DNA of 64,000 nt, taken from Spirochaetota bacterium (GTDB lineage: Bacteria; Spirochaetota; UBA6919; CBDBPB01). Shown piece by piece: positions 1 to 64,000 of the stretch (position 1 is the first letter of the stretch; each line of letters begins with the position of its first letter). The translations under genes were made by a program, and so were the position numbers. The stretch lies in assembly GCA_965208615.1 (NCBI GenBank), contig CBDBPB010000002.1, forward strand, positions 64,001 to 128,000. The letters are read 5' to 3'. The notes below the pieces were generated by a model. It saw nothing but the letters and a program-made list of their open reading frames with translations. It was not told the origin of the DNA and ran no database searches.

Positions 1-410
1 CAGTAAATCCTAATTTTATTTGGCTGTCTGGTAACACTAAACACTTATATATATATGTTTGGGGAGGGAATTATAATTATAAGATAGAATGTCACTTGCA
101 GGATTATATGGGCAATACTCATTCTATTCCTTTTGGAGACCTTAATTTTAAGGGTTGGAGAAAAATGCGAATATCTATACCGTTTCATATTAAGCAAAAA
201 AGTAAATCACTTCCTAGTGTACGTCCACTAAAGTTTTTGAGGTTTAAAATAATTGCTGATCCTTATGAAAATCCTAGTGAATTTTATACATATTTTGATT
301 ACTTTCACGTGGTAACTGATATATATGAAGAAAGCTATGTAGGTGAAGAACTTCAGTTTGTTTACAACTATTGGGATAATGGAAATAAAAATCCTGCTCC
401 AAAAAAATGA
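1..410 (+). CDS. flaA: Flagellar filament outer layer (sheath) protein FlaA, 5' end outside window
   Basis: Frame is open from position 3. VWGGNYNY..., GDLNFKGWRKMRISIP and FYTYFD motifs are typical of spirochaete FlaA. Tandem with a second FlaA. Confidence 0.85.
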   Translation, partial: VNPNFIWLSGNTKHLYIYVWGGNYNYKIECHLQDYMGNTHSIPFGDLNFKGWRKMRISIPFHIKQKSKSLPSVRPLKFLRFKIIADPYENPSEFYTYFDYFHVVTDIYEESYVGEELQFVYNYWDNGNKNPAPKK

Positions 411-437
411 TAATGCAATCTATTTAAGGAGAGTTTT

Positions 438-1256
438 ATGAAAGTTAATAATACACTAATGTTATCAATACTAATTTTATTGGTTGGTTCTATTGGTAAC
501 GGGTTTGCTCAGGAGAAAACCACTGATAAAAAAGACAATAATAGAATTGACTTAAATCAAGATGATGAGTCAAAGACTGCTAAGGAACAGTTAGGTCCTG
601 ATGCGTCTAAGTCTCTTTACTTGATAACTGTGGATACATTTGAAGAAGTAGGCGAATGGACTATTAATATACCAGAAGATCAAGGTATTGCTACTACAAG
701 AAGAGTATTGGGAGCACCTCTTGCGCTTAAGAAGCAAGGTAAGAAAGAAGTAAAAGTACCTCCTAAGTACAGAAAGCCTGATGGAGTATATGAAAGAAAG
801 TATTATAGGCCATATACTGATAATAAGAAGTACATTTTAGGTGCAAAAGTTAATTTTTATAAACGGGGACATAATTGGTTCTCTATTCACCACAATAGGC
901 CTATTAGACTTGATGGAATAGTAAAGGCTTTTGAAGTATGGGTATGTGGTCGAGAAAAACAGCATACACTTTATATTATAGTTGAGGATCTTTTTGGAAA
1001 AGAATTGCTTATAAAAATGGATAAGCTTAACTTTTTGGGTTGGAAGCGATTAAAAGTAACTGTACCTCTTTATGTTGTTCAGGATAACTATCGTTTTACT
1101 AGTAAACGGGGACTTAAATTTAAAGGTTTTTTTATTAAAGTTGATCCATTAGAATCCTACGGAAAATATTATGTATATTTTGATAATCTTGTTGCAGAGG
1201 TTGATAGGTTTAAAGAAGAAAGTCGTAATGTAAGGGATCCGATAGACAACTGGTAA
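438..1256 (+). CDS. flaA: Flagellar filament outer layer protein FlaA (second paralog)
   Basis: Signal peptide; LGAKVNFYKRG, VWVCGR, LNFLGWKRL, DPLESYGKYYVYFDNL motifs; AGGAG RBS. Confidence 0.9.
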   Translation: MKVNNTLMLSILILLVGSIGNGFAQEKTTDKKDNNRIDLNQDDESKTAKEQLGPDASKSLYLITVDTFEEVGEWTINIPEDQGIATTRRVLGAPLALKKQGKKEVKVPPKYRKPDGVYERKYYRPYTDNKKYILGAKVNFYKRGHNWFSIHHNRPIRLDGIVKAFEVWVCGREKQHTLYIIVEDLFGKELLIKMDKLNFLGWKRLKVTVPLYVVQDNYRFTSKRGLKFKGFFIKVDPLESYGKYYVYFDNLVAEVDRFKEESRNVRDPIDNW

Positions 1257-1281
1257 GTTATATTAGTTATACAAAAAAATC

Positions 1282-1317
1282 AATAGTATGGGAATTTATC
1301 TCATACTATTTTTTTTA
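1282..1317 (+). terminator. Rho-independent terminator after flaA
   Basis: AATAGTATGGGA / TCTCATACTATT stem followed by a T-run. Confidence 0.7.
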
Positions 1318-1325
1318 TATATAGT

Positions 1326-2153
1326 TTGTTATTAATATTTTATATATTATTTTTAGTTAGTAGCAAAACACTTTTTTTACGAGGAATAATTATAGAAAAC
1401 AATCCCATAAAAATAAGAAAGATTATTAACAATCTAAAAGGTGTACTTAAAACAAGTTCTAATGAAACTCAGCGTATTCGTGTATATAAAGAAATTCAAA
1501 AGCTGGAAAAAGAACTTCTTAGCTTAGATTTAGAAGAAAGTTCGGATGATTCTCATTTGGACTATGATAATACATCCAATTCTATTAGCGAATACAAATA
1601 CTTAAAAGACATCGAAGTTTTGAAAGTTCCTTCTTCGGTTGACAATAGTGAAGCTAATGAGATTTATACTTTTTTAAAATACTTTGAAGAAGAATTTCTT
1701 GTTTTACTGAGTCCATACTATATTAAGTTAGGGCTAAACTACTCTATTACAAGAGAAACATTTTATACTGATATTTATAATTGTTATTCAGCTTTATACT
1801 TATACGTTGAGACATTAGAGAAAATAGCTAATGACAGCTTATTAGAAAACTATAAGATTAAGTTAAAGCTGGATTCTCAAAGTGAATACAGAAACTTATT
1901 TTCAAAGCTAAGCACTTTTTTACATAAGCTTTATAAGTTCACCTATGACCTAATTGAGAACTACGATACTGGCGGAAGACTTATTTTAAATGCGGATGAT
2001 ATACTTAAACTTGAAGTACCCTTAAAAGGAAAGATGCTTTTAAGGGATTATACAGTAATAGACGGATTTAGGTATTTATATGACTTTCTGACAGAGCTAA
2101 TTGATTATTTAAGACTACCTCGCATAGCAATAAACAATATATATATAAAATAA
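1326..2153 (+). CDS. Hypothetical helical protein (start uncertain)
   Basis: 275 aa ORF; resembles the C-terminal half of the 46704-48341 protein. Confidence 0.6.
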   Translation: MLLIFYILFLVSSKTLFLRGIIIENNPIKIRKIINNLKGVLKTSSNETQRIRVYKEIQKLEKELLSLDLEESSDDSHLDYDNTSNSISEYKYLKDIEVLKVPSSVDNSEANEIYTFLKYFEEEFLVLLSPYYIKLGLNYSITRETFYTDIYNCYSALYLYVETLEKIANDSLLENYKIKLKLDSQSEYRNLFSKLSTFLHKLYKFTYDLIENYDTGGRLILNADDILKLEVPLKGKMLLRDYTVIDGFRYLYDFLTELIDYLRLPRIAINNIYIK

Positions 2154-2159
2154 ATAGTA

Positions 2160-3410
2160 TTATATTTTTGATAAAGATTTAAAATCATTACCTGTAGGAT
2201 TTTGAAATACTTTTAGTTCAAACTTTGGTATGACTGCGAGAATGTGATCAAAGATATCCCCTTGAATGGATTCATAGTTAGCCCACTCCTGATCATTACT
2301 AAAAACGTATATTTCTATAGGCACTCCGTATTCTTTTGGAGCTAGTTGTCGTATAATAAATGTCATATCATTATGTATTTTTGGATGATTACTCAAATAT
2401 GATATTATATAAGCTCTTAGCACGCCGATATTAGTCATTTGTCTGCTACTAATATCTGGAGGCATAATATTATGGAGGTGATTATAGTTATCTATTTCAG
2501 TTTTTTTACTTTTTATATAGTTTTTTAGATAATGTATATTTTCAAATTCGTTTATCATCTTTTCAGAACAGAATTTTATACTATTTATATCGATATTTAT
2601 AGCTCTTTTAATACGTCTTCCCTCTGACTCACTCATACCTCGCCAATTTTTAAAGGAACCCATAACTAGGGAGTATACCGGAACAGAGGATATAGTTTTA
2701 TCCCAATTTTGGACTTTAACAGTGGTCAAAGATATATCGGTTACATTACCGTCGGCACCGTACTTTGGAACTTCTATCCAGTCACCGATGTGGATCATAT
2801 TATTGGATACTATCTGAAAGCCAGCTACTAGTCCTAGAATAGTATCCTTAAAGACCAATAATAATATAGCGGTCATTGCACCAATACTAGTTAATAGTAC
2901 TACAGGCGATTTACCAATTATGTTTGATATTATTAGTATAAAGGCGATAATGTATAAAAATATTTTAATTAGTTGTACATAGCTTTTTATGGGTCTTTCT
3001 TTAGAGACTTCGAAGTTTTGATAAATAGCAATTCCGGTATTTAGTATAGAGTTAATAGTTAGGACTATAAGAAAGATTATATAAATTATAACGAGGTCAT
3101 GTATCCAGTGGGTCATATCTGGTATAGAGTATGCGGCGAAGTATATAATTATAGCGGGGATTAATCTAACAAGGTGTTTAACGACTTTTTCTTTTAAGAG
3201 GAGGTCATCCCATTTAATTTTGGTTTTTTCTATGAATTTCTTCAACCTTACGAGTATAATTTTTTTTGATATTATACTGGATATATAGCCCAATAATAAT
3301 ATCATTATTATTAATAATACATAGCTTATATAGTAAGCCATATCATTGGACATATAGTTTTGTAATAGGGTTTGGGTATATTGTATTAGTCCATTTTGTT
3401 TATCGTTCAT
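2160..3410 (-). CDS. MscS-family mechanosensitive channel (YbdG/MscM-like)
   Basis: N-terminal TM helices; GDWIEVPKYGADG, TTVKVQNWDKTI, FKNWRGMSESEGRRIKR motifs. Confidence 0.92.
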   Translation of the reverse strand: MNDKQNGLIQYTQTLLQNYMSNDMAYYISYVLLIIMILLLGYISSIISKKIILVRLKKFIEKTKIKWDDLLLKEKVVKHLVRLIPAIIIYFAAYSIPDMTHWIHDLVIIYIIFLIVLTINSILNTGIAIYQNFEVSKERPIKSYVQLIKIFLYIIAFILIISNIIGKSPVVLLTSIGAMTAILLLVFKDTILGLVAGFQIVSNNMIHIGDWIEVPKYGADGNVTDISLTTVKVQNWDKTISSVPVYSLVMGSFKNWRGMSESEGRRIKRAINIDINSIKFCSEKMINEFENIHYLKNYIKSKKTEIDNYNHLHNIMPPDISSRQMTNIGVLRAYIISYLSNHPKIHNDMTFIIRQLAPKEYGVPIEIYVFSNDQEWANYESIQGDIFDHILAVIPKFELKVFQNPTGNDFKSLSKI

Positions 3411-3555
3411 ATATTTTCCTTTAATAATTGGTTGATATAAGCGTTGGTATTTTTAATTATAATCTTTAGAGTTAAGATAACATATTTAGTTATAAAAGTT
3501 AATAGTTTAAGTTATTTTTATTAGATTTTTTTTAAAAGTATTTTTAATCTATGAT

Positions 3556-4268
3556 ATTACTAATTGTTCTAGTAGTATAGTTCAAAAGTATTTTAAGTTA
3601 GTTTATCTTTTTAAAACTTTCTAAAATGCAGATAAAATTTATTTATTAGTTGTCTTATAATAATTTTTTATCTAAAAGCTATAGTAGTTAGTAACAGGGA
3701 GTATATCTTTTCTTTTTTATGGTTTAGTATAGCAGGCACTTCATCAAGTTTAGGTTATTGACAATGGGGATAAACATAAACATTTACGTTTAGACTTTGA
3801 GTCAGGGCTGGCAAGTATATTTATTTTTTTTGTTAAGGTGTAAGGCGAGTAGGGTTCTTTTTTTTTGATAATTTAGTTTATCTAGAGTGATATTATTTAA
3901 TAATTTAGTTATCATTTTATGATAGAGTTATAGCAAAGCGTATAAGGTAAAAAGTGAGACATATAACGTAAAGGGAAGTGAATTCCAGATTTCTTTATGG
4001 AACAGGAAAGTTAAAATATTATTGGAAAAGTTATTTTCTTGTGTCATAGGTGTTATCCTTATATGCGCTTAAAGTGCTGTTTAAATGATTCAGTAATAAA
4101 CACAAAAAGCACTTTTTATGCAAGTAGTCATCACTACGAGAGCTATTAAGAATCCCTTACTGAGACTAAGGATTATAGACCTTTATTAAGTGATGACGGA
4201 TTCGCCTTTCCATAAAGGCTTAGAGCGGATTATTTAAATATCGCATATTGACGTTATGTGTAAAACCT
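3556..4268 (+). repeat. Dispersed non-coding element copy 1 (leader + one ~145 bp unit + 303 nt structured core at 3959-4261)
   Basis: Clear homology to 16762-18660 (+), 24062-24575 (-) and 49901-51374 (-); invariant 36-mer at 4140-4175. Confidence 0.93.
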
Positions 4269-4607
4269 CCGCCGATTAATTGGAACCTTCTTATATCATA
4301 GAATGTCCAACTTCGCTGATATAAAAAATATTCCCAAAAAAACATTACTATATCCTGCTAATAAACTTCATAACTCAATACCCATTTAACCATATCAATA
4401 TCATAAAAAAGTTAATTTACTTGCCTTATATTAAAAATATATTATCTTTTTACGTTAGAATTAAAGTGTTGTACATTAATTTTTAATGCTTATCCTTTCA
4501 TATAATTCTTTATATAGTTAGAAGATATTAGAAGTCGATTATTATTTTTGTAGTTTTACATAGGATTAATTAAATATAATGTTTTATAAAATTGAGCAGG
4601 AGGTAGA

Positions 4608-6293
4608 ATGAGTGTATTTAAACACGATGTTTTAGTTGTGGGAGCAGGTTTAGCAGGTCAGAGGGCCGCTATTGAAGTAGGACGTTCAGGACTAGATGTT
4701 GCAATGATATCAAAGGTATATCCTGTTAGGAGTCACTCAAGTGCTGCACAGGGCGGTATTAATGCGGCTTTAAACGCTGATGACTCTATTGAGTCTCACA
4801 TATTTGATACGGTTAAGGGCAGTGATTATCTTGGCGATCAGGACTCAATAGAGACGTTTTGTAATGAGGCGCCTAATGATATTGTAGAGCTTGAGAATAT
4901 GGGTGTTCCATTTATGCGTCATCCTGATGGTAAGATAGGCAGTAGGCCTTTTGGTGGAGCCAGTTATCCAAGGGCATGTTTTATTGCTGATATTACTGGA
5001 CAGGCTATACTGCACGTTATGTACGAGCAGGTGGTAAAAGGTGGTTTTAAGGTATATGAGGAATGGTGGGTATCGTCATTGATAGTTGAGGATGGAAAGT
5101 GTGTTGGAGTTGTAGCTATAGACTTAAGGACTCAAGAATTACATGTAGTTCAGGCTAAGGCTGTGGTATTAGCTACTGGAGGCTATGGTCAGGTGTTTGC
5201 ACCTACTACTAACGCACTTATTAACACTGGTGATGGCATGAGTCATGCTTATCGTGCTGGCACTCCCCTTATGGATATGGAGATGGTACAGTTCCATCCA
5301 ACTTCATTAAAGAAGACTGGTCTTCTTTTGAGTGAGGCCGCAAGAGGTGAGGGTGGTTATTTAATCAACAAAAATGGTGAGCGATTTATGAAGAAGATTG
5401 CGCCTAATAAGATGGAGTTAGCATCAAGGGATGTGGTCTCAAGGGCTGAGCAGATTGAGATTAATGAGGGGCGTGGAGTTGATGGATGTGTTTTATTAGA
5501 TATGCGTCATTTGGGTGCTGATCTTATTATGTCAAAGTTAGCTCAAATCCGTGATTTAGGCATTACTTTTGCTGGAGTTGATATGATAGAGGAGCCTGTT
5601 CCTGTTAGACCAGGCATGCACTATATGATGGGGGGAATTAAGACTGATGTTAATGGTGCAACTTACATACCGGGATTATATGCGGCTGGTGAGTGTGCAT
5701 GTGTTACGGTTCATGGTGCCAATAGGTTAGGGGGTAATTCTCTTATGGAGGCTGTAACTTTTGGTCGTCGATCTGGTAAGGGTGCATTAGACTTTGTTAA
5801 AAAGCTAAGCACTGATCATAAGCAATTAACTCAGGATGCGGCTAGTAAGGATGCTGAGTTAATCAAGTCTTTATTGGATAGGCCTGATAAAGGGGTTTAT
5901 TCTGCTCAAATACAAGCTAAGATGGGTAGTCTTATGGTAGAGAAGGTTGGGGTATTTAGGCAAGAGAAGGTTTTAAAAGAGGCTAAAGAGGATATTAAGA
6001 ATTTAAAGGCTGAGTGGGAAAGTGCATCTATCAAGGATAAGGGTCAGCAGTTTAACACTGAGATTATTAGAACTTTAGAGCTTCGTAATATGCTTGACCT
6101 TGCTCAATGTACTGTTGAGGGTGCCATTATGAGAAATGAGAGTAGGGGTGCACATACACGTACTGATTTCCCAAATAGGAATGATAAGGATTGGGTAAAG
6201 CATATTTTATTTTATCATGAGGATAAAGGTCCTAAGCATGAGTTTTTACCTGTTACACTAACAAAGTGGGAATTACAAGAGAGGGTATATTGA
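4608..6293 (+). CDS. sdhA: Succinate dehydrogenase/fumarate reductase flavoprotein subunit
   Basis: GAGLAG FAD motif, RSHSSAAQGG, QFHPT, HYMMGG, HGANRLGGNSL. Confidence 0.95.
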   Translation: MSVFKHDVLVVGAGLAGQRAAIEVGRSGLDVAMISKVYPVRSHSSAAQGGINAALNADDSIESHIFDTVKGSDYLGDQDSIETFCNEAPNDIVELENMGVPFMRHPDGKIGSRPFGGASYPRACFIADITGQAILHVMYEQVVKGGFKVYEEWWVSSLIVEDGKCVGVVAIDLRTQELHVVQAKAVVLATGGYGQVFAPTTNALINTGDGMSHAYRAGTPLMDMEMVQFHPTSLKKTGLLLSEAARGEGGYLINKNGERFMKKIAPNKMELASRDVVSRAEQIEINEGRGVDGCVLLDMRHLGADLIMSKLAQIRDLGITFAGVDMIEEPVPVRPGMHYMMGGIKTDVNGATYIPGLYAAGECACVTVHGANRLGGNSLMEAVTFGRRSGKGALDFVKKLSTDHKQLTQDAASKDAELIKSLLDRPDKGVYSAQIQAKMGSLMVEKVGVFRQEKVLKEAKEDIKNLKAEWESASIKDKGQQFNTEIIRTLELRNMLDLAQCTVEGAIMRNESRGAHTRTDFPNRNDKDWVKHILFYHEDKGPKHEFLPVTLTKWELQERVY

Positions 6294-6295
6294 TT

Positions 6296-7243
6296 ATGGA
6301 GACAAAATTTAAGATTAAGCGTTTTGATCCTACAGAACAAAAGTCATACTATCAAACTTTTAATGTCACCACAGAGCCAGGAGATACAATTTTAGAGGCC
6401 CTTTTAACTATTCAGGGCAAACAGGATCAGACATTTGCTATGCGTTGTTCTTGTAAGAGTGCAATTTGCGGATCATGTGCTATGAAGGTAAATAAGCGTA
6501 CAAGGTTAGCTTGTAATACACAAATCCGTGATCTTGAGTTAATTAATGGTGAGATACTTGTTGAGCCTATGGGTAATATGCCTGTTATTCGTGATCTCAT
6601 TGTTGAGTTAGAGATGCACTGGGAAAAATTAAGGGGTATTGATCCATTTTTGAAGGTTAATAAGCCTCCTGATGAGAGAGAATATCTTTGTTCTAATGAG
6701 TCTATGGTTCACGTATCACATGTTACTGAGTGTATACAGTGTGCATCTTGTGTATCTGACTGTACTGTACTCGAGGTGGATAAGAGTTTTCGTGGACCTG
6801 CGGCATTGGCTAAGGTATATAGGTTTGTGTCTGACCCTAGGGATACTAATGATAAGCATAGACTAACCCAGGCGTCAAAGAGCTCAGAGATGTGGGACTG
6901 CACTCATTGTTTTAAGTGTGTAGAGGCTTGTCCTAAGCTAACAAGACCTATGGAGCGTATTTTAGCTCTTAGAAAGACTGCTATGAAAAAAGGCTATCGT
7001 AATAATTGCGGTTCAAGGCATTCTTATGCTATTTTGGATTCTATAAAACATAGTGGTACTCTTAATGAGAATACTGTAATGCCAAAGTCTTTTGGATATT
7101 TAAACATACCAAAGTTATTATCCATTGTTCCTGTAGGGCTTAGAATGGCGTCGGCTGGCAAGCTACCTCCTTTAATACATAAGAAGATTGGCAGTATAAA
7201 GAAGGTGCAAAAGATATTTGATAAATTAGAAAGGGAAAATTAG
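6296..7243 (+). CDS. sdhB: Succinate dehydrogenase iron-sulfur subunit with C-terminal extension
   Basis: SCKSAICGSC, CIQCASCVSDC and CTHCFKCVEAC Fe-S motifs; likely ATG at 6296. Confidence 0.93.
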   Translation: METKFKIKRFDPTEQKSYYQTFNVTTEPGDTILEALLTIQGKQDQTFAMRCSCKSAICGSCAMKVNKRTRLACNTQIRDLELINGEILVEPMGNMPVIRDLIVELEMHWEKLRGIDPFLKVNKPPDEREYLCSNESMVHVSHVTECIQCASCVSDCTVLEVDKSFRGPAALAKVYRFVSDPRDTNDKHRLTQASKSSEMWDCTHCFKCVEACPKLTRPMERILALRKTAMKKGYRNNCGSRHSYAILDSIKHSGTLNENTVMPKSFGYLNIPKLLSIVPVGLRMASAGKLPPLIHKKIGSIKKVQKIFDKLEREN

Positions 7244-7253
7244 GAGGGTTTGA

Positions 7254-8105
7254 ATGAGATACGCTTTTTATCCTGGTTGTGTTGCTAAAGGGGCATGCCC
7301 TGAGTTAAAACTATCCGCTGAGAATGTTAGTAGTAAGCTTGGCATTGATCTTGCTGAGTTGACTGAGGCAACTTGTACTGGTGCTGGTATTATGAGTGAG
7401 CATGATCAAGAGTTAGGGGATACCCTTAATGCAAGAACTTTTGCTATGGCTGAGAAGTTAGACATTCCTCTTATGAATATTTGTAGTACTTGTCAGGGGG
7501 GTATGAGTCATAGTAATTATAGATTGAATAATGAGTCTGGCTTATTGGATAAAGTTAATGAGACTCTTGCTAATGAGGGGCTTAAATATAGTGGTAATTT
7601 ATCCATTAAGAACTTCATGTGGGTTCTTATAGAAGACTTTGGCTTGGATAAGTTAAAGTCTATGATTAAAAAGCCTCTTACTGGTCTTAAGGTAGCTCCT
7701 TTTTATGGGTGTTATATTTTAAGACCATCGTGGGAGCTTGGGATTGATGAGAATAGAGATAGGGCACATTATTTAGAGTATCTTATTGAGGCATGTGGTG
7801 CAAGTCCTGTTGATTATGAGGGTAGGGATAAGTGTTGTGGCTTTCCAATTCAGGCTATGAATGGTAAGAACTCAAAGGCTATGGCTAAGAATCACGTTCA
7901 AGAGGCGGCTGAGAAGGGTGCTGATTGTATGGTTACGCCATGTCCTCTTTGTCATTTGCAGTTGGATGCTAATCAACCTGACTATACCAATGTGAAGTTA
8001 CCTATACTACACTTACCTCAGATGATTGGTTTAGCTATTGGTCTTTCTGCTAAAGAGTTAGGGTTAGATAAGAACATTATTAAAGCAAATAAGGTTTTGG
8101 TATAA
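7254..8105 (+). CDS. HdrB-like CCG-domain anchor subunit of non-classical succinate dehydrogenase
   Basis: YAFYPGC, APFYGC, KCCGF, TPCPLCH motifs; directly after sdhB. Confidence 0.88.
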   Translation: MRYAFYPGCVAKGACPELKLSAENVSSKLGIDLAELTEATCTGAGIMSEHDQELGDTLNARTFAMAEKLDIPLMNICSTCQGGMSHSNYRLNNESGLLDKVNETLANEGLKYSGNLSIKNFMWVLIEDFGLDKLKSMIKKPLTGLKVAPFYGCYILRPSWELGIDENRDRAHYLEYLIEACGASPVDYEGRDKCCGFPIQAMNGKNSKAMAKNHVQEAAEKGADCMVTPCPLCHLQLDANQPDYTNVKLPILHLPQMIGLAIGLSAKELGLDKNIIKANKVLV

Positions 8106-8116
8106 ATAGATAGTGC

Positions 8117-9499
8117 TTATTTATTGGGGCTAGTATCGTTGATTATTTTTATAATCGACTGTATTAGCTCTTTTATGTGGGGGTCACGTTCTTTTTTTAG
8201 TCTTATCTTTAACAGCGGCACTTTTGCTTCATATTTGCTTTTGAACAGTGAGTAAATGGCATTAGTTCTTATTAGTTTATTGGGATGATTTATAAGATAG
8301 TTAATTTGTTGTTTATTCTTTGGAAAAGCTTCTCTTTGGGATAGTATTAATGGGTTTTTGTTAAAGAACTTTTTATTAGACTCTATGGCATTGGGATTGT
8401 TTTTTAGGAATATTAATAAGGGTTTCATTGATTTTTTGCTATAGTAGTTTATAATTAATTCTGGTAATATATTACTACATTTTAGTTTAGCCAATGATAT
8501 TAAGGATATTCTTTTTAGGTTTTTTTGATAGGTAATTAGGGTATTTGCTTTATTTAGGTTTTGGTAGTAGTTTTTTAGTGGTTTACAGTTATTATTACTG
8601 CCTATTTCTCCTAGTAGTTTTACAGCTTTAAATTGGATTTTTGGATTTATATCTTTTAGTGCTAATTTTAAGACTTTCACTCTATTTTCTTTGATGTTTT
8701 TAATTTTATTTGGGTTTTCTTCGTTATAGTGTTTAAAGTAGGTTTCAGCTTTATAAGAGGCGTTATAGTTATTGCTCCCTATGTCCGCAAGTTTATTCAT
8801 GAGTACGTTATCAAATAGCTTAATATATTTATTGTTGTTATTCATTATATATAGGGCTTTTTTGACACTTCTTGTTAGTCTTTTATCTTTTACTTCTGCA
8901 TTTAGTTTTATTAGGGTATTTTTTATATATTCGTTTTTATATTTGTCCCCTAATAGAGCGGTTGTGATAATTACTTCGTCATAGAGGGCGGTTTTATCTT
9001 GGACATGCTTTATTAATATAGGATATGAGGGTTTATAATTTGTTAGTCCTATTGTGATAGAGGCTTTTTTTATACTATCTTCTAATTTGGATATTTTTAA
9101 TATATTATGGGCGATTTTAGCATATTTAGTTTTATTTTTTATTGGATAGTTATTTTTTAGCAGTGTATTTATTATTTCTAGTCCACAGTTTTTGATTACT
9201 TCTTTATTGCTTTTGAGAAGGCTTAAGGCATATATCAGTATATTTTTATTCATAATTAGGGCAAGTGATCTGCTGGATAAATATCGTTCCAATGGTATAT
9301 GATTTTGCTTATGGATTATTTGTTTTAGTTTGGGTATAAATTGTATAAGCTTATGTTCAGCGATTAGGTGTATAGCTTTCCGTCTATGGACCTCGTTTTT
9401 AGATATGAGTAGTTGTTTTATGTTATCAGAAAGGTTTTTTGTTGTTACTTGGCAAAACTGGATAAGTATTATTATTAAGAAGGTTATTAATTTTTTCAA
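8117..9499 (-). CDS. Exported HEAT-repeat protein
   Basis: Signal-like N-terminus; HEAT-like segments such as LALKDINPKIQFKAVKLLGEIG and LINHPNKLIRTNAIYSL. Confidence 0.65.
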   Translation of the reverse strand: MKKLITFLIIILIQFCQVTTKNLSDNIKQLLISKNEVHRRKAIHLIAEHKLIQFIPKLKQIIHKQNHIPLERYLSSRSLALIMNKNILIYALSLLKSNKEVIKNCGLEIINTLLKNNYPIKNKTKYAKIAHNILKISKLEDSIKKASITIGLTNYKPSYPILIKHVQDKTALYDEVIITTALLGDKYKNEYIKNTLIKLNAEVKDKRLTRSVKKALYIMNNNNKYIKLFDNVLMNKLADIGSNNYNASYKAETYFKHYNEENPNKIKNIKENRVKVLKLALKDINPKIQFKAVKLLGEIGSNNNCKPLKNYYQNLNKANTLITYQKNLKRISLISLAKLKCSNILPELIINYYSKKSMKPLLIFLKNNPNAIESNKKFFNKNPLILSQREAFPKNKQQINYLINHPNKLIRTNAIYSLFKSKYEAKVPLLKIRLKKERDPHIKELIQSIIKIINDTSPNK

Positions 9500-9849
9500 G
9501 TTTTCTAACTTAGTCTATGATCTACCTTTCAGAATACCAGTTAAATATACTTAATATAAAATAATATTTATTATCCTAAAGACAATAAGAATAAGATGTA
9601 ATTTTTATTACATAAAAACAGGCATTAATCCATAATGCCTTATATTCTATTGTCTATAAGTCATTAGCATTTAATCTGTATATTAATATAGGAGTATATT
9701 TTGTTCGGAATTTTTTTTATGCAACTTTAATAAAATAGTTGACGAAAACTAAAAATTTAGATACCGTTTTAATTAAAAGTATGTTATTTATTATTTCTTT
9801 TTGATAAAGAAGAGATTCTTAATATTTAGAATTAGATACTTTCTCTTCT

Positions 9850-9936
9850 ACGGAGGTAGCGATAAAAAGAACCTTAACCAAATAGGGATATGGGAACGGT
9901 TCTTTAATATAAATAATTACCCACGGAGGGACGTTT
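9850..9936 (+). promoter_or_regulatory. Flagellin leader with multiple ANGGA (CsrA-type) motifs and a stem
   Basis: ACGGA 9850, AGGGA 9884, ACGGAGGGA 9923 overlapping the RBS; AAAGAACC/GGTTCTTT stem at 9866-9905. Confidence 0.45.
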
Positions 9937-10923
9937 ATGATTATTAACCACAACATTAGTGCTCTATATGCAGAGCGGATGTTTAGCCTCAATAGTGCTA
10001 GTCAATCCAAAAACATTGAGAAGTTGTCAAGTGGAATGCGAATTAACAGGGCTTCTGATGATTCAGCGGGATTAGCAGTATCAGAAAAGATGAGATCTCA
10101 AATTAGGGGTCTTAACATGGCCAGTAAGAATATTCAGTCTGGTATTTCTTTTATTCAGACTGCTGAAGGCTGGCTACAAGAAACAACTATGATTTTGCAG
10201 AGAATGAGAGAGTTAGCAGTGCAATCGTCTAATGGTATTTATACCAGAGAAGATCGACTTCAGATTCAGACTGAGATAAGACAGTTAGTTGATGAAGTAG
10301 ATAGAATTTCGTCTCAGGCAGAGTATAACGGTCTTAAACTTCTTAAGGGAGGGTTTAGAAGTGCTGATAGTGAAAAAGCTCAACCGCCTGCTGATGAAAA
10401 AGCTACTGCTAACTCTGCTCAAAGGCCTATTCAAGCAGTTAAACAAGGAGATTTATCTCAACAGCATACTCTTGTGAATGACGGTGGTGGAGTAGCTATT
10501 CATCTTGGTCCTAATATGGATCAAAGAGAAAAAGTTTATATAGGTAATATGTCATCTGCGGCATTAGGTTTATCTAAAGGTCCTGTAGCCACTGATGGTA
10601 AAAGAGAGCTGTCGGTTGATTATTTATCTCAGGATGGTGCAAATAAGGCAATTGGTACAATTGATAGTGCACTTTTTGTAGTAAATCGTCAAAGGGCAGA
10701 TTTAGGTGGTTACCAGGCTAGGTTAGAGACTGCAGATAAGGGAATAAACGTAGCGGCAGAAAATCTTCAAGCATCTGAGTCATATATTAGGGATACTAAT
10801 GTAGCAAAAGAGATGGTTAACTTTGTGAAGAATAAAATCTTAACGGAGACATCTGCCTCATTATTATCACAAGCTAATATGAAGCCTTATATTGTTGGAA
10901 GGCTTTTAGAATCTATTAAGTAA
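9937..10923 (+). CDS. flaB: Flagellin (filament core protein)
   Basis: [10 protein letters not shown] start, [42 protein letters not shown]. Confidence 0.95.
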
Positions 10924-10927
10924 TTTC

Positions 10928-10964
10928 ATATACCCTGTGGATAATTTCTATGGGGTATATTTTT
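10928..10964 (+). terminator. Rho-independent terminator after flaB
   Basis: ATATACCCTGTGGA / TCTATGGGGTATAT stem with G-T pairs, then a T-run. Confidence 0.65.
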
Positions 10965-11337
10965 GTAAATATAAAATAGGCATCCTAAGCTTATTAAAAA
11001 TAGTTTCTTTATAGTTCTGGTTATTATAGGGGATTATAAAAATAAAGATAACTACTTATTAAGGTAGCCTCAATAATCTTGGTAATAGAGAAAGCTAAAA
11101 TAGTAGATATAATAAACAAAAAGCTAAGACAAGAGGTTTTACAATTTAGTTAACTTACTTCACACAGATGCCATAATTAAATTATTATAATTTTGATAGG
11201 TACTTGCCTCTTAACGTGGTTGTAAATAGCTAGTTGGACTATCCTCACTTATAACATACTGTTATTTTTTTATAATTTTTTCCTTATTGAATCTAATAAT
11301 TATAATTTAAAATTTGTTTAACTAGGGTAAGTAGGCG

Positions 11338-12186
11338 TTGATAAAAATTGACGACCAACACATTAAGAAGTTGATTTCTAATTATCAAAAAACGTCAAAA
11401 GGGATTAGACAAATAATAGAGCTTATGGCTGAATATATTTATAATTATCCCAGACTAACTCATAAAGAGTCAGAAGATAGTTGTAGTGAGTTTTTTATAT
11501 ACTTTATTGAAAGACTGCCTAAATTATTAAATAGATATAAAATTAAAGATACCTTTTTTACAACATGGCTATTACTTGTTATTAGAAGGCACTATATCAA
11601 TTGGATAAAAAAGACAAATCGTGAAGAAATAAAATCAATACTATACGAAGATGACTTTATTTTTAATGCTGAGTTAAACAATGAAAGTGATTTGTGTTTA
11701 TTGGCTAACAAAAAGATAACTAAGGATAAGATAAGGGAGGCAATTAATTCACTACCTAAAAAAGTAAAGATTGTCATAAAACTTCATTATTTTGATTTTT
11801 TTGAAAGTGAGGATATATTAGAAATTAATAAGGTGTTTAAAAAGAATATTCATATATTGATTGATAAGTATAATAAAATTATAGTTAATTTTGCGGATCA
11901 CTATGATAAAGAAAAAAAGATATTGGATAAGATTAATTCTAACTTTGTAAGGTTTTCTAACTATGAAAATAATATTGAGAGTAGTGAAGATTTTAAGCTA
12001 AAAGCTAAATTAGATAAGGCTAAATTGAGGCATAAAAAGCTTATTGAGAGATATAGACGATCATATTTATCAGTTAAGAATGAAGATATTAGTGATTTAC
12101 TTGGTATTAGCACAAATGCTATTCACAATCATATTTTTAGAGGTAAGGTGCTAATTAAAAAAAAGTTATTGGGCGTAGTTTTGTGA
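11338..12186 (+). CDS. Sigma-70 family (ECF-like) sigma factor with an insert in region 4
   Basis: FTTWLLLVIRR (region 2), AINSLPKKVKIVIKLHY and EDISDLLGISTNAIHNHIFRGK (region 4). Confidence 0.75.
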   Translation: MIKIDDQHIKKLISNYQKTSKGIRQIIELMAEYIYNYPRLTHKESEDSCSEFFIYFIERLPKLLNRYKIKDTFFTTWLLLVIRRHYINWIKKTNREEIKSILYEDDFIFNAELNNESDLCLLANKKITKDKIREAINSLPKKVKIVIKLHYFDFFESEDILEINKVFKKNIHILIDKYNKIIVNFADHYDKEKKILDKINSNFVRFSNYENNIESSEDFKLKAKLDKAKLRHKKLIERYRRSYLSVKNEDISDLLGISTNAIHNHIFRGKVLIKKKLLGVVL

Positions 12187-12809
12187 TAATAGATGACTTA
12201 AATAAACTATTTCCGTTATGGGATAAGTATTTAGAGGGTAGGCTTAGTGATGCTGATAGAAAGAGTTTTGAAAAGAGGCTGAGTAGGAAAAAAGATCTTT
12301 TTAATTTTGTAATGCAGTTGAAAAAAGATATTGCTTTATTAGAGAGTCCCTTTTATGAGAGCGTACCAGAATCTTTATTAAAAAGAGTATTGAGGGGAAT
12401 AGATAAAGAGCGTTTATTAGAAAGTTGGGGTAATATAATACTCAAGGTTATTGATAGGGGTTTTCAGGTAATAGAAGATACATTTTCGCAAAACTTACCT
12501 AAAGCTGAGTTAGTTGCTTATAGGGATATTGAAAATAATTGTGAAAAGTTGATATTTAATCAGGATGAATTTAAAGTTACTTTTTTGCAGTTATCAAAAG
12601 CCAAGGTTAACATTGAGGTTACATTTGATAATTCTAATATGAAGTCAGAAAATGTTATTGTTTATTTAAAGACTATTTCAGAGGATAAGATGATTGCTTC
12701 TCTTAAGCCTGTTAAGAATAAGGTAGTTTTTAAGGCCCTACCTATAGCGGAATATAAGATTTCTATTTTAGAAAAGGATCTTAGTTTGAATTTGAATCCT
12801 CTTTCATGA
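12183..12809 (+). CDS. Putative anti-sigma factor / hypothetical protein
   Basis: Overlaps the sigma stop codon; N-terminal YLEGRLSDADRKSFEKRL resembles an anti-sigma domain. Confidence 0.55.
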   Translation: MIIDDLNKLFPLWDKYLEGRLSDADRKSFEKRLSRKKDLFNFVMQLKKDIALLESPFYESVPESLLKRVLRGIDKERLLESWGNIILKVIDRGFQVIEDTFSQNLPKAELVAYRDIENNCEKLIFNQDEFKVTFLQLSKAKVNIEVTFDNSNMKSENVIVYLKTISEDKMIASLKPVKNKVVFKALPIAEYKISILEKDLSLNLNPLS

Positions 12810-12837
12810 GGTAATAAGGAAAATAATCATTTTATGG

Positions 12838-13893
12838 TTAACTTTTAGGACTAACAGGTTTATTAAGTTTTTTTTGATTAGCATAATTTCGATATAATAT
12901 AACATTTTTGTTATGTTCTTTAATTGTTTCAGCGAAGTAATGATGTTTATCATCTTTTGCTACAAAGAATATATAGTTAGTTTTTTTTGGATTCATAGAG
13001 GCGAGAATGGCTTTTCTACTTGGATTAGCTATAGGACCTGGGGGTAGGCCTTTATACAGGTAGGTATTGTATGCTGAATTGATTTTCATATCTCCTTGTC
13101 TTGGATAAAGTTTACCTTTATACATATTTAGTCTTAGAAGGGCATATATTACAGTGGGATCACATTCTAGTCTCATATTTTTTTTTATTCTGTTGTGATA
13201 GACAGAGGAGACCAGTCTAAGTTCTTTTTCTACACCTGTTTCTTTTTCTATTAGGGATGCTATGGTAATAAGTTGATGTTTTGATAGGTTTATTTTAGTT
13301 TTATTACTTTCGAATTCTTTAGTGGGAAAGTTTTTTATATGTTCTTTAATCATTCTATTAGCTATTGACTTTATGGATTCGCCTTTTAGTATGAAATATC
13401 CAGCTGGATATAGGTATCCTTCAGCTGAGTCAGAAGGGATATTATATTTACTAAGAAAGTTTTTATTGGTTACCAGTTCGATAAAGTTTTTTTCTTCACT
13501 GATTATATTTTTTTCTTTAAAGAGTCTTGCTATATCATAGATGTTATAGCCTTCTGGAATAGTAATCAAGGTTTGATCAGATATAGCTTTTCCGTTTCTA
13601 ATTATGTTTAGTATTTTGCTGTTGGAGTAGTTAGTATTGAGTTTATATTTTCCTATATGTATTTTTTTATTATTGATGTGTTGTAGGGTTTGTCCGTAGT
13701 AATAGAAGAAGAGGTAATTTTTTATTAAGCTTTTTTTTTCCAATCTTTTGGAAATACTCATAAGTTTTTCGGCTTTATGGACTTTAAAGATAATTTCTTT
13801 ATTGGAGTTTATGGGGTTATTGAGGTAATAAAAGACAGCGCCTATTGAGGCGGATAAAAGTATTATAGTTATTATTAATTTTTTTAATTTCAT
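12838..13893 (-). CDS. mltG: Endolytic transglycosylase MltG
   Basis: ITIPEG, EGYLYP, IASLIEKE, LECDPT, YNTY..KGLPPGPIANP. Confidence 0.95.
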   Translation of the reverse strand: MKLKKLIITIILLSASIGAVFYYLNNPINSNKEIIFKVHKAEKLMSISKRLEKKSLIKNYLFFYYYGQTLQHINNKKIHIGKYKLNTNYSNSKILNIIRNGKAISDQTLITIPEGYNIYDIARLFKEKNIISEEKNFIELVTNKNFLSKYNIPSDSAEGYLYPAGYFILKGESIKSIANRMIKEHIKNFPTKEFESNKTKINLSKHQLITIASLIEKETGVEKELRLVSSVYHNRIKKNMRLECDPTVIYALLRLNMYKGKLYPRQGDMKINSAYNTYLYKGLPPGPIANPSRKAILASMNPKKTNYIFFVAKDDKHHYFAETIKEHNKNVILYRNYANQKKLNKPVSPKS

Positions 13894-14053
13894 TTTACCA
13901 TCCTAGATTTTTTATAGCAACGATAACGTATGGAAATTAGAAAGTTTAATTTATTTTTAAATATACTTTTTGATTTGGAAAAAGGTTATTTTTTTTATAA
14001 AAAGTTTAACACGGGGATTAATTAGATATTATTAGGCAAAGGTTATTATTTAT

Positions 14054-14494
14054 TTATCGTCTTAAAATAGTCTTATTGATAATATTATCGGGATTAAGCT
14101 TGTTAAACTCTTCAACATTTTCACCAGGATATCCCCCAATAACCTCTACACCATTCTTTAAGGCAAAATGCTTATAACGTTCATCACTACCACCAGTTGG
14201 ACTACTCTGAGGATTATAAGTCCCTTGGGCTACATATACCTTCTTTTTTTTATTCTTAAAAGCATCATCAATACCCTCTTGAAGATCACTAAAGGCAGTA
14301 TTCCAGGATTTCCCATTTTTAGTAGTACGAGTTCCAGCTTTTACAAAAACTCCACCTAACAAAGCTTTAACAGGGTTATAAGGAGGAGTAGGATTTATTA
14401 CCTTACTAGCACCTTCCTCACAATCACCAGCTCTAAGCATGGAAATACTAATTAATAGTATTATTAAAATGTTTAAATAATTCTTTTTTGTCAT
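14054..14494 (-). pseudogene. Truncated Pmp-like beta-helix lipoprotein paralog (N-terminal domain only)
   Basis: Signal peptide near-identical to the neighbouring paralog, with VYVAQGTY and HFALKNGVEVIGG, but stops before any GGGMYN repeat. Confidence 0.75.
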
Positions 14495-14536
14495 AATTAA
14501 CTCACTAATTTTTATAAGATAACTCAAAGTAAACAA

Positions 14537-14726
14537 AAAACGACTTTTTGTTAAAAGCTATAGAATTAAAAATAAATTAACTTGTTCTATCACATATTAT
14601 AATGTTTATAGAAGGATAAGTCAAGTCTATTTATGCTATAACTGCTACTTATGCTACTTTGTTATAAAACCCATAAAAAAAGAGGAGCTATGCTCCCCTT
14701 AATTTTAACTGACTAAATAAATATAC
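14537..14726 (-). promoter_or_regulatory. Conserved paralog intergenic module: terminator (14675-14700) + sigma70 promoter TTGACT-N17-TATAAT (14596-14624)
   Basis: Near-identical to 54190-54427; partial copies at 26525-26666, 55802-55912 and 18716-18778. Confidence 0.8.
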
Positions 14727-16667
14727 TTAGTCGCCTGACTCACTTCTTGAGTCTTCATATTTATATGTATTACCAGCCTTGACAACCTTTCTATTACTTT
14801 TATCATCACCCGTTCCATAGGTTGCTTTGCCTTTTATGCTTGAATTATTATTATAAATAGCCCCGCCTTTGCCTTCTTTTTTATCTTCAATGCTACCAGC
14901 AATGTTTCCATTAAAAATCACATTACTAGTAAAAGTCACAGAGCTACCAATATTATACATGCCCCCTCCGTTATTAGAAGCCTTATTATTAGTAAAAGTC
15001 ACATCTGTTAACTTTGGAAACCCTGAAGCGTTATAATGATTATACATGCCCCCTCCAAGCTTAGCCTTATTTTCAGTAAAAGTCACATTTGTTAAAGTGG
15101 GCTTGCTATACCTCCAATTAATCATGCCCCCTCCAAAAATAGTAGCCGTATTGCCATTAAAAGTCACATTTGTTAACGTTGGAGAGCTATTCTCATTATT
15201 ATACATGCCCCCTCCGGACTGAGTAGCCGTATTGCCCTTAAAAGTCACAGTTGTTAAAGTGGGAGAGCTATTCTCATTATACATGCCCCCTCCAAACTTA
15301 GCCGTATTTTTAGTAAAAGTCACATCTTTTAATAACTTTGGAGAGCTCTTCGAATTATACATGCCCCCTCCGTTATTAGAAGCCTTATTATTAGTAAAAG
15401 TCACAGTTGTTAACTCTGGAGAGCTTTTATCATTATTATACATGCCCCCTCCGTTGCCCTGTATAATATCATCCGTTTTGGCCTTATTTTCAGTAAAAGT
15501 CACAGTTGTTAACGTTGGAGAGCTATTATTATTATACATGCCCCCTCCAAACTTAGCCGTATTTTTAGTAAAAGTCACATCTGTTAACTCTGGAGAGCTA
15601 TAATGATTATTATACATGCCCCCTCCATAATTAGCCGTATTGTCAGTAAAAGTCACATCTGTTAACTCTGGAGAGCTATAATAATTAAACATGCCCCCTC
15701 CTTGTTTGGCCGTATTGTCAGTAAAAGTCACAGTTGTTAACGTTGGAGAGCTAGTATTATTAAACATGCCCCCTCCGGACTGAGTAGCCTTATTTTCAGT
15801 AAAAGTCACATCTGTTAACGTTGGAGAGCTATTATTATTATACATGCCCCCTCCTTTATCTGTGGCCTTATTTTCAGTAAAAGTCACATCTGTTAACTCT
15901 GGAGAGCTATGATAATTATACATGCCCCCTCCTAAATCAGCCTTATTGTCAGTAAAAGTCACATCTGTTAACGTTGGAGAGCTATTATTATTATTATACA
16001 TGCCCCCTCCGTTATTAGTAGCCTTATTTTCAGTAAAAGTCACATCTGTTAACGTTGGAGAGCTCTTCTCATTATACATGCCCCCTCCTAAATTACGAGT
16101 ACCATTAGCATTGCCTTTGGTAATTATAACCCCTACTAACTTTGCAGTCTTATCTAGCTTTGCAGTAGCGGGATGATAAAAAACATTAAAGGCATCATCA
16201 CTATCATTGCCCTTTGTTCCAATATCACCGCTTAGGGTAGTCTTATGAGCTTTATGGTCATTACCCTCACCAACATTTTTACCAGGAAAACCCCCAATAA
16301 CCTCTACACCATTCCTTAATGAAAAATGCTTATGACGATCATTAGTACCTTTAGTTGGCTTACTAGTAGGCGTATAAGTCCCTTGGGCTACATATACCTT
16401 AACAGGTTTTTTAGTAGACTTAAACTTTTCTGAGGCTTTCTCAATACCCTCTTGTAGGTCACTATAAGCAGTTGTCCAAGATCTACCATTTTCAGTAGGA
16501 CGACGAGTTTTAGCTTCTTTTACAAAAACTCCTCCTACAGCACTTGGAATAGAGTTAGGAGAAGTAGGACTTATTACCTTACTAGCATCTTCCTCACAAC
16601 CAGCTCTAAGCATGGAAATACTAATTAATAGTATTATTAAAATGTTTAAATAACTTTTTTTTGTCAT
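14727..16667 (-). CDS. Pmp-like right-handed beta-helix repeat surface lipoprotein
   Basis: Signal peptide ending ..LRAGC; about 15 tandem 25-30 aa repeats GGGMYNxxSSPTLTDVTFTxNxA; start MTKKSY after a GGAG RBS. Confidence 0.85.
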   Translation of the reverse strand: MTKKSYLNILIILLISISMLRAGCEEDASKVISPTSPNSIPSAVGGVFVKEAKTRRPTENGRSWTTAYSDLQEGIEKASEKFKSTKKPVKVYVAQGTYTPTSKPTKGTNDRHKHFSLRNGVEVIGGFPGKNVGEGNDHKAHKTTLSGDIGTKGNDSDDAFNVFYHPATAKLDKTAKLVGVIITKGNANGTRNLGGGMYNEKSSPTLTDVTFTENKATNNGGGMYNNNNSSPTLTDVTFTDNKADLGGGMYNYHSSPELTDVTFTENKATDKGGGMYNNNSSPTLTDVTFTENKATQSGGGMFNNTSSPTLTTVTFTDNTAKQGGGMFNYYSSPELTDVTFTDNTANYGGGMYNNHYSSPELTDVTFTKNTAKFGGGMYNNNSSPTLTTVTFTENKAKTDDIIQGNGGGMYNNDKSSPELTTVTFTNNKASNNGGGMYNSKSSPKLLKDVTFTKNTAKFGGGMYNENSSPTLTTVTFKGNTATQSGGGMYNNENSSPTLTNVTFNGNTATIFGGGMINWRYSKPTLTNVTFTENKAKLGGGMYNHYNASGFPKLTDVTFTNNKASNNGGGMYNIGSSVTFTSNVIFNGNIAGSIEDKKEGKGGAIYNNNSSIKGKATYGTGDDKSNRKVVKAGNTYKYEDSRSESGD

Positions 16668-16683
16668 AATTAACTCCATAATT

Positions 16684-16752
16684 TTTATAAGATAATTTTA
16701 AATATAACTCAAATTAATAATTTGACTAAAATAAATAAATAAATAAATAAAT
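16684..16752 (-). promoter_or_regulatory. Putative sigma70 promoter TTGAGT-N17-TATAAA with an upstream (TAAA)6 tract
   Basis: -10 at 16684-16689, -35 at 16707-16712, AAAT x6 at 16729-16752. Confidence 0.5.
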
Positions 16753-16761
16753 TAAAGTTAT

Positions 16762-18660
16762 TATTACTAATTGCTCTAGTAGTGTAGTTCAAAAGTATTT
16801 TAAGTTAGTTTATCTTTTTAAAACTTTCTAAAATGCAGATAAAATTTATTTATTAATTGTGTTATAATAATTTTTTATCTAAAAGCTATAGTAATTAGTA
16901 ACAGGGAGTATATCTTTTATTTTTTATGGTTTAGTATAAGAGGCCCTTATCAAGTTGAGGTTGTTGACAATGGGGATAAGCGTTTACGTTTAGACTTTGA
17001 GTTAGGGCTGGCAGGTATATTTATTTTTCTGTTAAGGTTAGGGAGAGTATAGCTTTTTTTTAATATTATGTTATTTAAATGATAAGAGGCCCTTATCAAG
17101 TTGAGGTTGTTGACAATGGGGATAAGCGTTTACGTTTAGACTTTGAGTTAGGGCTGGCAGGTATATTTATTTTTCTGTTAAGGTTAGGGAGAGTATAGCT
17201 TTTTTTTAATATTATGTTATTTAAATGATAAGAGGCCCTTATCAAGTTGAGGTTGTTGACAATGGGGATAAGCGTTTACGTTTAGACTTTGAGTTAGGGC
17301 TGGCAGGTATATTTATTTTTCTGTTAAGGTTAGGGAGAGTATAGCTTTTTTTTAATATTATGTTATTTAAATGATAAGAGGCCCTTATCAAGTTGAGGTT
17401 GTTGACAATGGGGATAAGCGTTTACGTTTAGACTTTGAGTTAGGGCTGGCAGGTATATTTATTTTTTGTTAAGGTTAGGGAGAGTATAGCTTTTTTTTAA
17501 TATTATGTTATTTAAATGATAAGAGGCCCTTATCAAGTTGAGGTTGTTGACAATGGGGATAAGCGTTTACGTTTAGACTTTGAGTTAGGGCTGGCAGGTA
17601 TATTTATTTTTCTGTTAAGGTTAGGGAGAGTATAGCTTTTTTTTAATATTATGTTATTTAAATGATAAGAGGCCCTTATCAAGTTGAGGTTGTTGACAAT
17701 GGGGATAAGCGTTTACGTTTAGACTTTGAGTTAGGGCTGGCAGGTATATTTATTTTTCTGTTAAGGTTAGGGAGAGTATAGCTTTTTTTTTAATATTATG
17801 TTATTTAAATGATAAGAGGCCCTTATCAAGTTGAGGTTGTTGACAATGGGGATAAGCGTTTACGTTTAGACTTTGAGTTAGGGCTGGCAGGTATATTTAT
17901 TTTTTGTTAAGGTTAGGGAGAGTATAGCTTTTTTTTTAATATTATGTTATTTAAATGATAAGAGGCCCTTATCAAGTTGAGGTTGTTGACAATGGGGATA
18001 AGCGTTTACGTTTAGACTTTGAGTTAGGGCTGGCAGGTATATTTATTTTTTGTTAAGGTTAGGGAGAGTATAGCTTTTTTTTAATATTATGTTATTTAAA
18101 TGATAAGAGGCCCTTATCAAGTTGAGGTTGTTGACAATGGGGATAAGCGTTTACGTTTAGACTTTGAGTTAGGGCTGGCAGGTATATTTATTTTTCTGTT
18201 AAAGTTAAAGGGATATTATTTAATAATTCAGTTGTCATTTTATGACAAAGTTATGACGAGGGATACAAGGCAAAAGGAAGACATATAACGTAAAGGCAGA
18301 TAGATTTTAGATTCCTTTGTGGAACAGGAAAGTTAAGATATTCATGGAAAAGTTATTTTCCTATGTCAAGCAGGTTATCTCTACATGCTCTTTAAGTGCT
18401 GCTTAAATGCCTTAGTAATTAACACAAAATATCACTTTTTATGCAAGTAGTCATCATTACGGGAGCTATTAAGAATCCCTTACTGAGACTAAGGATTAGA
18501 GACCCTTATTAAGTGTTAACGGATTCGCCTTTCCATAAAGGCGTAGAGCAGATTATTTAAATATTACATGTTGACGTTATGTGTAAAACCTCGAAAAGTA
18601 TACCTAATCCTCTATGATAAATAACAATCATAAAAAGTAAACTACTAAAACCTTCACTAA
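16762..18660 (+). repeat. Dispersed non-coding element copy 2 (leader + tandem array + 304 nt core at 18281-18584)
   Basis: Homologous to copies 1, 3 and 4. Confidence 0.93.
16936..18202 (+). repeat. Tandem array of ~146 bp units (8 full + 1 partial)
   Basis: Unit starts at 16936, 17082, 17228, 17374, 17519, 17665, 17812, 17958 and 18103; units differ only by 1 bp indels in T-runs. Confidence 0.97.
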
Positions 18661-18783
18661 CAAAATCGCCCGATAAAACCTTTTTTGTTATATTTGCTAA
18701 AACGTTTGTTAACGCCTATAACTGCTACTTATGCTACTTTGTTATAAAACTCGTAAAAAAATGCTCCTCTTGATTTTAGAAAG

Positions 18784-19035
18784 CTAATTATAAATAAATA
18801 GACTTATGGTGTTTGCTTTGGAATTGGTCAAATGGTTGACTCTACAAGTTTCTTTGTTATCAGCAATGTTTTTATTAAAACTCACATTTGTTAACTCTTG
18901 AGAGCTAACATTATTATACATGCTCCCTTTGCTATTATAAGATTCTGAATCAGAACTAGCATCGCCTTTCATAATTATAACAGCCTCTAACTTTGCAGTT
19001 TTATCTTTAGGGTGAACAAAAACTATGATAGGCAT
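18784..19035 (-). pseudogene. Degenerate relic of a Pmp-like beta-helix gene
   Basis: DKTAKLEAVIIMKG, GSMYNNVSSQELTNVSFNKNIA fragments; followed by a damaged copy of the paralog terminator module at 18716-18778. Confidence 0.75.
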
Positions 19036-19384
19036 TATTACTAGCTTAAATATAACCCCTTAGAATGGCCTTATGGGTAGTAGTATAGTTAAACTCACCA
19101 ACCTGTCCACCTTTATAACCATAAATAACTACTTTCTAAAAAAAACTTACTACTCCGATTTAAGTTTTTTTATATAAAATCCCCTATTATGGAACTTTTT
19201 TACCATACTTATCGGTTTATTACTATAGTTGTTCTTTAATTTAATATTATAAATTATTATTTTACACTTCTTGTGACAGACTCCTGTGATATATAAATCT
19301 CTTTATAGTTGTATAATGGATTAAATTATTGTTTTTTATTTAATAAACTTTAGATGATCTACTTATAAATATTTTGGAGGTATT

Positions 19385-20639
19385 ATGCCTAACAATAAAC
19401 CTATTTTAGTAGTTGGTGGCGGTATAAGCGGTATGACATCTGCTTTAGAGGCTGCTGAGGTAGGGTATGAGGTTATTATTATAGAGAGCTCTCCTTATTT
19501 TGGTGGGCGGGTATCTCAGATGAATAAGTACTTTCCTAAGTTATGTCCCCCTTACTGTGGGTTAGAGATTAACTTTAGGCGGATTAAGACTAATCCTAGA
19601 ATAACTTATTATACTACGGCTCAGATAAAGGCTATATCTGGTGAGGCTGGTAGTTTTAAGGTGGATGTTAATATTAGCCCTAGGTATGTTAACAATAAGT
19701 GTACGGCGTGTGATGAATGTGTTAAAGTTTGTCCTGTAGAGAGAAAAGACGATTATAATATGGCTATGACTAATAACAAGGCTATTTATATGAGTCATAA
19801 GATGGCTTTTCCTGCTAAGTATGCTATTGACTCTGATGTTTGTAAGTTTAGCGAGTGTAATAAGTGTGTTGATGTTTGTAAGTATGACGCTATCGATTTT
19901 GGTATGCAGTCTAAGACCATATCTTTGGATATATCATCTATTATATATGCCACTGGATGGCGTCCTTATGATGCCACTAAGATGGATAATTTAGGTTTTG
20001 GGCAATATGAAAATATAATAACCAATATTATGATGGAGAGGTTAGCGGCTTCTAATGGTCCTACTGGTGGTAAGGTTGTTAGACCATCTGATGGCAAAGA
20101 GGCTAAAAATGTGGTATTTGTACAATGTGCTGGATCAAGGGATGAAAATCACCTGCCTTATTGTTCATCTATTTGTTGTATGGCGTCTTTAAAGCAGTCC
20201 ACCTTTGTGAGAGAGCAGTATGAGGATTCTAAGGTACATATTTTTTATATAGATTTGAGGACTCCGGGTAAGTATGAGAAGTTTTTATCCAAGATAAGGG
20301 ATGATGAGAATATTAGTTTTACTAAGGGCAAGGTAGCAAAGGTCAGTGAGGATAGTAAAACCAAAAACATAATTGTAGAGGCTGAGGATACCATTGCTAT
20401 GAAAAAGGTTAAGGTTGAGGCTGACTTAGTGGTATTGGCAACTGGGATGGAGCCATCATCTTTGAGTTGTGATTTACCTAGTGAGGTTAAGGTTAATGAC
20501 ATAGGGTTTATGTCGGCTGAGCTTCAGGGTCCTGGTATATATGCTGTTGGTGTTGGAAAGCAGCCTGTTGATGTTATGACGTCTGTACAGGATTGCAACT
20601 GGTGGTGCACTAAAGGCTATTCAGACTATAAGGAGTTAA
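19385..20639 (+). CDS. qmoA: QmoA (HdrA-like flavoprotein); one apparent +1 frameshift near 20593
   Basis: VVGGGISG, YFPKLCPPYCG, VQCAGSRDENHLPYCSSICC. Removing one T restores DATGGALKAIQ and a stop at 20639. Confidence 0.88.
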
Positions 20640-20641
20640 CT

Positions 20642-22813
20642 ATGGATAAAAAAAACAGCTTTATATATATGCAGTGGTTGTGGAATTGGTGAGGCTCTTG
20701 ACATTGATAAGCTTAAAGAGATTGCTACTAAGGCTAAGGCGGATGTTTTGTAAGGTACATCCTTTTCTTTGTGGTGAAGAGGGGGTATCGCTTATAAAGG
20801 CTGACATAGCTGATGGGGTTAATGCTATTAATATTGCGGCTTGTTCTGCTAGGGTTAATACTGATGTTTTTGCTTTTGGGGCTAATATAATAAATGAGCG
20901 TACATCTTTGAGGGAGAATGTTGTTTGGCTAAGTCCTCCTAATAATGAGGATACCCAACTCCTTGCTGAAGACTATATTCGTATGGGACTTGTTAAAAAC
21001 TCAGAAGTGTAATATACCAGAGCCTTTTATCCTTGATGATATTAATAGAACTGTGGTTGTTGTTGGTGGAGGGGTTAGTGGGTTAACGTCTGCTATTGAG
21101 AGTGCAAAGGCTGGATATAATACTGTTCTTATTGAGAAAAACAAAGGGCTTGGTGGCTTTGCTAATAAGTTATACAAGCAATTACCATCTAAATATCCTT
21201 ATAGATATACTGAGTCGCCTAGTGTTAATAGTCTTATTGATGAGGCTAATAAAATAGATAATATAAAGGTTATGACCAATACGTCCATTAAGTCTGTGGA
21301 GGGCATGACTGGTAATTTTACTGTTACGGTTAATAGTAATGGGGATGATAGTTCATTTAGTGCTGGATCATTTGTGGTATCAACTGGGTGGCGTCCTTAT
21401 GATGCCAATAAGCTTGGTCATTTGGGATATAGTAAGTTTAGTAATGTGATGACCAACGTTGAGTTTGAGGAGATGGCACGCACTAATAATGGTAAACTTA
21501 GCCGTCCATCTGATGGAAAGGCTATTGGGTCTGTTTTATTTGTACAGTGTGCTGGATCAAGGGATGAGAATCATTTACCTTATTGTTCATCTGTATGTTG
21601 TATGACGTCTTTAAAGCAGGCTACTTATGTCCGTGAGATGGATGATAATGCTAAGGCATACATTATTTATAAGGATATGATAACTCCTGCACAGTTTGAG
21701 AACTTTTACAAACAGGTACAGGGTGATTCGGGTATATATTTGACAAAAGGAGTAGTTGGTGAGTTCAAGGAAGAGGACGATAAAACTATAACTGTTGGGG
21801 TTAGTGAGACTTTAATAGGCGAGGATATTGATATAAAGGTTGATCTTGTGGTATTGGCTACTGGTATGGTGCCAAGTGAGCCTGATGCTTTACAGTTAAA
21901 GTATAGGCAGGGTACTGAAATACCCACCTTAGACGATTCTGGATTTTTAGATTCTCATTATATATGTTTCCCTTATGAGACAAGGCGTACTGGTATATAC
22001 GCGGCTGGACCTATTAGAAATCCTATGACTATGTATAATAGTATGCAGGATGCTACTGGTGCGGCGTTAAAGGCTATTCAGTCTATTGAGATGTATTCTA
22101 GAGGAGAGGCTGTTCATCCAAGGGCTGGGGATCAATCACATCCTATACTTAATGTTAACGTGTGTACTCAATGTAAGCGTTGTACTGAGGAGTGTCCATT
22201 TGGCTCTATTGATGAGATTATGGAAGGTGAAGAGACCCCTCAATTAAAGGTTAGCACGCCAAAGTTTAATCCTAATAGGTGTAGGAGATGTGGTATATGT
22301 TTTGGAGCTTGTCCTGTTAGGGCTCTTAATTTTGAGAACTACTCTATGGATATGATTGGCTCTATGATCAAGGCTATTGACGTACCTGATGAGGATGAGG
22401 AAAAACCAAGAATATTAGCTTTAATGTGTGAGAATGACGCCTATCCTGGATTGGATATATTAGCTATGAATCGTAAGACTATTAGTCCATGGGTTAGGGT
22501 TATACCTGTTAGATGTCTTGGATCGGTTAACACTATTTGGATTGCTGATGCTCTTAACAGTGGTATTGATGGTATTTTATTAGCTGGGTGTAAATATGGT
22601 GATGATTATCAATGTCATTTTATTAAGGGTAGCGAGATTTGTAGTAAGAGAATGGAAAACGTACAGGAGACTCTTAATAACCTAATGCTTGAAAGTGAGC
22701 GTGTTCAGCAGGTTGAGGTTACTTTGGGTGATTATGATAGGCTGGATACTATTATTAATGATTTTGCTAAAGTGATAGAGGATGTTGGTCCTAATCCGTT
22801 TAAAGACTTTTAG
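20642..22813 (+). CDS. qmoB: QmoB (HdrA-like with C-terminal MvhD/FlpD domain); three apparent +1 frameshifts
   Basis: Corrected start MDKKTALYICSGCGIG; SHYICFPYETRRTGIY, CTQCKRCTEECPFG, CENDAYP, GCKYGDDYQCHF. Confidence 0.88.
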
Positions 22814-22821
22814 GAGGTATT

Positions 22822-23994
22822 ATGTCTAACAATATGCTTATAGAGCCTAGTTTAGATTTTGCTAAGGACATTGCTGATAGTGGTGCTAATTGTATGCAGA
22901 AGTGTTATCAATGTGCCACTTGTTCTACGGTATGTAAGTTATCGTCTGATGATAGTCCTTTTCCGCGTAAGGAGATGATGTGGGCTCAATGGGGATTAGA
23001 GGATAAACTAGTTAATGATCCTGATATATGGTTATGTCACCAGTGTAATGATTGTGTTAAGTACTGTCCCAGAGAGGCAAGGCCTGGTGATTTAATGGCG
23101 GCTTTAAGAAAGCGTACATTTAAGCATTATGCCATACCTGGTTTTATGGCAAAGTTATTGGGTAAGCCTAAGATGTTACCGTTGTTATTAGCTATACCTG
23201 CCATTATTTTTTTAGTTATTGTTATGGTTAATGGTAGTTTATCTAATCTATCGGGCGAGATTATTTATTCTAAGCTTGTTCCTATGGGTTATATTGATGT
23301 AGTTTTCATCCCGCTATTTTTGTTAGGGGTTGCTACGTTATTGATATCGCTAAACAGTTTTTGGAAGGGCATGAAGGCTCATGATAACCCTACTCGTGAG
23401 ACTAGTAGCTTTATTGGGGCTATTATTAATACTGCTAAGGATATTTTATTCCACACGAAGTTTAAAGAGTGCGATGTTAATAAGGCTAGGCGTATAGCTC
23501 ATTGGATGACGTTATTTGGTTTTATTGGTTTAGCCATTACCACTACGTACGTGTGGATAATAAATTGGTTTATGACTAATCCGCTAACTGGAAAGGGATA
23601 TACTACGCCTCTTGAGACGTCAGGTGCACCAGGTGCATTATTATTCAAGGGTTTTGCGACTATTAGTGCTGGATTATTTATAGTTGGTGCAATTTTATTA
23701 TTTATTAACAGAAGAAAGGCTATGACTATTTCCAAGTCTAAGACTACTGGTTATGATTGGATATTTATGGCGATGATATTTTTTACTGGTCTAACTGGTA
23801 TGTTGAGTGTTATGCTTAGAAAGCAGGAGTTAGCTATAATTGCCTATCCTATTTATTTTATACATTTGATATGTGTATTTTACGTATTGGTATATTTACC
23901 ATATTCGAAGTTAGCTCATTTAGGTTATCGTTTTACGGCAATGGTATACTCTAAATATACTGGTAGGGATTTATCTAACAAGTCTGAGGAGTAG
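22822..23994 (+). CDS. qmoC: QmoC (HdrC-like Fe-S domain fused to a heme b membrane domain)
   Basis: KCYQCATCSTVC, FPRKEMMWAQWG, WLCHQCNDCVKYCPR, TM helices, YLPYSKLAH. Confidence 0.92.
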   Translation: MSNNMLIEPSLDFAKDIADSGANCMQKCYQCATCSTVCKLSSDDSPFPRKEMMWAQWGLEDKLVNDPDIWLCHQCNDCVKYCPREARPGDLMAALRKRTFKHYAIPGFMAKLLGKPKMLPLLLAIPAIIFLVIVMVNGSLSNLSGEIIYSKLVPMGYIDVVFIPLFLLGVATLLISLNSFWKGMKAHDNPTRETSSFIGAIINTAKDILFHTKFKECDVNKARRIAHWMTLFGFIGLAITTTYVWIINWFMTNPLTGKGYTTPLETSGAPGALLFKGFATISAGLFIVGAILLFINRRKAMTISKSKTTGYDWIFMAMIFFTGLTGMLSVMLRKQELAIIAYPIYFIHLICVFYVLVYLPYSKLAHLGYRFTAMVYSKYTGRDLSNKSEE

Positions 23995-24061
23995 ACAAGT
24001 TATATAATTTATAAATGGGATGAGTAAGGTTTACTTTCTTTTAGTTTTTCTTTTAAGATAT

Positions 24062-24575
24062 TATTAGGCTATTTGTAAAGAGGATCTAGTAGTTTACTTT
24101 TTATGATTGTTATTTATCATAGAGGATTAGGTATACTTTTTTGAAGTTTTACATATAAAGTCAATATGTAATATTTGAATAATCCGCTCTACGCCTTTAT
24201 GGAACTACAAATCCGTTAACACTTAATAAAGGTCTCTAATCCTTAGTCTCAGTAAGGGATTCTTAATAGCTCTCGAAGTGATGACTACTTGCATAAAAAG
24301 TGATATTTTGTGTTCATTACTAAGGCATTTAAGCAGCACTTAAAGAGCATAGAGGGATAACCTGCTTGATACAAGAAAATAACTTTTTCATAAATATCTT
24401 AACTTTCCTGTTCCACAAAGGAATCTAAAATCTATCTGCCTTTACGTTATATGTCTTCCTTTTGCCTTGTATCCCTCGTCATAACTCTGTCATAAAATGA
24501 TAACTAAATTATTAAATAATATCCCCTAAATAAACTAATATCAAAAAAGAAAAGCCATGCTCCCCTTAGCCTTAA
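24062..24575 (-). repeat. Dispersed non-coding element copy 3 (304 nt core at 24151-24454, only a fragment of the unit)
   Basis: Reverse complement of ~18210-18660 at high identity. Confidence 0.93.
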
Positions 24576-24748
24576 AGTATTCTAAATTAACTTATATATC
24601 TAAAACTTAAAAAATACAGATAAAATCTGCCTAAAACAGTCTTAGAATAACTTTTTTTACCAAAAAAAGCTTTGATTTTCTATAATATTATATATCTTTA
24701 TCTTTAAAATATTATATATATTCAGACTTAAAATTATAGGGGGCTTTT

Positions 24749-26524
24749 ATGCTAAAAACTAAGAGTTATTTGAAACTTTTAACAACACTATTAATTAGTT
24801 TATCACTATTTAGCTGTGATAATAATGCGGTTAATGAGGCATTAGGTGATAAAAATACCAGTGCCATAAAAACTGCAAAGGTAAAAGAAGATAAATCTAC
24901 TATAAAGGGTTATATACTAGGGGGAGTGCATGTAAGAGCTAATGCAAATGCTGGAGGTGATGGATCAACTTGGCAAAAAGCTTTTAATGACCTTCAAAAG
25001 GCTATTGATAAAGCTAAAAAAGATGGGGGCATAGTATATGTTGCTCAAGGGACTTATAAGCCTAATAGCCATCCCAACGGCGGTAGCGGGGAACGTAATA
25101 AACATTTTGCCTTACGAAATAATGTAGTAGTCATTGGGGGATATACCACTAACCGCGATAAACGGGATAAGGATCCTACTAAGACTATTTTAACTGGTGA
25201 TCTTGGTAATACAAGGGTACTTAATGTTTTTTATAATAAGGGTTTAAATAAAACTTCAAAGTTGAAGTACTTTACTATTACTAAGGGCAAGGCTGATGGT
25301 GCTAATAAGGGCAGTGGAGGGGGTATGTATAATGATAATAGCTCTCCAAGTTTGATAAGCATTAACTTTGAGGGTAATGAGGCTAAAAATAGTGGTGGAG
25401 CTATTTATAACAGTAATAGCACTTCAAATTTAATAAGCGTTAATTTTAAGGATAATAATGCTAAAAACGGTGGGGCAATGTATAATGCTAATAAAAGCTC
25501 TCCAAAGATAGTCAATTCTAGGTTTAATAATAATACGGCTGAAGATGGAGGGGGCATGTATAATGATAATAGTTCTCCAAAGTTAATGTACAGTTATTTT
25601 ACTGGTAATAAATCTATCAGTAATAACTGGCAAATAGGAGATGGAGGAGGGGGCATGTATAATAATAATAGTAAACCTATTTTATTAGGCATTAGTTTTA
25701 CTAATAATACGGCTAAATATAGGGGAGGGGGCATGTATAATTATAGTAATAGCTCTCCCACTTTAATAGATGTGGAGTTTAATAGTAATACGGCTAGAAA
25801 GAATGGAGGGGGCATGGCTAATGGTAATAGCTCTCCCACTTTAACAAATGTGAAGTTTACTAATAATACGGCTACATATTACGGAGGGGGCATGTATAAT
25901 ACTAATAGCTCTCCCACTTTAGAAAATGTGACTTTTAATAGCAATTCGGCCACATGGGGAGGGGGCATGCATAATTGGAAAAGCTCTCCCACTTTAACAA
26001 ATGTGAAGTTTAATAGCAATTCGGCCCCATGGGGAGGGGGCATGTATAATACTAATAGCTCTCCCACTTTAGAAAATGTGACTTTTGAGAGTAATACGGC
26101 TACATATTACGGAGGGGGCATGTATAATACTAATAGCTCTCCCACTTTAAAAAATGTGAAGTTTAATAGCAATTCGGCCCCATGGGGAGGGGGCATGTAT
26201 AATACTAATAGCTCTCCCACTTTAGAAAATGTGACTTTTGAGAGTAATACGGCTACATATTACGGAGGGGGCATGGTTAATTATAATAATAGCTCTCCCA
26301 CTTTAGATAATACGGTGATTTTTAATAAAAACATTGCTGGTAGTGTTGCTAATAGCCAAATAGGCGAAGGCGGGGCTATTTATAATGTTGTTGGTTCTAG
26401 ATATGGTCCTGACTCAAGAATAATAGGCACACCAACCTATGGAACGGGTGATGATGAAAATAAAAAGGTTATCAAAGTGGATAATACATATAAACTTGTA
26501 AAGTCAAACCTTGAGTCAGGCTAA
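24749..26524 (+). CDS. Pmp-like beta-helix repeat surface lipoprotein
   Basis: Lipobox LFSC; VYVAQGTY domain; multiple GGGMYN..SSPTL repeats; GGAIYN C-terminal cap. Confidence 0.87.
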   Translation: MLKTKSYLKLLTTLLISLSLFSCDNNAVNEALGDKNTSAIKTAKVKEDKSTIKGYILGGVHVRANANAGGDGSTWQKAFNDLQKAIDKAKKDGGIVYVAQGTYKPNSHPNGGSGERNKHFALRNNVVVIGGYTTNRDKRDKDPTKTILTGDLGNTRVLNVFYNKGLNKTSKLKYFTITKGKADGANKGSGGGMYNDNSSPSLISINFEGNEAKNSGGAIYNSNSTSNLISVNFKDNNAKNGGAMYNANKSSPKIVNSRFNNNTAEDGGGMYNDNSSPKLMYSYFTGNKSISNNWQIGDGGGGMYNNNSKPILLGISFTNNTAKYRGGGMYNYSNSSPTLIDVEFNSNTARKNGGGMANGNSSPTLTNVKFTNNTATYYGGGMYNTNSSPTLENVTFNSNSATWGGGMHNWKSSPTLTNVKFNSNSAPWGGGMYNTNSSPTLENVTFESNTATYYGGGMYNTNSSPTLKNVKFNSNSAPWGGGMYNTNSSPTLENVTFESNTATYYGGGMVNYNNSSPTLDNTVIFNKNIAGSVANSQIGEGGAIYNVVGSRYGPDSRIIGTPTYGTGDDENKKVIKVDNTYKLVKSNLESG

Positions 26525-26555
26525 TAAGTATATTTATTTAGTCAGTTAAAATTAA

Positions 26556-26579
26556 GGGGAGCATAGCTCCTCTTTTTTT
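26556..26579 (+). terminator. Rho-independent terminator of the paralog module
   Basis: GGGGAGC-ATA-GCTCCTC followed by T7. Confidence 0.75.
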
Positions 26580-26620
26580 ATGGTTTTTATAACAAAGTAG
26601 CAGTTATAGCATAAATAGAC

Positions 26621-26649
26621 TTGACTTATCCTTCTATAAATATTATAAT
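26621..26649 (+). promoter_or_regulatory. Near-consensus sigma70 promoter TTGACT-N17-TATAAT
   Basis: Direct motif match; same module as 14596-14624. Confidence 0.65.
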
Positions 26650-27112
26650 ATGTGATAGAACAAGTTATGCTATTAGTTGTTCTAATAGTGTAGATTAAAC
26701 TAAGCTAACTTATATTTCTAAAACTTCCTAAAATCTATTTGGCAATAGTCTTAGAATAACTTATCTAAAAGCTAGAATAATTAGTAACTCTAATCCACTA
26801 AAATGACTCATAAGACTTCTTTTATAATCAAATTATCATAGAACGTCATATTAGTCTATTTGCCCGTACAAAAAAATATAGATTAAAATACCTATACTAC
26901 AGCAATATTAAAAAGTTTAATAACATTATTCTTCTGGTCTTATACTAACTTTTTTATAAAAACTCTTTACTATATATAATACTTATACTATATTATTAAT
27001 ATGCAATATAAATGAACAATAAATATAATATAAAAGTATTTATTGTCAAGGTGAATTTTACTCATATTAAGATATATTGTAAAAATTAAACTATTTTATT
27101 AAGGAGGCTTAT

Positions 27113-27622
27113 ATGAAAAAGCTTAACAGAAGAGGTTTTTTAAAGTTAAGCTCTGGAGTTGCAGGAGCTGTTATAGTTAGTACATCTTGCGGTAATAGTG
27201 GTAGTATTGCTGATAGTTCTAATAAAAGTAGTAGTTCTTTCCCTACAAATACTATAGCCCAGTTAAAGGAGCTTAAAGTCGGAAAACCAAAGGATTTTAA
27301 CTATCCTGATAAGAATTCCCCATGTATTTTAATCAAGTTAGGTAATAGTGCTTTGGGTGGGGTTGGTCCTGATAAAGATGTTGTGGCATTTAGTAAATTA
27401 TGTTCTCATATGGGATGTCCTGTACTTTATGATAGTAAAAAAGCTGTATTAAAATGTGGTTGTCACTTTAGTATTTTTGATCCTGGGGTAGCTGGTCAGC
27501 AAGTATGTGGTCAGGCTACTGAAAAACTGCCACAAGTTGTACTTGATTATGACTCTAAAAGTGGTGCTATTAGTGCTACTGGTATGAATGGTATAGTTTA
27601 TGGCAGACAAAGTAATATTTAA
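27113..27622 (+). CDS. aioB: Arsenite oxidase small (Rieske) subunit
   Basis: Tat signal RRGFLK; FNYPDKNSPC, GGVGPD, CSHMGC, CGCHFS, GQQVCGQATEKLP. Confidence 0.92.
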   Translation: MKKLNRRGFLKLSSGVAGAVIVSTSCGNSGSIADSSNKSSSSFPTNTIAQLKELKVGKPKDFNYPDKNSPCILIKLGNSALGGVGPDKDVVAFSKLCSHMGCPVLYDSKKAVLKCGCHFSIFDPGVAGQQVCGQATEKLPQVVLDYDSKSGAISATGMNGIVYGRQSNI

Positions 27623-27637
27623 TAAGGAGGAAATTAT

Positions 27638-30097
27638 ATGAATGCTAAAAGAATACCTTTACCCCCTAAAGGGACTAAACCTAGTAATTTAACTTGTCAT
27701 TTTTGTATAGTTGGTTGTGGATATAGGGTATATAAATGGCCTATAAGTAGAGAGGGAGGTCCTAGTAAGGGTGATAATGCTCTAGGACTTGATTTTACAA
27801 AGCCATTAGTGGCACAAGAGATAACTTTAACCTCTTCTATGGTTAACGAGATACAGGATAATAACGGCAGAAAGTATAATATAATGATTATTCCTGATAA
27901 AAAATGTGTTGTAAATGAGGGCTTATCATCTACTAGAGGTGGAGCTTTGGCTAGCTTAATGTATAACAGTGCTTCTCCTACTAGTAATCGTTTAAAATAT
28001 CCATCAATATTTACTGGAGATAGCTGGTCTGATACTAATTGGGATTATGCTTTAGATTTGTATGCCGCTCTTACAAAGAAGATATTGGATAATGATGGAC
28101 CTGATCAGATATTTTTTAATGCTTTTGATCACGGTGGAGCAGGCGGTGGCTTTGAGAATACTTATGCTAGTGGAAAGTTAATGTTTTCGTCTATAAAGAC
28201 TAAGATGGTACGAATACATAATAGGCCTGCATATAACTCTGAGTGTCACGGTAGTCGTGATATGGGGATTGGTGAGTTGAACAACAGTTATGAAGATGCT
28301 CAACTTGCGGATACTATATTTTGTATAGGGGCTAACCCTTATGAAACACAAACTAATTACTTTTTAGCACATTGGTTAGCCAACTTTAGGGGAGCTAGTT
28401 TAGATAAGAAAAAGAAACGTTTTCCAGATGAAACCGTTGATAGCGCTAGGGTTATATTTGTTGATCCAAGGCGTAGTCCGACTATTGCTATTAGTGAGCA
28501 GATTGTGGGTAAGGATAAGGTTTTACATTTGGACATAAATCCTGGTACTGATATAGCTTTATTTAATGGTCTTTTTACTTATGTGGTTGATAAGGGTTGG
28601 CATGACAAGGAATTCATATCTAAACATACTAGCGGTTTTGACTCTTCATTGGCTAGTAATAGGATTTCTTTGGATGAGTGTAGTAAAATTACTGGGGTTA
28701 GTAAGGATAAGATTATTAAGGCGGCAGAGTGGGCTTATAAGTCTAAAAAGTCTGGTCATAGACCGCGAACAATGCATGCTTATGAAAAAGGTATTATATG
28801 GGGTAATGATAATTATCATATACAGGTGTCATTAGTGGATCTTGTATTGGCTACTCATAATGTGGGACGTCGTGGTACTGGGGTTGTTAGATTAGGCGGA
28901 CATCAAGAGGGATATGCTAGACCTCCATATCCGGGTCCTCGTCCTGCTCCGTATATAGATAAAGAAATTATCAATGGTAATGGTAAGATGCTTACTGTTT
29001 GGGCGTGTAATTCGTTGCAGACAACTTGTAATGCGGATACTTATAAAAAAGCAATATTAAAAAGGTCTAATATAGTTAGGGATGCTCTATCTAGGTTAAC
29101 TGCACCGTCTTTAAATAAGGTGGTAGATACCATATATAGTGCTATTAACAGAGGTGGACTTTTTATTACTACTATTGATATTTATCCTACTAAGTTTGCT
29201 GAAGTTGGACATCTTGTTATGCCGGGTGCTCATCCTGGTGAAATGAATTTAACATCCATGAATGGTGAAAGAAGAATGCGTCTTTCTGAGCGATTTATGG
29301 ATCCTCCTGGTCTTGCTAAACCTGACTGTCTTATAGCGGCAGATATTGCTAATAAAATTAAGGCCTTATATGCTAAAGAAGGTAATAATGAAATGGCTGA
29401 TCGCTTTTCTGACTTTGACTGGAAGACAGAAGAAGATGTATTTAATGCTGGATTTAGAAAACCAAAAGGTATAGATAGTCAGGGGGGTGGAACAGGTAAT
29501 ATAGCTAGTTATGAGCGTCTTAAGGCTATGGGTAATGACGGTGTTCAGTTGCCAATTAAGGAATATAAGGATGGTAAGCTAGTTGGAACAGAAATGATTT
29601 ATTCTGATTATAAGTTTTCTACCAAAGATGGTAAGGCTCATTTTATGAGTTCTCCTTGGAAGGGATTACATCCTACTGTAGCTAAACAAAAGAAAAAGTA
29701 TAACTTTTGGATAAACAATGGTCGTAATAATCAGATATGGCAGAGTGCTTATCATGATAGGTATATGGAGTTTAGAAAAAACCGTTATCCTATGGCGCCT
29801 GTTGAGATTAATCCTGTTGATGCTAAAAAGCTCAATATAAAAAGTAGTGATATAGTTGAGATATATAATGATTTTGGTTCAACTTATGCTATGGCATATT
29901 TAGAAGAGGATATAAAGCAGGGTCATGTATTTATGATGTTTGCATATCATAATGGTACAGCCGGGGATATTACCACTGATGCTGTTGATGAGAATATTGT
30001 CCCTTATTATAAAGGTACATGGGCAAACATTCGTAGGTTTGGTACTATGGCTGAATATGAAAAAACTGTTAGTTTTAAGTCGAGAAGATATAGTTAG
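27638..30097 (+). CDS. aioA: Arsenite oxidase large molybdopterin subunit
   Basis: [60 protein letters not shown]. Confidence 0.93.
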
Positions 30098-30110
30098 TAA
30101 TGTATAATAT

Positions 30111-30142
30111 GCCTTCTTCTATTTCTGAAGAAGGCTTTTTTT
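30111..30142 (+). terminator. Rho-independent terminator after aioA
   Basis: GCCTTCTTC / GAAGAAGGC stem followed by T7. Confidence 0.8.
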
Positions 30143-30167
30143 AATATTTAAGTAAACCGAGAATGAA

Positions 30168-31082
30168 CTATTGTTTATGAGCTACGTGGGTAAAATGCTC
30201 TGTTACACCACTAGTTTGTGCAGTCCATGTTATACCATCGGTTGATGCTATAATTGTTCCGGCATTTCCTACAGCAACCCATTTATTATTATAATAAGTG
30301 ATACCATTAATTTGGTTTGTTATACCACTAACTATACTGCTCCAGGTTGTTCCATTGGATGATCCTATTAAGGTTCCATCAGCTCCGCCAGCAATCCACT
30401 TGTTACCATAAGCAATGCTATGTAGTTGTTTTGATGTACCACTAGTTAGGTTAGACCAGCTAGTTCCATTAGTTGATGTTATCATAGCACCATACCATCC
30501 AGCGGCAACCCATTTGCTATTACCATAGGCTACTGCAAAAAAATTAGTTAGTGAACCAATTTGTTGTGTCCATGTTGTTCCATCAGATGAAGTTTTAAGC
30601 ATTGTTGCATTTCCAACCACAACCCATTTATCGCCATAGGCTAATTCATAAAGTATATTTACACCCTGATTTTGTGAAGACCATGTTGTTCCATCACTTG
30701 ATGTTAGAATGATGCCAGCATTACCCACAGAGACCCATTGGTTATTAGCATAACTTATGTTGTGAAGAGTCTCTGTTGTACCACTGGTTACTGGACTCCA
30801 TGTAACTCCATCAGTTGATGTTAGCATTAGCCCTGTATTTCCAACAGCAATCCATTTACCATTGCCATAGGCTATACTTATAATATTTTTAATTGTGTTA
30901 GAGTTTTGTGATGTCCATTTAGACCCGTCAACTGATGTTGTAATAGTACCATTATTACCTACAGCAGTCCAAAATATCTCTTCAGTACTGTTTCCTGTAA
31001 CTGACTCAGATACATTATCACCACATGCCATTATAAACAAAAACATGCCTATCATAGCCATCAAAATAACTTTTGATTTCAT
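30168..31082 (-). CDS. Lipoprotein with BNR/beta-propeller-like repeats
   Basis: Lipobox IMAC; seven ~39 aa repeats W.AVG..G.I.TS.DGTTW. Confidence 0.8.
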   Translation of the reverse strand: MKSKVILMAMIGMFLFIMACGDNVSESVTGNSTEEIFWTAVGNNGTITTSVDGSKWTSQNSNTIKNIISIAYGNGKWIAVGNTGLMLTSTDGVTWSPVTSGTTETLHNISYANNQWVSVGNAGIILTSSDGTTWSSQNQGVNILYELAYGDKWVVVGNATMLKTSSDGTTWTQQIGSLTNFFAVAYGNSKWVAAGWYGAMITSTNGTSWSNLTSGTSKQLHSIAYGNKWIAGGADGTLIGSSNGTTWSSIVSGITNQINGITYYNNKWVAVGNAGTIIASTDGITWTAQTSGVTEHFTHVAHKQ

Positions 31083-31453
31083 AATAGTCTCCTTACATTT
31101 TATTTTAGTTTAATAAATATCTTATCAATTATAATTATAACCCAATTTTAATATATAACTAATATTAGGCTAAAGTAATCAGTTTGTTTCAAAGCAATTT
31201 AAACTGTACTTTAAATGATTATTTATAACTATAGTTAACTTTTATATTTGTCATAATGTGATAATATATTTTTATTCTAATTATTAATGATTGTTTAAAA
31301 AGTGGTTTGATATTTTCGTATAGTTTATTAAGTTTATAGTCTAATATATTTATAAGCTGTTGTATTTCTCTGATATAATAGTAAATAGTTATGCCATATT
31401 TAACTGTAATACAATCCAAATATAAAGATATATCCATTACTAAATTAATCTAA

Positions 31454-32809
<1,356 letters not shown>

Positions 32810-32831
32810 TAACTAATATAAGGCTTAAAAT

Positions 32832-34007
32832 ATGAATGAAATAGACTTTCTAACAAAATCCGTTCACGCTGGTGAAGAAAAGCTAAAAGCAAAAGATTCC
32901 TTAACTAATCCAATATATAATACTTCAACCTATACATTTAGGAATACCTCTGACCTTTGTGACTATATGGATAAAAAAAAAGTTAGGGAAGAATATGGTA
33001 GATACGGAAATCCAACTGTAGAAGTAGCACAGAATAAACTAGCTGAACTAGATAATGGTCAATGGGCTTTACTTTTTTCTAGCGGCATGAGTGCTATTTG
33101 TATAACATTATTTACTTTATTAGAAAAAGACTCTCACATAATAATTACCAGCGATTCTTATAGGCGAACTAGACAGTTTGTTAGAGAGGTTTTACCTAAG
33201 TTTGGAGTAGAGTTTTCTATTGTATCGCCTAATTCTAAGGCTATAGAAAGTAATATCAAGGATAATACTGAAATTATTATATCAGAATCGCCGACTAATC
33301 CTTATCTTAGGGTGTTGGATATACCAAAAATAGTTAATATTGCTAAAAACCATAATATTATAACCATGATTGATAGTACTCTTGCAAGTCCTTATAATCA
33401 AAGGCCTATAGAAATGGGAATAGATTTAGTAATCCACTCTGCTACTAAATACTTAGGCGGACACAATGACTTAATTGCAGGAACTGTAATAGGTAATTCT
33501 GATCTATTATTAGAGCAAATAAAGCAATATAGGGATATTATAGGGGGAATACCAGACCCAAATACGTCATACCTGCTTGTTAGAGGGCTTAAGACCTTTG
33601 GCCTTAGACTAAAACAACAAAATCAGAGTGCATTAAAGTTAGCTGAGTTTTTAGAATCCCATTCAAAAATTGATAAGGTATACTACCCCGGATTAAAGTC
33701 TCATCCTGACTATGACATAGCTAAAGAACAGCTTAGTGGTTTTGGTGGACTAATGAGCTTTGAAATTAAGGGCGATCTGAAAAAAACCAGTAAGTTTATT
33801 GATTTGGTAGAAATACCCTTTATAGCTCCGAGTCTTGGAGGCGTAGAGACATTAATAGAACAGGTAAGCCTTGTATCATACTATGATTTAACAACAGAAG
33901 AACGCCTTAAACTGGGAATTAAAGATAATCTTGTACGATTATCCATTGGTATAGAGAATGTTGATGATCTAATAGCTGATATTAATGGAGCATTAAATAA
34001 GATATAG
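32832..34007 (+). CDS. metB: Cystathionine gamma-synthase (trans-sulfuration PLP family)
   Basis: YGRYGNPT, ESPTNP, HSATKYLGGHND, APSLGGVE. Confidence 0.8.
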   Translation: MNEIDFLTKSVHAGEEKLKAKDSLTNPIYNTSTYTFRNTSDLCDYMDKKKVREEYGRYGNPTVEVAQNKLAELDNGQWALLFSSGMSAICITLFTLLEKDSHIIITSDSYRRTRQFVREVLPKFGVEFSIVSPNSKAIESNIKDNTEIIISESPTNPYLRVLDIPKIVNIAKNHNIITMIDSTLASPYNQRPIEMGIDLVIHSATKYLGGHNDLIAGTVIGNSDLLLEQIKQYRDIIGGIPDPNTSYLLVRGLKTFGLRLKQQNQSALKLAEFLESHSKIDKVYYPGLKSHPDYDIAKEQLSGFGGLMSFEIKGDLKKTSKFIDLVEIPFIAPSLGGVETLIEQVSLVSYYDLTTEERLKLGIKDNLVRLSIGIENVDDLIADINGALNKI

Positions 34008-34093
34008 TTATAATGCGGCTATTGATAATACGTATAATCCTTTATGTGTTTTTAAGTATAGTATCTTTTAATTAGTTTTTCATTAATTTAAAA

Positions 34094-34558
34094 ATGGTCA
34101 TGGATAAAAAATTAATTATGAGCCTAAATAAAAAGAATATAATGGGATCAGTAGTACAAAAAGGGTTTAGCTGTAAGCCAAAGGAGAAAGATCCTAATAA
34201 ACCAATAATGTTTTATAAATCCCATATAATATTCTGTATGGATGAAAGGTGTAAGCCCTGTTATAAAGGTGATGATAGGCTAAATGAGCTAAGAGAGCTA
34301 ATAAAAACCCTTAAACTTAATAAAGGACATAAACGAATTAAGATTACAAGGTCATTTTGTTTTGGTGCGTGTAGGTTTAGGAGTGTGTCTTTAATATATA
34401 GCTCCGGTGATAAGCAGGTTAATAACTGTATTTGGCTAAAACAGAGCCATAAACTATCAAAAGAAAAATGGACTAGTATATTTAACTCCCTATCTAATGA
34501 TGTACCAATAACAAAACAACTAAATAATAACCTAATACCCATTAACGTATATGAGTGA
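34094..34558 (+). CDS. Thioredoxin-like [2Fe-2S] ferredoxin linked to cobalamin genes
   Basis: HIIFCMDERC and TRSFCFGAC cysteine pattern; overlaps the cbiD start. Confidence 0.7.
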   Translation: MVMDKKLIMSLNKKNIMGSVVQKGFSCKPKEKDPNKPIMFYKSHIIFCMDERCKPCYKGDDRLNELRELIKTLKLNKGHKRIKITRSFCFGACRFRSVSLIYSSGDKQVNNCIWLKQSHKLSKEKWTSIFNSLSNDVPITKQLNNNLIPINVYE

Positions 34559-35750
34559 TATAAACTTAGCCCATTTAGTATATGGCTATACCACTGGTAC
34601 TCATACAACTGCCATTGTAAAATCGGCAATAGAACTATATTGCAACAAAATAAATGAATCTAAATATCTCTGTAAAACTCCCCTAGCCAATGGAGAACTG
34701 GTAGATATATTAGTAAATACCTATAAGCTAAATAATAAACTAATAGTATCCTCAACTAAGAAAACCTATAACGATGACTATGATGTTAGCAAGGGCTGTA
34801 TTATAACCTGTTATATAATAGAGGATTACCAAATAGTTAAAAAATATTTATCCAAGATTAAGCATAAGCCATATATAATCGAATTAAACAGTATAACTAC
34901 GTATATATATGCAGGTAAGGGGCTTGGTATAGTATCAAAGCCTGGATTAAAGGCTTTAGTTGGTTATCCAGCGATCAATCCCGTACCACTAAGCACTATA
35001 ACAAAGGTTATTAAGGAATCCTTATTCTCATTGGCTAAGGCAGGTAATATTTATATTGTTATATCCATAGATAATGGAGAAGAACTGGCTAATAAAACAG
35101 CTAATCCTAAAGTTGGTGTAATAGGCGGACTCTCTATATTAGGCTCAACCGGAATTGTAAAACCACTATCTATTGATAGATATTTAAAATCCATAAAGTC
35201 AGAACTACTAGTGGCAAAAGCAAGTGGTATACCAACCATTGTTTATACCATAGGTAATACAGCGAATAACTTTGCCAAAACAGCAATGCTAATACCAAAT
35301 GAATGCTTTATAGAAATAGGTAATTTTATTCATAAGTCAATAAGCCTTTTATCAGAATACTCTTTTAGAGAACTGTATATTATATCTGGACCAGGTAAAA
35401 TGGCAAAAATAGCACAAGGATTTGATAATACTCATAATCGTAACGGATTTATAAACTTTAACGTTATTATAGACTGGATAATAGATGATAATCCCAAATA
35501 TAGTGATAAGCTATATAATAAAAGTTTTAATACCATAAGAGAAATGGCTAACACCTTGGCCTCATTAGATAAAACTAAAATACTTAAAAAAAAGCTTTAC
35601 TTAATGTTATGTCATAAGGCACTAAAACAGATAGAGTTATGGTTTATTAGTCCGCCTAATAATAGGGTTTTTGGCTTGGATATGATTAATATTATATGTC
35701 TGGATGAGGTAACTAATATTAAATATTCAAAATCATATACAAAGGTATAA
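34551..35750 (+). CDS. cbiD: Cobalt-precorrin-5B C1-methyltransferase
   Basis: GYTTGT, PAINPVP, TANPKVGVIGGLSILGSTGIVKP, GKMAKIAQG. Confidence 0.9.
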   Translation: MSDINLAHLVYGYTTGTHTTAIVKSAIELYCNKINESKYLCKTPLANGELVDILVNTYKLNNKLIVSSTKKTYNDDYDVSKGCIITCYIIEDYQIVKKYLSKIKHKPYIIELNSITTYIYAGKGLGIVSKPGLKALVGYPAINPVPLSTITKVIKESLFSLAKAGNIYIVISIDNGEELANKTANPKVGVIGGLSILGSTGIVKPLSIDRYLKSIKSELLVAKASGIPTIVYTIGNTANNFAKTAMLIPNECFIEIGNFIHKSISLLSEYSFRELYIISGPGKMAKIAQGFDNTHNRNGFINFNVIIDWIIDDNPKYSDKLYNKSFNTIREMANTLASLDKTKILKKKLYLMLCHKALKQIELWFISPPNNRVFGLDMINIICLDEVTNIKYSKSYTKV

Positions 35751-35752
35751 TC

Positions 35753-37000
35753 ATGTTAACTGTTGCTGGTACGGGTATGTCAGAATATAATACATCATTA
35801 ATTGAGGGCTTAGTCGACTTTTATGACTTTGACTATATTGTCCTCGATAAGAACTATCTTATTGCCAATAGAAATCCAACACTAAATACTTTATCTCCTA
35901 TGCTAATGAGTGACTCATTTGATAAGCAAAAGCTTTTTATAAGGGATAAGTTGGCTGAGGGCATGTCTATTTTATATATTGTATCAGGTAGTCCATACTT
36001 TTTTTCTGGTGCATCGGTTGTCATAAAGTATCTCAGTAGTTGTTTGACTAGTTTTAACCTCCATAAAGACCTCTTAATTATAAATAATCTATCCTGTAAG
36101 GACTATCTAATAAATAAACTTATGATATCCGAGCAGGATATTTATAGCTTATCCCTACATGGCAGGGCTAATATAGATCTTACTAACTTTATGACTAAGC
36201 CCTATACCTTTATACTGTCTGACTCCGAGACTCTATCAAAGGTAAGGGATATTATTAAATATATTGACAAAAGGGATATTAATATTATTATGGCGTCAAA
36301 GCTTGGCTACAGCTCTGAGAGAATACTATCTATAACCGATATAGACTTATTTTTATCGGGGCATTCAATTAGTGATTTTGAGCCGTATGTATTATTACTT
36401 AAAAAGCAATTTAAGGATAATCCCTCTTATTCTGACTCCAAAGACTTTGAACAGGATAAGGGTATGATTACAAAAAACTTTAAACGTAATCTAACCATCC
36501 AGGAGCTGGAATTAAAATCCAATTTAGTATTATGGGATGTTGGAGCTGGTAGTGGTTCTGTTGGTATAGAGGCATATAAGCGTTTTAGGGTTAGGACTGT
36601 CTTTTTTGAGAGGGATAAAAAGCGTTTATCGGATATTAAAAAAAATCTAAATAATAATAAGGTTATGGGAGCAAGATTAGTAAGTGGAAATGTTATCCAT
36701 AGTCATAAAGATGAGTTAGAGCTACCTGATAGGATATTCATTGGTGGAGGGGGAGAGTTAATTGCAAAAAACGTTAATTTATTTTATAATAAGCTTAAAC
36801 CCTCTGGACTTATAATTGCTAATTACGTATCACTAAAAGACTTTATAACAATGATTAACTCTCTTATGACATATAATATTCCATTTTCTATTCGTTCTAT
36901 ATCCCTAACGACTTTTAAGAATAACGATTTACTCTTTAGTGAGCCTGAGAGGTTAGTCTTTCAAATAACCATTAAAAAGGATAAAGACTATGATCAATAA
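35753..37000 (+). CDS. cbiET: Fused precorrin-6Y methyltransferase/decarboxylase CbiE-CbiT
   Basis: SGSPYFFS, SLHGR, GMITK, WDVGAGSGSVGIE, PDRIFIGGG. Confidence 0.85.
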   Translation: MLTVAGTGMSEYNTSLIEGLVDFYDFDYIVLDKNYLIANRNPTLNTLSPMLMSDSFDKQKLFIRDKLAEGMSILYIVSGSPYFFSGASVVIKYLSSCLTSFNLHKDLLIINNLSCKDYLINKLMISEQDIYSLSLHGRANIDLTNFMTKPYTFILSDSETLSKVRDIIKYIDKRDINIIMASKLGYSSERILSITDIDLFLSGHSISDFEPYVLLLKKQFKDNPSYSDSKDFEQDKGMITKNFKRNLTIQELELKSNLVLWDVGAGSGSVGIEAYKRFRVRTVFFERDKKRLSDIKKNLNNNKVMGARLVSGNVIHSHKDELELPDRIFIGGGGELIAKNVNLFYNKLKPSGLIIANYVSLKDFITMINSLMTYNIPFSIRSISLTTFKNNDLLFSEPERLVFQITIKKDKDYDQ

Positions 37001-37730
37001 AAATACTGTTTACTTTATTGGAGCAGGACCTGGTGACCCTGAGTTAGTTACAGTTAAGGCTAGGTCTATTATTGAGGTGGCTGACTCAATATTATATACT
37101 GGATCTTTAGTTCCTAAGGAAGTTTTAAAGTGGGCAAAGCCTAACGCTATTATAAAGTCTTCGGCTAAGATGACTTATCCCGATATATTTTCTTTCTTTG
37201 ATCAGCACGCTAAAAAAGGAGTATTTGTTAGACTACATACAGGTGATCCGTCAATATACTCCACCATGGCAAGGCAAATTGAATATTTAAAAGAGAATAA
37301 TATCAAATATCAGGTTATACCCGGTGTAACAGCCGCCTTTGCTGCTGCTGCCAGTTTGGGGATAGAGTATACCATACCTGGTGTATCACAAACTCTTATT
37401 ATATCTAAGGTACCGGGTAATACTCCTAATCCTGAGCCATTAAAGCATATTTTAAATTGTAAAAACTCATCAGTGGTATTATATTTATCGATTACCCTAA
37501 TAGATAAACTACAGGATGTTGCAATAAATAATTGTTATTATAGTCCAGATACTCCATGTTGGGTTATAGAAAAGGCATCATGGCCCGATGAGCAAATCAT
37601 AAAAGGTACAATAGGTAATATTGTGGATAAACTAAAAAATACTAATATTAAAGGTATTGCTCTTATACTTTTTGGTAGCTTTCTTAATCAGAGTCCATCT
37701 GACTTATCTGTATTGTACGGTCATAAATAG
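36990..37730 (+). CDS. cbiF: Cobalt-precorrin-4 C11-methyltransferase
   Basis: FIGAGPGDPEL, YTGSLV, RLHTGDPSIY, PGVSQTLI, KASWPDE. Confidence 0.9.
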   Translation: MINKNTVYFIGAGPGDPELVTVKARSIIEVADSILYTGSLVPKEVLKWAKPNAIIKSSAKMTYPDIFSFFDQHAKKGVFVRLHTGDPSIYSTMARQIEYLKENNIKYQVIPGVTAAFAAAASLGIEYTIPGVSQTLIISKVPGNTPNPEPLKHILNCKNSSVVLYLSITLIDKLQDVAINNCYYSPDTPCWVIEKASWPDEQIIKGTIGNIVDKLKNTNIKGIALILFGSFLNQSPSDLSVLYGHK

Positions 37731-37983
37731 CAGGACTATTATTTTAGGACAGTGTTAGCATAGCTCTTAATATCCAACTTTACTATACATTTATGTTATC
37801 TGTAAGATAGTCTGAAAAACCTTTGTTAGAACACTTATACAGCCTAAATAATTATACGATAACTTGGTTGACTAATCATAATAAATTGATTAATCTTTCT
37901 TTTAATATGGGTTAAGAATATAGAAAATACTTTATATAGAGTATATTTAGGTGTTGGATACTATTATTATATGGGAGTATTAA

Positions 37984-38997
37984 ATGGAAAATGCTAATGA
38001 TATAAAAGATAATAATATAAAGGCTAGGAGGCTTAGTTCAAACGTTATTATAATAAACGTTTTATTGGTATTATCAATAGTTTTAGCTATTACTTTGTCC
38101 TTTAGGGATAGTAAACCCGTTGTTAAGCAAAAAAAGACTGCTATTAGTTTTATTAGTGGTGGTCCTTCTGTTAAGGTTATAGATGTTTATGGTATTATAG
38201 AATATCAAAAGATGGTTAGTCATATATCCCTTAGGTTAAAGAGTGCCGAGAAGAACGACAATATTAAGGCTGTTATTCTTAGGATAAACTCTGGTGGCGG
38301 TACTGTTGGGGCAAGCCAGGCTATTTATAGGCAAATACATGATTTTAAAAAGAAAACTAAGAAGCCAGTTGTTGCTGTAATAGGGGATATTGCCGCATCT
38401 GGTGGATATTATATAGCTTCTGCGGCTGATAGTATTATAGCTGGTAGAGGGTCTCTTACTGGGAGTATTGGGGTTATTATTATTAGTTTTAGTTTTAAGG
38501 ATTTGTTTAAGAAACTTGGTATAAAGCAAGACATTATCAAAAGCGGAGAGTTTAAGGATATTATGACTGCAATTGGCAGGGATAAAACTCCTGCTGAGCT
38601 TAAACTTTTACAAAGGTCTATTGACAGCGTTTATAAGCAGTTTTTTGATGCTGTTTTAGCTAATAGAGAGGGTAAAAAGGGCTTAACGGATAAAATACTA
38701 AAAGCCTATGCAGATGGTAGAGTTATAATAGGTAGTGAGGCTAATGATCTTGGACTTGTTGATAGCTTAGGGGGTATGAAAGAGGCTATAAAGTATATCA
38801 AGGATAAGCTTAAGATAAAGGGTGAGTTAAAGGTTATTTATGATTCGAAGTCTATTTTTGATAAGATATTTAGTACTTTGGGTGTTAATAACGAGTCTTT
38901 GTTTATGGACGAACCTTTATCTATAGAGAAGTTTTTAAAGTTCCACTCTACTAGTGGTTTACCTCTTTATCTTTATGTTGGAGGTAATGGACTATGA
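37984..38997 (+). CDS. sppA: Signal peptide peptidase SppA (S49)
   Basis: RINSGGG, AASGGYY, TGSIGV, KSGEFKD. Confidence 0.9.
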   Translation: MENANDIKDNNIKARRLSSNVIIINVLLVLSIVLAITLSFRDSKPVVKQKKTAISFISGGPSVKVIDVYGIIEYQKMVSHISLRLKSAEKNDNIKAVILRINSGGGTVGASQAIYRQIHDFKKKTKKPVVAVIGDIAASGGYYIASAADSIIAGRGSLTGSIGVIIISFSFKDLFKKLGIKQDIIKSGEFKDIMTAIGRDKTPAELKLLQRSIDSVYKQFFDAVLANREGKKGLTDKILKAYADGRVIIGSEANDLGLVDSLGGMKEAIKYIKDKLKIKGELKVIYDSKSIFDKIFSTLGVNNESLFMDEPLSIEKFLKFHSTSGLPLYLYVGGNGL

Positions 38998-39614
38998 GAT
39001 TATTTATGATGTCATTACACGGGCTTATACTTAATCCCACTAGTTATTTATCTGATATAATAGAGAATAGTAAAGCTGGTATAGTTAATTTTTCTATTAT
39101 GTTAATTTTGTTAATTGCTTCAGCGCAATACATCGGCTTTAATAATAGTACTGGGATTACGTTATCCCCATTTTTTTATATTATTTTGATGTTGTTTTAC
39201 GTATCATTTTTTCTACTTATGATATTTATAGAGAGTGCAATTACGTCTTTTTTTCTTAAGAGTCGTAATGTAACACCGTTTACTTTTGGCTCTAAGCAAG
39301 TTTTTGCTATTATATCCTTTTCTTATTTTCCTTATTTGTTATTTCCGGCATTATCTATTATATCCCTTAGTTTGGGAGGTATAATTTATTTTATTGCTAT
39401 GATAGTTCTTTTTGTTATGGTTATAAGGTTGAGAAAGGGCTTTTTGGACCGCTATATATCTTATTTTAGTATATTGTCGCCTTTTAGTCTTGCGATTATC
39501 CCATTAGTTATACAGGTGGTTTTGGGGTTTTTATTATTCTTTTTTACAGCCTCTATGTTCGGGATTTTATTTATTAATCAGGTTAGTAATTTAATCTCAG
39601 TTGCTAAGTGGTAA
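38994..39614 (+). CDS. Multi-pass membrane protein (Yip1-like)
   Basis: About 5 hydrophobic helices; coupled to sppA. Confidence 0.6.
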   Translation: MRLFMMSLHGLILNPTSYLSDIIENSKAGIVNFSIMLILLIASAQYIGFNNSTGITLSPFFYIILMLFYVSFFLLMIFIESAITSFFLKSRNVTPFTFGSKQVFAIISFSYFPYLLFPALSIISLSLGGIIYFIAMIVLFVMVIRLRKGFLDRYISYFSILSPFSLAIIPLVIQVVLGFLLFFFTASMFGILFINQVSNLISVAKW

Positions 39615-39807
39615 TTCGTTATAAATGCTATAATTTAAAAAAGATAAAAGAATCTCATTGTACAGTTTCTTATTAGAATAAGTAATATCTAAACTAGTAA
39701 TATGATATTTATTAAGCTATCTTAAAAAGGCTTTATAGTATTGACATTTTGAATAATTCATATTAGTTTTTTTAAACAACTCTGTGTATTAGTATAGTTA
39801 ATGTATA

Positions 39808-40242
39808 ATGAGTTCTTTTGTAAAACATATAAGCGAGTCTTATGATGAAACTATAGGCGTTGCTAAGCTTATAGGTAAATCATTATGCGGTGGTGAGGTC
39901 ATATTTCTAAAAGGGGAGCTTGGTACTGGTAAAACCTGCTTTACCAAAGGGCTAGCAATAGGATTAGATATTGAGGATATTATTACAAGTCCTAGCTTTT
40001 CTATAATGAATATTTATGAGGGTAAGGGTTTAACTTTGTGTCATCTTGATCTTTATAGGCTAAACTCTTTGGATGAGTTTTTAGACCTTGGTATTGATGA
40101 TTATATTAGTCCGAAGTCTGTTATGGTGATAGAGTGGGGTAATAGGTTTATTGATGAGTTTTTAAGTTATTATGCCATAATAGAGCTAAAAATTATTGAC
40201 AATGGCTATAGGGAAATTATTATCACAAAAAAGCCTAACTAA
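39808..40242 (+). CDS. tsaE: tRNA threonylcarbamoyladenosine biosynthesis ATPase
   Basis: GELGTGKT, TSPSF, HLDLYRL, VIEW. Confidence 0.93.
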   Translation: MSSFVKHISESYDETIGVAKLIGKSLCGGEVIFLKGELGTGKTCFTKGLAIGLDIEDIITSPSFSIMNIYEGKGLTLCHLDLYRLNSLDEFLDLGIDDYISPKSVMVIEWGNRFIDEFLSYYAIIELKIIDNGYREIIITKKPN

Positions 40243-40745
40243 TTAAACAAATCAAAATTGTTTTAAGGAAGTTTATTTATCTAAATACTGTTTTATAATA
40301 ATTCTTTATTTAACTGTTAGAATAATAGCTACAACATTATTAACTATTAGTATAAGGGTATGAAAATGATAAGTGAAGAGTTAAAACAAGAAATAAAAAA
40401 GGAAGTGGCTATAGCTGTCCATGAGATTGAGATTACTGACATTAAAGTCGAGAAGCTTAGGAATGAGATAGCTAATGTAAAGTCAGAGCTTAAAAATGAA
40501 ATAACTGGAGTTGAATCAAGGCTAAGAGTAGAATTAAAAGCAGTAGAAAACAGACTTGACAATAAAATATCAGATGTTAAAATCACTTTCGAGAATAGAA
40601 TTAGTAAGCTCGAAGGTATGATGAAAGTTATTATAACAATAACATCAGCAACAGCAATAGGTATTGTAATGCTAATGCTTAAAGACATTTTTAAATAGTT
40701 ATTGTTAAGGATTATTCTAATTAAACAAATCAAAATTGTTTTAAG
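40239..40745. repeat. 29 bp perfect direct repeats flanking a small gene
   Basis: CTAATTAAACAAATCAAAATTGTTTTAAG at 40239-40267 and 40717-40745. Confidence 0.9.
40360..40698 (+). CDS. Bdr/DUF1640-like coiled-coil protein with C-terminal membrane anchor
   Basis: 11-residue repeats (LRNEIANVKSE, LKNEITGVESR, LDNKISDVKIT) followed by a hydrophobic tail. Confidence 0.65.
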   Translation: MKMISEELKQEIKKEVAIAVHEIEITDIKVEKLRNEIANVKSELKNEITGVESRLRVELKAVENRLDNKISDVKITFENRISKLEGMMKVIITITSATAIGIVMLMLKDIFK

Positions 40746-40749
40746 TTAA

Positions 40750-41562
40750 ATGATTAAAATTAATGAACAGTTTATAGAGTATAAAAGTGATATAAGCCTT
40801 TTTGACCTTAGGGATAAGTTTAAGCCAGAGGCTGATATTATGATATACAACGGATTCCCTATTAGTGAAGACAGGTTTTTGGCTGATGGTGATGAGGTTG
40901 TATTTATTAAGCGGGGTGAAGTGCCTTCTAAAGACGATCTTGAAGGTTTAATGCTATCCCGTCATACACCTGGTGTACATAAAAGGCTTAAGGCTAGTGT
41001 GGTTGGTGTCGCTGGCATAGGTGGATTAGGTTCATCTGTGGCTATTGCATTAGCGAGGATAGGCATTGGGAAGCTTATATTAGCTGATTTTGATATAGTG
41101 GAGCCTAGTAATTTAAATAGGCAACAGTATTTTATTAATCAGATTGGTATGCCTAAGGTTCATGCTATGCGGGATAATTTAAGGCAGATTAATCCTTATG
41201 TTGAGGTTGATATATATCAGGTAATTCTTGATGAGGCTAATGTACCTGATATTTTTAGTGGGGTTAATGTATTGGTTGAGGCTTTTGATAGGCCTGATAT
41301 GAAGTCTATGTTGATTAATTCTTTTTTGGATAGTTATCCAGAGGGATATGTAGTTAGTGCATCTGGCTTAGCTGGCTATGATAGTGCTAATTTAATTAAG
41401 ACCCATTGTTTTGGTGATAGGCTATTTGTTGTGGGGGATAGGGTATCGGCTGCTATGCCTGGTAGGGGGCTTATGGCTCCTAGAGTTGGTGTTGCTGCAC
41501 ATCATCAGGCTAATAAGGTTTTAGAGATAATATTAGGAGATGGTTATGAACATAGTGGTTAA
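40750..41562 (+). CDS. thiF: Sulfur carrier adenylyltransferase ThiF with N-terminal ThiS-like domain
   Basis: GIGGLGS, DFDIVEPSNLNRQ, GLMAPRV. Confidence 0.9.
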   Translation: MIKINEQFIEYKSDISLFDLRDKFKPEADIMIYNGFPISEDRFLADGDEVVFIKRGEVPSKDDLEGLMLSRHTPGVHKRLKASVVGVAGIGGLGSSVAIALARIGIGKLILADFDIVEPSNLNRQQYFINQIGMPKVHAMRDNLRQINPYVEVDIYQVILDEANVPDIFSGVNVLVEAFDRPDMKSMLINSFLDSYPEGYVVSASGLAGYDSANLIKTHCFGDRLFVVGDRVSAAMPGRGLMAPRVGVAAHHQANKVLEIILGDGYEHSG

Positions 41563-41743
41563 CGGAGAGGATAGATTGATTAAGGGTTTAACGGTTAATG
41601 ATCTTTTGGATGAGCTATGTATTTCCAGGGTAAATATAGCTGTGGAGCTTAATAAGAGTATTGTTCCAAAGGGTCAGTTTGATAGTGTTAACTTGGCTGA
41701 TGGGGATAAAATAGAGATTGTACAATTTGTTGGTGGTGGATAA
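41546..41743 (+). CDS. thiS: Sulfur carrier protein ThiS
   Basis: AVELN; C-terminal IEIVQFVGGG. Confidence 0.93.
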   Translation: MNIVVNGEDRLIKGLTVNDLLDELCISRVNIAVELNKSIVPKGQFDSVNLADGDKIEIVQFVGGG

Positions 41744-41762
41744 ATAGATTAGGGAGATATTT

Positions 41763-42539
41763 ATGTCGAAAAAAGATAATTTAGTTATTGCTAACAGGGA
41801 GTTTAGTTCAAGGTTATTTGTGGGTACTGGAAAGTACAATAGTTTTGAGCTTATGAAGGAGGCTTTTGAGGCCTCAGGTTCTGATGTTATTACTGTTGCT
41901 GTACGAAGGATTGATCTTAAGGCTAAGGGTGATAATTTACTTAGTCATATTGATCTTAGTAAATATAAGCTTTTGCCAAACACTGCTGGATGCTATACGG
42001 CTGAGGATGCCATTAGATATGCACGGCTGGCAAGGGAAGTGGGCATGAGTGATATGGTTAAACTTGAGGTTATTGGTGATGAAAAAACATTATTCCCTGA
42101 TAATGAAGCTACATTAGAGGCCGCCAAGGTATTAGTGAAAGAGGGTTTTATAGTGTTGCCTTATACATCCGATGATCCCATTATGGCTAAGAAGCTTGAG
42201 GATATTGGATGTTCTGCTGTTATGCCATTGGCTGCACCTATTGGTTCTGGGCTTGGTATAAGAAATCCATATAATATTAAGATAATACTTGAGACTGTTA
42301 ACTTACCTGTTATTGTGGATGCTGGAGTAGGTACTGCTTCTGACGTTGCTATTGCTATGGAATTAGGTTGTGATGCTGTACTTATGAATACGGGTATTGC
42401 TGGTGCTAGTGATCCTGTTGCTATGGCAAGGGCTATGAATTATGGTGTTAAGGCTGGTAGGCTTTCATACTTAGCTGGACGTATCCCTAAAAAGCTTTAT
42501 GCAAGTGCCAGTACGACATTTGAGGGTATGCTTAATTAG
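41763..42539 (+). CDS. thiG: Thiazole synthase
   Basis: [38 protein letters not shown]. Confidence 0.96.
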
Positions 42540-42542
42540 TGT

Positions 42543-43157
42543 ATGACTTTACCTAAGTTATACCTCATAACCGATAGAACCCTTTGTAAGAATATCTTTT
42601 ACACTATTGAACAGGCTCTTATTGCTGGTGTCAGGATGATACAGCTTAGGGAGAAGGATTTATCATCGGCTGAGCTTTATAATATGGCGTATAAGATGAG
42701 GGAGCTAACCAATAAGTATAATGCCATGCTTATAATAAACGATAGGGTGGATATTGCTTTATCCGTTGATGCTGATGGCATTCATGTTGGGAAGGATAGT
42801 TTGAGTATACCTATTATAAAAAATGTGCTTTATAGGGCTAATAAACAGCTACTTATTGGTTATTCTGCTCATTCTCTAAAAGAAAGCATTATGGTTGAGG
42901 ATCATGGTGCAAACTGGATAACATTTAGTCCTATTTATTATACTAGGTCTAAGATGCTTTATGGTAGGCCTCAGGGGATAGATAGATTAATTGAGATTAC
43001 ATCTAGGATAAGTATACCGGTTTATGCTCTTGGAGGGATAAACAATTTTAACGCTGTTGAGGTTTCTAAGGTTGCCTATGGTATTGCTCTTATTTCTCAG
43101 ATAATCGGTTCTACGGACCCTAAACATAGTGCAGAAGAGATGTTAGACATTATTTAA
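42543..43157 (+). CDS. thiE: Thiamine phosphate synthase family (ThiE/TenI)
   Basis: LYLITDR, IQLREKD, INDRVD, ADGIH, YALGGI. Confidence 0.8.
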   Translation: MTLPKLYLITDRTLCKNIFYTIEQALIAGVRMIQLREKDLSSAELYNMAYKMRELTNKYNAMLIINDRVDIALSVDADGIHVGKDSLSIPIIKNVLYRANKQLLIGYSAHSLKESIMVEDHGANWITFSPIYYTRSKMLYGRPQGIDRLIEITSRISIPVYALGGINNFNAVEVSKVAYGIALISQIIGSTDPKHSAEEMLDII

Positions 43158-43261
43158 TATATCATACTAATTATTCTAAAATAGCTTATAATACTTTTGA
43201 CCTATACTATTATAACAATTAATAATACTTCTATATAAACTTTTTATATAAATAGTAATAA

Positions 43262-43894
43262 TTAGAATTCTTTAAGAAGTGCCTTCCTAACCCTTATATC
43301 ATTACGAAACTCTTTTTGAAAGTCCTTTTTTACCTTTTCAAAGTCATCAATAAGCGTAGTCTTGGTTATACTATAAAACTCATTATGGTCAAACTTAAGA
43401 GTACCTATATATACAGCTTTGTCATTAGGCTTAATCTTAACCATAGCCCTAATAGGAATTATAAGTTTGTTCGTATTTAAATTCCGAGTACCCTTATTAA
43501 CATACTCACACTCCTGTAAGATAAACATCTCAAGTATATAAAAAGATTTTCTTTTAAACTTGATATAAAAATCATTGTTAAGCCTAGCAATAATCCTATT
43601 AGTAAAATAGAATCCCATAGATGAATTATAAGTTTTTTCTGTAGGAGGATCTTGTATTTTTTCATCAATCCAAATATGAATCTTATCTTTAAACTCGTAA
43701 GGAAAACAATTACGAGAGTCGCTAATATTATAAAAGCTATCCCCAAGAGGAGGGTCAAAAATAATCTTTCCAATAACTAAAACTTCATTATCCTTTAAGT
43801 TGGAATCTTTCTCAAAATGTTCAACTTTATTAGGTAAGCTTGAACAACCCATAAATACTAATAAAACTAAACATATAAACTTTATCTTATTCAT
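43262..43894 (-). CDS. Hypothetical lipoprotein
   Basis: Lipobox FMGC; 210 aa ORF. Confidence 0.65.
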   Translation of the reverse strand: MNKIKFICLVLLVFMGCSSLPNKVEHFEKDSNLKDNEVLVIGKIIFDPPLGDSFYNISDSRNCFPYEFKDKIHIWIDEKIQDPPTEKTYNSSMGFYFTNRIIARLNNDFYIKFKRKSFYILEMFILQECEYVNKGTRNLNTNKLIIPIRAMVKIKPNDKAVYIGTLKFDHNEFYSITKTTLIDDFEKVKKDFQKEFRNDIRVRKALLKEF

Positions 43895-43898
43895 AAAA

Positions 43899-44480
43899 CT
43901 AACCTTCAGTTTTTAAATTATCAGTAATCATTTTAATTTGTTTAGAATACTTATTCTTATCCATTTTTATAAACATAGTCCTTAACCTAATTAATAGATC
44001 CTTCTTTGATGGATTGGTAATAGTTATAAGGTCATAATCACTTCTTTTGTTTTTTAACATTACATATCTATATGAACCCATAAAATAAATACCAGGCTTT
44101 TTAACTCTTATAGCAGTTTTATTTTCACTAATAGAAAAATTATATACATAACTACCAAATTCCAAAGTCTCTTGAATAAAATCATAAGAGTAAAACTCCT
44201 CAATCTGATAAGGTCCAGGCTTAACTACAGAACTATACCAAAATAAATTACCTTTATCTATCTCAAAATCAAGATATATCTTTGGCTTAAAAGGATATCT
44301 ACGAGCATGTATACCAGTTAGCTCTTTTCCAGGTGCATTTTTCATATCAATATAACCAAAAATAAGGGAACTCTTAAGAGAACTATTAGTATTATGAGAT
44401 TCCTTTTTAGACACAGAATTACTGCAGTCAATAATAAAAAACGCCGCTATTAGTATTATAACTATTAGTCTGAAATACAT
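43899..44480 (-). CDS. Hypothetical exported protein / lipoprotein
   Basis: Signal peptide with Cys; SLIFGYIDM and KPGIYFMGSY segments. Confidence 0.65.
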   Translation of the reverse strand: MYFRLIVIILIAAFFIIDCSNSVSKKESHNTNSSLKSSLIFGYIDMKNAPGKELTGIHARRYPFKPKIYLDFEIDKGNLFWYSSVVKPGPYQIEEFYSYDFIQETLEFGSYVYNFSISENKTAIRVKKPGIYFMGSYRYVMLKNKRSDYDLITITNPSKKDLLIRLRTMFIKMDKNKYSKQIKMITDNLKTEG

Positions 44481-44881
44481 TTTATCTCCAAAATAAGTAA
44501 AACTATACTTAATAGTTTATCTATTAGGATTCTCACATTTTTATAGCTAAAAACTTACTAAAAGCCAAGTAAATAGTTAATATTAGACATACTTTAAAAA
44601 TATGCCTAAGCTTATATTTAATAGATAATAACTTAAGTATTCTAATATGTAAAACCTTGCCCTACAGATAACGTCAATCTATAAAAGTTTAACAATTTAA
44701 ACTAGTTCTCTTTTTCAAAGAGATGTAAAATACATTTATCTGAAGTTATATGTTTTATCATAAGATATATACTTTTTAATCGACCTACTAAGAAATTAAA
44801 ATAATATTTTTTTTATTATAAAAAAAGTGTTTACTATTGTTAACTCGATCTTAAAATAAGATTAAATGAGGGTATAAAGTT

Positions 44882-46699
44882 ATGAATATTATTAGAATAG
44901 TTCTTTGTTTTGGACTAATTGGCATACTACAATGCAATACCAGTAAGGTTAATTCAAAACAAAAAAAAGTTATAAGTGGTAATAAACATCTATTTGAACA
45001 GCTTGTTAAAGAAAAAGATGGATCAAAAACAAATATAGAATACATAAATAGAGAAGGAATTATTAGAACCGATGTAATTGTAACTAATCCTATTACCAAT
45101 GTTAGCGTTAGAGACTTTAATGTTAGAATAACTCAAATTGATAATAGTAGATTTCCAGAGGTTACCCTACTAGTAAGCGTAACTGATAAATATGGTAATC
45201 CCCTTATTGTTAGCAATAAAGACTACTTTCAGATTGAAGAGCATGGTTTACCTGTTAAGAAAGATAATATTATAAGAATTATCCAAAAGAAAGATATAAA
45301 TGAAAAAGCAAATAAAATACCACTAAATACTGTACTCGCAATAGATAAAAGCGGTTCTATGAATGGAGGGCTAACCGAAGAAGAAAAACAACCTTTATGG
45401 TTTGCTAAAAGGGCCGCTGTTGACTTTATAAATAAGGTAAAGGATGATGATCTTGTTAGAGTTATAGCTTTTGATGGTGATATACACTCCCTAGGGTCAA
45501 ATAAAGAGGCTGTATCAATGATAGACCTGCTAAAACCTAAAGGTTCAACCGCCTTATATGGAGCATTATTTATTGGAGTTAAAAAGCTTGAACTTGGATC
45601 TGGTATAAAAGCTATGATATTATTGAGCGATGGTAGAAATGATACAAGGGGTACTGTTAGTAATACAATAAAGAAGATTACCTTGCAATATGGTATACAT
45701 GCGGCTGAACAGTTTGCTATTCCTGTTTTTACGATAGGCTTTGGACAAGACTTTGATGAATATACCTTAAGGAAAATCGCTAATGATACTCATGCACTAT
45801 TCTTTAAAACCGCTAATAAAGAAGAAATAAATAAACTATATACGCAAATAAGACAAATTATTACTACTCAATATTTAATTACTTATAAGTCTGAGTCATT
45901 AGAAGCAGTGACTAATGTTACCGCAAGACTTGGTAAATATGAAGATCACAGACAGTTCATCACTCCGGAACACGTTATTGAGAGAGAAAAAAAACTTATA
46001 AAAGAAATTAATATTGTTGCCAAAGAAAAGTTCCGCTTGGGAAAGGCCAATGAGGATATAAATAAACAGATTGCTAACCTTAATCATAGAATGAAGGAAT
46101 TGGATAAAAAAATACTTATACTAAAAGAAAAAGAGGATCTACTATCTTTAACCTCTAATAAAATAAACGAAAGAGAAAGTAGGCTAATTAGTTATAATAA
46201 AAGTATTAAAGAACTAGAAAATAAGACTAACGAAGATAAAATTAAGCTAAAACAAGAAAAGCAATATCTGGATAATATAAAATCCCAGCTAAATGAAAAT
46301 AAAATCAGACTGGAAGAAAGAAAGGAAGCATTAGCACAACGTGAAAAAGATATTGATAATAAAACTAATCAGCTAAATAATAAAGAAAATGGTTTAGAAC
46401 AAAAGCTATCAAAACTGGATCAAAAAGAAAATAAAATTAAAGAAGAAGAAGCAAGAATCACCCAGCTAAAGGCTATGCTAGAAAGCAAAGAAATTGAGTT
46501 AAATAGCAAATTAAAAAAGAACGAAAAAATAGAAGTTAATCTTGAAAAAGAAAACAAAGAAATTAAGCTAAAACAACAAAAACTAAATGAACTAAAAAAA
46601 CTAATAACTAGCCTATTAAAGCAGATAAAAGTAGAATATGAAGAGTCAATTGATGACCTAGTAAAACAAAAAAAAGAATTGGATACAATTAAACCTTAA
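44882..46699 (+). CDS. VWA-domain lipoprotein with long C-terminal coiled coil
   Basis: Lipobox ILQC; MIDAS DKSGS, TALY, LSDG, TIGFG; K/E-rich heptads. Confidence 0.85.
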   Translation: MNIIRIVLCFGLIGILQCNTSKVNSKQKKVISGNKHLFEQLVKEKDGSKTNIEYINREGIIRTDVIVTNPITNVSVRDFNVRITQIDNSRFPEVTLLVSVTDKYGNPLIVSNKDYFQIEEHGLPVKKDNIIRIIQKKDINEKANKIPLNTVLAIDKSGSMNGGLTEEEKQPLWFAKRAAVDFINKVKDDDLVRVIAFDGDIHSLGSNKEAVSMIDLLKPKGSTALYGALFIGVKKLELGSGIKAMILLSDGRNDTRGTVSNTIKKITLQYGIHAAEQFAIPVFTIGFGQDFDEYTLRKIANDTHALFFKTANKEEINKLYTQIRQIITTQYLITYKSESLEAVTNVTARLGKYEDHRQFITPEHVIEREKKLIKEINIVAKEKFRLGKANEDINKQIANLNHRMKELDKKILILKEKEDLLSLTSNKINERESRLISYNKSIKELENKTNEDKIKLKQEKQYLDNIKSQLNENKIRLEERKEALAQREKDIDNKTNQLNNKENGLEQKLSKLDQKENKIKEEEARITQLKAMLESKEIELNSKLKKNEKIEVNLEKENKEIKLKQQKLNELKKLITSLLKQIKVEYEESIDDLVKQKKELDTIKP

Positions 46700-46703
46700 C
46701 TTT

Positions 46704-48341
46704 TTATTTATCTGTGATAATTTGTGGAGAAGCTCCATAAAGTTCTCCCTCGGTTAATAAATACCTGAAATATGCTATAAAGCTATAACAATAACTTATA
46801 GCTTGAGAAGAGTTTGTTCCTTCCAATCTTTTTTTGCCGTCGATGGTATCAAAATATAGTTTTTCACTACTATTTTGCGTTACAGAATCACTATTGTTAA
46901 TCCAGGATAGTATTTTTTCAAGTTTTTTAGTTATGTCTGTTAGCCTTACACGGATAATATTACTAATTCTGGTTTGATTATCTTCGAAGGTTAATAGCAT
47001 CTCATTCTTTTTATAAGTGGATAAGCTAGAATTAATTTCTATATCATTTATCTCTTTTAGTATAGTAGTATAATCTTTAATTAGGTCATGGCATGAGTTA
47101 ATGCCTAAGTATAGGTCGCTAAATTCTTTTTTAGTGTCAACCTTTTTTCCATCAAGAAGATCAATATTAAATTTTATTTTATTTGAGGTTAGGATAAAGG
47201 AGAACTCTTTTTCAAACTCTTCTAAAATAACATAAACTTTGAATATCTTATCGTTTTTATTAAAATAAGCTATATTTCCTTTATCTTTAACAGTTTCATT
47301 TGTATAGTCGAGTTTATCTATCCATTCTTTTCCTTCTTTAAGTGATTCTGGTAGTTCTTCTTGTTTTTTTTCTTTTAGTTTTTCTTCATCATTTTTGTTT
47401 GTGGATAATGATTTTTGTTTATTAGTTTTAGTTTTTTTTCTTTCTTTTATTGCCTGTTTAATACGATATTCAACTGTCTCACCTTCGTGTATATGCAATA
47501 GACCATATATTCTGCTTTGATCTTGGATATAAATATGTTCCATAAAGAGGTTAGAAATAGCATAGTGTAGTTTGTGAAGGCAGTTATGATAAATAATATC
47601 AATAGCTTTTTTTGATTTAGCCATATAATCTTTATAGCTTTGATCGTCTATAAGTTTTAAATCTTTTTTAATACTTAATGCTAGTTCAACTGCGTCTATA
47701 AGTTCGCTATAATAATGTCTAAATAAGTAAAGCCTACGATAAATCTTTTTTATAGGTTCTTCAATAGCAATAAAGTCAATATTTCCTATACTATTTTCAG
47801 CTATTTTAGAGAAATGTTTAACGTCCTCGGCATTATAAAGATGGCTAGATATTCTTAATAGTTCATATAGGTATATATTTTTTTTTATCATAAGAGTTAT
47901 AAAAGTTTTATATTTAGCTTTTTTGGGATTTAAAATAAATTTTATTACATTATCAAGGTAATATAGTTCAGTGTTTAATAGAGTTTTTTGTTCGTTAATA
48001 AAAGTTTCTTTAAACTGATCCCCAAAAATAGTTTTTACTCCAACAAAAGTCGAAGCCAAATAAAGTGCAAGCTTATCAAAGAAGCTGTTGTGAGCAATAA
48101 CTGGAACTCTATCTTCACTTTTTTGTTCTTCTTTATTTTCTTCACCTGCTAATTCTTTAAGTTTTCGTTTTTCTGATCCACCTATAATATGTTTACTATC
48201 TTTTACCTTTGTTTTTTTAACAGGAGGTTTAATAATCTTTCCACCATGATCAATAAATTTATCAAATAGTTTTTTTTGTTCTTTTTTATTGAGTTTATCA
48301 GCTCCAATTTGTTTATGCAGTTTATCAAATTCGTTTTCCAT
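46704..48341 (-). CDS. Hypothetical helical protein
   Basis: 545 aa ORF; C-terminal half resembles the 1326-2153 protein. Confidence 0.7.
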   Translation of the reverse strand: MENEFDKLHKQIGADKLNKKEQKKLFDKFIDHGGKIIKPPVKKTKVKDSKHIIGGSEKRKLKELAGEENKEEQKSEDRVPVIAHNSFFDKLALYLASTFVGVKTIFGDQFKETFINEQKTLLNTELYYLDNVIKFILNPKKAKYKTFITLMIKKNIYLYELLRISSHLYNAEDVKHFSKIAENSIGNIDFIAIEEPIKKIYRRLYLFRHYYSELIDAVELALSIKKDLKLIDDQSYKDYMAKSKKAIDIIYHNCLHKLHYAISNLFMEHIYIQDQSRIYGLLHIHEGETVEYRIKQAIKERKKTKTNKQKSLSTNKNDEEKLKEKKQEELPESLKEGKEWIDKLDYTNETVKDKGNIAYFNKNDKIFKVYVILEEFEKEFSFILTSNKIKFNIDLLDGKKVDTKKEFSDLYLGINSCHDLIKDYTTILKEINDIEINSSLSTYKKNEMLLTFEDNQTRISNIIRVRLTDITKKLEKILSWINNSDSVTQNSSEKLYFDTIDGKKRLEGTNSSQAISYCYSFIAYFRYLLTEGELYGASPQIITDK

Positions 48342-48784
48342 AATGAGTTGTCCTATGTTTATGATATTAAAAAAGCTAAACTATAGTTGTAGATACTGTA
48401 ACATATAATTTTATAATAACAACTTTTCATTGCAAAAAAGTTTATTATATTATAATTTTATTATAAGTAAAAACCAATATAAAATTAGTAATTTATATAA
48501 AAGTTGTTAGATTTTATACTATATTATATTTAAATATTTTGATAGCTATAAAGAGTTAATTTCAGTCATATTCAAGGCATATAACCCATTTAAAATCCTC
48601 AATAATAAAGATAAAAATAATAAATAAACATCTTTTTGATAAGGTGAAGTTATTATTTTTTATTCATATTTTAATGTCTTTTATTTTAATGTCTTTTATT
48701 ATCAGGTTATATTTTAATAATTATAGTATTAAAGTTTAATAGTTTTCCGAAAATTAATTTTAGAAATTATGGAAAGGGATTCTT

Positions 48785-49874
48785 ATGATCATAAGTAGCA
48801 AAGGGAATAGATTAAATATTAGAGCTTTGTTTTCTTTAAACAAGATTTTTATATTTGTCTTTATTTTTTTTATGTTTGTGTTAACCATGTTATTCTTCTC
48901 TAAGGAAGTTTTATCTCAGGATAGACACAGAATAGATTTTTTAAATAAAAATATAGTCAAAGGTATTAATATAGGGGATAATTATTATAGTGAAGATAAT
49001 GAGAATCTTTTGTATGCCTTAGCTCGTTTTGAGTTGAAGAACAAACAGTTTTTAATTGACGATAATATTGTAGACTATAAAGGATATTTTAAACAGTTAA
49101 AGTTCCGGACTTATACAATTAAAAAGCGTGATACTCTTAGTAGTATTTCAAGGAAGTTTAATATAAATATTGCTACTTTAGTAAGTTTTAATAACATAGA
49201 GGTTGATAAGGCTTTAAGGATTAATAATCAGCTTTTTATTCCGAGTATGGATGGGATTTTATATTCTGTTAAAAAAGAGGATAGTTTAAGAGGTATTGTA
49301 AAGAAGTACTCAAAATATAATGTTAAGTTAGGCGACATAATTTATTTAAATAATATAGTAAATAACAAGATAATAGAGAAAGAGCGTCTTTTTATTCCTG
49401 GAGCAAAAATAGCTAAGAATCTTCTTATTAAGAAGTTAGAGCATACTTTTGCAATACCGGCAAAAGGTAGGATAACATCATTAGTGGGGATGAGGCCTAG
49501 TATTTTTAAGGGTCCCCAAAAAGGGTTATGAATTTCATCCAGGGGTTGATATAAAGGCCTATTATGGTTCACCTGTGAGGGCGGCCAAAAGTGGACGAAT
49601 AAAGTTAGCAGGTAGAGTTAAGGGATATGGAAAAGTAATTTTCATTAACCATGGTAATGGTTTACAGACTAGATATGGTCATTTATCCCGGATATTGGTA
49701 AAACGTGGAGAGAGGGTAAGGAAGAGGCAGGTAATTGGGAAGGTAGGCAGTACTGGCAATTCTACAGGTCCACATCTTCATTTTGAAGTGAGAAAGTATG
49801 GTAAGGTAGTTAATCTTACTCGTAAGTTTAAGGGATTAAGGTTAAAGCGTGGCGGATACTGGAAGTGGAATTAA
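48785..49874 (+). CDS. LysM + M23 family peptidase; apparent +1 frameshift near 49515
   Basis: Two LysM domains; the corrected frame gives HPGVDI (HxxxD), then YGHLS and STGPHLHFEVR. Confidence 0.85.
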
Positions 49875-49900
49875 TTTTATAATTTGTAGACATATTATAG

Positions 49901-50150
49901 TTTTTACTCATAGGGGATTAGGCATACTTTTTTTAGATTTACTGTGTGTTATCAAAGGTATTACTATGCTATTGTAAAGAGGTTTTGCTAGTTTACTTTT
50001 TATAATTGTTGTTTATTTATAGGGGATTAGGCATACTTTTTTTAGATTTACTGTGTGTTATCAAAGGTATTACTATGCTATTGTAAAGAGGTTTTGCTAG
50101 TTTACTTTTTATAATTGTTGTTTACTCATAGGGGATTAGGTATACTTTTT
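49901..50150. repeat. Tandem repeat, 109 bp period, ~2.3 copies
   Basis: TAGGGGATTAGG at 49911, 50020 and 50129. Confidence 0.9.
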
Positions 50151-50532
50151 TGAAGTTTTACACATAACGTCAATATCTAATATTTAAATAATCCGCTCTA
50201 CACCTTTATGGAACTGCAAATCCGTTAACACTTAATAAGGGTCTATAATCCTTAGTCTCAGTAAGGGATTCTTAATAGCTCCCGTAATGATGACTACTTG
50301 CATAAAAAGTGATATTTTGTGTTAATTACTAAGGCATTTAAACAGCACTTAAAGAGCATATAGGGATAACCTGCTTGACACAGGAAAATAACTTTTCCAT
50401 AAATATTTTAACTTTCCTGTTCCACAAAGAGATATAAAATACATCTGCCTTTACGTTATATGTCTTGCTTTTTACCTTGTAGACTTTGTCATAACTATGT
50501 CATAAAATGACAACTGAATTATTAAATAATAT

Positions 50533-51374
50533 CCCTTTAGCCTTAACAAAAAATAAATATACTTACTCGTCTGACTTAAAGTCTAAGCGTACAAGTTTAT
50601 ATGCATGTCTATTTTCAACAACCTAAACTTGATGGAGTATCCGTTATACTAAACCATAAAAAAGAAAAACTATATTCCCTTTAACCTCAACAAAAAATAA
50701 ATATACCTACCAGCCCTAACTCAAGGTCTGAGCGTACAAGTTTATATGCATGTCTATTGTCAACAACCTAAACTTGATAGAGTGCCTGTTATACTAAACC
50801 ATAAAAAAGAAAAACTATATTCCCCTTAGCCTCAACAAAAAATAAATATACTTACTCGCCTGACTTAAAGTCTAAGCGTACAAGTTTATATGCATGTCTA
50901 TTGTCAACAACCTAAACTTGATGAAGTATCCGTTATACTAAACCATAAAAAAGAAAAACTATATTCCCCTTAGCCTCAACAAAAAATAAATATACTTACT
51001 CGCCTGACTTAAAGTCTAAGCGTACAAGTTTATATGCATGTCTATTGTCAACAACCTAAACTTGATGAAGTATCCGTTATACTAAACCATAAAAAAGAAA
51101 AACTATATTCCCCTTAGCCTTAACAAAAAATAAATATACTTACCCGCCTGACTTAAAGTCTAAGCGTACAAGTTTATATGCATGTCTATTGCCAACAACC
51201 TAAACTTGATGGAGTGCCTGTTATACTAAACCATAAAAAAGAAAAGCTATATTCCCCTTAGCCTTAACAAAAAATAAATATACTTACTCGCCTGACTCAA
51301 GGTCTGAGCGTACAAGTTTATATGCATGTCTATTGTCAACAACCTAAACTTGATGAAGTATCCGTTATACTAAA
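50533..51374 (-). repeat. Tandem array of ~144 bp units (about 6 copies, with substitutions between units)
   Basis: AACAAAAAA(A)TAAATATAC at 50545, 50689, 50834, 50978, 51122 and 51266. Confidence 0.96.
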
Positions 51375-51396
51375 TTATCACATATTATGTATAGGT

Positions 51397-54189
51397 ATGG
51401 CAATTGGGAATATTAAAACCTCTTATTAAAATATAGCTATCCCCTTTGAAATAGGTTTAAGTACTTTTTCAGGATGCGGAGAGGATGATATATCCTGTGA
51501 GGCTCTGGGTGATTGTGATAAAAATGTTGAAAGTCAGCTAGAGAAAGCAAAAGATGAGGTTACAGCTGCAAATAAAGAGGTTAACGATGCAAAGAAAGAG
51601 GTTAAAAAGGATAAAAAATTAACGCCTGAAGAATTAGAAGAAGCAAGAAAAAAATTAGAAGAAGCAAGAAAAAAATTAGAAGAAGCAGAAAAAAGATTAA
51701 AAGAAGCAAAAAAGATATTAGAAAAGCTAGAAGATATGTTCCTTAAGGTTTGCAAGGTAACAAGAACTACGGATGCTTATATTAACGCTGTTACTTGTAA
51801 TAAGACTCTCGAGGATAAGTGTAATGGTGAGTGGGATTCACAAGACTGTATAGCGTCTCTTGGTACGGCAATTGGGGTATGTAGAGTAGAAAAAGATACA
51901 ACTACTCGTACTGACGTTGTTACTTGTAATACGATGGTTCAAAGTGAGTGTGATGACAAACTAGGTGAGTGGGGCTTGCAAAGCTGTACTACAAATCCTG
52001 GTACTAAAAGGCTAAAAGCAGTGCCAGAAGCAATATGCAAGGTAATTAGAGATACAGCTTCTCATGCTAATGTAGTTACTTGTAATACAATGGTTCAAAG
52101 TGAGTGTAGTAAAAGTAAAAGAAAAGGTAATTGGAATCCACAAATCTGTAATCCAGATATTGGTACGCCAATAAGTAAAACCTGTAAGATAATAAAAGAT
52201 TCGGATACTCATACTGATGTTGTTACTTGTCAGACTACTACTAAGGCTGATTGTCCAAGTCCAAGTGTGTGGGATCCAAAAACCTGTATTCCGTCTATTG
52301 GTAATACATGTAAGATAACAGAAAATACGGATAGTCATACCGGCGTTGTTACTTGTAAAAAAACTACTAAGGATGATTGTCAAGGTGAGGGGCGTGCGTG
52401 GGGTCTACTAGCCTGTACTGAGTCTATTGGTACTCCAATAACTAAGACATGCAAAGTGGAAAAAGATACGGATAGTCATACCGGCGTTGTTACTTGTGAT
52501 AAAACTACTAAAACTCAGTGTGATACTGATAAGGGTACCTGGGACCCACCAAGCTGTGAGCCGTCTGATGGTACAAAAAGGCAAACACCAGTGGAAGAAA
52601 AGGTTTGTAAGATAACAAAAGATACGGATACTCATACAGGCGTTGTTACTTGCGATAAGAATATTAAGACTGAGTGTGATACTAAACAAGGTGAGTGGGA
52701 TCCACAAACCTGTACTCCGTTTACTGGTCAGCCCAAGACTAAGATTTGTAAGATAACAACAGAGACGTATACTCATACAGGCGTTGTTACTTGTGATACA
52801 ACTACTAAGGCTCAGTGTGATACTGATAATGGTGATTGGGACTCACAAAGCTGTACTACAAATCCTGGTACGCCTAAGACTAAGGTTTGCAAGATAACAG
52901 AAAATACGCCTACTCGTAGAGGTGTTGTTACTTGTGATACAGCTACTAAAACTCAGTGTGATACTGATAAGGGTGAGTGGGGCTTAAAAAGTTGTACTCC
53001 ATCTAAGGGTAAGGCAATTAAGGTTTGTAAGATAACAACAGAGACGCCTAGTCATACAGGCGTTGTTACTTGTGAGAAAACTACTAAAACTAAGTGTGAT
53101 ACTAAACATGGTGAGTGGGACTCAACAAACTGTACTCCGTCTGCTGGTACGCCCATACCAAATGGTACGCCCATACCACCTGGGGTTGTTTTTGTAAAAG
53201 CTGGAACTCGTACTACTAAAAATGGGAAATCCTGGAATACTGCTTATAGTGATCTTCAAAAAGGTATTGAGGAAGCCTCAGAAAAGTTTAAGTCTACTAA
53301 AAAACCTGTTAAGGTATATGTAGCCCAAGGGACTTATAAGCCTCAGAGTAGGCCAAATGGTGGTACTAGTGATCGTCATAACCATTTTTCATTAAGGAAT
53401 GGTGTAGAGGTTATTGGGGGTTTTCCTGGTCTAATTACTGGTGAGTCTAATAATCCTAACTACTATAAGACTGTCCTAAGCGGTGATATCAGAAGAGTGG
53501 GCGATGATAGTGATAACGCCTATCATGTTTTTTATCATCCAGCTACTGCAAAGCTAGATAACACTGCAAAGTTAGTAGGGGTTATAATTACCAAAGGCAA
53601 TACTAATACTAGTAGTAATTCCCATAGTTCTGGAGGAGGCATGTTTAATTATGAGAGCTCTCCAACGTTAACAAATGTGGAGTTTAATAGTAATACGGCA
53701 TCATACGGAGGGGGCATGGATAATACTAGTAGTAGCTCTCCAACGTTAACAAATGTGGAGTTTAATAGTAATACGGCATCATACGGAGGGGGCATGTTTA
53801 ATTTTAATAATAGCTCTCCAACGTTAAAAGATGTGACTTTTACTAGTAATACGGCTACTTATAGAGGAGGGGGCATGTATAATTATAATGAGAGCTCTCC
53901 CACTTTAACAAATGTGACTTTTACTAGTAATACGGCTAATAGGTACGGAGGGGGCATGGTTAATTGGGGTAATAGCAAGCCCACTTTAGATAATACGGTG
54001 ATTTTTAATAAAAACATTGCTGGTAGTGTTGCTAATAGCCAAATAGGCAAAGGCGGGGCTATTTATAATTATTCCTCAAGCATAACAGGCACACCAACCT
54101 ATGGAACGGGTACTAATGAAAATAAAAAGGTTGTCAAAAATAATAATGGCACATATAAACTTATAAAGTCAAACCTTGACTCAGACTAA
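51397..54189 (+). pseudogene. Pmp-like beta-helix lipoprotein with coiled coil and 10 Cys-rich repeats; in-frame TAA at codon 11 (51427-51429)
   Basis: MAIGNIKTSY*NIAIPFEIGLSTFSGC, then an open frame through to 54189; the listed ORF at 51736 starts at an internal Met. Confidence 0.7.
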
Positions 54190-54427
54190 TAAGTATATTT
54201 ATTTAGTCCGTTAAAATTAAGGGGAGTATAGCTCCTCTTTTTTTTATGGTTTTTATAACAAAGTAGCATAAATAGCAGTTATAGCATAGATAGACTTGAC
54301 TTATCCTTCTATAAATATTATCCTATGTGATAGAACAAGTTAATTTACTTTTAATTCTATAGTTTTTAATAAAAAGTTGTTTTTTGTTTAGTTTGAGTTA
54401 TCTTATAAAAAAACAAGGAATTAAGTT
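54190..54427 (+). promoter_or_regulatory. Paralog intergenic module: terminator (54221-54245) + promoter variant TTGACT-N17-TATCCT (54296-54324)
   Basis: Near-identical to 14537-14726 except at the -10 box. Confidence 0.75.
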
Positions 54428-55801
54428 ATGACAAAAAAGAATTATTTAAACATTTTAATAATACTATTAATTAGTATTTCGTTAGTTAGGGGCAAGTGCG
54501 ATTCCGATAAGGTAATAAGTCCTCCTTCTGATGGTACAGAAAGGCCAGAACCAGTGGAAGAAAAGGTTTGTAAGATAACAACAGATACGGATACTCGTAG
54601 AGGTGTTGTTACTTGTGAAAAGAATACTACTAATTGTCAAGGTGAGTGGGTCGTAGGATGTCGTCCATCTAACGGTATACTTATTCCAAAAGCTCAAAAA
54701 GATCAAATTTTTGTAAAAGCTTTAAACCAAGATGAAAGGCGCTCTAATGAAGATGGAAAGTCCTGGACAACTGCCTTTAGTGATCTTCAAAAAGGTATTA
54801 AGTATGCTTTTGAGAATAATAAAAAGATGGTATATGTAGCCCAAGGGACTTATAAGCCTACTAGTTATCCAAATGGTGGTAGTGGTGATGATCGTTATAA
54901 GCATTTTTCATTAAGGAATGGTATAGAGGTTATTGGAGGCTTTCCCGGTGAAAAGCTTGATGAGCCTAATAATCCTGAGCAATATGAGACTATTCTAAGC
55001 GGTGATATTGGAACTAAAGATGATAGAGATAACGTCTATCATGTTTTTTATCATCCTGATGGTACAAACCTAAATAACTCAGCAAAGCTAGCTGGGGTTA
55101 CAATTACCCAAGGCTATGCTTATTTTGCGTCTCCTGATGTTAATGAGCCTCGTAAGTTAGGAGGGGGCATGTATAATTTTAAGAGCTCTCCAACGTTAAC
55201 AACTGTGACTTTTCGTAATAATACGGCTAGAGATGGAGGGGGCATGTATAATTTTAAGAGCTCTCCAACGTTAACAGGTGTGGCTTTTACTGAAAATACG
55301 GCTATTACCGGAGGGGGCATGCGTAATTATAAGGATAGCTCCCCAACGTTAAAAGATGTGACTTTTACTAAAAATGAGGCTACTGTTAACGGAGGGGGCA
55401 TGCATAATTGGGATAATAGCTCTCCAAAGTTAACAGATGTGACTTTTACTAAGAATAAGGCTACTATTAACGGAGGGGGCGGCATGTATAATTATTATTA
55501 TAGCTCCCCAAAGTTAACAGGTGTGACTTTTAATAGTAATACGGCTAGTAGGTACGGAGGGGGCATGTTTAATTTTGTTGGTTGCTCTCCAGAGTTCATA
55601 AGTAATGTGGTTTTTAATAAAAACATTGTTGGTAGTGTTGGTAGTGACCTAATAAGCTACGGCGGGGCTATTTATAATAGTAAGACTTCAGCCATAACAG
55701 GCACTCCAACCTATGGAACGGGTGATGATGAAAATAAAAAGGTTGTCAAAAATACAGATGGCACATATAGTTTTGTAAAGTCAAACAGTTGGCCATGGTA
55801 A
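54428..55801 (+). CDS. Pmp-like beta-helix lipoprotein with one Cys-rich repeat
   Basis: MTKKNYLNILIILLISIS signal, VCKITTDTDTRRGVVTC, VYVAQGTY, six GGGM repeats. Confidence 0.87.
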   Translation: MTKKNYLNILIILLISISLVRGKCDSDKVISPPSDGTERPEPVEEKVCKITTDTDTRRGVVTCEKNTTNCQGEWVVGCRPSNGILIPKAQKDQIFVKALNQDERRSNEDGKSWTTAFSDLQKGIKYAFENNKKMVYVAQGTYKPTSYPNGGSGDDRYKHFSLRNGIEVIGGFPGEKLDEPNNPEQYETILSGDIGTKDDRDNVYHVFYHPDGTNLNNSAKLAGVTITQGYAYFASPDVNEPRKLGGGMYNFKSSPTLTTVTFRNNTARDGGGMYNFKSSPTLTGVAFTENTAITGGGMRNYKDSSPTLKDVTFTKNEATVNGGGMHNWDNSSPKLTDVTFTKNKATINGGGGMYNYYYSSPKLTGVTFNSNTASRYGGGMFNFVGCSPEFISNVVFNKNIVGSVGSDLISYGGAIYNSKTSAITGTPTYGTGDDENKKVVKNTDGTYSFVKSNSWPW

Positions 55802-55832
55802 TAAGTATATTTATTTAGTCCGTTAAAATTAA

Positions 55833-55857
55833 GGGGAGCATAGCTCCTCTTTTTTTT
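55833..55857 (+). terminator. Rho-independent terminator of the paralog module
   Basis: GGGGAGC-ATA-GCTCCTC followed by a T-run. Confidence 0.75.
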
Positions 55858-55958
55858 ATGGTTTTTATAACAAAGTAGCATAAATAGCAGTTATAGCATA
55901 GATAGACTTGACTATATATTTAATTTTGATATATATTTTTATAGTGCATAGAAGACTA

Positions 55959-56153
55959 TTAAGCTTTAAGATTTATCATATTGCTTAGCCAAGGAATGAT
56001 ATTACTATTAATTTGTGGGGCTTGAGCCTGTTTTTTTATAAGGTGCAAAGCAAGGTCATGTTTAATTTGGATAGCTTTTTCAATTGTATTTAGTTGAGCT
56101 TGTTGATGGGCATTTTGCATAGCTACTGCATTAGTTGTTTGTACAATATTCAT
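55959..56153 (-). CDS. Small YjfB-like (putative motility) protein
   Basis: AAGGAG RBS; 64 aa with a C-terminal LSNMINLKA resembling the family LGxxIDxxA tail. Confidence 0.5.
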   Translation of the reverse strand: MNIVQTTNAVAMQNAHQQAQLNTIEKAIQIKHDLALHLIKKQAQAPQINSNIIPWLSNMINLKA

Positions 56154-56417
56154 TTTAACTCCTTTTTATAATTAAAGTATCGGTAATATATAATTTAATA
56201 CAAGGATTATAATATAAAAATAAATTTTATATACTTGTTAAATTATGTTTAGATAGCTTATAATAAATCTTATTTTTTTTTAAATTAACTTGTATTATGT
56301 TGTATTTCTTTTTATAATTTACGAGTTAAGTAATTTTAAATATTATTGTATACAAAGCTATTTAACTATAATAAAGCTATTTAACTATAATAAAGCTAAT
56401 ATGAGTTAACAGAGTTT

Positions 56418-56775
56418 ATGAGAGAAGAATTTATACCTATTGTTATATATACGGCTTTAGTTGTTGGTTTAGGTCTTTTATTTTTACTTATGTCGAGGTA
56501 TATTGGGCCAATAAAAAAGTCTAAGCAGAAGTATGATCCTTATGAGTGTGGAGTAGAGCCAATAGATTCTTTAAGAAAGAGGTTTCATATAAGGTTTTTA
56601 CTTAATAGCTGCGTTATTTATTTTGTTTGACATTGAAACTGTATTTTTATTGCCATGGGCGGTAACTTTTGCTGATATGACTATATTAGCTATAGTTGAG
56701 GTTGTTGTATTCATAGGTATTTTGGCTATTGGACTATTATATATTATTAAAAAGAAGGTATTTCAATGGGATTAG
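56418..56775 (+). CDS. nuoA: NADH-quinone oxidoreductase subunit A (apparent +1 frameshift near 56597)
   Basis: PYECGV; the corrected frame gives RFYLIAALFILFDIETVFLLPWA. Confidence 0.88.
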
Positions 56776-57252
56776 AGTCTCATTTACATGGTTTTATTAC
56801 TACTAAGCTTGACAAGCTGGTTAATTGGGGACGAAAGAACTCATTATGGGCCTATGCCTTTTGGGGTAGCATGTTGTGCAATAGAGTTTATGGGTTTACT
56901 TTGTTCACGGTTTGATTTAGCTCGATTTGGAGCTGAGGTAATACGTTTTTCTCCAAGACAGTCTGATTTACTTATTATATCTGGTAGGATATCTATCAAG
57001 ATGTTGCCTGTTCTAATAAAGATTTATGAGCAGATGCCTGCACCAAAGTGGGTTATTAGTGTTGGAGCTTGTTGTTCATCTGGGGGAGTGTTTGATACAT
57101 ATACTCTTATACAGGGTGTGGATCAGTTTATACCTGTTGATTGTTATGTACCTGGTTGTCCACCAAGGCCAGAGGCATTTATAGAGGCTCTTATGTTCAT
57201 TCAGAAAAAGATAGACAGCGAAAGAATACAGGATAACATACACGGAAAGTAA
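56766..57252 (+). CDS. nuoB: NADH-quinone oxidoreductase subunit B (apparent +1 frameshift near 56849)
   Basis: Corrected [38 protein letters not shown]. Confidence 0.9.
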
Positions 57253-57254
57253 TT

Positions 57255-57785
57255 ATGGATAATGATTCGGTAATTCAGCTATTAAAGTATAATTTAAACG
57301 ATAAGATTATTAACCACTCTATATTTAGGGGGCTTTTGTCTATAGATATTATGGCTAGTTCTATTTTAGATATGGTATCTTTACTTAGGGCTAATGAGAA
57401 GTTAGATTTTTCTATGTTGATTGACATATCTGGGGTGGACTATTCTGACTTTACTGATGATTTACCTGTTAACAGTCGTTTTGGGGTTATTTATATATTT
57501 TATTCTTTTGCAAATGATTTAAGGATTAAGGTTAGGGCATTTATACCTGATGATAAGCCTGAGATAGATTCTATTTATGGTGAGTTTAAGGGTGCGGATT
57601 GGACTGAGAGAGAGATTTATGATATGTATGGTATTAGTTTTAGGGGGCATCCTAACTTGGAGCGTATACTAATGCCAGATTATTATAAACATCACCCACT
57701 ACGTAAGGACTATCCTCTTAGGGGATTGGGAGAGAGAACTAACTTTCCTAAATATAACATATATGACAAGTTGAATAGAGAGTAA
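57255..57785 (+). CDS. nuoC: NADH-quinone oxidoreductase subunit C
   Basis: WTEREIYDMYGISFRGHPNLERILMP, HPLRKDYPL. Confidence 0.93.
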   Translation: MDNDSVIQLLKYNLNDKIINHSIFRGLLSIDIMASSILDMVSLLRANEKLDFSMLIDISGVDYSDFTDDLPVNSRFGVIYIFYSFANDLRIKVRAFIPDDKPEIDSIYGEFKGADWTEREIYDMYGISFRGHPNLERILMPDYYKHHPLRKDYPLRGLGERTNFPKYNIYDKLNRE

Positions 57786-57786
57786 T

Positions 57787-59000
57787 ATGAGTGGTTATAT
57801 TTTTTGACATAGAAGAAGAGATTGACTCTACCATTACAATTAATGTTGGGCCTAATCATCCTGCGACTCATGGTACTCTTAGGCTTAAGGTTGAGATGGA
57901 TGGTGAGCGTATTATAAACTGTGAGCCAGAGATAGGTTTTTTACATACTGGTTTTGAGAAGCTTGCAGAGGATCGTAGTTACAATCAGTTTATAACTATG
58001 ACTGATCGTATGAATTATATATCCCCTCTTAATAATAACATAGGTTTTGCTATTGCTGCAGAGGAGCTTTTAGCTATTGAAGTACCTGAGAGAGCCCAAA
58101 TTATACGGGTTATTATGGCGGAGCTATCTAGGATATCTGATCATATAATATGCGTTGGTTTACAGGGTATGGACCTTGGTGCATTTAGTGTATTTTTATG
58201 GACTATGGTAGAGAGGGAGAGGTTATATGATATATTTGAGCTTGTTACTGGTGCAAGACTGACTACTAGTTACACTCGTGTAGGGGGTTTAGCTTTTGAT
58301 GTACCTTCTGACTTTGCTGAGAGAGTATTAAAGACCCTTGTTACTATAGAGAAGTGCATTGCCGAGATTGAGCTTATGCTATCCAAGAATAGGCTTTTTA
58401 TTGACCGTTGCAAGGGTATTGGTTATTTGTCTAAGGAGGATGCTCTTAGTTATGGTATTACTGGTCCTATATTACGGGCTAGTGGCGTAAATTATGATAT
58501 TAGGAAGGTTAAGCCTTATTCGTCTTATGATAGGTTTGATTTTCTTATACCTGTTGAGCATGCTGGTGATAGTTATGCACGTTATATTGTTCGCATAGAG
58601 GAGATGAAGCAGAGTGTGAGTATTGTAAGGCAGGCTTTAAAGGTTTTACCTGGTGGAGAGGTTAATTATTTTAACAAGAAGCACATATTACCGAATAAGG
58701 ATAAAACTTATAATGATATGGAGTCACTGATTCATCATTTTAAGGTAATAATGCCAGATGGAGATCATGGTATACATCCACCTATTGGAGAGGTATACTC
58801 ATCTACTGAGGTACCCAATGGAGAACTAGGTTTTCATGTTGTTAGTGATGGGACTTATAAGCCTTATAGGTTAAGGGTTAGGCCTCCATCTATTTTTAAC
58901 TATCAGTGTTTTGATAAGTTATCAAAAGGACATTTAGTTGCAGATATACCTGCTATTCTTAGTAGTTTAAAATATCGTAGCTGGCGAATTAGATAGATAA
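57787..59000 (+). CDS. nuoD: NADH-quinone oxidoreductase subunit D (apparent +1 frameshifts near both ends)
   Basis: GPNHPATHGTLR, GFLHTGFEK, EVPNGELG; corrected end NIVAGELDR. Confidence 0.92.
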
Positions 59001-59013
59001 AGGTTTTAGGACG

Positions 59014-59487
59014 ATGCTAAAAGAGTTTTCCAAAGAGATGAGAGAAGAGTTAGACAGGCTTATAACTGTATTACCTAATAAGAAGGCGGTGTTATTACCT
59101 GCACTTCGTATTGCTGAGGAAAAGTTTGGCTTTGTTGATAGTGAGTCTTGTAAGTTAGTGGCTGGTATTTTAGGCTTATCTCCTTCTTATGTATACGGTA
59201 CTCTTACCTTTTATACTCATTATAAGAGGGAGTTTCATGGTAAGTATAGGATTATGGTATGCAGTACTTTGATGTGTTCTTTAAGGAATAGCAAGGGTAT
59301 TTTAGAACATATAAAGGCTAGGCTGGGTATTGATGTTGGTGAAAAGACTGAGGATGGTAAGTTTTCTATAGAGAAGGTTGAGTGCCTAGCTAGTTGTGGT
59401 ACTGCTCCTTCCATACAAATAAATGATGATTTTTACGAGAATATGACTATAGAGAAGGTAGATGAGATATTAGATAGTTTGGATTAG
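59014..59487 (+). CDS. nuoE: NADH-quinone oxidoreductase subunit E
   Basis: VCSTLMC, ECLASCGTAP. Confidence 0.93.
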   Translation: MLKEFSKEMREELDRLITVLPNKKAVLLPALRIAEEKFGFVDSESCKLVAGILGLSPSYVYGTLTFYTHYKREFHGKYRIMVCSTLMCSLRNSKGILEHIKARLGIDVGEKTEDGKFSIEKVECLASCGTAPSIQINDDFYENMTIEKVDEILDSLD

Positions 59488-59538
59488 TGGGTCATAGTTT
59501 AATTAAGTTATGGTGATATTAGTTTTGAGGTAATAGAG

Positions 59539-60783
59539 TTGGCATTTGAACCTATTTTATTAAAGAATATTAAGCTAGGCGGGGCTTTAGGCATTGAGTC
59601 TTATATGTCAGGTGGGGGATATAAAGCGGCAAAGAAGGCTATAGCAATGGACCCTAAGGCTGTGACTAAAGAGGTTAAAGACTCTGGCTTAAGGGGACGT
59701 GGTGGTGCTGGTTTCCCTACTGGTATGAAGTGGAGTTTTGTTCCTGATAATATTAAGCCTGTTTATCTTGCTTGTAATGCCGATGAGAGTGAGCCTGGAA
59801 CGTTTAAGGATAGGTATATAATAGAGAAAGACCCTCATCAACTTATTGAGGGTATTATTATTTGTTGTTGGGCTATACAATCTAACACGGCATTTATATA
59901 TATACGGGGTGAGTTCCCTTATGGTGCTAGGGTATTAAAGAACGCTATACAAGAGGCTAAAAATAAGGGTTTTGTTGGTAGTAATATATTTGATAGTGGT
60001 TTTGATTTAGATATTATTGTTGTACGGGGTGCTGGAGCTTATATTTGTGGTGAGGAGACTGCATTATTGACGTCTATAGAGGGTTCAAGAGGTTATCCTA
60101 AATTGAAGCCTCCTTTTCCTGCTGTAGTGGGTTTATTTAAGAAGCCTACAATTATTAATAATGTTGAGACTCTTGCCAATCTACCTCATATTATTAACAA
60201 TGGGGCAAAGTGGCATAAGAGTTTTGGTACTGAGAAGAGTCCTGGCTTTAAGATATTTTGTGTTAGTGGTCTTGTTAATAAGCCTGGGGTATATGAGTTG
60301 CCATTGGGTACTCCGTTAAGAGAGATTATATACGATCATGCAGGGGGAGTATTAAACAACAAAAAGATTAAGGCGGTTATACCAGGGGGATCATCCACAC
60401 CTATTCTTACTGAGGATCAGTTAGATACAGCTATGGATTATGAGTCTTTACAAGAGGCTGGATCTATGTTGGGTTCTGGTGGTATTACTGTTTTAGATGA
60501 GAGCAACTGCATGGTGGATGCAATTTTTAATTTAATTAGGTTTTACCATCATGAGTCATGTGGGCAGTGTACCCCTTGTCGTGAGGGTACTGGTTGGCTT
60601 GAGAAGATTATATCCAGGATAAAAAATGGAAGTGGTCTTAAAGAGGATATTGATCTAATACTGGAAATATGTGATAATATGGAGGGTAAAACTATTTGTC
60701 CTTTATCTGATGCTGCGGTTATGCCGACTAGGAGCTATGTTCAAAGGTTTAGGCACGAGTTTGAAGCGTATATAAAAGAATAG
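59539..60783 (+). CDS. nuoF: NADH-quinone oxidoreductase subunit F
   Basis: GRGGAGFPTGMKW, NADESEPG, GAGAYICGEET, ESCGQCTPCREG. Confidence 0.95.
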   Translation: MAFEPILLKNIKLGGALGIESYMSGGGYKAAKKAIAMDPKAVTKEVKDSGLRGRGGAGFPTGMKWSFVPDNIKPVYLACNADESEPGTFKDRYIIEKDPHQLIEGIIICCWAIQSNTAFIYIRGEFPYGARVLKNAIQEAKNKGFVGSNIFDSGFDLDIIVVRGAGAYICGEETALLTSIEGSRGYPKLKPPFPAVVGLFKKPTIINNVETLANLPHIINNGAKWHKSFGTEKSPGFKIFCVSGLVNKPGVYELPLGTPLREIIYDHAGGVLNNKKIKAVIPGGSSTPILTEDQLDTAMDYESLQEAGSMLGSGGITVLDESNCMVDAIFNLIRFYHHESCGQCTPCREGTGWLEKIISRIKNGSGLKEDIDLILEICDNMEGKTICPLSDAAVMPTRSYVQRFRHEFEAYIKE

Positions 60784-60801
60784 CGTTAAGGGTTTGTTTA
60801 A

Positions 60802-62360
60802 ATGCCAGAGGTAAATAAGTTATTAAGTGTTACAATTGACGGTCAGAAGTATGAGGTTAAGGAAGGTTTAACTGTACTACAGGCATGTTTAGATTTTGGT
60901 ATTGATGTGCCTTATTTTTGTTATCATCCTTGTTTATCTACTGCTGGTAATTGTAGGATGTGTTTAGTTAAAATAGATAAAATACCTAAGCTTGCTATAT
61001 CATGTGCTACTATGGTTGCTGAGGGGATGAACATATACACTAAAGACCCAGAGGTAATTAAGGCTCGTAATGCTATTATGGAGTTTTTATTAATAAATCA
61101 TCCACTTGACTGTCCTGTATGTGATCAGGCTGGTGAATGTACTTTACAGGACTACTCATACCGACATGGGAGAGATTCGGGCAGGTTTACCGAAGAGCGT
61201 AATGTTAGGCACAAAAAAGACTTTGGGCCAAATGTCAAATATTGGGGTAGTCGGTGTATTATGTGTACAAGGTGTATACGTTTTTGTCAGGAGGTTAGTG
61301 GTACTGACGAGTTATACGCTTTTAACAGAGGGGATCGTTCTGTAATTGATATATTCCCTGGCATAGAGCTTAATAATCCATTATCTATGAATGTGGTTGA
61401 TATTTGTCCTGTTGGAGCTTTAGTTAGTTCTCATTTTTTATATCAGGCACGGGTATGGAATATGGAGCAAAGGCATAGCCTATGTATAGAGTGTTCTACT
61501 GGATGTCATAACTAGGGTTGATTCTTTAGGCAATAGGATTAAGCGTATAGTACCTAGTTCAAATGATCGATTTATGTGTGATCATGGTAGGCTAAGTTAT
61601 GGATATATGTATTCTGAGGATAGGCTTCGTTATCCTTTGGTTAATGGGGATAAGTTAGCTTCGTGGTCAAAGGTAATGTCCGTATTTAGGGATAAGATAA
61701 GACGGTATGCTAGTAAGTCTAGTAGGTTAGCTTTTTTGATTTCTGCATGGAATACTAATGAGGCTATGTTTATGGTTAACAGGCTTAAGGATAGTTGCTT
61801 AGACAAGAGTGACGTCTATTTGTATTATAAGCCTGATGAAGAGGATAAGGTTTTTCCTAAGTTTAGGATTAGTGGTGATCGTAATCCTAATATAAATGGT
61901 TTTAAGGCGGTTTTTAAAACGGGTGACATTAAAAAGCACTCAGTTAATTTATTAGTAGATAGGGTTAAGGCTAAAGAGGTTGATGTAGTTATAATAATAG
62001 GGGGTATATCCAGTGGATATATGCCTGAGAGTATTACTAATGTTTTATCTGATCTTAAAGATGTTATTGTAATAGATTATATTAGTTCATCTTTTAGTAA
62101 GGCTGCGAGTTTGGTTTTACCTTCACTTAGTTATGCTGAGAAGGCTGGTAGTTATGTTAATGATCAGCTTAAGGTTAAAGCTGTTAAGCCTGTTATCAAT
62201 CCTTTTACCCCTGGTAAGTCAGAAGATGTTATTTTACAAGAGCTTATCATTGCCCTATCAGAAAAAGGTGAGGTTTTTATCTACTGCTGATATATTTGAT
62301 GAGATGAATAGACAAGGAGTTTTTGATAGTTTAGTTAGTGAAGTAGGAGTAAAGAGCTAG
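60802..62360 (+). CDS. nuoG: NADH-quinone oxidoreductase subunit G, short form (two apparent +1 frameshifts near 61510 and 62277)
   Basis: FCYHP, AGNCRMC, NHPLDCPVCDQAGEC, CIMCTRC; the three ORF pieces join when single extra bases are removed. Confidence 0.85.
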
Positions 62361-62400
62361 CATTAAGTATTTAATTTTTGTTATATAGGGGTTTAGTAAC

Positions 62401-64000
62401 TTGGGACAACAGTTAAACTTGTTAGATATTGATAATGATAATAATTATATAACTATTAGTGAGGCATCTAAGTGGGCAAGTGAATACTTGAACAGAAGTG
62501 TGACTAAGTCTCAAATATCATATTTAATAAATTATGCTAGGGTAGGGTCAATTAAGATTGATAGAAAAAATCATATAAACCTTAATGAGCTAAAAAATTA
62601 TTATGACAATAGAAGTGAGAATGAAAAAAATAAGATTCTTAATGGGTTAAGTAAAGACGTTAACCTGTCCCTTTCATTTTCTGAATATAATGAATATGAG
62701 AGGACAAAGCATGTTCATAGGTTGCATCCATATAAAGGCAAATTTATTACTCAGCTGGTGGAGTATTTTTTAAGTAATCATACTGACGGCTTTAAAAAAG
62801 AGGTTTTCTTTAAACAGGGAGATATTGTATTAGATCCTTTTGCAGGCTCTGGAACTACTTTAGTTCAAGCTAATGAGTTAGGAATACATTCTATTGGTAT
62901 TGAGCTTTCTAGTTATAATGCTATTATTTCTAGAGTAAAGACTGAAAGCTATGAAATGGACAAAATGAGACAAGAAGGTGATAGAATTATAGAGCTATTA
63001 TATCACCTTAAAAAAGAGACTACTGCTTATTATGATGAGTTAGATAAGCTTATTAGGTTATATAATGAAAAGTACTTCCCATCTCCTAAATATCGAAAGG
63101 CTATACATGCTAAAGAGATTAATGAAAAGAGCTATGGGAAAGAAGTATTAGGTAAATTTAACTTTGATTATGAAAAAGCTATTAAAAAAGTTTAATAAAA
63201 TACACCCAGATAAATTATTTGAGAATAAAAGTCATCATAGTTTTTTAGAGTATTGGCTTACAGAGGATATCCAAAAAGAGATTAAAGTTATAAAAGAGAT
63301 AATTGAGCTTATCAAAGATGAGAAGTTAAAATATCTTTTTATGGTTATATTGGGCAGGGCTGTTAGATCGTGTAGAGCAACAAAACATATAGATTTAGCA
63401 ACTTTAACAAAGCCTCAATTTGCTCCTTATTATTGTGAGAGAAAGCATTTTAAATTGTGTAGACCAGTAAATAGTTTATTAAGTCATTTTAAGAAATATT
63501 ATTTGGATTCGATTAGAAGGATTAAAAGTTTTAGTATGCTTAAAACTAACGCTTTAAATCTTGTTTTAGAAGGTGACTCATATAGTATTGAGCTTGATAA
63601 GGTGTTGGAGGTTAAGTCTTTTTTTAATAAAGCAGGTAAATATAAAATTGATGGGATATTCACATCACCTCCTTATGTTGGTCAAATTGATTATCATGAG
63701 CAACATCTATATGCTTATGAGATTTTTAATTTGCCTATGAAAAAGGATAGAGAAATAGGGATATTAGGTCTTGGTAAAAGTAAAAAGGCAAGGGATCAAT
63801 ATTCTAAGGGTATTACAAAAGTATTTAGAAATTTGAAATCTTATTTAAAACCTTATGCTAACTGCTTTATAGTTGCTAATGATCGGTTGCAATTGTATCC
63901 AGATATAATAAATAAGTCAGGATATGAGCTTGTAAATGAGTTTAAGAGACCTGTACTAAATAGAGTTGAGAAAGATAGACGAGTATATGAAGAAAGTATT
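62401..64000 (+). CDS. N4-cytosine DNA methyltransferase (M.MjaII-like), frameshift near 63188, runs off window
   Basis: TKHVHRLHPYKGKF, LDPFAGSGTT (motif I), then DGIFTSPPY (motif IV) in the downstream frame. Confidence 0.85.

Follow-up and report, generated by a model that had tools for sequence, protein, structure and literature searches.

Bacterial MITEs, such as Correia in Neisseria, QMITE1/2 in Coxiella and Chunjie in Geobacter, are described as AT-rich, intergenic, multicopy sequences, typically smaller than 500 bp, that carry terminal inverted repeats (TIRs) of ~4–30 bp and direct repeats that wane with age, and that give rise to truncated derivatives (PMC10969869). BrickBuilt of Porphyromonas gingivalis is a composite MITE that, according to its published description, is species-restricted, always intergenic and present in ~19 copies per genome, with a 'leader' and a 'tail' that have small inverted-repeat ends, a variable internal tandem repeat and experimentally demonstrated promoter activity (PMC4596501). 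The element analysed here resembles BrickBuilt in being modular, MITE-like, intergenic and host-restricted, a likeness at the level of description. Other non-coding systems offer partial parallels. IS200/IS605-derived palindromic elements and REP/RAYT are much shorter than the present element, are not known to have terminal inverted repeats and require a Y1 transposase (TnpA or RAYT). The LDR and QUAD/Sib repeats of E. coli, which are ~0.15–0.5 kb in length and dispersed or tandem, were likewise first seen as non-coding and later proved to be type I toxin–antitoxin loci with a small hydrophobic ORF and an antisense RNA. OLE, ROOL, GOLLD, raiA and HEARO are large structured bacterial ncRNAs, and the present core shares with them the ~300 nt size class, the non-coding character and, in one copy, a long-range closing helix.

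The original prediction described a four-copy, ~304-nt non-coding core in the window, that is, the 64,000-nucleotide stretch of Spirochaetota DNA under analysis. All four cores are real and their positions and strands were confirmed (Table 1), as were their lengths of 303 nt in copy 1 and 304 nt in copies 2–4, but they belong to a larger family: in the whole 2.46 Mb genome (nine contigs, GC ~31%, completeness 99.4%) we found 40 near-full copies together with 24 partial BLAST matches. Element-like sequence amounts to 50,568 bases, or 2.06% of the genome. Each of the 40 near-full copies is intergenic, lying between ORFs of at least 90 amino acids; the setting is tandem for 23 copies, divergent for 13, convergent for 3 and a contig end for 1, and both orientations occur. 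The core was also thought to point away from the neighbouring gene, whereas orientation with respect to the neighbours is mixed across the 40 copies. Module boundaries are frequent end points of the fragments. All BLAST matches are collinear, and none of the 40 cores is inverted relative to its own 5′ and 3′ modules.

A full-length copy is ~0.65–0.75 kb in length and comprises a 5′ module of ~290 nt, the 304-nt core and a 3′ module of ~100–150 nt. Similarity among copies ends at sharp, common end points. The left end of the element is TTGTTACTAATTGTTTTAGTAGTG, and the 3′ module terminates in CTAAAACGTTTGTTAAC(AA), an imperfect inverted copy of the left end. In an in-register shuffle test, the left end was compared with the reverse-complemented right ends and agreed with the inner one at 19 of 24 positions, which was reached by 5 of 100,000 shuffles, and with the outer one at 16 of 24 (39 of 100,000); an earlier test of these repeats by local alignment against shuffles gave no information, its score being reached by 1,031 of 2,000 shuffles. 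The terminal motif is recognisable at the left end in 21 and at the right end in 14 of the 40 copies, and none is recognisable in copy 3. Ten copies, in which both ends could be placed and the left flank does not fall within an array, were evaluable for a target-site duplication, and by eye a flanking direct repeat (6 nt) was present in one of them. The 5′ module is tandemly amplified in 17 of the 40 copies, with array units that begin at or near the left end and with a period (74–318 nt) and a junction that differ per locus. Copy 1 is without a 3′ module, its similarity to the other copies ending ~8 nt past the core, while copy 3 has a 5′ block of ~124 nt (towards 24578) and a 3′ module of ~100 nt (towards 24051). 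We found no support for the core being a more recent MITE of 304 nt that lies inside an older repeat; the end of the 5′ block lay within 40 nt of the start of a 3′ module in 0 of 63 cases and ~305 nt away in 42. Upstream of the copy at C7:24173, a 1.1 kb repeated stretch considered as a possible IS is an internally repetitive gene, the repeats of which we take, by eye, to be ankyrin-like. No tRNA or tmRNA was found in the window.

Table 1. Parts of the four copies and associated repeats in the window (window positions).
Feature	Position	Strand	Basis or remark
Copy 1 5′ module	3556-3958	+	left-end motif match, repeat family, alignment
Copy 1 left terminal motif	3556-3577 (= C2:67556-67577)	+	left-end motif match
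Copy 1 single amplifiable-repeat unit	~3776-3837	+	repeat family D11
Copy 1 well-kept 75-nt block	directly 5′ of core	+	alignment
Copy 1 core, 303 nt	3959-4261	+	best-folding copy; atypical
Solitary fragment resembling 5′-module unit	14715-14788	-	family D17; at 3′ end of PMP-repeat gene 14727-16679
Copy 2 5′ part	16763-18280	+	left terminal motif, tandem array, last 5′ block to core
Copy 2 left terminal motif	16763-16784	+	motif match
Copy 2 array (146-nt units, 8.7 units, 99% matches)	16936-18207	+	families D1, D11
Copy 2 core, 304 nt	18281-18584	+	alignment
Copy 2 3′ module	18585-18713	+	right terminal motif GCTAAAACGTTTGTTAAC at 18696-18713
Copy 3	24051-24578	-	core 304 nt at 24151-24454
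109-nt tandem repeat (2.3 units, 96% matches)	49903-50151		abuts 3′ side of copy 4
Copy 4	50056-51374	-	core 304 nt at 50160-50463; 3′ module towards 50056
Copy 4 5′ array (144-nt units, 5.8 units, 92% matches)	50532-51374	-	families D2, D17

Over the 40 copies the core is 304 nt long in 34, 303 nt in 5 and 313 nt in 1. The notion of a 304-nt unit is thus correct as regards the constraint on length, but the conserved block extends beyond it, by ~75–100 nt upstream in each of the four window copies and by ~100 nt past the 3′ edge in window copies 2–4. Similarity among the cores is far above chance, with a mean pairwise identity of 0.888 and a gap fraction of 0.001 (304 columns, 40 copies), as compared with 0.735 and 0.068 for the adjacent 75 nt and 0.588 and 0.109 for the 3′ 100 nt. 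This difference between core and flanks points to either a constraint on the core or conversion that is limited to it. The inverted repeats named in the original prediction are present in the window cores, namely the 11-nt closing repeat ACATATAACGT / ACGTTATGTGT, the nested pair CTTTRTGGAA / TTCCATAAAG (3993-4002 with 4208-4217 in copy 1) and the inner stems ACAGGAAA, GTCATCACT and AATCC(C)TTA, and they correspond to the minimum-energy fold of copy 1. No conserved ORF had been seen, and the larger family bears this out: every one of the 40 cores has at least two stops in each of the six frames, the longest open stretch in any core is 63 amino acids, and variation across the 40 copies has no 3-base periodicity. 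Of the candidate small ORFs in the core, the best is preserved in 32 of the 40 copies and is least variable at codon position 3. In the 5′ module, a small ORF of ~40 codons (MKEVFDNGD...) is open in only ~8 of the 40 copies, with codon-position variabilities of 0.231, 0.209 and 0.198, which show no bias, and with region lengths that are not multiples of 3. Unlike in LDR and QUAD/Sib, then, neither the 5′ module nor the core has a small ORF that is maintained, and we rejected a type I toxin–antitoxin repeat.

Among the genomes searched, the element is restricted to this one. It was found by BLAST in none of 40 relatives, by a sequence-only profile in none of 150 genomes of the phylum and by two degenerate patterns in no metagenome contig (0 and 0), and blastn of the full element against plasmids and phages gave no match. 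A 19-mer scan of genome contigs returned 11 matches, none of them similar beyond ~24 nt and hence attributable to chance. No other genome in the search set belongs to the family or genus of the host. Searches of the genome for Y1_Tnp, TnpB, IS110, RVT_1, DDE_Tnp_1, rve, DDE_3 and Resolvase gave no matches, and of these the Y1_Tnp, TnpB zinc-ribbon, IS110 DEDD and RVT_1 searches were positive in 3–8 of 14 control genomes (PF01797, Y1 HUH, in 6). Y1 transposase, IS110 and reverse transcriptase genes had been proposed as partners of the element; with no match to these or to TnpB in the genome, the proposed ssDNA-transposon partners are removed. There is no dispersed multicopy protein gene in the genome, and the tyrosine recombinases that it encodes number just two, XerD and a XerC-like protein. 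An integron attC site, which had also been raised, does not fit: the elements are scattered and not arranged around cassettes, and integron-integrase models scored 127.6 and 132.4 bits on the two tyrosine recombinases, far below the cut-off of 265. A Xer/dif module was rejected as well: in a crude test, a short dif-like pattern occurred at 15 places in the genome and in none of the 40 elements.

We also compared copy 1 with sequencing contigs X1–X3, which derive from three runs of one study. Over window positions 1-14000 the flanks in X1 contigs show 0 differences, and the contigs stop at 3607 and resume at ~4205, a break of short-read contigs that a dispersed MITE-like family would explain. 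No contig of X1–X3 joins across copy 1 as an empty site would. Summed word depth is 231.8 over 3737-4203 and 5.51 in the flanks, a difference that is in line with many copies and is not to be read as a copy number. The PMP gene at window position 24749 and its paralogue at C1:101335 have only ~97 nt of upstream sequence in common, and so provide no clean insertion boundary; nor did any of the related genomes searched offer a syntenic site that could be used.

Polymorphism among the copies is mosaic. There are 2.15 private substitutions per copy and none at all in 17 of the 40 copies; 104 of the 157 variable columns are shared, and all four combinations occur in 1,929 of 3,321 informative site pairs (58%). 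We consider that the core is probably, at odds of little better than even (a probability of about 0.55), the central segment of a lineage-specific, non-coding, non-autonomous, MITE-like dispersed repeat that exchanges sequence among its copies. Where the original prediction left a choice between a transcribed, folded RNA and a recombination or transposition substrate, the latter fits better. The element, if mobile, would have spread into intergenic DNA by transposition, with an enzyme that is perhaps no longer, or not recognisably, encoded. Its later evolution may have proceeded by exchange between copies, through gene conversion or recombination, together with truncation and with amplification of the 5′ module in tandem at individual loci. 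We infer that gene conversion is the homogenising force, and a present-day function of the element, if it has any, would likewise be a matter of inference from sequence. In common with MITEs as they are described, it is non-coding, AT-rich and strictly intergenic, has tens of copies, TIRs in the 4–30 bp range and many truncated derivatives, is limited in host range and is capable of forming stem-loops. It differs in its size of ~0.65–0.75 kb as against the typical <500 bp, and in that we found neither a consistent target-site duplication nor a cognate IS or transposase (eight families). Given that direct repeats wane with age, the missing target-site duplication is compatible with membership of this class (PMC10969869). 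Conservation is higher in the internal 304 nt than at the termini, a pattern opposite to the usual one in MITEs, and large arrays stand at one end. These features, the far better kept core, the one-sided arrays and the absence of visible target-site duplications, are not accounted for by the MITE-like reading. As regards BrickBuilt, its internal repeat is described as having a 23-nt unit, whereas the units here are 74–318 nt in length, are locus-specific and start at the left end or close to it, and its description contains no counterpart of a 304-nt core of invariant length.

The original prediction inferred a folded single-stranded molecule under selection, and this is not supported by the tests that had been named beforehand: it fails on covariation, and folding against shuffles is modest on either strand. 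For the copy-1 structure and 40 copies, the number of double-changed pairs was 9, compared with 7.1 ± 1.4 in shuffles (reached by 82 of 500), and the covariation score was 0.075 compared with 0.072 (reached by 39 of 500); of the 90 pairs in the copy-1 fold, 15 or more are non-standard in at least 27 of 39 distinct rows. The RNAalifold consensus fold is weak (−19 kcal/mol over 313 columns, with a covariation term of −2.25 kcal/mol). Copy 1, with a z-score of −3.71 against dinucleotide shuffles, is an outlier: at 25 shuffles for each core, median z is −1.13 on the plus strand (below −2 in 7 of 40) and −1.73 on the minus strand (below −2 in 13 of 40). The placement of G–U pairs had been taken to single out one strand as the folded one, an argument that fails because the lower raw energy of the plus strand is a composition effect; the minus strand folds as well or better. 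On the MITE-like reading, the inverted repeats of copy 1 are a DNA-level palindromic architecture on both strands and not a strand-specific RNA structure. It is in this light that we judge unlikely an expressed family of structured ncRNA genes of ~300 nt that act in trans, with a candidate promoter for each core either in the 75-nt upstream block or, for the minus strand, at the core's 3′ edge. In favour of such genes, the core is nearly fixed in length (303–304 nt in 39 of 40 copies) and far exceeds its flanks in conservation and in freedom from indels, and z is negative in 38 of 40 cores on the plus strand and in 36 of 40 on the minus strand, but the medians are small and show no strand preference. 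Helices 1, 3, 4, 9 and 10 of copy 1 have standard pairs in 89–97% of cells, yet they are kept by invariance and so give no information on structure. Copies 1 and 2 have a weak promoter-like site at the core's 3′ edge, on the minus strand (TTTACA and, after 16 nt, GATATT in copy 1 and AATATT in copy 2, with TG), but this is offset by the finding that such sites are not in excess over shuffles (5 versus 3.5 ± 2.0; 9 versus 8.0 ± 2.6) and that our scan found no terminator-like site. The prediction had assigned the core to no known RNA family, and Rfam 15 indeed gave no match at gathering score in the 64 kb window; in E-value mode on 3700-4500 there were only five chance-level matches (E 2.4–6.8). 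Unlike OLE, ROOL, GOLLD, raiA and HEARO, the core thus combines no Rfam match and no covariation with 40 diverged copies in a single genome and none in relatives, the 150 genomes of the phylum included, and mobile DNA is the better match for its copy number, its truncated fragments and the terminal inverted repeats.

It is conceivable, though we think it doubtful, that the core serves the host at the level of DNA, as a protein-binding or structure-forming cassette under selection (such as a regulatory or nucleoid site, a source of outward-facing promoters, or a hot spot for recombination or replication slippage) that seeds the adjacent arrays, often next to surface-protein genes. The contrast in conservation between core and flanks points this way, as do the 5′ arrays with a period and junction of their own at each locus, but arrays are not commoner at divergent 5′ neighbours, where 13 stand against 6 at co-directional ones and so mirror the overall 27 against 13. 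The 5′-side gene is divergent for 27 of the 40 copies, a marginal bias obtained from crude ORF calls (two-sided binomial p 0.038), and the left end lies 84–462 nt from the start codons of these genes; spacing between the element ends and neighbouring genes is variable, no constant value having been found. By motif count ~6 of the 40 copies adjoin PMP-repeat genes, and Pfam assigns Chlam_PMP to three window ORFs, but most copies are not beside surface-protein genes, and both the binding protein and the promoter activity are putative. Stated more broadly, the proposal that the core is a selected unit, and not the relic of a decaying transposon, in a genome that has lost all recognisable transposases, be it a new ~300-nt multicopy RNA class or a cis-acting DNA structure or protein platform, strikes us as improbable. 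Were the DNA-platform version true, the core would drive inter-copy exchange and give rise, next to itself, to macro-tandem arrays specific to each locus, in many cases close to genes of surface-protein or effector-like type, and would constitute a built-in generator of intergenic variation. We regard as highly improbable a remnant of an ssDNA transposon (IS200/IS605 type; PATE or REP-like), or an omega-RNA or bridge-RNA element end, that is acted on in trans. Like IS200/IS605-derived palindromic elements and REP/RAYT, the element is non-coding, palindromic and intergenic with no evident target-site duplication, and its core contains hairpin-capable inverted repeats; unlike in REP/RAYT, no Y1 transposase is encoded in the genome, and the searches for this enzyme, the TnpB zinc-ribbon, IS110 DEDD and RVT_1 were empty here while detecting their targets in control genomes. 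The element moreover has terminal inverted repeats, which to our knowledge IS200/IS605 ends do not, and is without a match in Rfam, which includes omega-RNA families such as HEARO. The chance is slighter still that the 11-nt inverted repeat flanks a promoter that can be switched by inversion, as in fimS or the Bacteroides invertons, and that controls adjacent surface-protein genes. That repeat does bound a segment of ~300 bp, and some copies lie upstream of PMP-repeat genes, but the core has a fixed orientation relative to its modules in all 40 copies, no serine invertase was found, the tyrosine recombinases are confined to the two Xer-type proteins, and surface-protein genes are not the neighbours of most copies.

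If the MITE-like reading holds, the element would be one more lineage-specific family of this kind and not a new principle, and it would be useful for the annotation of a deep-branching genome. What is of note is that 2% of the genome is filled by a repeat with no detectable transposase, that an internal 304 nt remains constant in length while the termini and modules drift and swap, and that nearly half of the copies carry large, locus-specific, one-sided tandem arrays. The family would then offer a tractable case of how non-autonomous repeats may persist, homogenise and reshape intergenic DNA after the loss of their transposase.

All four ~304-nt cores proposed for the window proved to lie where they had been placed (see table), and their alignment with 100-nt flanks gave a mean column identity of 87%. 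Also found were the inverted repeat of 11 nt that closes the core, the CTTTRTGGAA/TTCCATAAAG pair nested within it and the inner stems; together they make up the minimum-energy fold of copy 1. The conserved block extends beyond the core, however: all four window copies keep a further ~75-100 nt 5' of it, and copies 2-4 also keep ~100 nt 3' of it. Four is the correct count for the window, but the family in the genome is ten times larger. With window 3859-4420 as the BLAST query, the genome (2.46 Mb in 9 contigs, completeness 99.4%) gave 64 matches, 40 near-full over the core and 24 partial; the observation of the core family is both confirmed and enlarged. Most cores (34) measure 304 nt, while five have 303 nt and one has 313 nt. 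Element-like sequence amounts to 50,568 bases, or 2.06% of the genome.

The 40 loci, each taken with 2.5 kb flanks, were compared all against all, and the end points of similarity were sharp and common among copies. Similarity starts ~290 nt 5' of the core at (T)TGTTACTAATTGTT(T/C)TAGTAGTG; on the right it stops at an inner end, ACTAAAAC..TTGATAAC, about +99 after the core, or at an outer end, GCTAAAACGTTTGTTAAC, about +129 to +152. In register, 19 of 24 positions of the left end agree with the inner right end read as its reverse complement (5 of 100,000 shuffles reach 19), and 16 of 24 agree with the outer right end read in the same way (39 of 100,000 reach 16). Terminal motifs are recognisable on the left in 21 and on the right in 14 of the 40 copies, those lacking one being truncated or diverged. 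In ten copies both ends are defined and no array covers the left flank; inspection by eye revealed a flanking direct repeat (6 nt) in only one of them. The core is therefore part of a modular element, ~0.65-0.75 kb long, whose terminal inverted repeats are imperfect and which lacks a consistent target-site duplication. One truncated element on contig C7 adjoins a multi-gene segment duplicated elsewhere and may mark a rearrangement breakpoint.

Features in the window and on contigs C3, C4 and C7 of the same genome
Feature	Location	Strand	Description
Core copy 1	window 3959-4261	+	
Core copy 2	window 18281-18584	+	
Core copy 3	window 24151-24454	-	
Core copy 4	window 50160-50463	-	
Copy 2 array	window		146 nt x 8.7
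Copy 4 array	window		144 nt x 5.8
Chlam_PMP/POMP-repeat gene (beta-helix)	window 14727-16679	-	repeats ~75-78 nt (GGGMYN...F..N)
Chlam_PMP/POMP-repeat gene (beta-helix)	window 24749-26524	+	as above
Chlam_PMP/POMP-repeat gene (beta-helix)	window 54428-55801	+	as above
817-aa ORF	window 51736-54189	+	~47-aa (141 nt) repeats, conserved Cys positions; directly upstream of PMP-repeat gene
PMP-repeat-unit-like remnant	window ~18830-19030	-	short, no surrounding long ORF; between copy 2 and next gene
Truncated element	C7:424508-424829		5'-truncated: 3' half of core + right end
Duplicated multi-gene segment	C7:425-431 kb, C3:10.8-15.8 kb, C4:36.4-37.2 kb		adjoins truncated element
Repeat protein gene	C7:22461-23660	-	399 aa, ~33-aa repeats; adjoins element copy
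Array	C4:91068-92178		74-nt units, 15
Array	C4:131028-131917		74-nt units, 12

The core is much better kept than the remainder of its own element. Pairwise identity is 0.888 in the core (gap-versus-base fraction 0.001), 0.735 in the 75 nt before it (0.068), 0.588 in the 100 nt after it (0.109) and 0.42-0.51 in the outer 5' module (0.19-0.20), and the well-kept stretch is bounded by the 11-nt inverted repeat. A younger MITE (a non-autonomous transposable element) nested in an older repeat was considered and rejected: no core-less element exists, and none of 63 5'-block ends adjoins the start of the 3' module. Since nesting is not supported, the contrast would be due either to constraint on the core or to conversion that is restricted to it. 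Pairs of cores have identities of 0.806 to 1.000 (median 0.885). Private changes average 2.15 per copy, 17 of 40 copies having none, and variation is shared between copies at 104 of 157 variable columns. All four combinations occur at 1,929 of 3,321 informative site pairs (58%); either sequence passes between copies or individual sites mutate repeatedly.

Tandem arrays abut the 5' side of 17 of the 40 copies (periods 74-318 nt, 2-15 units, 86-100% matches) and the 3' side of three. Period and junction differ from array to array, and in several the unit runs from the left terminal motif, or from close to it, to a point in the 5' module that is specific to the locus. Each 74-nt unit of the two C4 arrays starts with this motif; these loci may represent a segmental duplication, as more than 1 kb of 5' flank is common to both.

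Every one of the 40 copies lies between ORFs of at least 90 aa, in either orientation, at 13 divergent, 23 tandem and 3 convergent sites and 1 contig end. Of the 5'-side genes, 27 of 40 are divergent (p 0.038), and of the 3'-side genes, 23 of 39 are co-directional (p 0.34); no constant spacing from element to neighbouring genes was found. Three window ORFs are Chlam_PMP by Pfam, and by motif count genes with such polymorphic membrane protein-like (PMP) repeats adjoin only ~6 of 40 copies, so the association seen in the window does not hold for the family generally. A leader or riboswitch is excluded on this account. Neither Pfam nor NCBIfam gave an autotransporter or other sorting domain in the three PMP-repeat ORFs, or any family for the 817-aa ORF; the remnant beyond copy 2 is probably a gene fragment. 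Repeats of the 399-aa C7 protein look ankyrin-like by eye, and within its gene they produce a BLAST coverage like that of a multicopy DNA element.

The absence of a conserved ORF from the cores was upheld: each of the 40 copies has at least two stops per frame, with TAA among the stops in all six frames, and the longest open stretch is 63 aa. Core variability by phase is 0.074, 0.085 and 0.068. The core's best small ORF has 20 codons; 32 of 40 copies keep it intact, and codon position 3 is its least variable. In the 5' module, a ~40-codon ORF (MKEVFDNGD...) was rejected as a small hydrophobic peptide, being open in only ~8 of 40 copies; its variability by codon position (0.231, 0.209, 0.198) shows no bias, and the region's lengths are not multiples of three.

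The evidence for a folded RNA fails once the 40 copies are considered. Copy 1 is an outlier of the family: its z is -3.71 for the plus strand, where none of 100 shuffles folded as well, and -2.77 for the minus strand. With 25 dinucleotide shuffles per copy, mean z was -1.29 (median -1.13; 7 of 40 below -2) on the plus strand and -1.77 (median -1.73; 13 of 40) on the minus strand. The G-U pairs had been taken to favour the plus strand, but its lower raw energy (-62.6 versus -58.1 kcal/mol) is matched by the shuffles (-56.6 versus -50.4) and is thus an effect of composition. The RNAalifold consensus reached only -19 kcal/mol over 313 columns (covariation term -2.25). When the copy-1 structure was projected onto the 40-copy alignment, 83.9% of cells could pair, with 9 two-sided-change pairs where shuffles gave 7.1 +/- 1.4 (9 or more in 82 of 500) and a covariation score of 0.075 against 0.072 (39 of 500 reach it). 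Of the 90 pairs, 15 or more are non-standard in at least 27 of 39 distinct rows, among them some members of two proposed stems, GTCATCACT/AGTGATGAC and that of the AATCC hairpin. Retention in 89-97% of cells was seen for helices 1, 3, 4, 9 and 10, almost entirely through invariance, and no Rfam family matched. On the grounds for refutation set out with the original prediction, a structured RNA is not supported; what remains of the fold is inverted repeats, equally present on both strands.

The mobile-DNA half of that interpretation is still plausible. The Y1, IS110 or RT partner genes that it envisaged are missing: searches for Y1_Tnp, TnpB zinc ribbon, IS110, RVT_1, DDE_Tnp_1, rve, DDE_3 and Resolvase, positive in 3-12 of 14 control genomes, gave no match in this genome. 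Its two Phage_integrase proteins score as XerD (337.3 bits, cut-off 329.6) and as a XerC-like protein (303.1 bits, below its cut-off of 335.15), and a crude dif-like pattern matched 0 of 40 elements. No dispersed protein family exceeds two copies at 70% identity or more. One repeat family makes up 2% of the genome, yet the genome gave no match to the eight Pfam families tested and has no dispersed multicopy protein gene. Among the genomes searched, no other belongs to the family or genus of this one, and the element was not found in 40 relatives (BLAST), in 150 genomes of the phylum (sequence profile) or in metagenome contigs, plasmids and phages; 11 matches in other genomes' contigs were chance 19-mers. 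It occurs in only three DNA runs, all of one study, whose contigs break at the element and yielded no empty site.

According to PMC10969869, prokaryotic MITEs are AT-rich, intergenic and multicopy, with terminal inverted repeats of 4-30 bp, many truncated copies and direct repeats that are lost with age. The element fits these features, but differs in size, in its missing target duplication and transposase, and in its inverted conservation pattern. The closest architecture described is BrickBuilt of Porphyromonas gingivalis, portrayed in PMC4596501 as a composite MITE that is confined to its species and to intergenic sites and has a leader, a tail and a minisatellite inside; it differs in repeat unit size and position and has no constant-length core. 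For each of four other readings (IS200/IS605, inverton, attC, type I toxin-antitoxin), a defining feature was tested and found to be missing. The strict conservation of the core leaves some probability for two further accounts: an expressed RNA family, which seems unlikely, and a DNA-level host function, to which we attach a similarly small likelihood. The best explanation, with a probability of roughly 0.55, is a lineage-specific MITE-like repeat family whose copies would now change through exchange with one another, and would also be shaped by local tandem amplification.

Follow-up and report, generated by a model that had tools for sequence, protein, structure and literature searches.

A probable MITE-like element with prophage-like ends precedes PMP-repeat lipoprotein genes in a Spirochaetota genome

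Introduction

Correia elements and NIMEs of Neisseria are non-coding, multi-copy intergenic MITEs or mosaic repeats of about 100-300 nt with terminal inverted repeats, and plant Pack-MULEs are non-autonomous elements that carry a captured host-gene fragment between their ends. In Borrelia hermsii, vlp/vsp switching makes use of upstream and downstream homology sequences, and the vlsE system uses cassettes. A foldback transposon, Tetris, is described as having seeded a satellite in Drosophila virilis (PMC4079207), and B3/Tn552-type transposable prophages are described as having TG-CA ends and leaving a 6-bp repeat behind (PMC8705779).

Here, we analyzed a 64,000-nt stretch of DNA from a Spirochaetota bacterium (the window), in which genes with chlamydial polymorphic membrane protein (PMP) repeats lie next to a repeated non-coding core and tandem arrays. 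We consider it probable (roughly 0.6) that core and array together represent a mostly decayed copy of a non-coding, MITE-like element of about 0.7 kb, whose ends share homology with those of a resident Mu/B3-like prophage.

Results

Three loci share one layout

The layout reported in the preliminary description was recovered at all three loci: a core, an array (8.7, no and 5.8 units, respectively) and a PMP-repeat gene with an inverted unit homolog as its 3' end. The core at 18205-18597 matched 24138-24530 (393 nt, 93%) and 50147-50472 (326 nt, 93%), both in the opposite orientation to locus A. Chlam_PMP/POMP repeats were detected in genes 14727-16679 (-), 24749-26524 (+) and 54428-55801 (+); gene 51736-54189 (+) had no family match, yet it was grouped in the same paralog cluster. 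Locus A comprises the following features:

14054-14536, minus strand: second paralog A2, short (160 aa) and truncated, belonging to the PMP family (paralog cluster), with inverted matches to 53311-53475 and 54729-54888
14509-14726, minus strand: inter-paralog module, a terminator (intrinsic, 14680-14700) and then a strong promoter-like site (14596-14624, 11/12 promoter match)
14727-16679, minus strand: PMP-repeat lipoprotein gene A1, 650 aa (PF02415, E 1.4e-28; TIGR01376, E 1.7e-34), with a lipobox-like N-terminus (...RAGC)
16762-18714, minus strand: element copy K10, 1,953 nt, upstream of A1, made up of a doubled left end, core, 8.7-unit array and right end
16762-16836, plus strand (inward-reading): K10 right end (nhmmer right-end profile, C2:80764-80836, E 1.4e-14), with the terminus 83 nt before the start codon of A1
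16936-18207, minus strand: K10 array, 8.7 units of 146 nt, 99% matches (TRF, unit register, alignment to gene tails)
18205-18600, minus strand: K10 core, the conserved non-coding centre of the element, about 380 nt
18640-18714, minus strand: K10 left end (left-end profile, C2:82714-82640, E 6.3e-21), two phage-end-like repeats 52 nt apart with the end motif at C2:82697 and C2:82645; the outer terminus is CG in place of TG
18784-19035, minus strand: 83-aa PMP-like gene remnant directly outside the K10 left end, with a member of repeat family D8 at 18890-18979 and tail-like sequence beside the element boundary

At locus B, TRF found no tandem array, and K11 had no end-motif matches; its outer left end, array and right end before gene B are all absent:

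24081-24525, plus strand: core copy K11, upstream of gene B (BLAST, 93% over query 48-491)
24749-26524, plus strand: PMP-repeat lipoprotein gene B, 591 aa, with a ...LFSC lipobox (PF02415, E 2.3e-13)
26525-26618, plus strand: gene B tail, its native 3' flank, which includes a terminator hairpin (sequence, alignment)
26669-26731, plus strand: stray right-end-like fragment downstream of the gene B tail (nhmmer right-end profile, E 9.2e-5)

The third locus carries two PMP-family genes:

49903-50151, plus strand: degenerate left part of K12, duplicated as 109 nt x 2.3 (TRF), with weak left-end matches at C2:113947 and C2:114056
50089-50553, plus strand: core copy K12 (BLAST, 91.6% over query 48-509)
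50532-51374, plus strand: K12 array, 5.8 units of 144 nt, 93% matches, inverted PMP-tail homologs (TRF, register, alignment)
51736-54189, plus strand: gene C1 of the PMP family (paralog cluster), 817 aa when counted from the first ATG; the open frame extends back to about 51431, lacks a canonical start and encodes a lipobox in truncated form
54190-54427, plus strand: inter-paralog module with tail, terminator and promoter-like site
54428-55801, plus strand: PMP-repeat gene C2, 457 aa (PF13229, E 7.2e-9; PF02415, E 2.8e-6)
55802-55912, plus strand: tail of gene C2

As had been proposed, the second paralogs are joined by a common module (14509-14726 and 54193-54411 are 93.6% identical over 219 nt), which is also 95.4% identical to C4:588376-588592. 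A further copy was correctly placed upstream of the MscS gene at 2160-3410 (-):

3555-4269, minus strand: element copy K09, with core at 3883-4269 and right end at 3555-3629 (right-end profile, C2:67557-67629, E 4.8e-14)

The reported lack of a recombinase gene agrees with the Pfam scan of 21 window ORFs, none of which encodes one.

Units are inverted homologs of PMP gene 3' ends

The inverted homology between unit and gene tail noted in the preliminary description was recovered: positions 73-140 of the unit align in inverted orientation with 54260-54190 and 26594-26525 at about 78% identity (E 2.7e-7 and 3.3e-6). In the alignment, the homology spans the last ~55 nt of the coding sequence, the stop codon and the terminator; read in reverse complement, each K10 unit corresponds to the 3' end of a PMP gene with a decayed terminator. 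The units of K08, four inverted copies, match a PMP C-terminus (tblastn, E 6.7e-5). Judged by its sequence, the unit is an internal element segment that appears to come from the last ~55-200 nt and the terminator of a PMP gene.

Genome-wide, there are 26 non-coding tandem arrays with a period of 40 or more, and 18 of them start no more than 150 nt from the 3' end of a core; in K12 and K14 the shared sequence extends past the array. Read depth in the only run holding the K10 locus was 28.9 over the units and 3.2 over unique sequence, which corresponds to about 9 copies and agrees with the assembly.

The core belongs to a dispersed element with sharp ends

The layout is not peculiar to the three window loci: BLAST retrieved 46 copies of the core that are 150 nt or longer (70-100% identity), dispersed over 7 of 9 contigs in unrelated intergenic settings. 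All are non-coding, and the K10 core carries stops in each of the six frames. No other genome was found to contain the element.

An end motif, GTTANNNANNGTTYTAG, was counted 91 times where about 1.8 occurrences would be expected. On the 5' side of the core the motif has the same orientation as the core, and an inverted copy lies 590-880 nt downstream. Complete copies are 650-750 nt long (649-746 nt for single-unit elements), begin sharply with TG and end sharply with CA, and have terminal inverted repeats in which two sub-sites contain GTTYTA. The suggestion of a non-autonomous cassette therefore stands as regards the missing coding capacity, the terminal inverted repeats and the sharp termini; the tie to lipoprotein genes does not, with about 38 copies elsewhere.

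A resident Mu/B3-like prophage has related ends

A 35.3-kb Mu/B3-like prophage (C7:424830-460177) splits one core copy into K42 (query 1-306) and K43 (query 300-496), with the same six letters on either side of the insertion (6-bp duplication). Its 54-nt ends are 94% identical to one another, and it encodes a phrog_310 transposase (E 3.4e-35), a phrog_296 transposition protein (E 1.8e-26), GemA, a cI-like repressor and baseplate proteins. A profile built with nhmmer from nine element left ends matched both prophage termini from profile position 1-2 (E 3.3e-6 and 4e-5), as well as the end of a second prophage (E 2.1e-4). Alignment of 12 ends, which accommodates the K10 left end together with the prophage termini, contained 17 invariant columns. 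Identity between the ends of element and prophage is only 77-81% over 53-60 nt. Neither the variant-B left-end profile nor the right-end profile matched a prophage end at E<1, and the core matched neither the prophage nor its presumed operator region.

In the 99.4%-complete genome, searches for RVT_1, rve, DDE_Tnp_1 and Y1_Tnp gave no match, and no multi-copy transposase ORF family was found; phrog_310, matched on C3 and C7 only, was the sole transposase type detected.

Mobility or immobile relics

Among 10 complete copies, 23 of 60 flank positions matched against 21.4 expected (p = 0.36), giving no indication of target-site duplications, and a grid of alternative boundaries yielded matches only within the element's own ends. 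The parent-daughter flank signature of intramolecular replicative transposition was not significant (one six-of-six match vs 0.71 expected; 14 five-of-six matches vs 9.2, P = 0.09). The copies might accordingly be immobile relics, either old prophage-end scars or one ancient composite sequence, spread by segmental duplication and gene conversion and without present activity. Such an origin would suit the absence of target-site duplications both in cis and between copies, the 82-94% identity of copies to the window copy where near-identity might be looked for, the missing outer left end of most PMP-adjacent copies, and mosaics such as K18 and K20, which have near-identical cores and different left ends. 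The latter pair shows recombination among copies, and tree inference is thus weakened. We nevertheless regard this reading as unlikely, although it fares best among the alternatives: the 46 copies occupy unrelated intergenic contexts on 7 of 9 contigs, in at least 10 copies whose left flanks are unrelated, homology starts abruptly at the TG terminus, inverted ends are paired at a constant spacing of ~650-750 nt, and very close pairs occur at different loci (K17/K19 and K18/K20, tree distances about 0.01).

Association with PMP and lipoprotein genes

According to the preliminary description, the loci form a cassette system of core, inverted arrays and tails that moves, inverts or tunes the expression of variable surface lipoproteins. 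In such a system, array length or inversion would set expression. Several observations are in keeping with it. A co-oriented core lies upstream at 7 of ~15 PMP loci (a convergent one at one more), lipobox-like N-termini are enriched downstream of the element (7/31 vs 110/1917, 5.7%, genome-wide; odds ratio 5, p = 0.0014, ignoring paralogy), and 31/46 copies of the element point the same way as the next gene (p = 0.026), the right terminus often lying 55-215 nt from the start codon. Arrays within one locus are 93-100% identical, which implies recent turnover. Lipoprotein enrichment and co-orientation leave room for a selected regulatory role.

The position of the core relative to PMP genes is not random. 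However, about 38 copies adjoin unrelated genes, including gyrA-, cysS- and clp-like ones. In the core tree, the PMP-adjacent label changed twice vs 7.5 times in shuffles (0/500 as low), and 7 of 8 PMP-adjacent cores fell into one clade (97% support), which fits co-duplication of gene and upstream element. Unit and tail of the same gene share identical stretches of at most 12-15 bases; at about 78% identity, this is too little for RecA-type recombination. There were no conserved inverted repeats flanking the core, no silent-cassette archive and no reverse transcriptase in the genome, and its only two tyrosine recombinases lie outside the window. The promoter scan (28 vs 21.2 +/- 4.3 in shuffles) did not rise above the shuffles. 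We could demonstrate no inversion, switching or array heterogeneity and found no sign of a dedicated surface-protein switching system; a diversification system is unsupported, and the cassette proposal appears improbable, slightly more so than immobile relics.

It is very doubtful that the core is a multi-copy gene encoding a large structured non-coding RNA, or that it serves as a common 5' leader, with arrays and ends incidental. Its central 375 nt are very strongly conserved (many columns at least 90% across 38 copies) and it is directional relative to downstream genes, but recent common descent explains the conservation equally well and 15/46 copies face a convergent gene. The "structured" label of the preliminary description was not confirmed: Rfam gave no match at the gathering threshold (two chance-level rows at E<=10), and the RNAalifold consensus fold, computed for both strands, reached only about -22 kcal/mol across 450 columns. 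Folding of single sequences gave z-scores of -1.9 and -1.4.

Discussion

We favor a MITE-like element with prophage-like ends. At each locus, a copy of it would precede a PMP-repeat lipoprotein gene, the core being its conserved centre. By analogy with engineered mini-Mu, the DDE transposase and ATPase partner of the prophage may have moved it in trans. A PMP-gene 3' end (end of the coding sequence, stop and terminator) was probably the source of the unit, inverted relative to the downstream gene, and unequal recombination would then have multiplied it to give near-identical arrays. Presumably, each gene and the element upstream of it were copied together as the PMP family expanded, and from the sequence comparisons such co-duplication best explains the common layout and why the three window loci look alike; the gene "tail" would then be the native 3' end of the family. 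Since its right terminus is often so close to a start codon, the element may influence transcription of the downstream gene.

Compared with Borrelia vlp/vsp and vlsE, the loci likewise combine a surface-lipoprotein family with extragenic homology blocks on the 5' and 3' sides; however, the present genome has no single expression site or silent-cassette archive, the blocks are inverted and about 78% alike, and the upstream one also precedes housekeeping genes. The encoded proteins resemble chlamydial PMPs (PF02415, TIGR01376) in their GGx(I/M)xN and FxxN-type repeats and predicted right-handed beta-helix, whereas they have no autotransporter barrel match in Pfam and their N-termini resemble lipoprotein signals. 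A captured gene fragment and internal transposon segments amplified into tandem arrays recall Pack-MULEs and, as described in PMC4079207, Tetris; these are eukaryotic and have unrelated transposases, and the likeness would be one of analogy only. Like Correia elements and NIMEs, the element often lies close to gene starts and beside surface-protein genes and shares modules between loci. It differs in being larger (650-750 nt vs about 100-300), in ends that resemble a transposable phage and not an insertion sequence, in the lack of a detectable target-site duplication, and in 18 copies with long near-identical arrays. With regard to mini-Mu, mini-D3112 and B3/Mu-like prophages (PMC8705779), the present family would be natural, multi-copy and chromosomal, whereas that paper mentions only engineered minis; its ends have also diverged from the resident prophage (77-81%), and mobilisation is putative. 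Features in common with the systems described there are TG...CA termini, ends with several sites and a helper prophage, itself putative, that encodes a DDE transposase and an ATPase and is bordered by a 6-bp duplication, as reported for the B3/Tn552 type.

A dispersed non-coding repeat with defined ends

BLAST searches of the genome with the conserved non-coding centre of the element (about 380 nt, hereafter the core) returned 46 copies of at least 150 nt, numbered K01 to K46, on seven of the nine contigs (C1 to C9). Stops interrupt each of the six frames of the consensus, which is without coding capacity. Four copies lie in the window, which corresponds to C2:64001-128000. Three of them (K10, K11 and K12) belong to loci A, B and C, each with genes of the PMP family, and correspond to a shared block of about 390 nt that had already been noticed and was recovered at 93% identity, inverted at loci B and C relative to locus A. 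The fourth, K09, is located upstream of the MscS gene, as had been reported. Tandem arrays, detected with TRF, adjoin two of the three blocks. The features concerned are the following.

14727-16679 (-), PMP gene A1, accompanied by a second paralog, A2
16762-18714, element copy K10, with its right terminus 83 nt upstream of the A1 start codon
16936-18207, tandem array of locus A, 146 nt x 8.7, 99% matches
18205-18597, shared block of locus A
24138-24530, shared block of locus B
24749-26524 (+), PMP gene B
50147-50472, shared block of locus C
50532-51374, tandem array of locus C, 144 nt x 5.8
51736-54189 (+), PMP-family gene C1
54428-55801 (+), PMP gene C2

Complete copies with a single array unit begin at a TG terminus, end at a CA terminus, and are 649-746 nt long; in copies with unrelated flanks, homology starts sharply at the left terminus. 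The motif GTTANNNANNGTTYTAG, found 91 times in the genome against about 1.8 expected, is placed 5′ of the core in the same orientation, often twice about 52 nt apart, and an inverted copy follows 590-880 nt downstream. Terminal inverted repeats, sharp boundaries, no coding capacity, and many dispersed copies are all MITE-like traits. In K11 and K12 the outer left end is missing, and no right end precedes the gene. K18 and K20 have near-identical cores joined to different left ends, a mosaic structure that shows recombination among copies. No target-site duplication was detected: among 10 complete copies, 23 of 60 flank positions matched, compared with 21.4 expected (p = 0.36), and a grid of alternative offsets and lengths gave only matches internal to the element. 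In the Shapiro model, intramolecular replicative transposition leaves one old and one new flank at each copy; the cross-copy right-/left-flank signature was likewise not significant, at one six-of-six match versus 0.71 expected and 14 five-of-six matches versus 9.2 (P = 0.09).

The genes downstream of the cores, judged by N-terminal sequence, are varied and comprise lipoproteins as well as gyrA-, cysS-, clp-, and GDP-mannose-dehydratase-like genes. At 31 of the 46 copies, the core and the nearest ORF downstream of it point the same way (p = 0.026), and seven of these 31 genes encode a lipobox-like N terminus, versus 110 among 1917 for the whole genome (odds ratio 5, p = 0.0014), as counted by a crude regular expression with paralogs taken separately. 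Core DNA had no match in 40 relatives, all of them outside the genome's own family; an exact 25-mer of the core had none in collections of genomes, viruses, and metagenome contigs, from which the window's own records are perhaps excluded; and the left end plus core (525 nt), searched in distant mode, had none among 50,697 phage records.

The preliminary description had called the core structured, a claim that found no support. Rfam gave no match at the gathering threshold in the whole window and just two chance-level rows at E ≤ 10 in 16600-19400, on either strand the consensus fold of 450 columns reached only about -22 kcal/mol, and single-sequence z-scores were -1.9 and -1.4. With no Rfam model and such weak folding, a structured non-coding RNA family was rejected.

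Element ends resemble those of a transposable prophage

An insertion divides one core copy into K42 (query 1-306, C7:424521-424829) and K43 (query 300-496, C7:460178-460376). Between them lies a complete prophage of 35.3 kb (C7:424830-460177) that starts with TG, ends with CA, and carries terminal inverted repeats of 54 nt, 94% identical to each other, while the same six letters flank it on both sides, within the split core copy. Besides baseplate genes and genes for GemA and a cI-like repressor, it carries two transposition genes, whose products match phrog_310 (transposase, E = 3.4e-35) and phrog_296 (transposition protein, E = 1.8e-26); the Pfam rve match is weak (E = 7.5e-5) and below the cut-off. 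By its ends, the duplication, the pair of a 532-aa transposase and a 282-aa AAA+ partner (ATPase), and the structural genes, it is a Mu/B3-like transposable prophage. A 6-bp repeat and TG-CA ends are described for B3/Tn552-type transposable prophages in PMC8705779.

A profile was built from nine left ends of the element. Its best matches outside the element were the two termini of this prophage, aligned from profile position 1-2 (E = 3.3e-6 and 4e-5), and it also matched the end of a second, related prophage at C7:139129 (E = 2.1e-4). When 12 ends were aligned (three from prophages, seven left and two right ends of the element), 17 columns were invariant, and these take in two GTTYTA sub-sites whose spacing matches; the identity between element and prophage ends is only 77-81%. 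With profiles of the right end and of the variant-B left end, no match to the prophage ends was obtained at E < 1. The core itself matches nothing in the prophage, and its local score against the intergenic region between repressor and early operon, the presumed operator, was 13 versus 13.4 in shuffles.

The transposase-like genes found in the genome are of the prophage type only. RVT_1, rve, DDE_Tnp_1, and Y1_Tnp had no match in this 99.4%-complete genome, no insertion-sequence transposases were found, and no multi-copy family of transposase ORFs was present among the genome ORFs. Matches to phrog_310 were confined to the C7 prophage and to a 5.2-kb copy of its early region (C3:10639-15823), which is 98.5% identical, has intact transposase and ATPase frames, lacks phage ends, and may have come about by partial duplication or through assembly. 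Since the element has prophage-like ends, and the genome holds a prophage transposase and no other that was found, we infer from these comparisons that the phage transposase mobilises the element in trans, or did so in the past, which would make the element a natural counterpart of the engineered mini-Mu.

The second prophage relative (C7:139129 to about 171000) is diverged, matching the first at 70-92% in pieces, and has one recognisable end and no phrog_310 match. It holds a non-coding array of 358 nt x 3.4 at 162651-163850.

Tandem arrays and the inverted gene tail

TRF detected 66 arrays in the genome with a period of at least 40 and a span of at least 150, and 26 of them are clear of any ORF of 150 aa or more. 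Eighteen of these non-coding arrays start no more than 150 nt from the 3′ end of a core; two others lie at the 5′ side of a core, three are repeats of broken PMP genes, and three are unrelated. Array periods are 74-403 nt, and the units mix a few modules, namely an inverted PMP tail, a spacer module, and the right end, while those of K15 and K46 start within the core, where a short stretch resembles part of the tail module. Two arrays consist of right ends.

C4:91068-92178, array of K18, 15 near-identical 74-nt units
C4:131028-131917, array of K20, 12 near-identical 74-nt units

Every 74-nt unit in them comprises the whole right end of the element, including its two phage-end-like sub-sites. 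The arrays appear to have arisen by unequal recombination within modular sequence.

That a homolog of the unit forms the gene tail, pointing the other way, was correctly recognised beforehand, since the units align inverted with PMP 3′ ends. The reverse-complemented unit aligns with the last 55 nt or so of the PMP coding sequence, the stop codon, and the terminator hairpin (BLAST, about 78% over 71-72 nt, E = 2.7e-7 and 3.3e-6). Units of K08 and K21 keep up to about 200 nt of PMP 3′ coding sequence, and those of K08 gave four inverted tblastn matches to the PMP C terminus (E = 6.7e-5). PMP-family proteins terminate in a conserved short tail and, because the tail belongs to this conserved C terminus, the transfer ran from the PMP gene to the repeat. 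A terminator scan of 14400-19400 singled out the gene-tail terminator alone and called none within the units; a promoter scan of the same stretch gave a count not above shuffles.

PMP loci and the question of switching

Chlam_PMP / POMP repeats were identified in genes A1, B, and C2, with PF02415 matches in the window genes at E = 1.4e-28, 2.3e-13, and 2.8e-6 and a match to TIGR01376, and gene C1 is a member of the same paralog cluster. The N termini resemble lipoprotein signals, and no autotransporter domain was present among the Pfam matches of the five window paralogs. PMP repeats are common to these proteins and the Chlamydia-type Pmp autotransporters, whereas the C-terminal beta-barrel was not found. 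At two loci, as previously noted, a second paralog is joined through a common 219-nt module, 93.6% identical, which contains an intrinsic terminator and a promoter-like site matching 11/12.

The expected genome-wide co-occurrence of core and PMP genes held in part: among about 15 PMP loci, seven have a co-oriented core upstream and one a convergent core, but many core copies lie beside unrelated genes. In a tree of 38 cores, 8 of them labelled as PMP-adjacent, the label changed twice, compared with 7.5 times in shuffles (0 of 500 as low), and seven of the eight labelled cores fell in one eight-member clade with 97% support. Moreover, K12 and K14 have common sequence that extends beyond the array, and PMP-adjacent copies are mostly without the outer left end. 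Because of this single clade, the shared sequence, and the missing ends, the association is best read as co-duplication of a gene with its upstream element, although gene conversion among copies could blur this picture. The layout of the three window loci would then reflect co-duplication with a resident mobile element.

The same layout had been taken for a system of surface-protein diversification, which was not supported, as neither a cassette archive, nor a reverse transcriptase, nor conserved flanking inverted repeats were found. Cassette-based antigenic variation of the vlp/vsp or vlsE type has one expression site and silent cassettes, whereas here the PMP loci are dispersed, some of them broken, with no cassette archive, and the inter-paralog module comes with a terminator and a promoter-like site of its own. 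For an invertible promoter (inverton) there was no support: the inverted repeats around the three cores are only AT-rich, low-complexity chance pairs, and the two tyrosine recombinases found (C4:85925 and C8:117172) are away from these loci. The longest identity between units and the gene's own tail is 12-15 bases at most. A diversity-generating retroelement was not supported either, with zero PF00078 matches in the 99.4%-complete genome.

The locus was contained in one sequencing run (X1, 0.71 of words) and in no RNA run among those listed; the run was available as contigs, which are blind to rare variants such as inversions or other array lengths. In this one run, the unit contig had a depth of 28.9 versus 3.2 for unique sequence, equivalent to about nine units, in agreement with the assembly. 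In the sole spanning joint, 16906>18205, there are 33 letters of a kind typical for other copies of the element; because it comes from those copies, the joint is not an empty site.

Several other features were observed. Upstream of the first ATG of gene C1, the frame stays open (51431-51735) and codes for a lipobox-like ...FSGCGEDD of the kind present in paralogs elsewhere, without a canonical start or signal-peptide N-region; the 5′ end of the gene, where the element array abuts, may be truncated. This type of gene/array junction recurs on contig C3 (K14). The N-terminal half of C1 contains a cysteine-rich tandem repeat of 141 nt (47 aa) in about 6-10 copies (52325-53150), with no family match. 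Directly downstream of locus B, 27113-30097 encodes a Rieske subunit and Rieske_3/molybdopterin oxidoreductase pair resembling arsenite oxidase AioB/AioA, and a 304-aa ORF at 30168-31082 (-) consists of seven repeats of about 114-117 nt, with a weak beta-propeller match. Six tandem paralogous lipoprotein genes (305-325 aa) occupy C1:264765-270918, just before core copy K05 (C1:271089). A tRNA/tmRNA scan found none in the window.

Interpretation and comparison with known systems

These findings led us to consider that a natural mini-Mu might have colonised the chromosome as a phage-dependent, non-autonomous family, with its arrays of phage ends and gene tails co-opted by the host, a reading to which we give roughly one chance in ten. 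Conceivably, the arrays could serve as length-variable upstream regulators of surface-lipoprotein genes; it is also conceivable that up to 15 tandem right ends (K18 and K20) titrate the prophage transposase and damp phage replication. Apart from any such co-option, mobilisation by the phage, if confirmed, would make the copies a natural, chromosomal family of non-autonomous elements dependent on a transposable (Mu/B3-like) phage, and it would mean that such phages can seed MITE-like repeats, which capture host gene fragments, generate most non-coding tandem arrays of a genome, and come to sit directly upstream of surface-lipoprotein genes. The case also cautions that flanking repeats common to a surface-protein family need not mean a switching system.

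Full-text searches of open-access articles found no description of a natural MITE-like family with transposable-phage ends. The element behaves like a MITE or mini-Mu, yet it shows no target duplication, and similarity of the ends is its only link to the transposase. The NIMEs of Neisseria are likewise modular intergenic repeats near surface-protein genes. Pack-MULEs carry fragments of host genes, as does the element described here with the PMP 3′ end, and Tetris (PMC4079207) shares with it the formation of transposon-derived arrays.

Follow-up and report, generated by a model that had tools for sequence, protein, structure and literature searches.

Tandem arrays of a Spirochaetota genome as probable amplifications of a beta-helix gene 3' end inside a dispersed repeat element

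The tandem array at positions 50532-51374 of the 64,000-nucleotide stretch analysed here (the window) is one instance of a genome-wide pattern. This array and a second one at 16936-18207 are probably satellite-like local amplifications of a dead 3'-end fragment of a beta-helix (Chlam_PMP-type) gene, which lies inside a dispersed element composed of three modules (named F, T, and E). Briefly, a gene fragment (T) reaching from as much as ~220 nt inside the coding sequence to the terminator, with the stop and spacer in between, would have become enclosed in a non-coding repeat element that has ~22-nt inverted repeats (TTGTTA..GTTTTAGTAG), F as its left module, and E as its body of ~490 nt. The F-T-E composite would then have reached ~40 copies, partly by spreading as discrete blocks of ~0.7-0.8 kb into unrelated intergenic regions and partly by moving jointly with adjacent beta-helix genes. 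Later, at many of these copies, the region from the left end to the E body may have grown in place through strand slippage or unequal recombination at short direct repeats (either terminator remnants or TGATAATTTAG), which would have given arrays that differ in period and in content, with units made of F, of T, of both, or of T followed by the beginning of E.

Array units and the 3' ends of beta-helix genes

Tandem Repeats Finder resolved the array at 50532-51374 (minus strand, named T144) into 5.8 copies of a 144-bp unit with 93% matches, and a second array at 16936-18207 (plus strand, named T146) into 8.7 copies of a 146-bp unit with 99% matches, both copy numbers being those of one assembly. 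As satellite-like arrays do, the two run head to tail and hold no ORF of at least 100 aa. The first-pass annotation had proposed that the unit of about 145 bp is the 3' tail (last codons, stop, and terminator) of the beta-helix genes, and the alignments bear this out for both arrays (z-scores of 16-32 and 9-12). Four native copies of T close genes in the window: at 26466-26581 (plus strand), with the last codons, stop, spacer, and intact terminator of gene 24749-26524; at 14674-14788 (minus strand), the end of beta-helix gene 14727-16679; at 54128-54250 (plus strand), in gene 51736-54189, the start of which faces the 144-bp array; and at 55740-55862 (plus strand), the end of beta-helix gene 54428-55801. 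The three genes ending at 26524, 14727, and 55801 belong to the Chlam_PMP / POMP-repeat beta-helix class (Pfam, NCBIfam); gene 51736-54189 (paralogue P0003) has no family match, and its tail is identical in kind to theirs.

On the minus strand, 51284-51343 translates as VVDNRHAYKLVRSDLESGE*, to be compared with the gene ends VIKVDNTYKLVKSNLESG* (26524) and VVKAGNTYKYEDSRSESGD* (14727); these translations, and the 31/35 identity of a quoted 35-mer with 26487-26521, had been reported earlier and were reproduced exactly. We used MAFFT to align six 144-bp units, nine 146-bp units, and the four gene tails (26524, 14727, 54189, and 55801). Homology extends from ~40 nt 5' of the stop through the stop and the spacer TAAGTATATTTATTT to TAAGGGGA..TATAG..TTTTTT. 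Local alignment of one 144-bp unit with the four tails, in the order given above, yielded identities of 82/98, 78/96, 93/116, and 88/115, and the z-scores against the four were 31.6, 24.5, 29.6, and 16.5. One 146-bp unit (..EVVDNGDKRLRLDFELG..) reached z-scores of 9.3-11.6 against the same tails, in agreement with the earlier description of it as a more diverged form of T. All of these alignments are significant, with the observed score reached by 0 of 500 dinucleotide shuffles in each comparison. The 144- and 146-bp units alike cover about -95 to +45/+50 around the beta-helix gene stop.

The genes have kept the terminator hairpin whole, whereas in the array units it has decayed, as the first-pass annotation had claimed for its right arm. 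All four gene tails carry an intrinsic (Rho-independent) terminator, with folding energies of -13.1 to -15.9 kcal/mol, z-scores of -3.4 to -4.5, and 0 of 200 shuffles as stable. The corresponding segment of the three array units folded, none of which qualifies as such a terminator, gives -3.6 to -4.5 kcal/mol and z-scores of +0.3 to -0.75; 49-123 of 200 shuffles do as well, so that the units fold like shuffled sequence. A scan of 16600-19400 returned 0 terminator-like sites. By direct reading, the 144-bp units have an in-frame stop just 5' of the tail frame. The T146 units have lost the stop codon and thus hold an open frame of 33-39 aa each, with no visible ribosome-binding site. As the array units neither code nor terminate, they are most likely without a function of their own. 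The internal junctions between units read ..TTTTTTATGGTTTA|GTATAAC.. in the 144-bp array and ..TTATTTAAAT|GATAAGAGG.. in the 146-bp array, and this dissimilarity argues for two separate amplifications. The units of the 144-bp array form a mosaic of two variants, as expected from unequal exchange.

A profile search of the genome with T gave 89 matches, comprising 12 that are terminal in beta-helix frames or fragments, 2 partial ones in a 13th such gene, and 75 non-coding copies located within arrays or beside E. The 12 T-ended frames span 49-919 aa and all end in ..GGAIYN..TPTYGTGDDENKKV..NTYKLVKSNLESG; among the T matches, no gene family other than the beta-helix family ends in T. Most T copies close to E are longer, spanning about -95 to +45 around the stop, and have a decayed frame (SYRKCSDEGKKVMK / VIDNGDKYKHVGLGFESDE), the counterpart of which in the genes is TYGTGDDENKKVIKVDNTYKLVKSNLESG. 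In a tree of the 48 distinct T sequences (rooting open), the 12 genic copies formed one clade with a support of 0.993, and the 36 distinct non-coding sequences fell outside it. This separation is consistent with a single capture, or a very small number, and later divergence of the copies within the element family.

Two possible origins of the unit had been put forward at the outset: gene ends were captured and amplified, or T is the end of an element that supplied the beta-helix genes with their C-terminus and terminator. The first is the one that we favor. The 12 gene ends become gradually more alike towards the stop and terminator, where their pairwise identity has climbed from 0.67-0.72 to 0.8-0.9, and it drops to ~0.45 beyond +57; no breakpoint occurs at -95 or -40, and homology upstream of T is continuous. 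Furthermore, the 318-bp units at C1:406506-407780 combine F with gene positions -222 to about +10, including an in-frame TAG. Their extra ~130 nt of coding sequence is ordinary PMP-repeat sequence of a kind also matched in other phyla, so at least this part moved from gene to element. The array copies have also lost their frame context along with the terminator. One genic clade, the lack of a breakpoint, and ~220 nt of gene body in one array type together point to the order gene, element, local amplification.

The second origin, with T as a donor element end, appears highly improbable to us. It draws on the restriction of the tail peptide to this genome: in a search of 5.8 billion proteins, 30 matched at E <= 0.01 and the last ~25 residues were covered by only 5, all from this genome, with 0 of 12 relatives searched having the peptide. 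In distant beta-helix homologues from Planctomycetota and Chloroflexia MAGs, the match ends at query residue 567 of 591. The absence expected in other taxa was observed in these searches. It fails, however, to separate a lineage-specific tail from an element-derived one, and it leaves a slight probability that the ancestor of the gene family acquired the tail from an element long ago. The tail codons also show no third-position excess (diversity at positions 1/2/3 of 0.22/0.18/0.17 in 11 genic tails and 0.215/0.159/0.14 in 36 non-genic copies), but neither does any part of the last 450 nt of the genes. With gene body and tail giving the same flat profile, the test says nothing on selection and nothing specific to the tail. 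Against a donor role, all T-ended frames are of one gene family, genic T forms one clade instead of several insertions, the element copies hold adjoining PMP-repeat coding sequence, E lies within 400 nt downstream of 0 of the 12 gene-terminal T copies, and T occupies an internal position in the elements (see below).

A dispersed element family bounded by inverted repeats

The arrays belong to an element family that is dispersed through the genome and bounded by inverted repeats, a context beyond the scope of the first-pass annotation. Both arrays abut the 5' side of E, a ~490-nt non-coding dispersed repeat, with a common junction, ..TAAAGGGA|TATTATTTAATAATTCAGTTGTCATTTTATGAC... An nhmmer profile search of the genome (2.46 Mb) detected 62 matches to E, of which 40 are full-length copies; identity to the window copy is 82-95%. 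Four copies lie in the window (3861-4291, 18187-18673, 24548-24074, and 50556-50079). The copy beside the 144-bp array (50079-50556, minus strand; nhmmer match C2:114556-114079) has the 5' junction ..TAAAGGGA|TATTATTTAATAATTCAG.. and no ORF of at least 100 aa, and its 3' end is overlapped by a tandem repeat of 2.3 copies of 109 bp (49903-50151), one of three such arrays. The copy beside the 146-bp array (18187-18673, plus strand) lacks any ORF of 30 aa or more and abuts, on its right side, a beta-helix gene 3'-end remnant with its downstream region (18723-19035, minus strand). For the third copy (24074-24548, minus strand), only a terminator remnant of T is left, and its 5' side faces the start of gene 24749.

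We rejected the idea that E is a structured RNA: in the consensus fold of 37 copies, broken cells far outnumber compensatory ones (224 vs 12 on the plus strand and 168 vs 7 on the minus strand). Rfam gave no match at the gathering score in the window and none at E <= 1 in 16600-19400, intron RNA families included, and no tRNA or tmRNA was found in the window. E was not found in the 30 relatives searched; in the genome set used, no other genome belongs to the family or genus of this one. A scan of metagenome contigs with two E patterns, exact or degenerate, gave 0 matches, though diverged copies escape a scan by exact pattern.

At loci free of arrays, the common sequence is a discrete block of about -250 to +490 around the E start with unique flanks. 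By direct reading, the block begins with TTGTTACTAATTGTTTTAGTAG (the F start) and ends with CTACTAAAACCTTCACTAACAA, inverted repeats matching at 17 of 22 positions, and the copy at C1:370182-370976 has a perfect 27-bp inverted-repeat pair. The E body alone contains only weak inverted-repeat pairs. A genome-wide search for the end motif TTGTTA-NN-RA-NN-GTTYTAGTAG with at most 2 substitutions located 101 sites: 30 at E right ends (inverted), 52 upstream of E (direct, several per array), and 19 elsewhere. The geometry expected of inverted repeats thus holds at 82 of 101 motif sites. With 22-nt inverted-repeat ends flanking the element in the order F-T-E, the left one being the F start and the right one lying beyond E, T is internal to the element, between F and E. 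At the T146 locus, F occupies 16755-16905 (plus strand) with a left inverted-repeat-like site at 16760-16787, and the right end CTACTAAAACCTTCACTAACAA lies at 18642-18663. We rejected ATAATTTAG as a recombination core site, with 149 occurrences found vs 203 expected and no enrichment beyond the element.

The window also contains a one-copy F-T-E counterpart of 16755-18673 at 3555-4291 (plus strand), made up of F at 3555-3731 (96.6% identical), T at 3735-3865, and E at 3861-4291. The two arrays are of one subfamily (T144/T146). In the E tree, all seven E copies linked to T144 or T146 form one clade, from which we conclude that T and E were inherited together. The E body at 3861-4291 falls into another clade, although its locus is the one-copy counterpart of the 8.7-copy locus, and this points to recombination among copies. 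The T144 subfamily, including the array at 50532-51374, lacks the left inverted repeat. A conserved left flank of this subfamily, ~100 nt long (51375-51470, minus strand), is 97-98% identical at C2:151518, C4:381955, C4:602775, and C3:2957. The nearest upstream neighbour of the T144/T146-linked copies is a beta-helix-type ORF in 4 of 7 cases, two of these ORFs being fragments. The T144/T146 subfamily may therefore have spread by segmental duplication instead of transposition.

Such neighbourhoods raise the question of whether a mobile element is needed at all. F (upstream), T (tail), and E (downstream) could instead be ghosts of tandem beta-helix clusters from which the coding parts were deleted, with later segmental duplication. 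F does lie upstream of gene 24749-26524, and also downstream of it and of C4:586562, the 318-bp unit looks as if F had been joined to the final ~230 nt of a gene, and the T144 subfamily mostly adjoins beta-helix-type genes. We nevertheless judge this account rather improbable. F is near just 5 of 12 beta-helix ORFs, upstream at 3 (2 on the same strand and 1 on the opposite) and downstream at 2, so that F as a regular upstream region of beta-helix genes, true of only 3 of 12, was rejected. E is missing behind all 12 gene-terminal T copies, F-T-E at many loci is a discrete block of ~0.7 kb with unique flanks and unrelated neighbour genes, and the end geometry described above is preserved at most motif sites. 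The reading that we prefer, a captured gene fragment within an F-T-E element, accommodates spread by both routes.

We surveyed the whole genome for arrays with a period of at least 60 bp and a TRF score of at least 100. This gave 64 long-period arrays, 27 of them non-coding. Of the 27 non-coding arrays, 18 abut the 5' end of a full E copy, lying within -130 to +200 nt of it, and 3 abut a 3' end. The periods are 74, 110, 144-146, 156-158, 165, 169, 201-208, 222, 263, and 318 bp, with one locus at 137/266/403 bp, and the unit content varies by locus, being F alone (74-75 nt), T alone (the case of T144 and T146), F plus T, or T with the first ~110 nt of E. At one-copy loci, short direct repeats bracket T, either TGATAATTTAG (C4:381963 and C8:89804) or, as a second type, terminator remnants of ~30 nt (3700-3900 and 16900-16940). 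Slippage or unequal recombination between such repeats would be the simplest mechanism of expansion, and it leaves the one-sided bias of the arrays at E unexplained.

It is extremely unlikely that the arrays or their copy numbers are artefacts of misassembled repeats. Some E/T loci do lie near contig ends (for example C3:2430, C7:2625, C4:602682, and C3:161304), and in the short-read contigs of one run the sequence breaks in repeats, with one contig skipping a unit. However, 18 arrays of varied period and content sit inside contigs of 142-605 kb, their units show ordered variants and not identity, and pieces of T and E are also present in contigs from other runs of the same study.

Mobility and possible function

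Of four defining features of a miniature inverted-repeat transposable element (MITE) that we examined, the F-T-E family has two, being a multi-copy non-coding unit in unrelated flanks and having inverted repeats; the other two, a target duplication and a partner with matching ends, were not found. In 26 copies, the best adjacent direct repeat averages 1.5 nt, compared with 1.36 nt for mismatched controls, so no target-site duplication was detected at element boundaries that are uncertain by a few bases. Eight transposase or reverse-transcriptase Pfam families (Y1_Tnp (PF01797), RVT_1 (PF00078), DDE_Tnp_1, rve, TnpB zinc ribbon (PF07282), IS110, Mutator, and DDE_3) have 0 matches in the genome, which is 99.4% complete, and no multi-copy transposase occurs among its 1810 ORFs. 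The ORFs include what we take to be FlaB-like flagellin N-termini, which point to a spirochaete, and lipoprotein-like signal peptides. An IS200/IS605-type or REP/RAYT system was rejected on the 0 matches to PF01797 and PF07282, and a diversity-generating retroelement, retron, or group II intron on the 0 matches to PF00078 and the lack of any intron RNA. The only transposase candidate lies in a Mu-like duplicate of 5.2 kb, which matches rve (the integrase core) below threshold and also has a MuB/TniB-like ATPase. We set it aside as a partner since the ends of the shared stretch, which may not be true element ends, are unlike the inverted repeats. F-T-E, dispersed in part as discrete copies, is a putative mobile element.

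We also considered whether E and its array act in cis or trans on a neighbour gene or on the beta-helix family. The array could be a variable-length promoter-side spacer (phase variation), an E-derived transcript running towards the divergent gene could carry antisense family 3' ends, or the array could act as a tract of homology and so promote gene conversion among the 3' ends of paralogues. The 5' (array) side of E faces a divergent gene start in 28 of 40 copies (two-sided binomial p ~0.02), and in the window three of the four E copies are so placed at beta-helix-type genes (14727-16679, 24749-26524, and 51736-54189). Promoter-like hexamers occur on the E minus strand at 18587-18560 and 18641-18614; the number of promoter-like sites is in no excess over shuffles (17 vs 12.7 +/- 3.3). 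The paralogues are best conserved in the 57 nt 3' of the stop, where diversity is 0.01-0.10 vs 0.2-0.27 in the coding part. Against a functional role, beta-helix genes make up just 7 of 40 upstream neighbours. The orientation of the downstream gene is mixed, with 21 of 37 copies having it on the same strand, 15 on the opposite strand, and 1 without a neighbour, and E as an outward promoter for that gene was rejected on this ground. The consensus fold of E, with only 7-12 compensatory cells against 168-224 broken ones, gives no backing to an RNA role, and unit content is unlike between loci. A functional role of this kind is thus unlikely, and we continue to read the array units as relics of a gene end.

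Known systems and significance

F-T-E is apparently an orphan element family that resembles BOX or MITE elements. In architecture, the nearest bacterial relative is BOX of Streptococcus pneumoniae (boxA - boxB(n) - boxC). Its boxB module is 45 bp long. BOX elements are described in the relevant passages of PMC3049150 as 67-637 bp long, with inverted repeats, target duplications, and a proposed IS partner. Like F-T-E, they are dispersed, intergenic, non-coding composites in which end modules surround a variable tandem array, and longer arrays vary more according to the same passages (PMC3049150). They differ in scale, as F-T-E has a body of ~490 nt and units of 74-318 bp, in that no target duplication or partner was found for F-T-E, and in that its repeated module is a gene 3'-end relic. 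Bacterial MITEs (Correia, RUP, and Nezha) share with it the short, AT-rich, non-coding, multi-copy, intergenic character and the terminal inverted repeats, going by the definition in PMC3049150. In contrast to them, F-T-E is larger, has neither a target-site duplication nor, as far as found, a transposase with matching ends, and contains a captured gene fragment and internal arrays.

In plants, Pack-MULEs and Pack-MITEs are non-autonomous elements that enclose a gene fragment within their inverted repeats and spread copies of it through the genome. These are eukaryotic, have a known transposase family and target duplications, and imply no tandem amplification. DINE-1 of Drosophila is reportedly grouped with the Helentrons/HINEs as a non-autonomous element with internal tandem repeats. 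The non-autonomous Helentrons/HINEs of oyster may be seen as the nearest analogue in behaviour, since their internal tandem repeats occur as dispersed satellite-like arrays and flanking modules surround central repeats, as outlined in the parts of PMC7492417 that treat them. However, they are eukaryotic rolling-circle elements, while the F-T-E genome has no match to Y1_Tnp, and no HUH/Rep gene or hairpin-end signature is apparent in it. Dispersed non-coding satellites are called rare in the relevant section of PMC6749651, which names only Leptospira interrogans and Methanocella conradii among 261 species. Leptospira interrogans likewise has non-coding tandem-repeat families at several genome sites; the repeats there are 37-69 nt, and the section describes no link to gene tails or inverted-repeat elements (PMC6749651). 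In a narrow full-text literature search, we found no published description of bacterial arrays built from the last codons and terminator of a gene.

By analogy with the Helentron-type elements, F-T-E could be an undescribed type of bacterial non-autonomous element, with TG..CA-type ends, inverted repeats of 22-27 bp, and no target duplication, that seeds satellite arrays at a fixed internal site and whose captured T is kept at the nucleotide level by pairing or recombining with the 3' ends of beta-helix genes. We offer this as a speculation with a rather small chance of being correct. If true, T would homogenise or regulate the beta-helix surface-protein family, a built-in handle for surface variation.

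In conclusion, the arrays provide a clean bacterial example of a gene fragment that would first have been taken into a repeat element and later turned into a satellite, with the origin of the unit directly readable. In a genome of 2.46 Mb, 21 non-coding long-unit arrays are tied to one element family, and such satellites are reportedly rare in prokaryotes, to judge from the survey section of PMC6749651. The arrays also carry a warning for annotation, as their 33-39-aa frames and terminator-like motifs are relics, not genes or terminators.

Conservation beyond the stop codon of the beta-helix genes

In nine beta-helix paralogues, the 57 nt following the stop codon show much stronger conservation, with a site diversity of 0.01-0.10, than any coding part of the last 450 nt (0.2-0.27), and no codon-position bias is found anywhere. 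The conserved post-stop stretches lie at 26525-26581, 54190-54250, 55802-55862, and 14674-14726 of the window. Two possible causes of this conservation at the 3' end are gene conversion and a constraint acting at the nucleotide level.

The family tail is carried by the beta-helix end of an 817-aa protein (51736-54189, + strand). The protein has a lipoprotein-like start and a charged, coiled-coil-like stretch, its gene contains cysteine-rich 141-bp coding repeats (52325-53150), and no family match was found for it in Pfam or NCBIfam.

In the tandem array homologous to the ends of these genes, loss of the ancestral stop has left every 146-bp unit with an open frame (17079-18288, + strand) that begins with ATG and spans 33-39 aa (MIRGPYQVEVVDNGDKRLRLDFELGLAGIFIF..). 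These frames, which annotators would likely call as a series of tiny genes, are not preceded by any visible sequence resembling a Shine-Dalgarno site.

Edges of the dispersed element

The right side of E, the non-coding repeat body of the dispersed element, is directly joined to a beta-helix gene 3'-end remnant (..GSMYNNVSSQELTNVSFNKNIADNKE..) with its downstream sequence (18723-19035, - strand). Only three arrays are found at E 3' ends, one of which is a 109-bp tandem repeat of 2.3 copies with 96% matches (49903-50151), overlapping the 3' end of an E copy. The F module, on the left of the element, forms two arrays of a 74-nt unit on contig C4 of the source genome, with 15 copies at 91068-92178 and 12 copies at 131028-131917. 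Both show internal matches of 96-97%, contain the left inverted-repeat motif in each unit, and are followed by E copies 81 nt downstream.

A 5.2-kb stretch is present twice at 98.5% identity (C3:10639-15823 and C7:425842-431041), and one of its two copies has a partial E copy (C7:424549-424829) at a distance of about 1 kb. The stretch is Mu-like or Tn-like: its products are a DUF3102 protein, an AAA_22/TniB-like ATPase, and a protein of 532 aa whose match to an integrase core stays below threshold.

Gene context and affiliation of the genome

Within the window, a Rieske subunit and a molybdopterin oxidoreductase that carries a Rieske_3 domain form an arsenite-oxidase-like pair (27113-30097, + strand). 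This pair and an HdrA-like flavoprotein/ferredoxin cluster (19385-23994, + strand) are adjoined by sdh/frd and nuo genes. Upstream of the nuo operon lies a perfect 19-bp direct repeat of 2.4 copies (AAAGCTATTTAACTATAAT, 56354-56398). Elsewhere, tandem paralogue families comprise six lipoprotein-like (~308 aa) and four membrane-protein (~565 aa) genes (C1:264765-270918 and C2:48789-55919).

The source genome is the sole member of its family among the genomes compared. Its flagellins (C3:49893-50921, C7:409302-410333, C4:313803-314675, and C7:274865-275725) begin with MIINHN.., an N-terminus typical of spirochaetal FlaB. Together with lipobox-like signal peptides, these N-termini suggest a deep-branching spirochaete.
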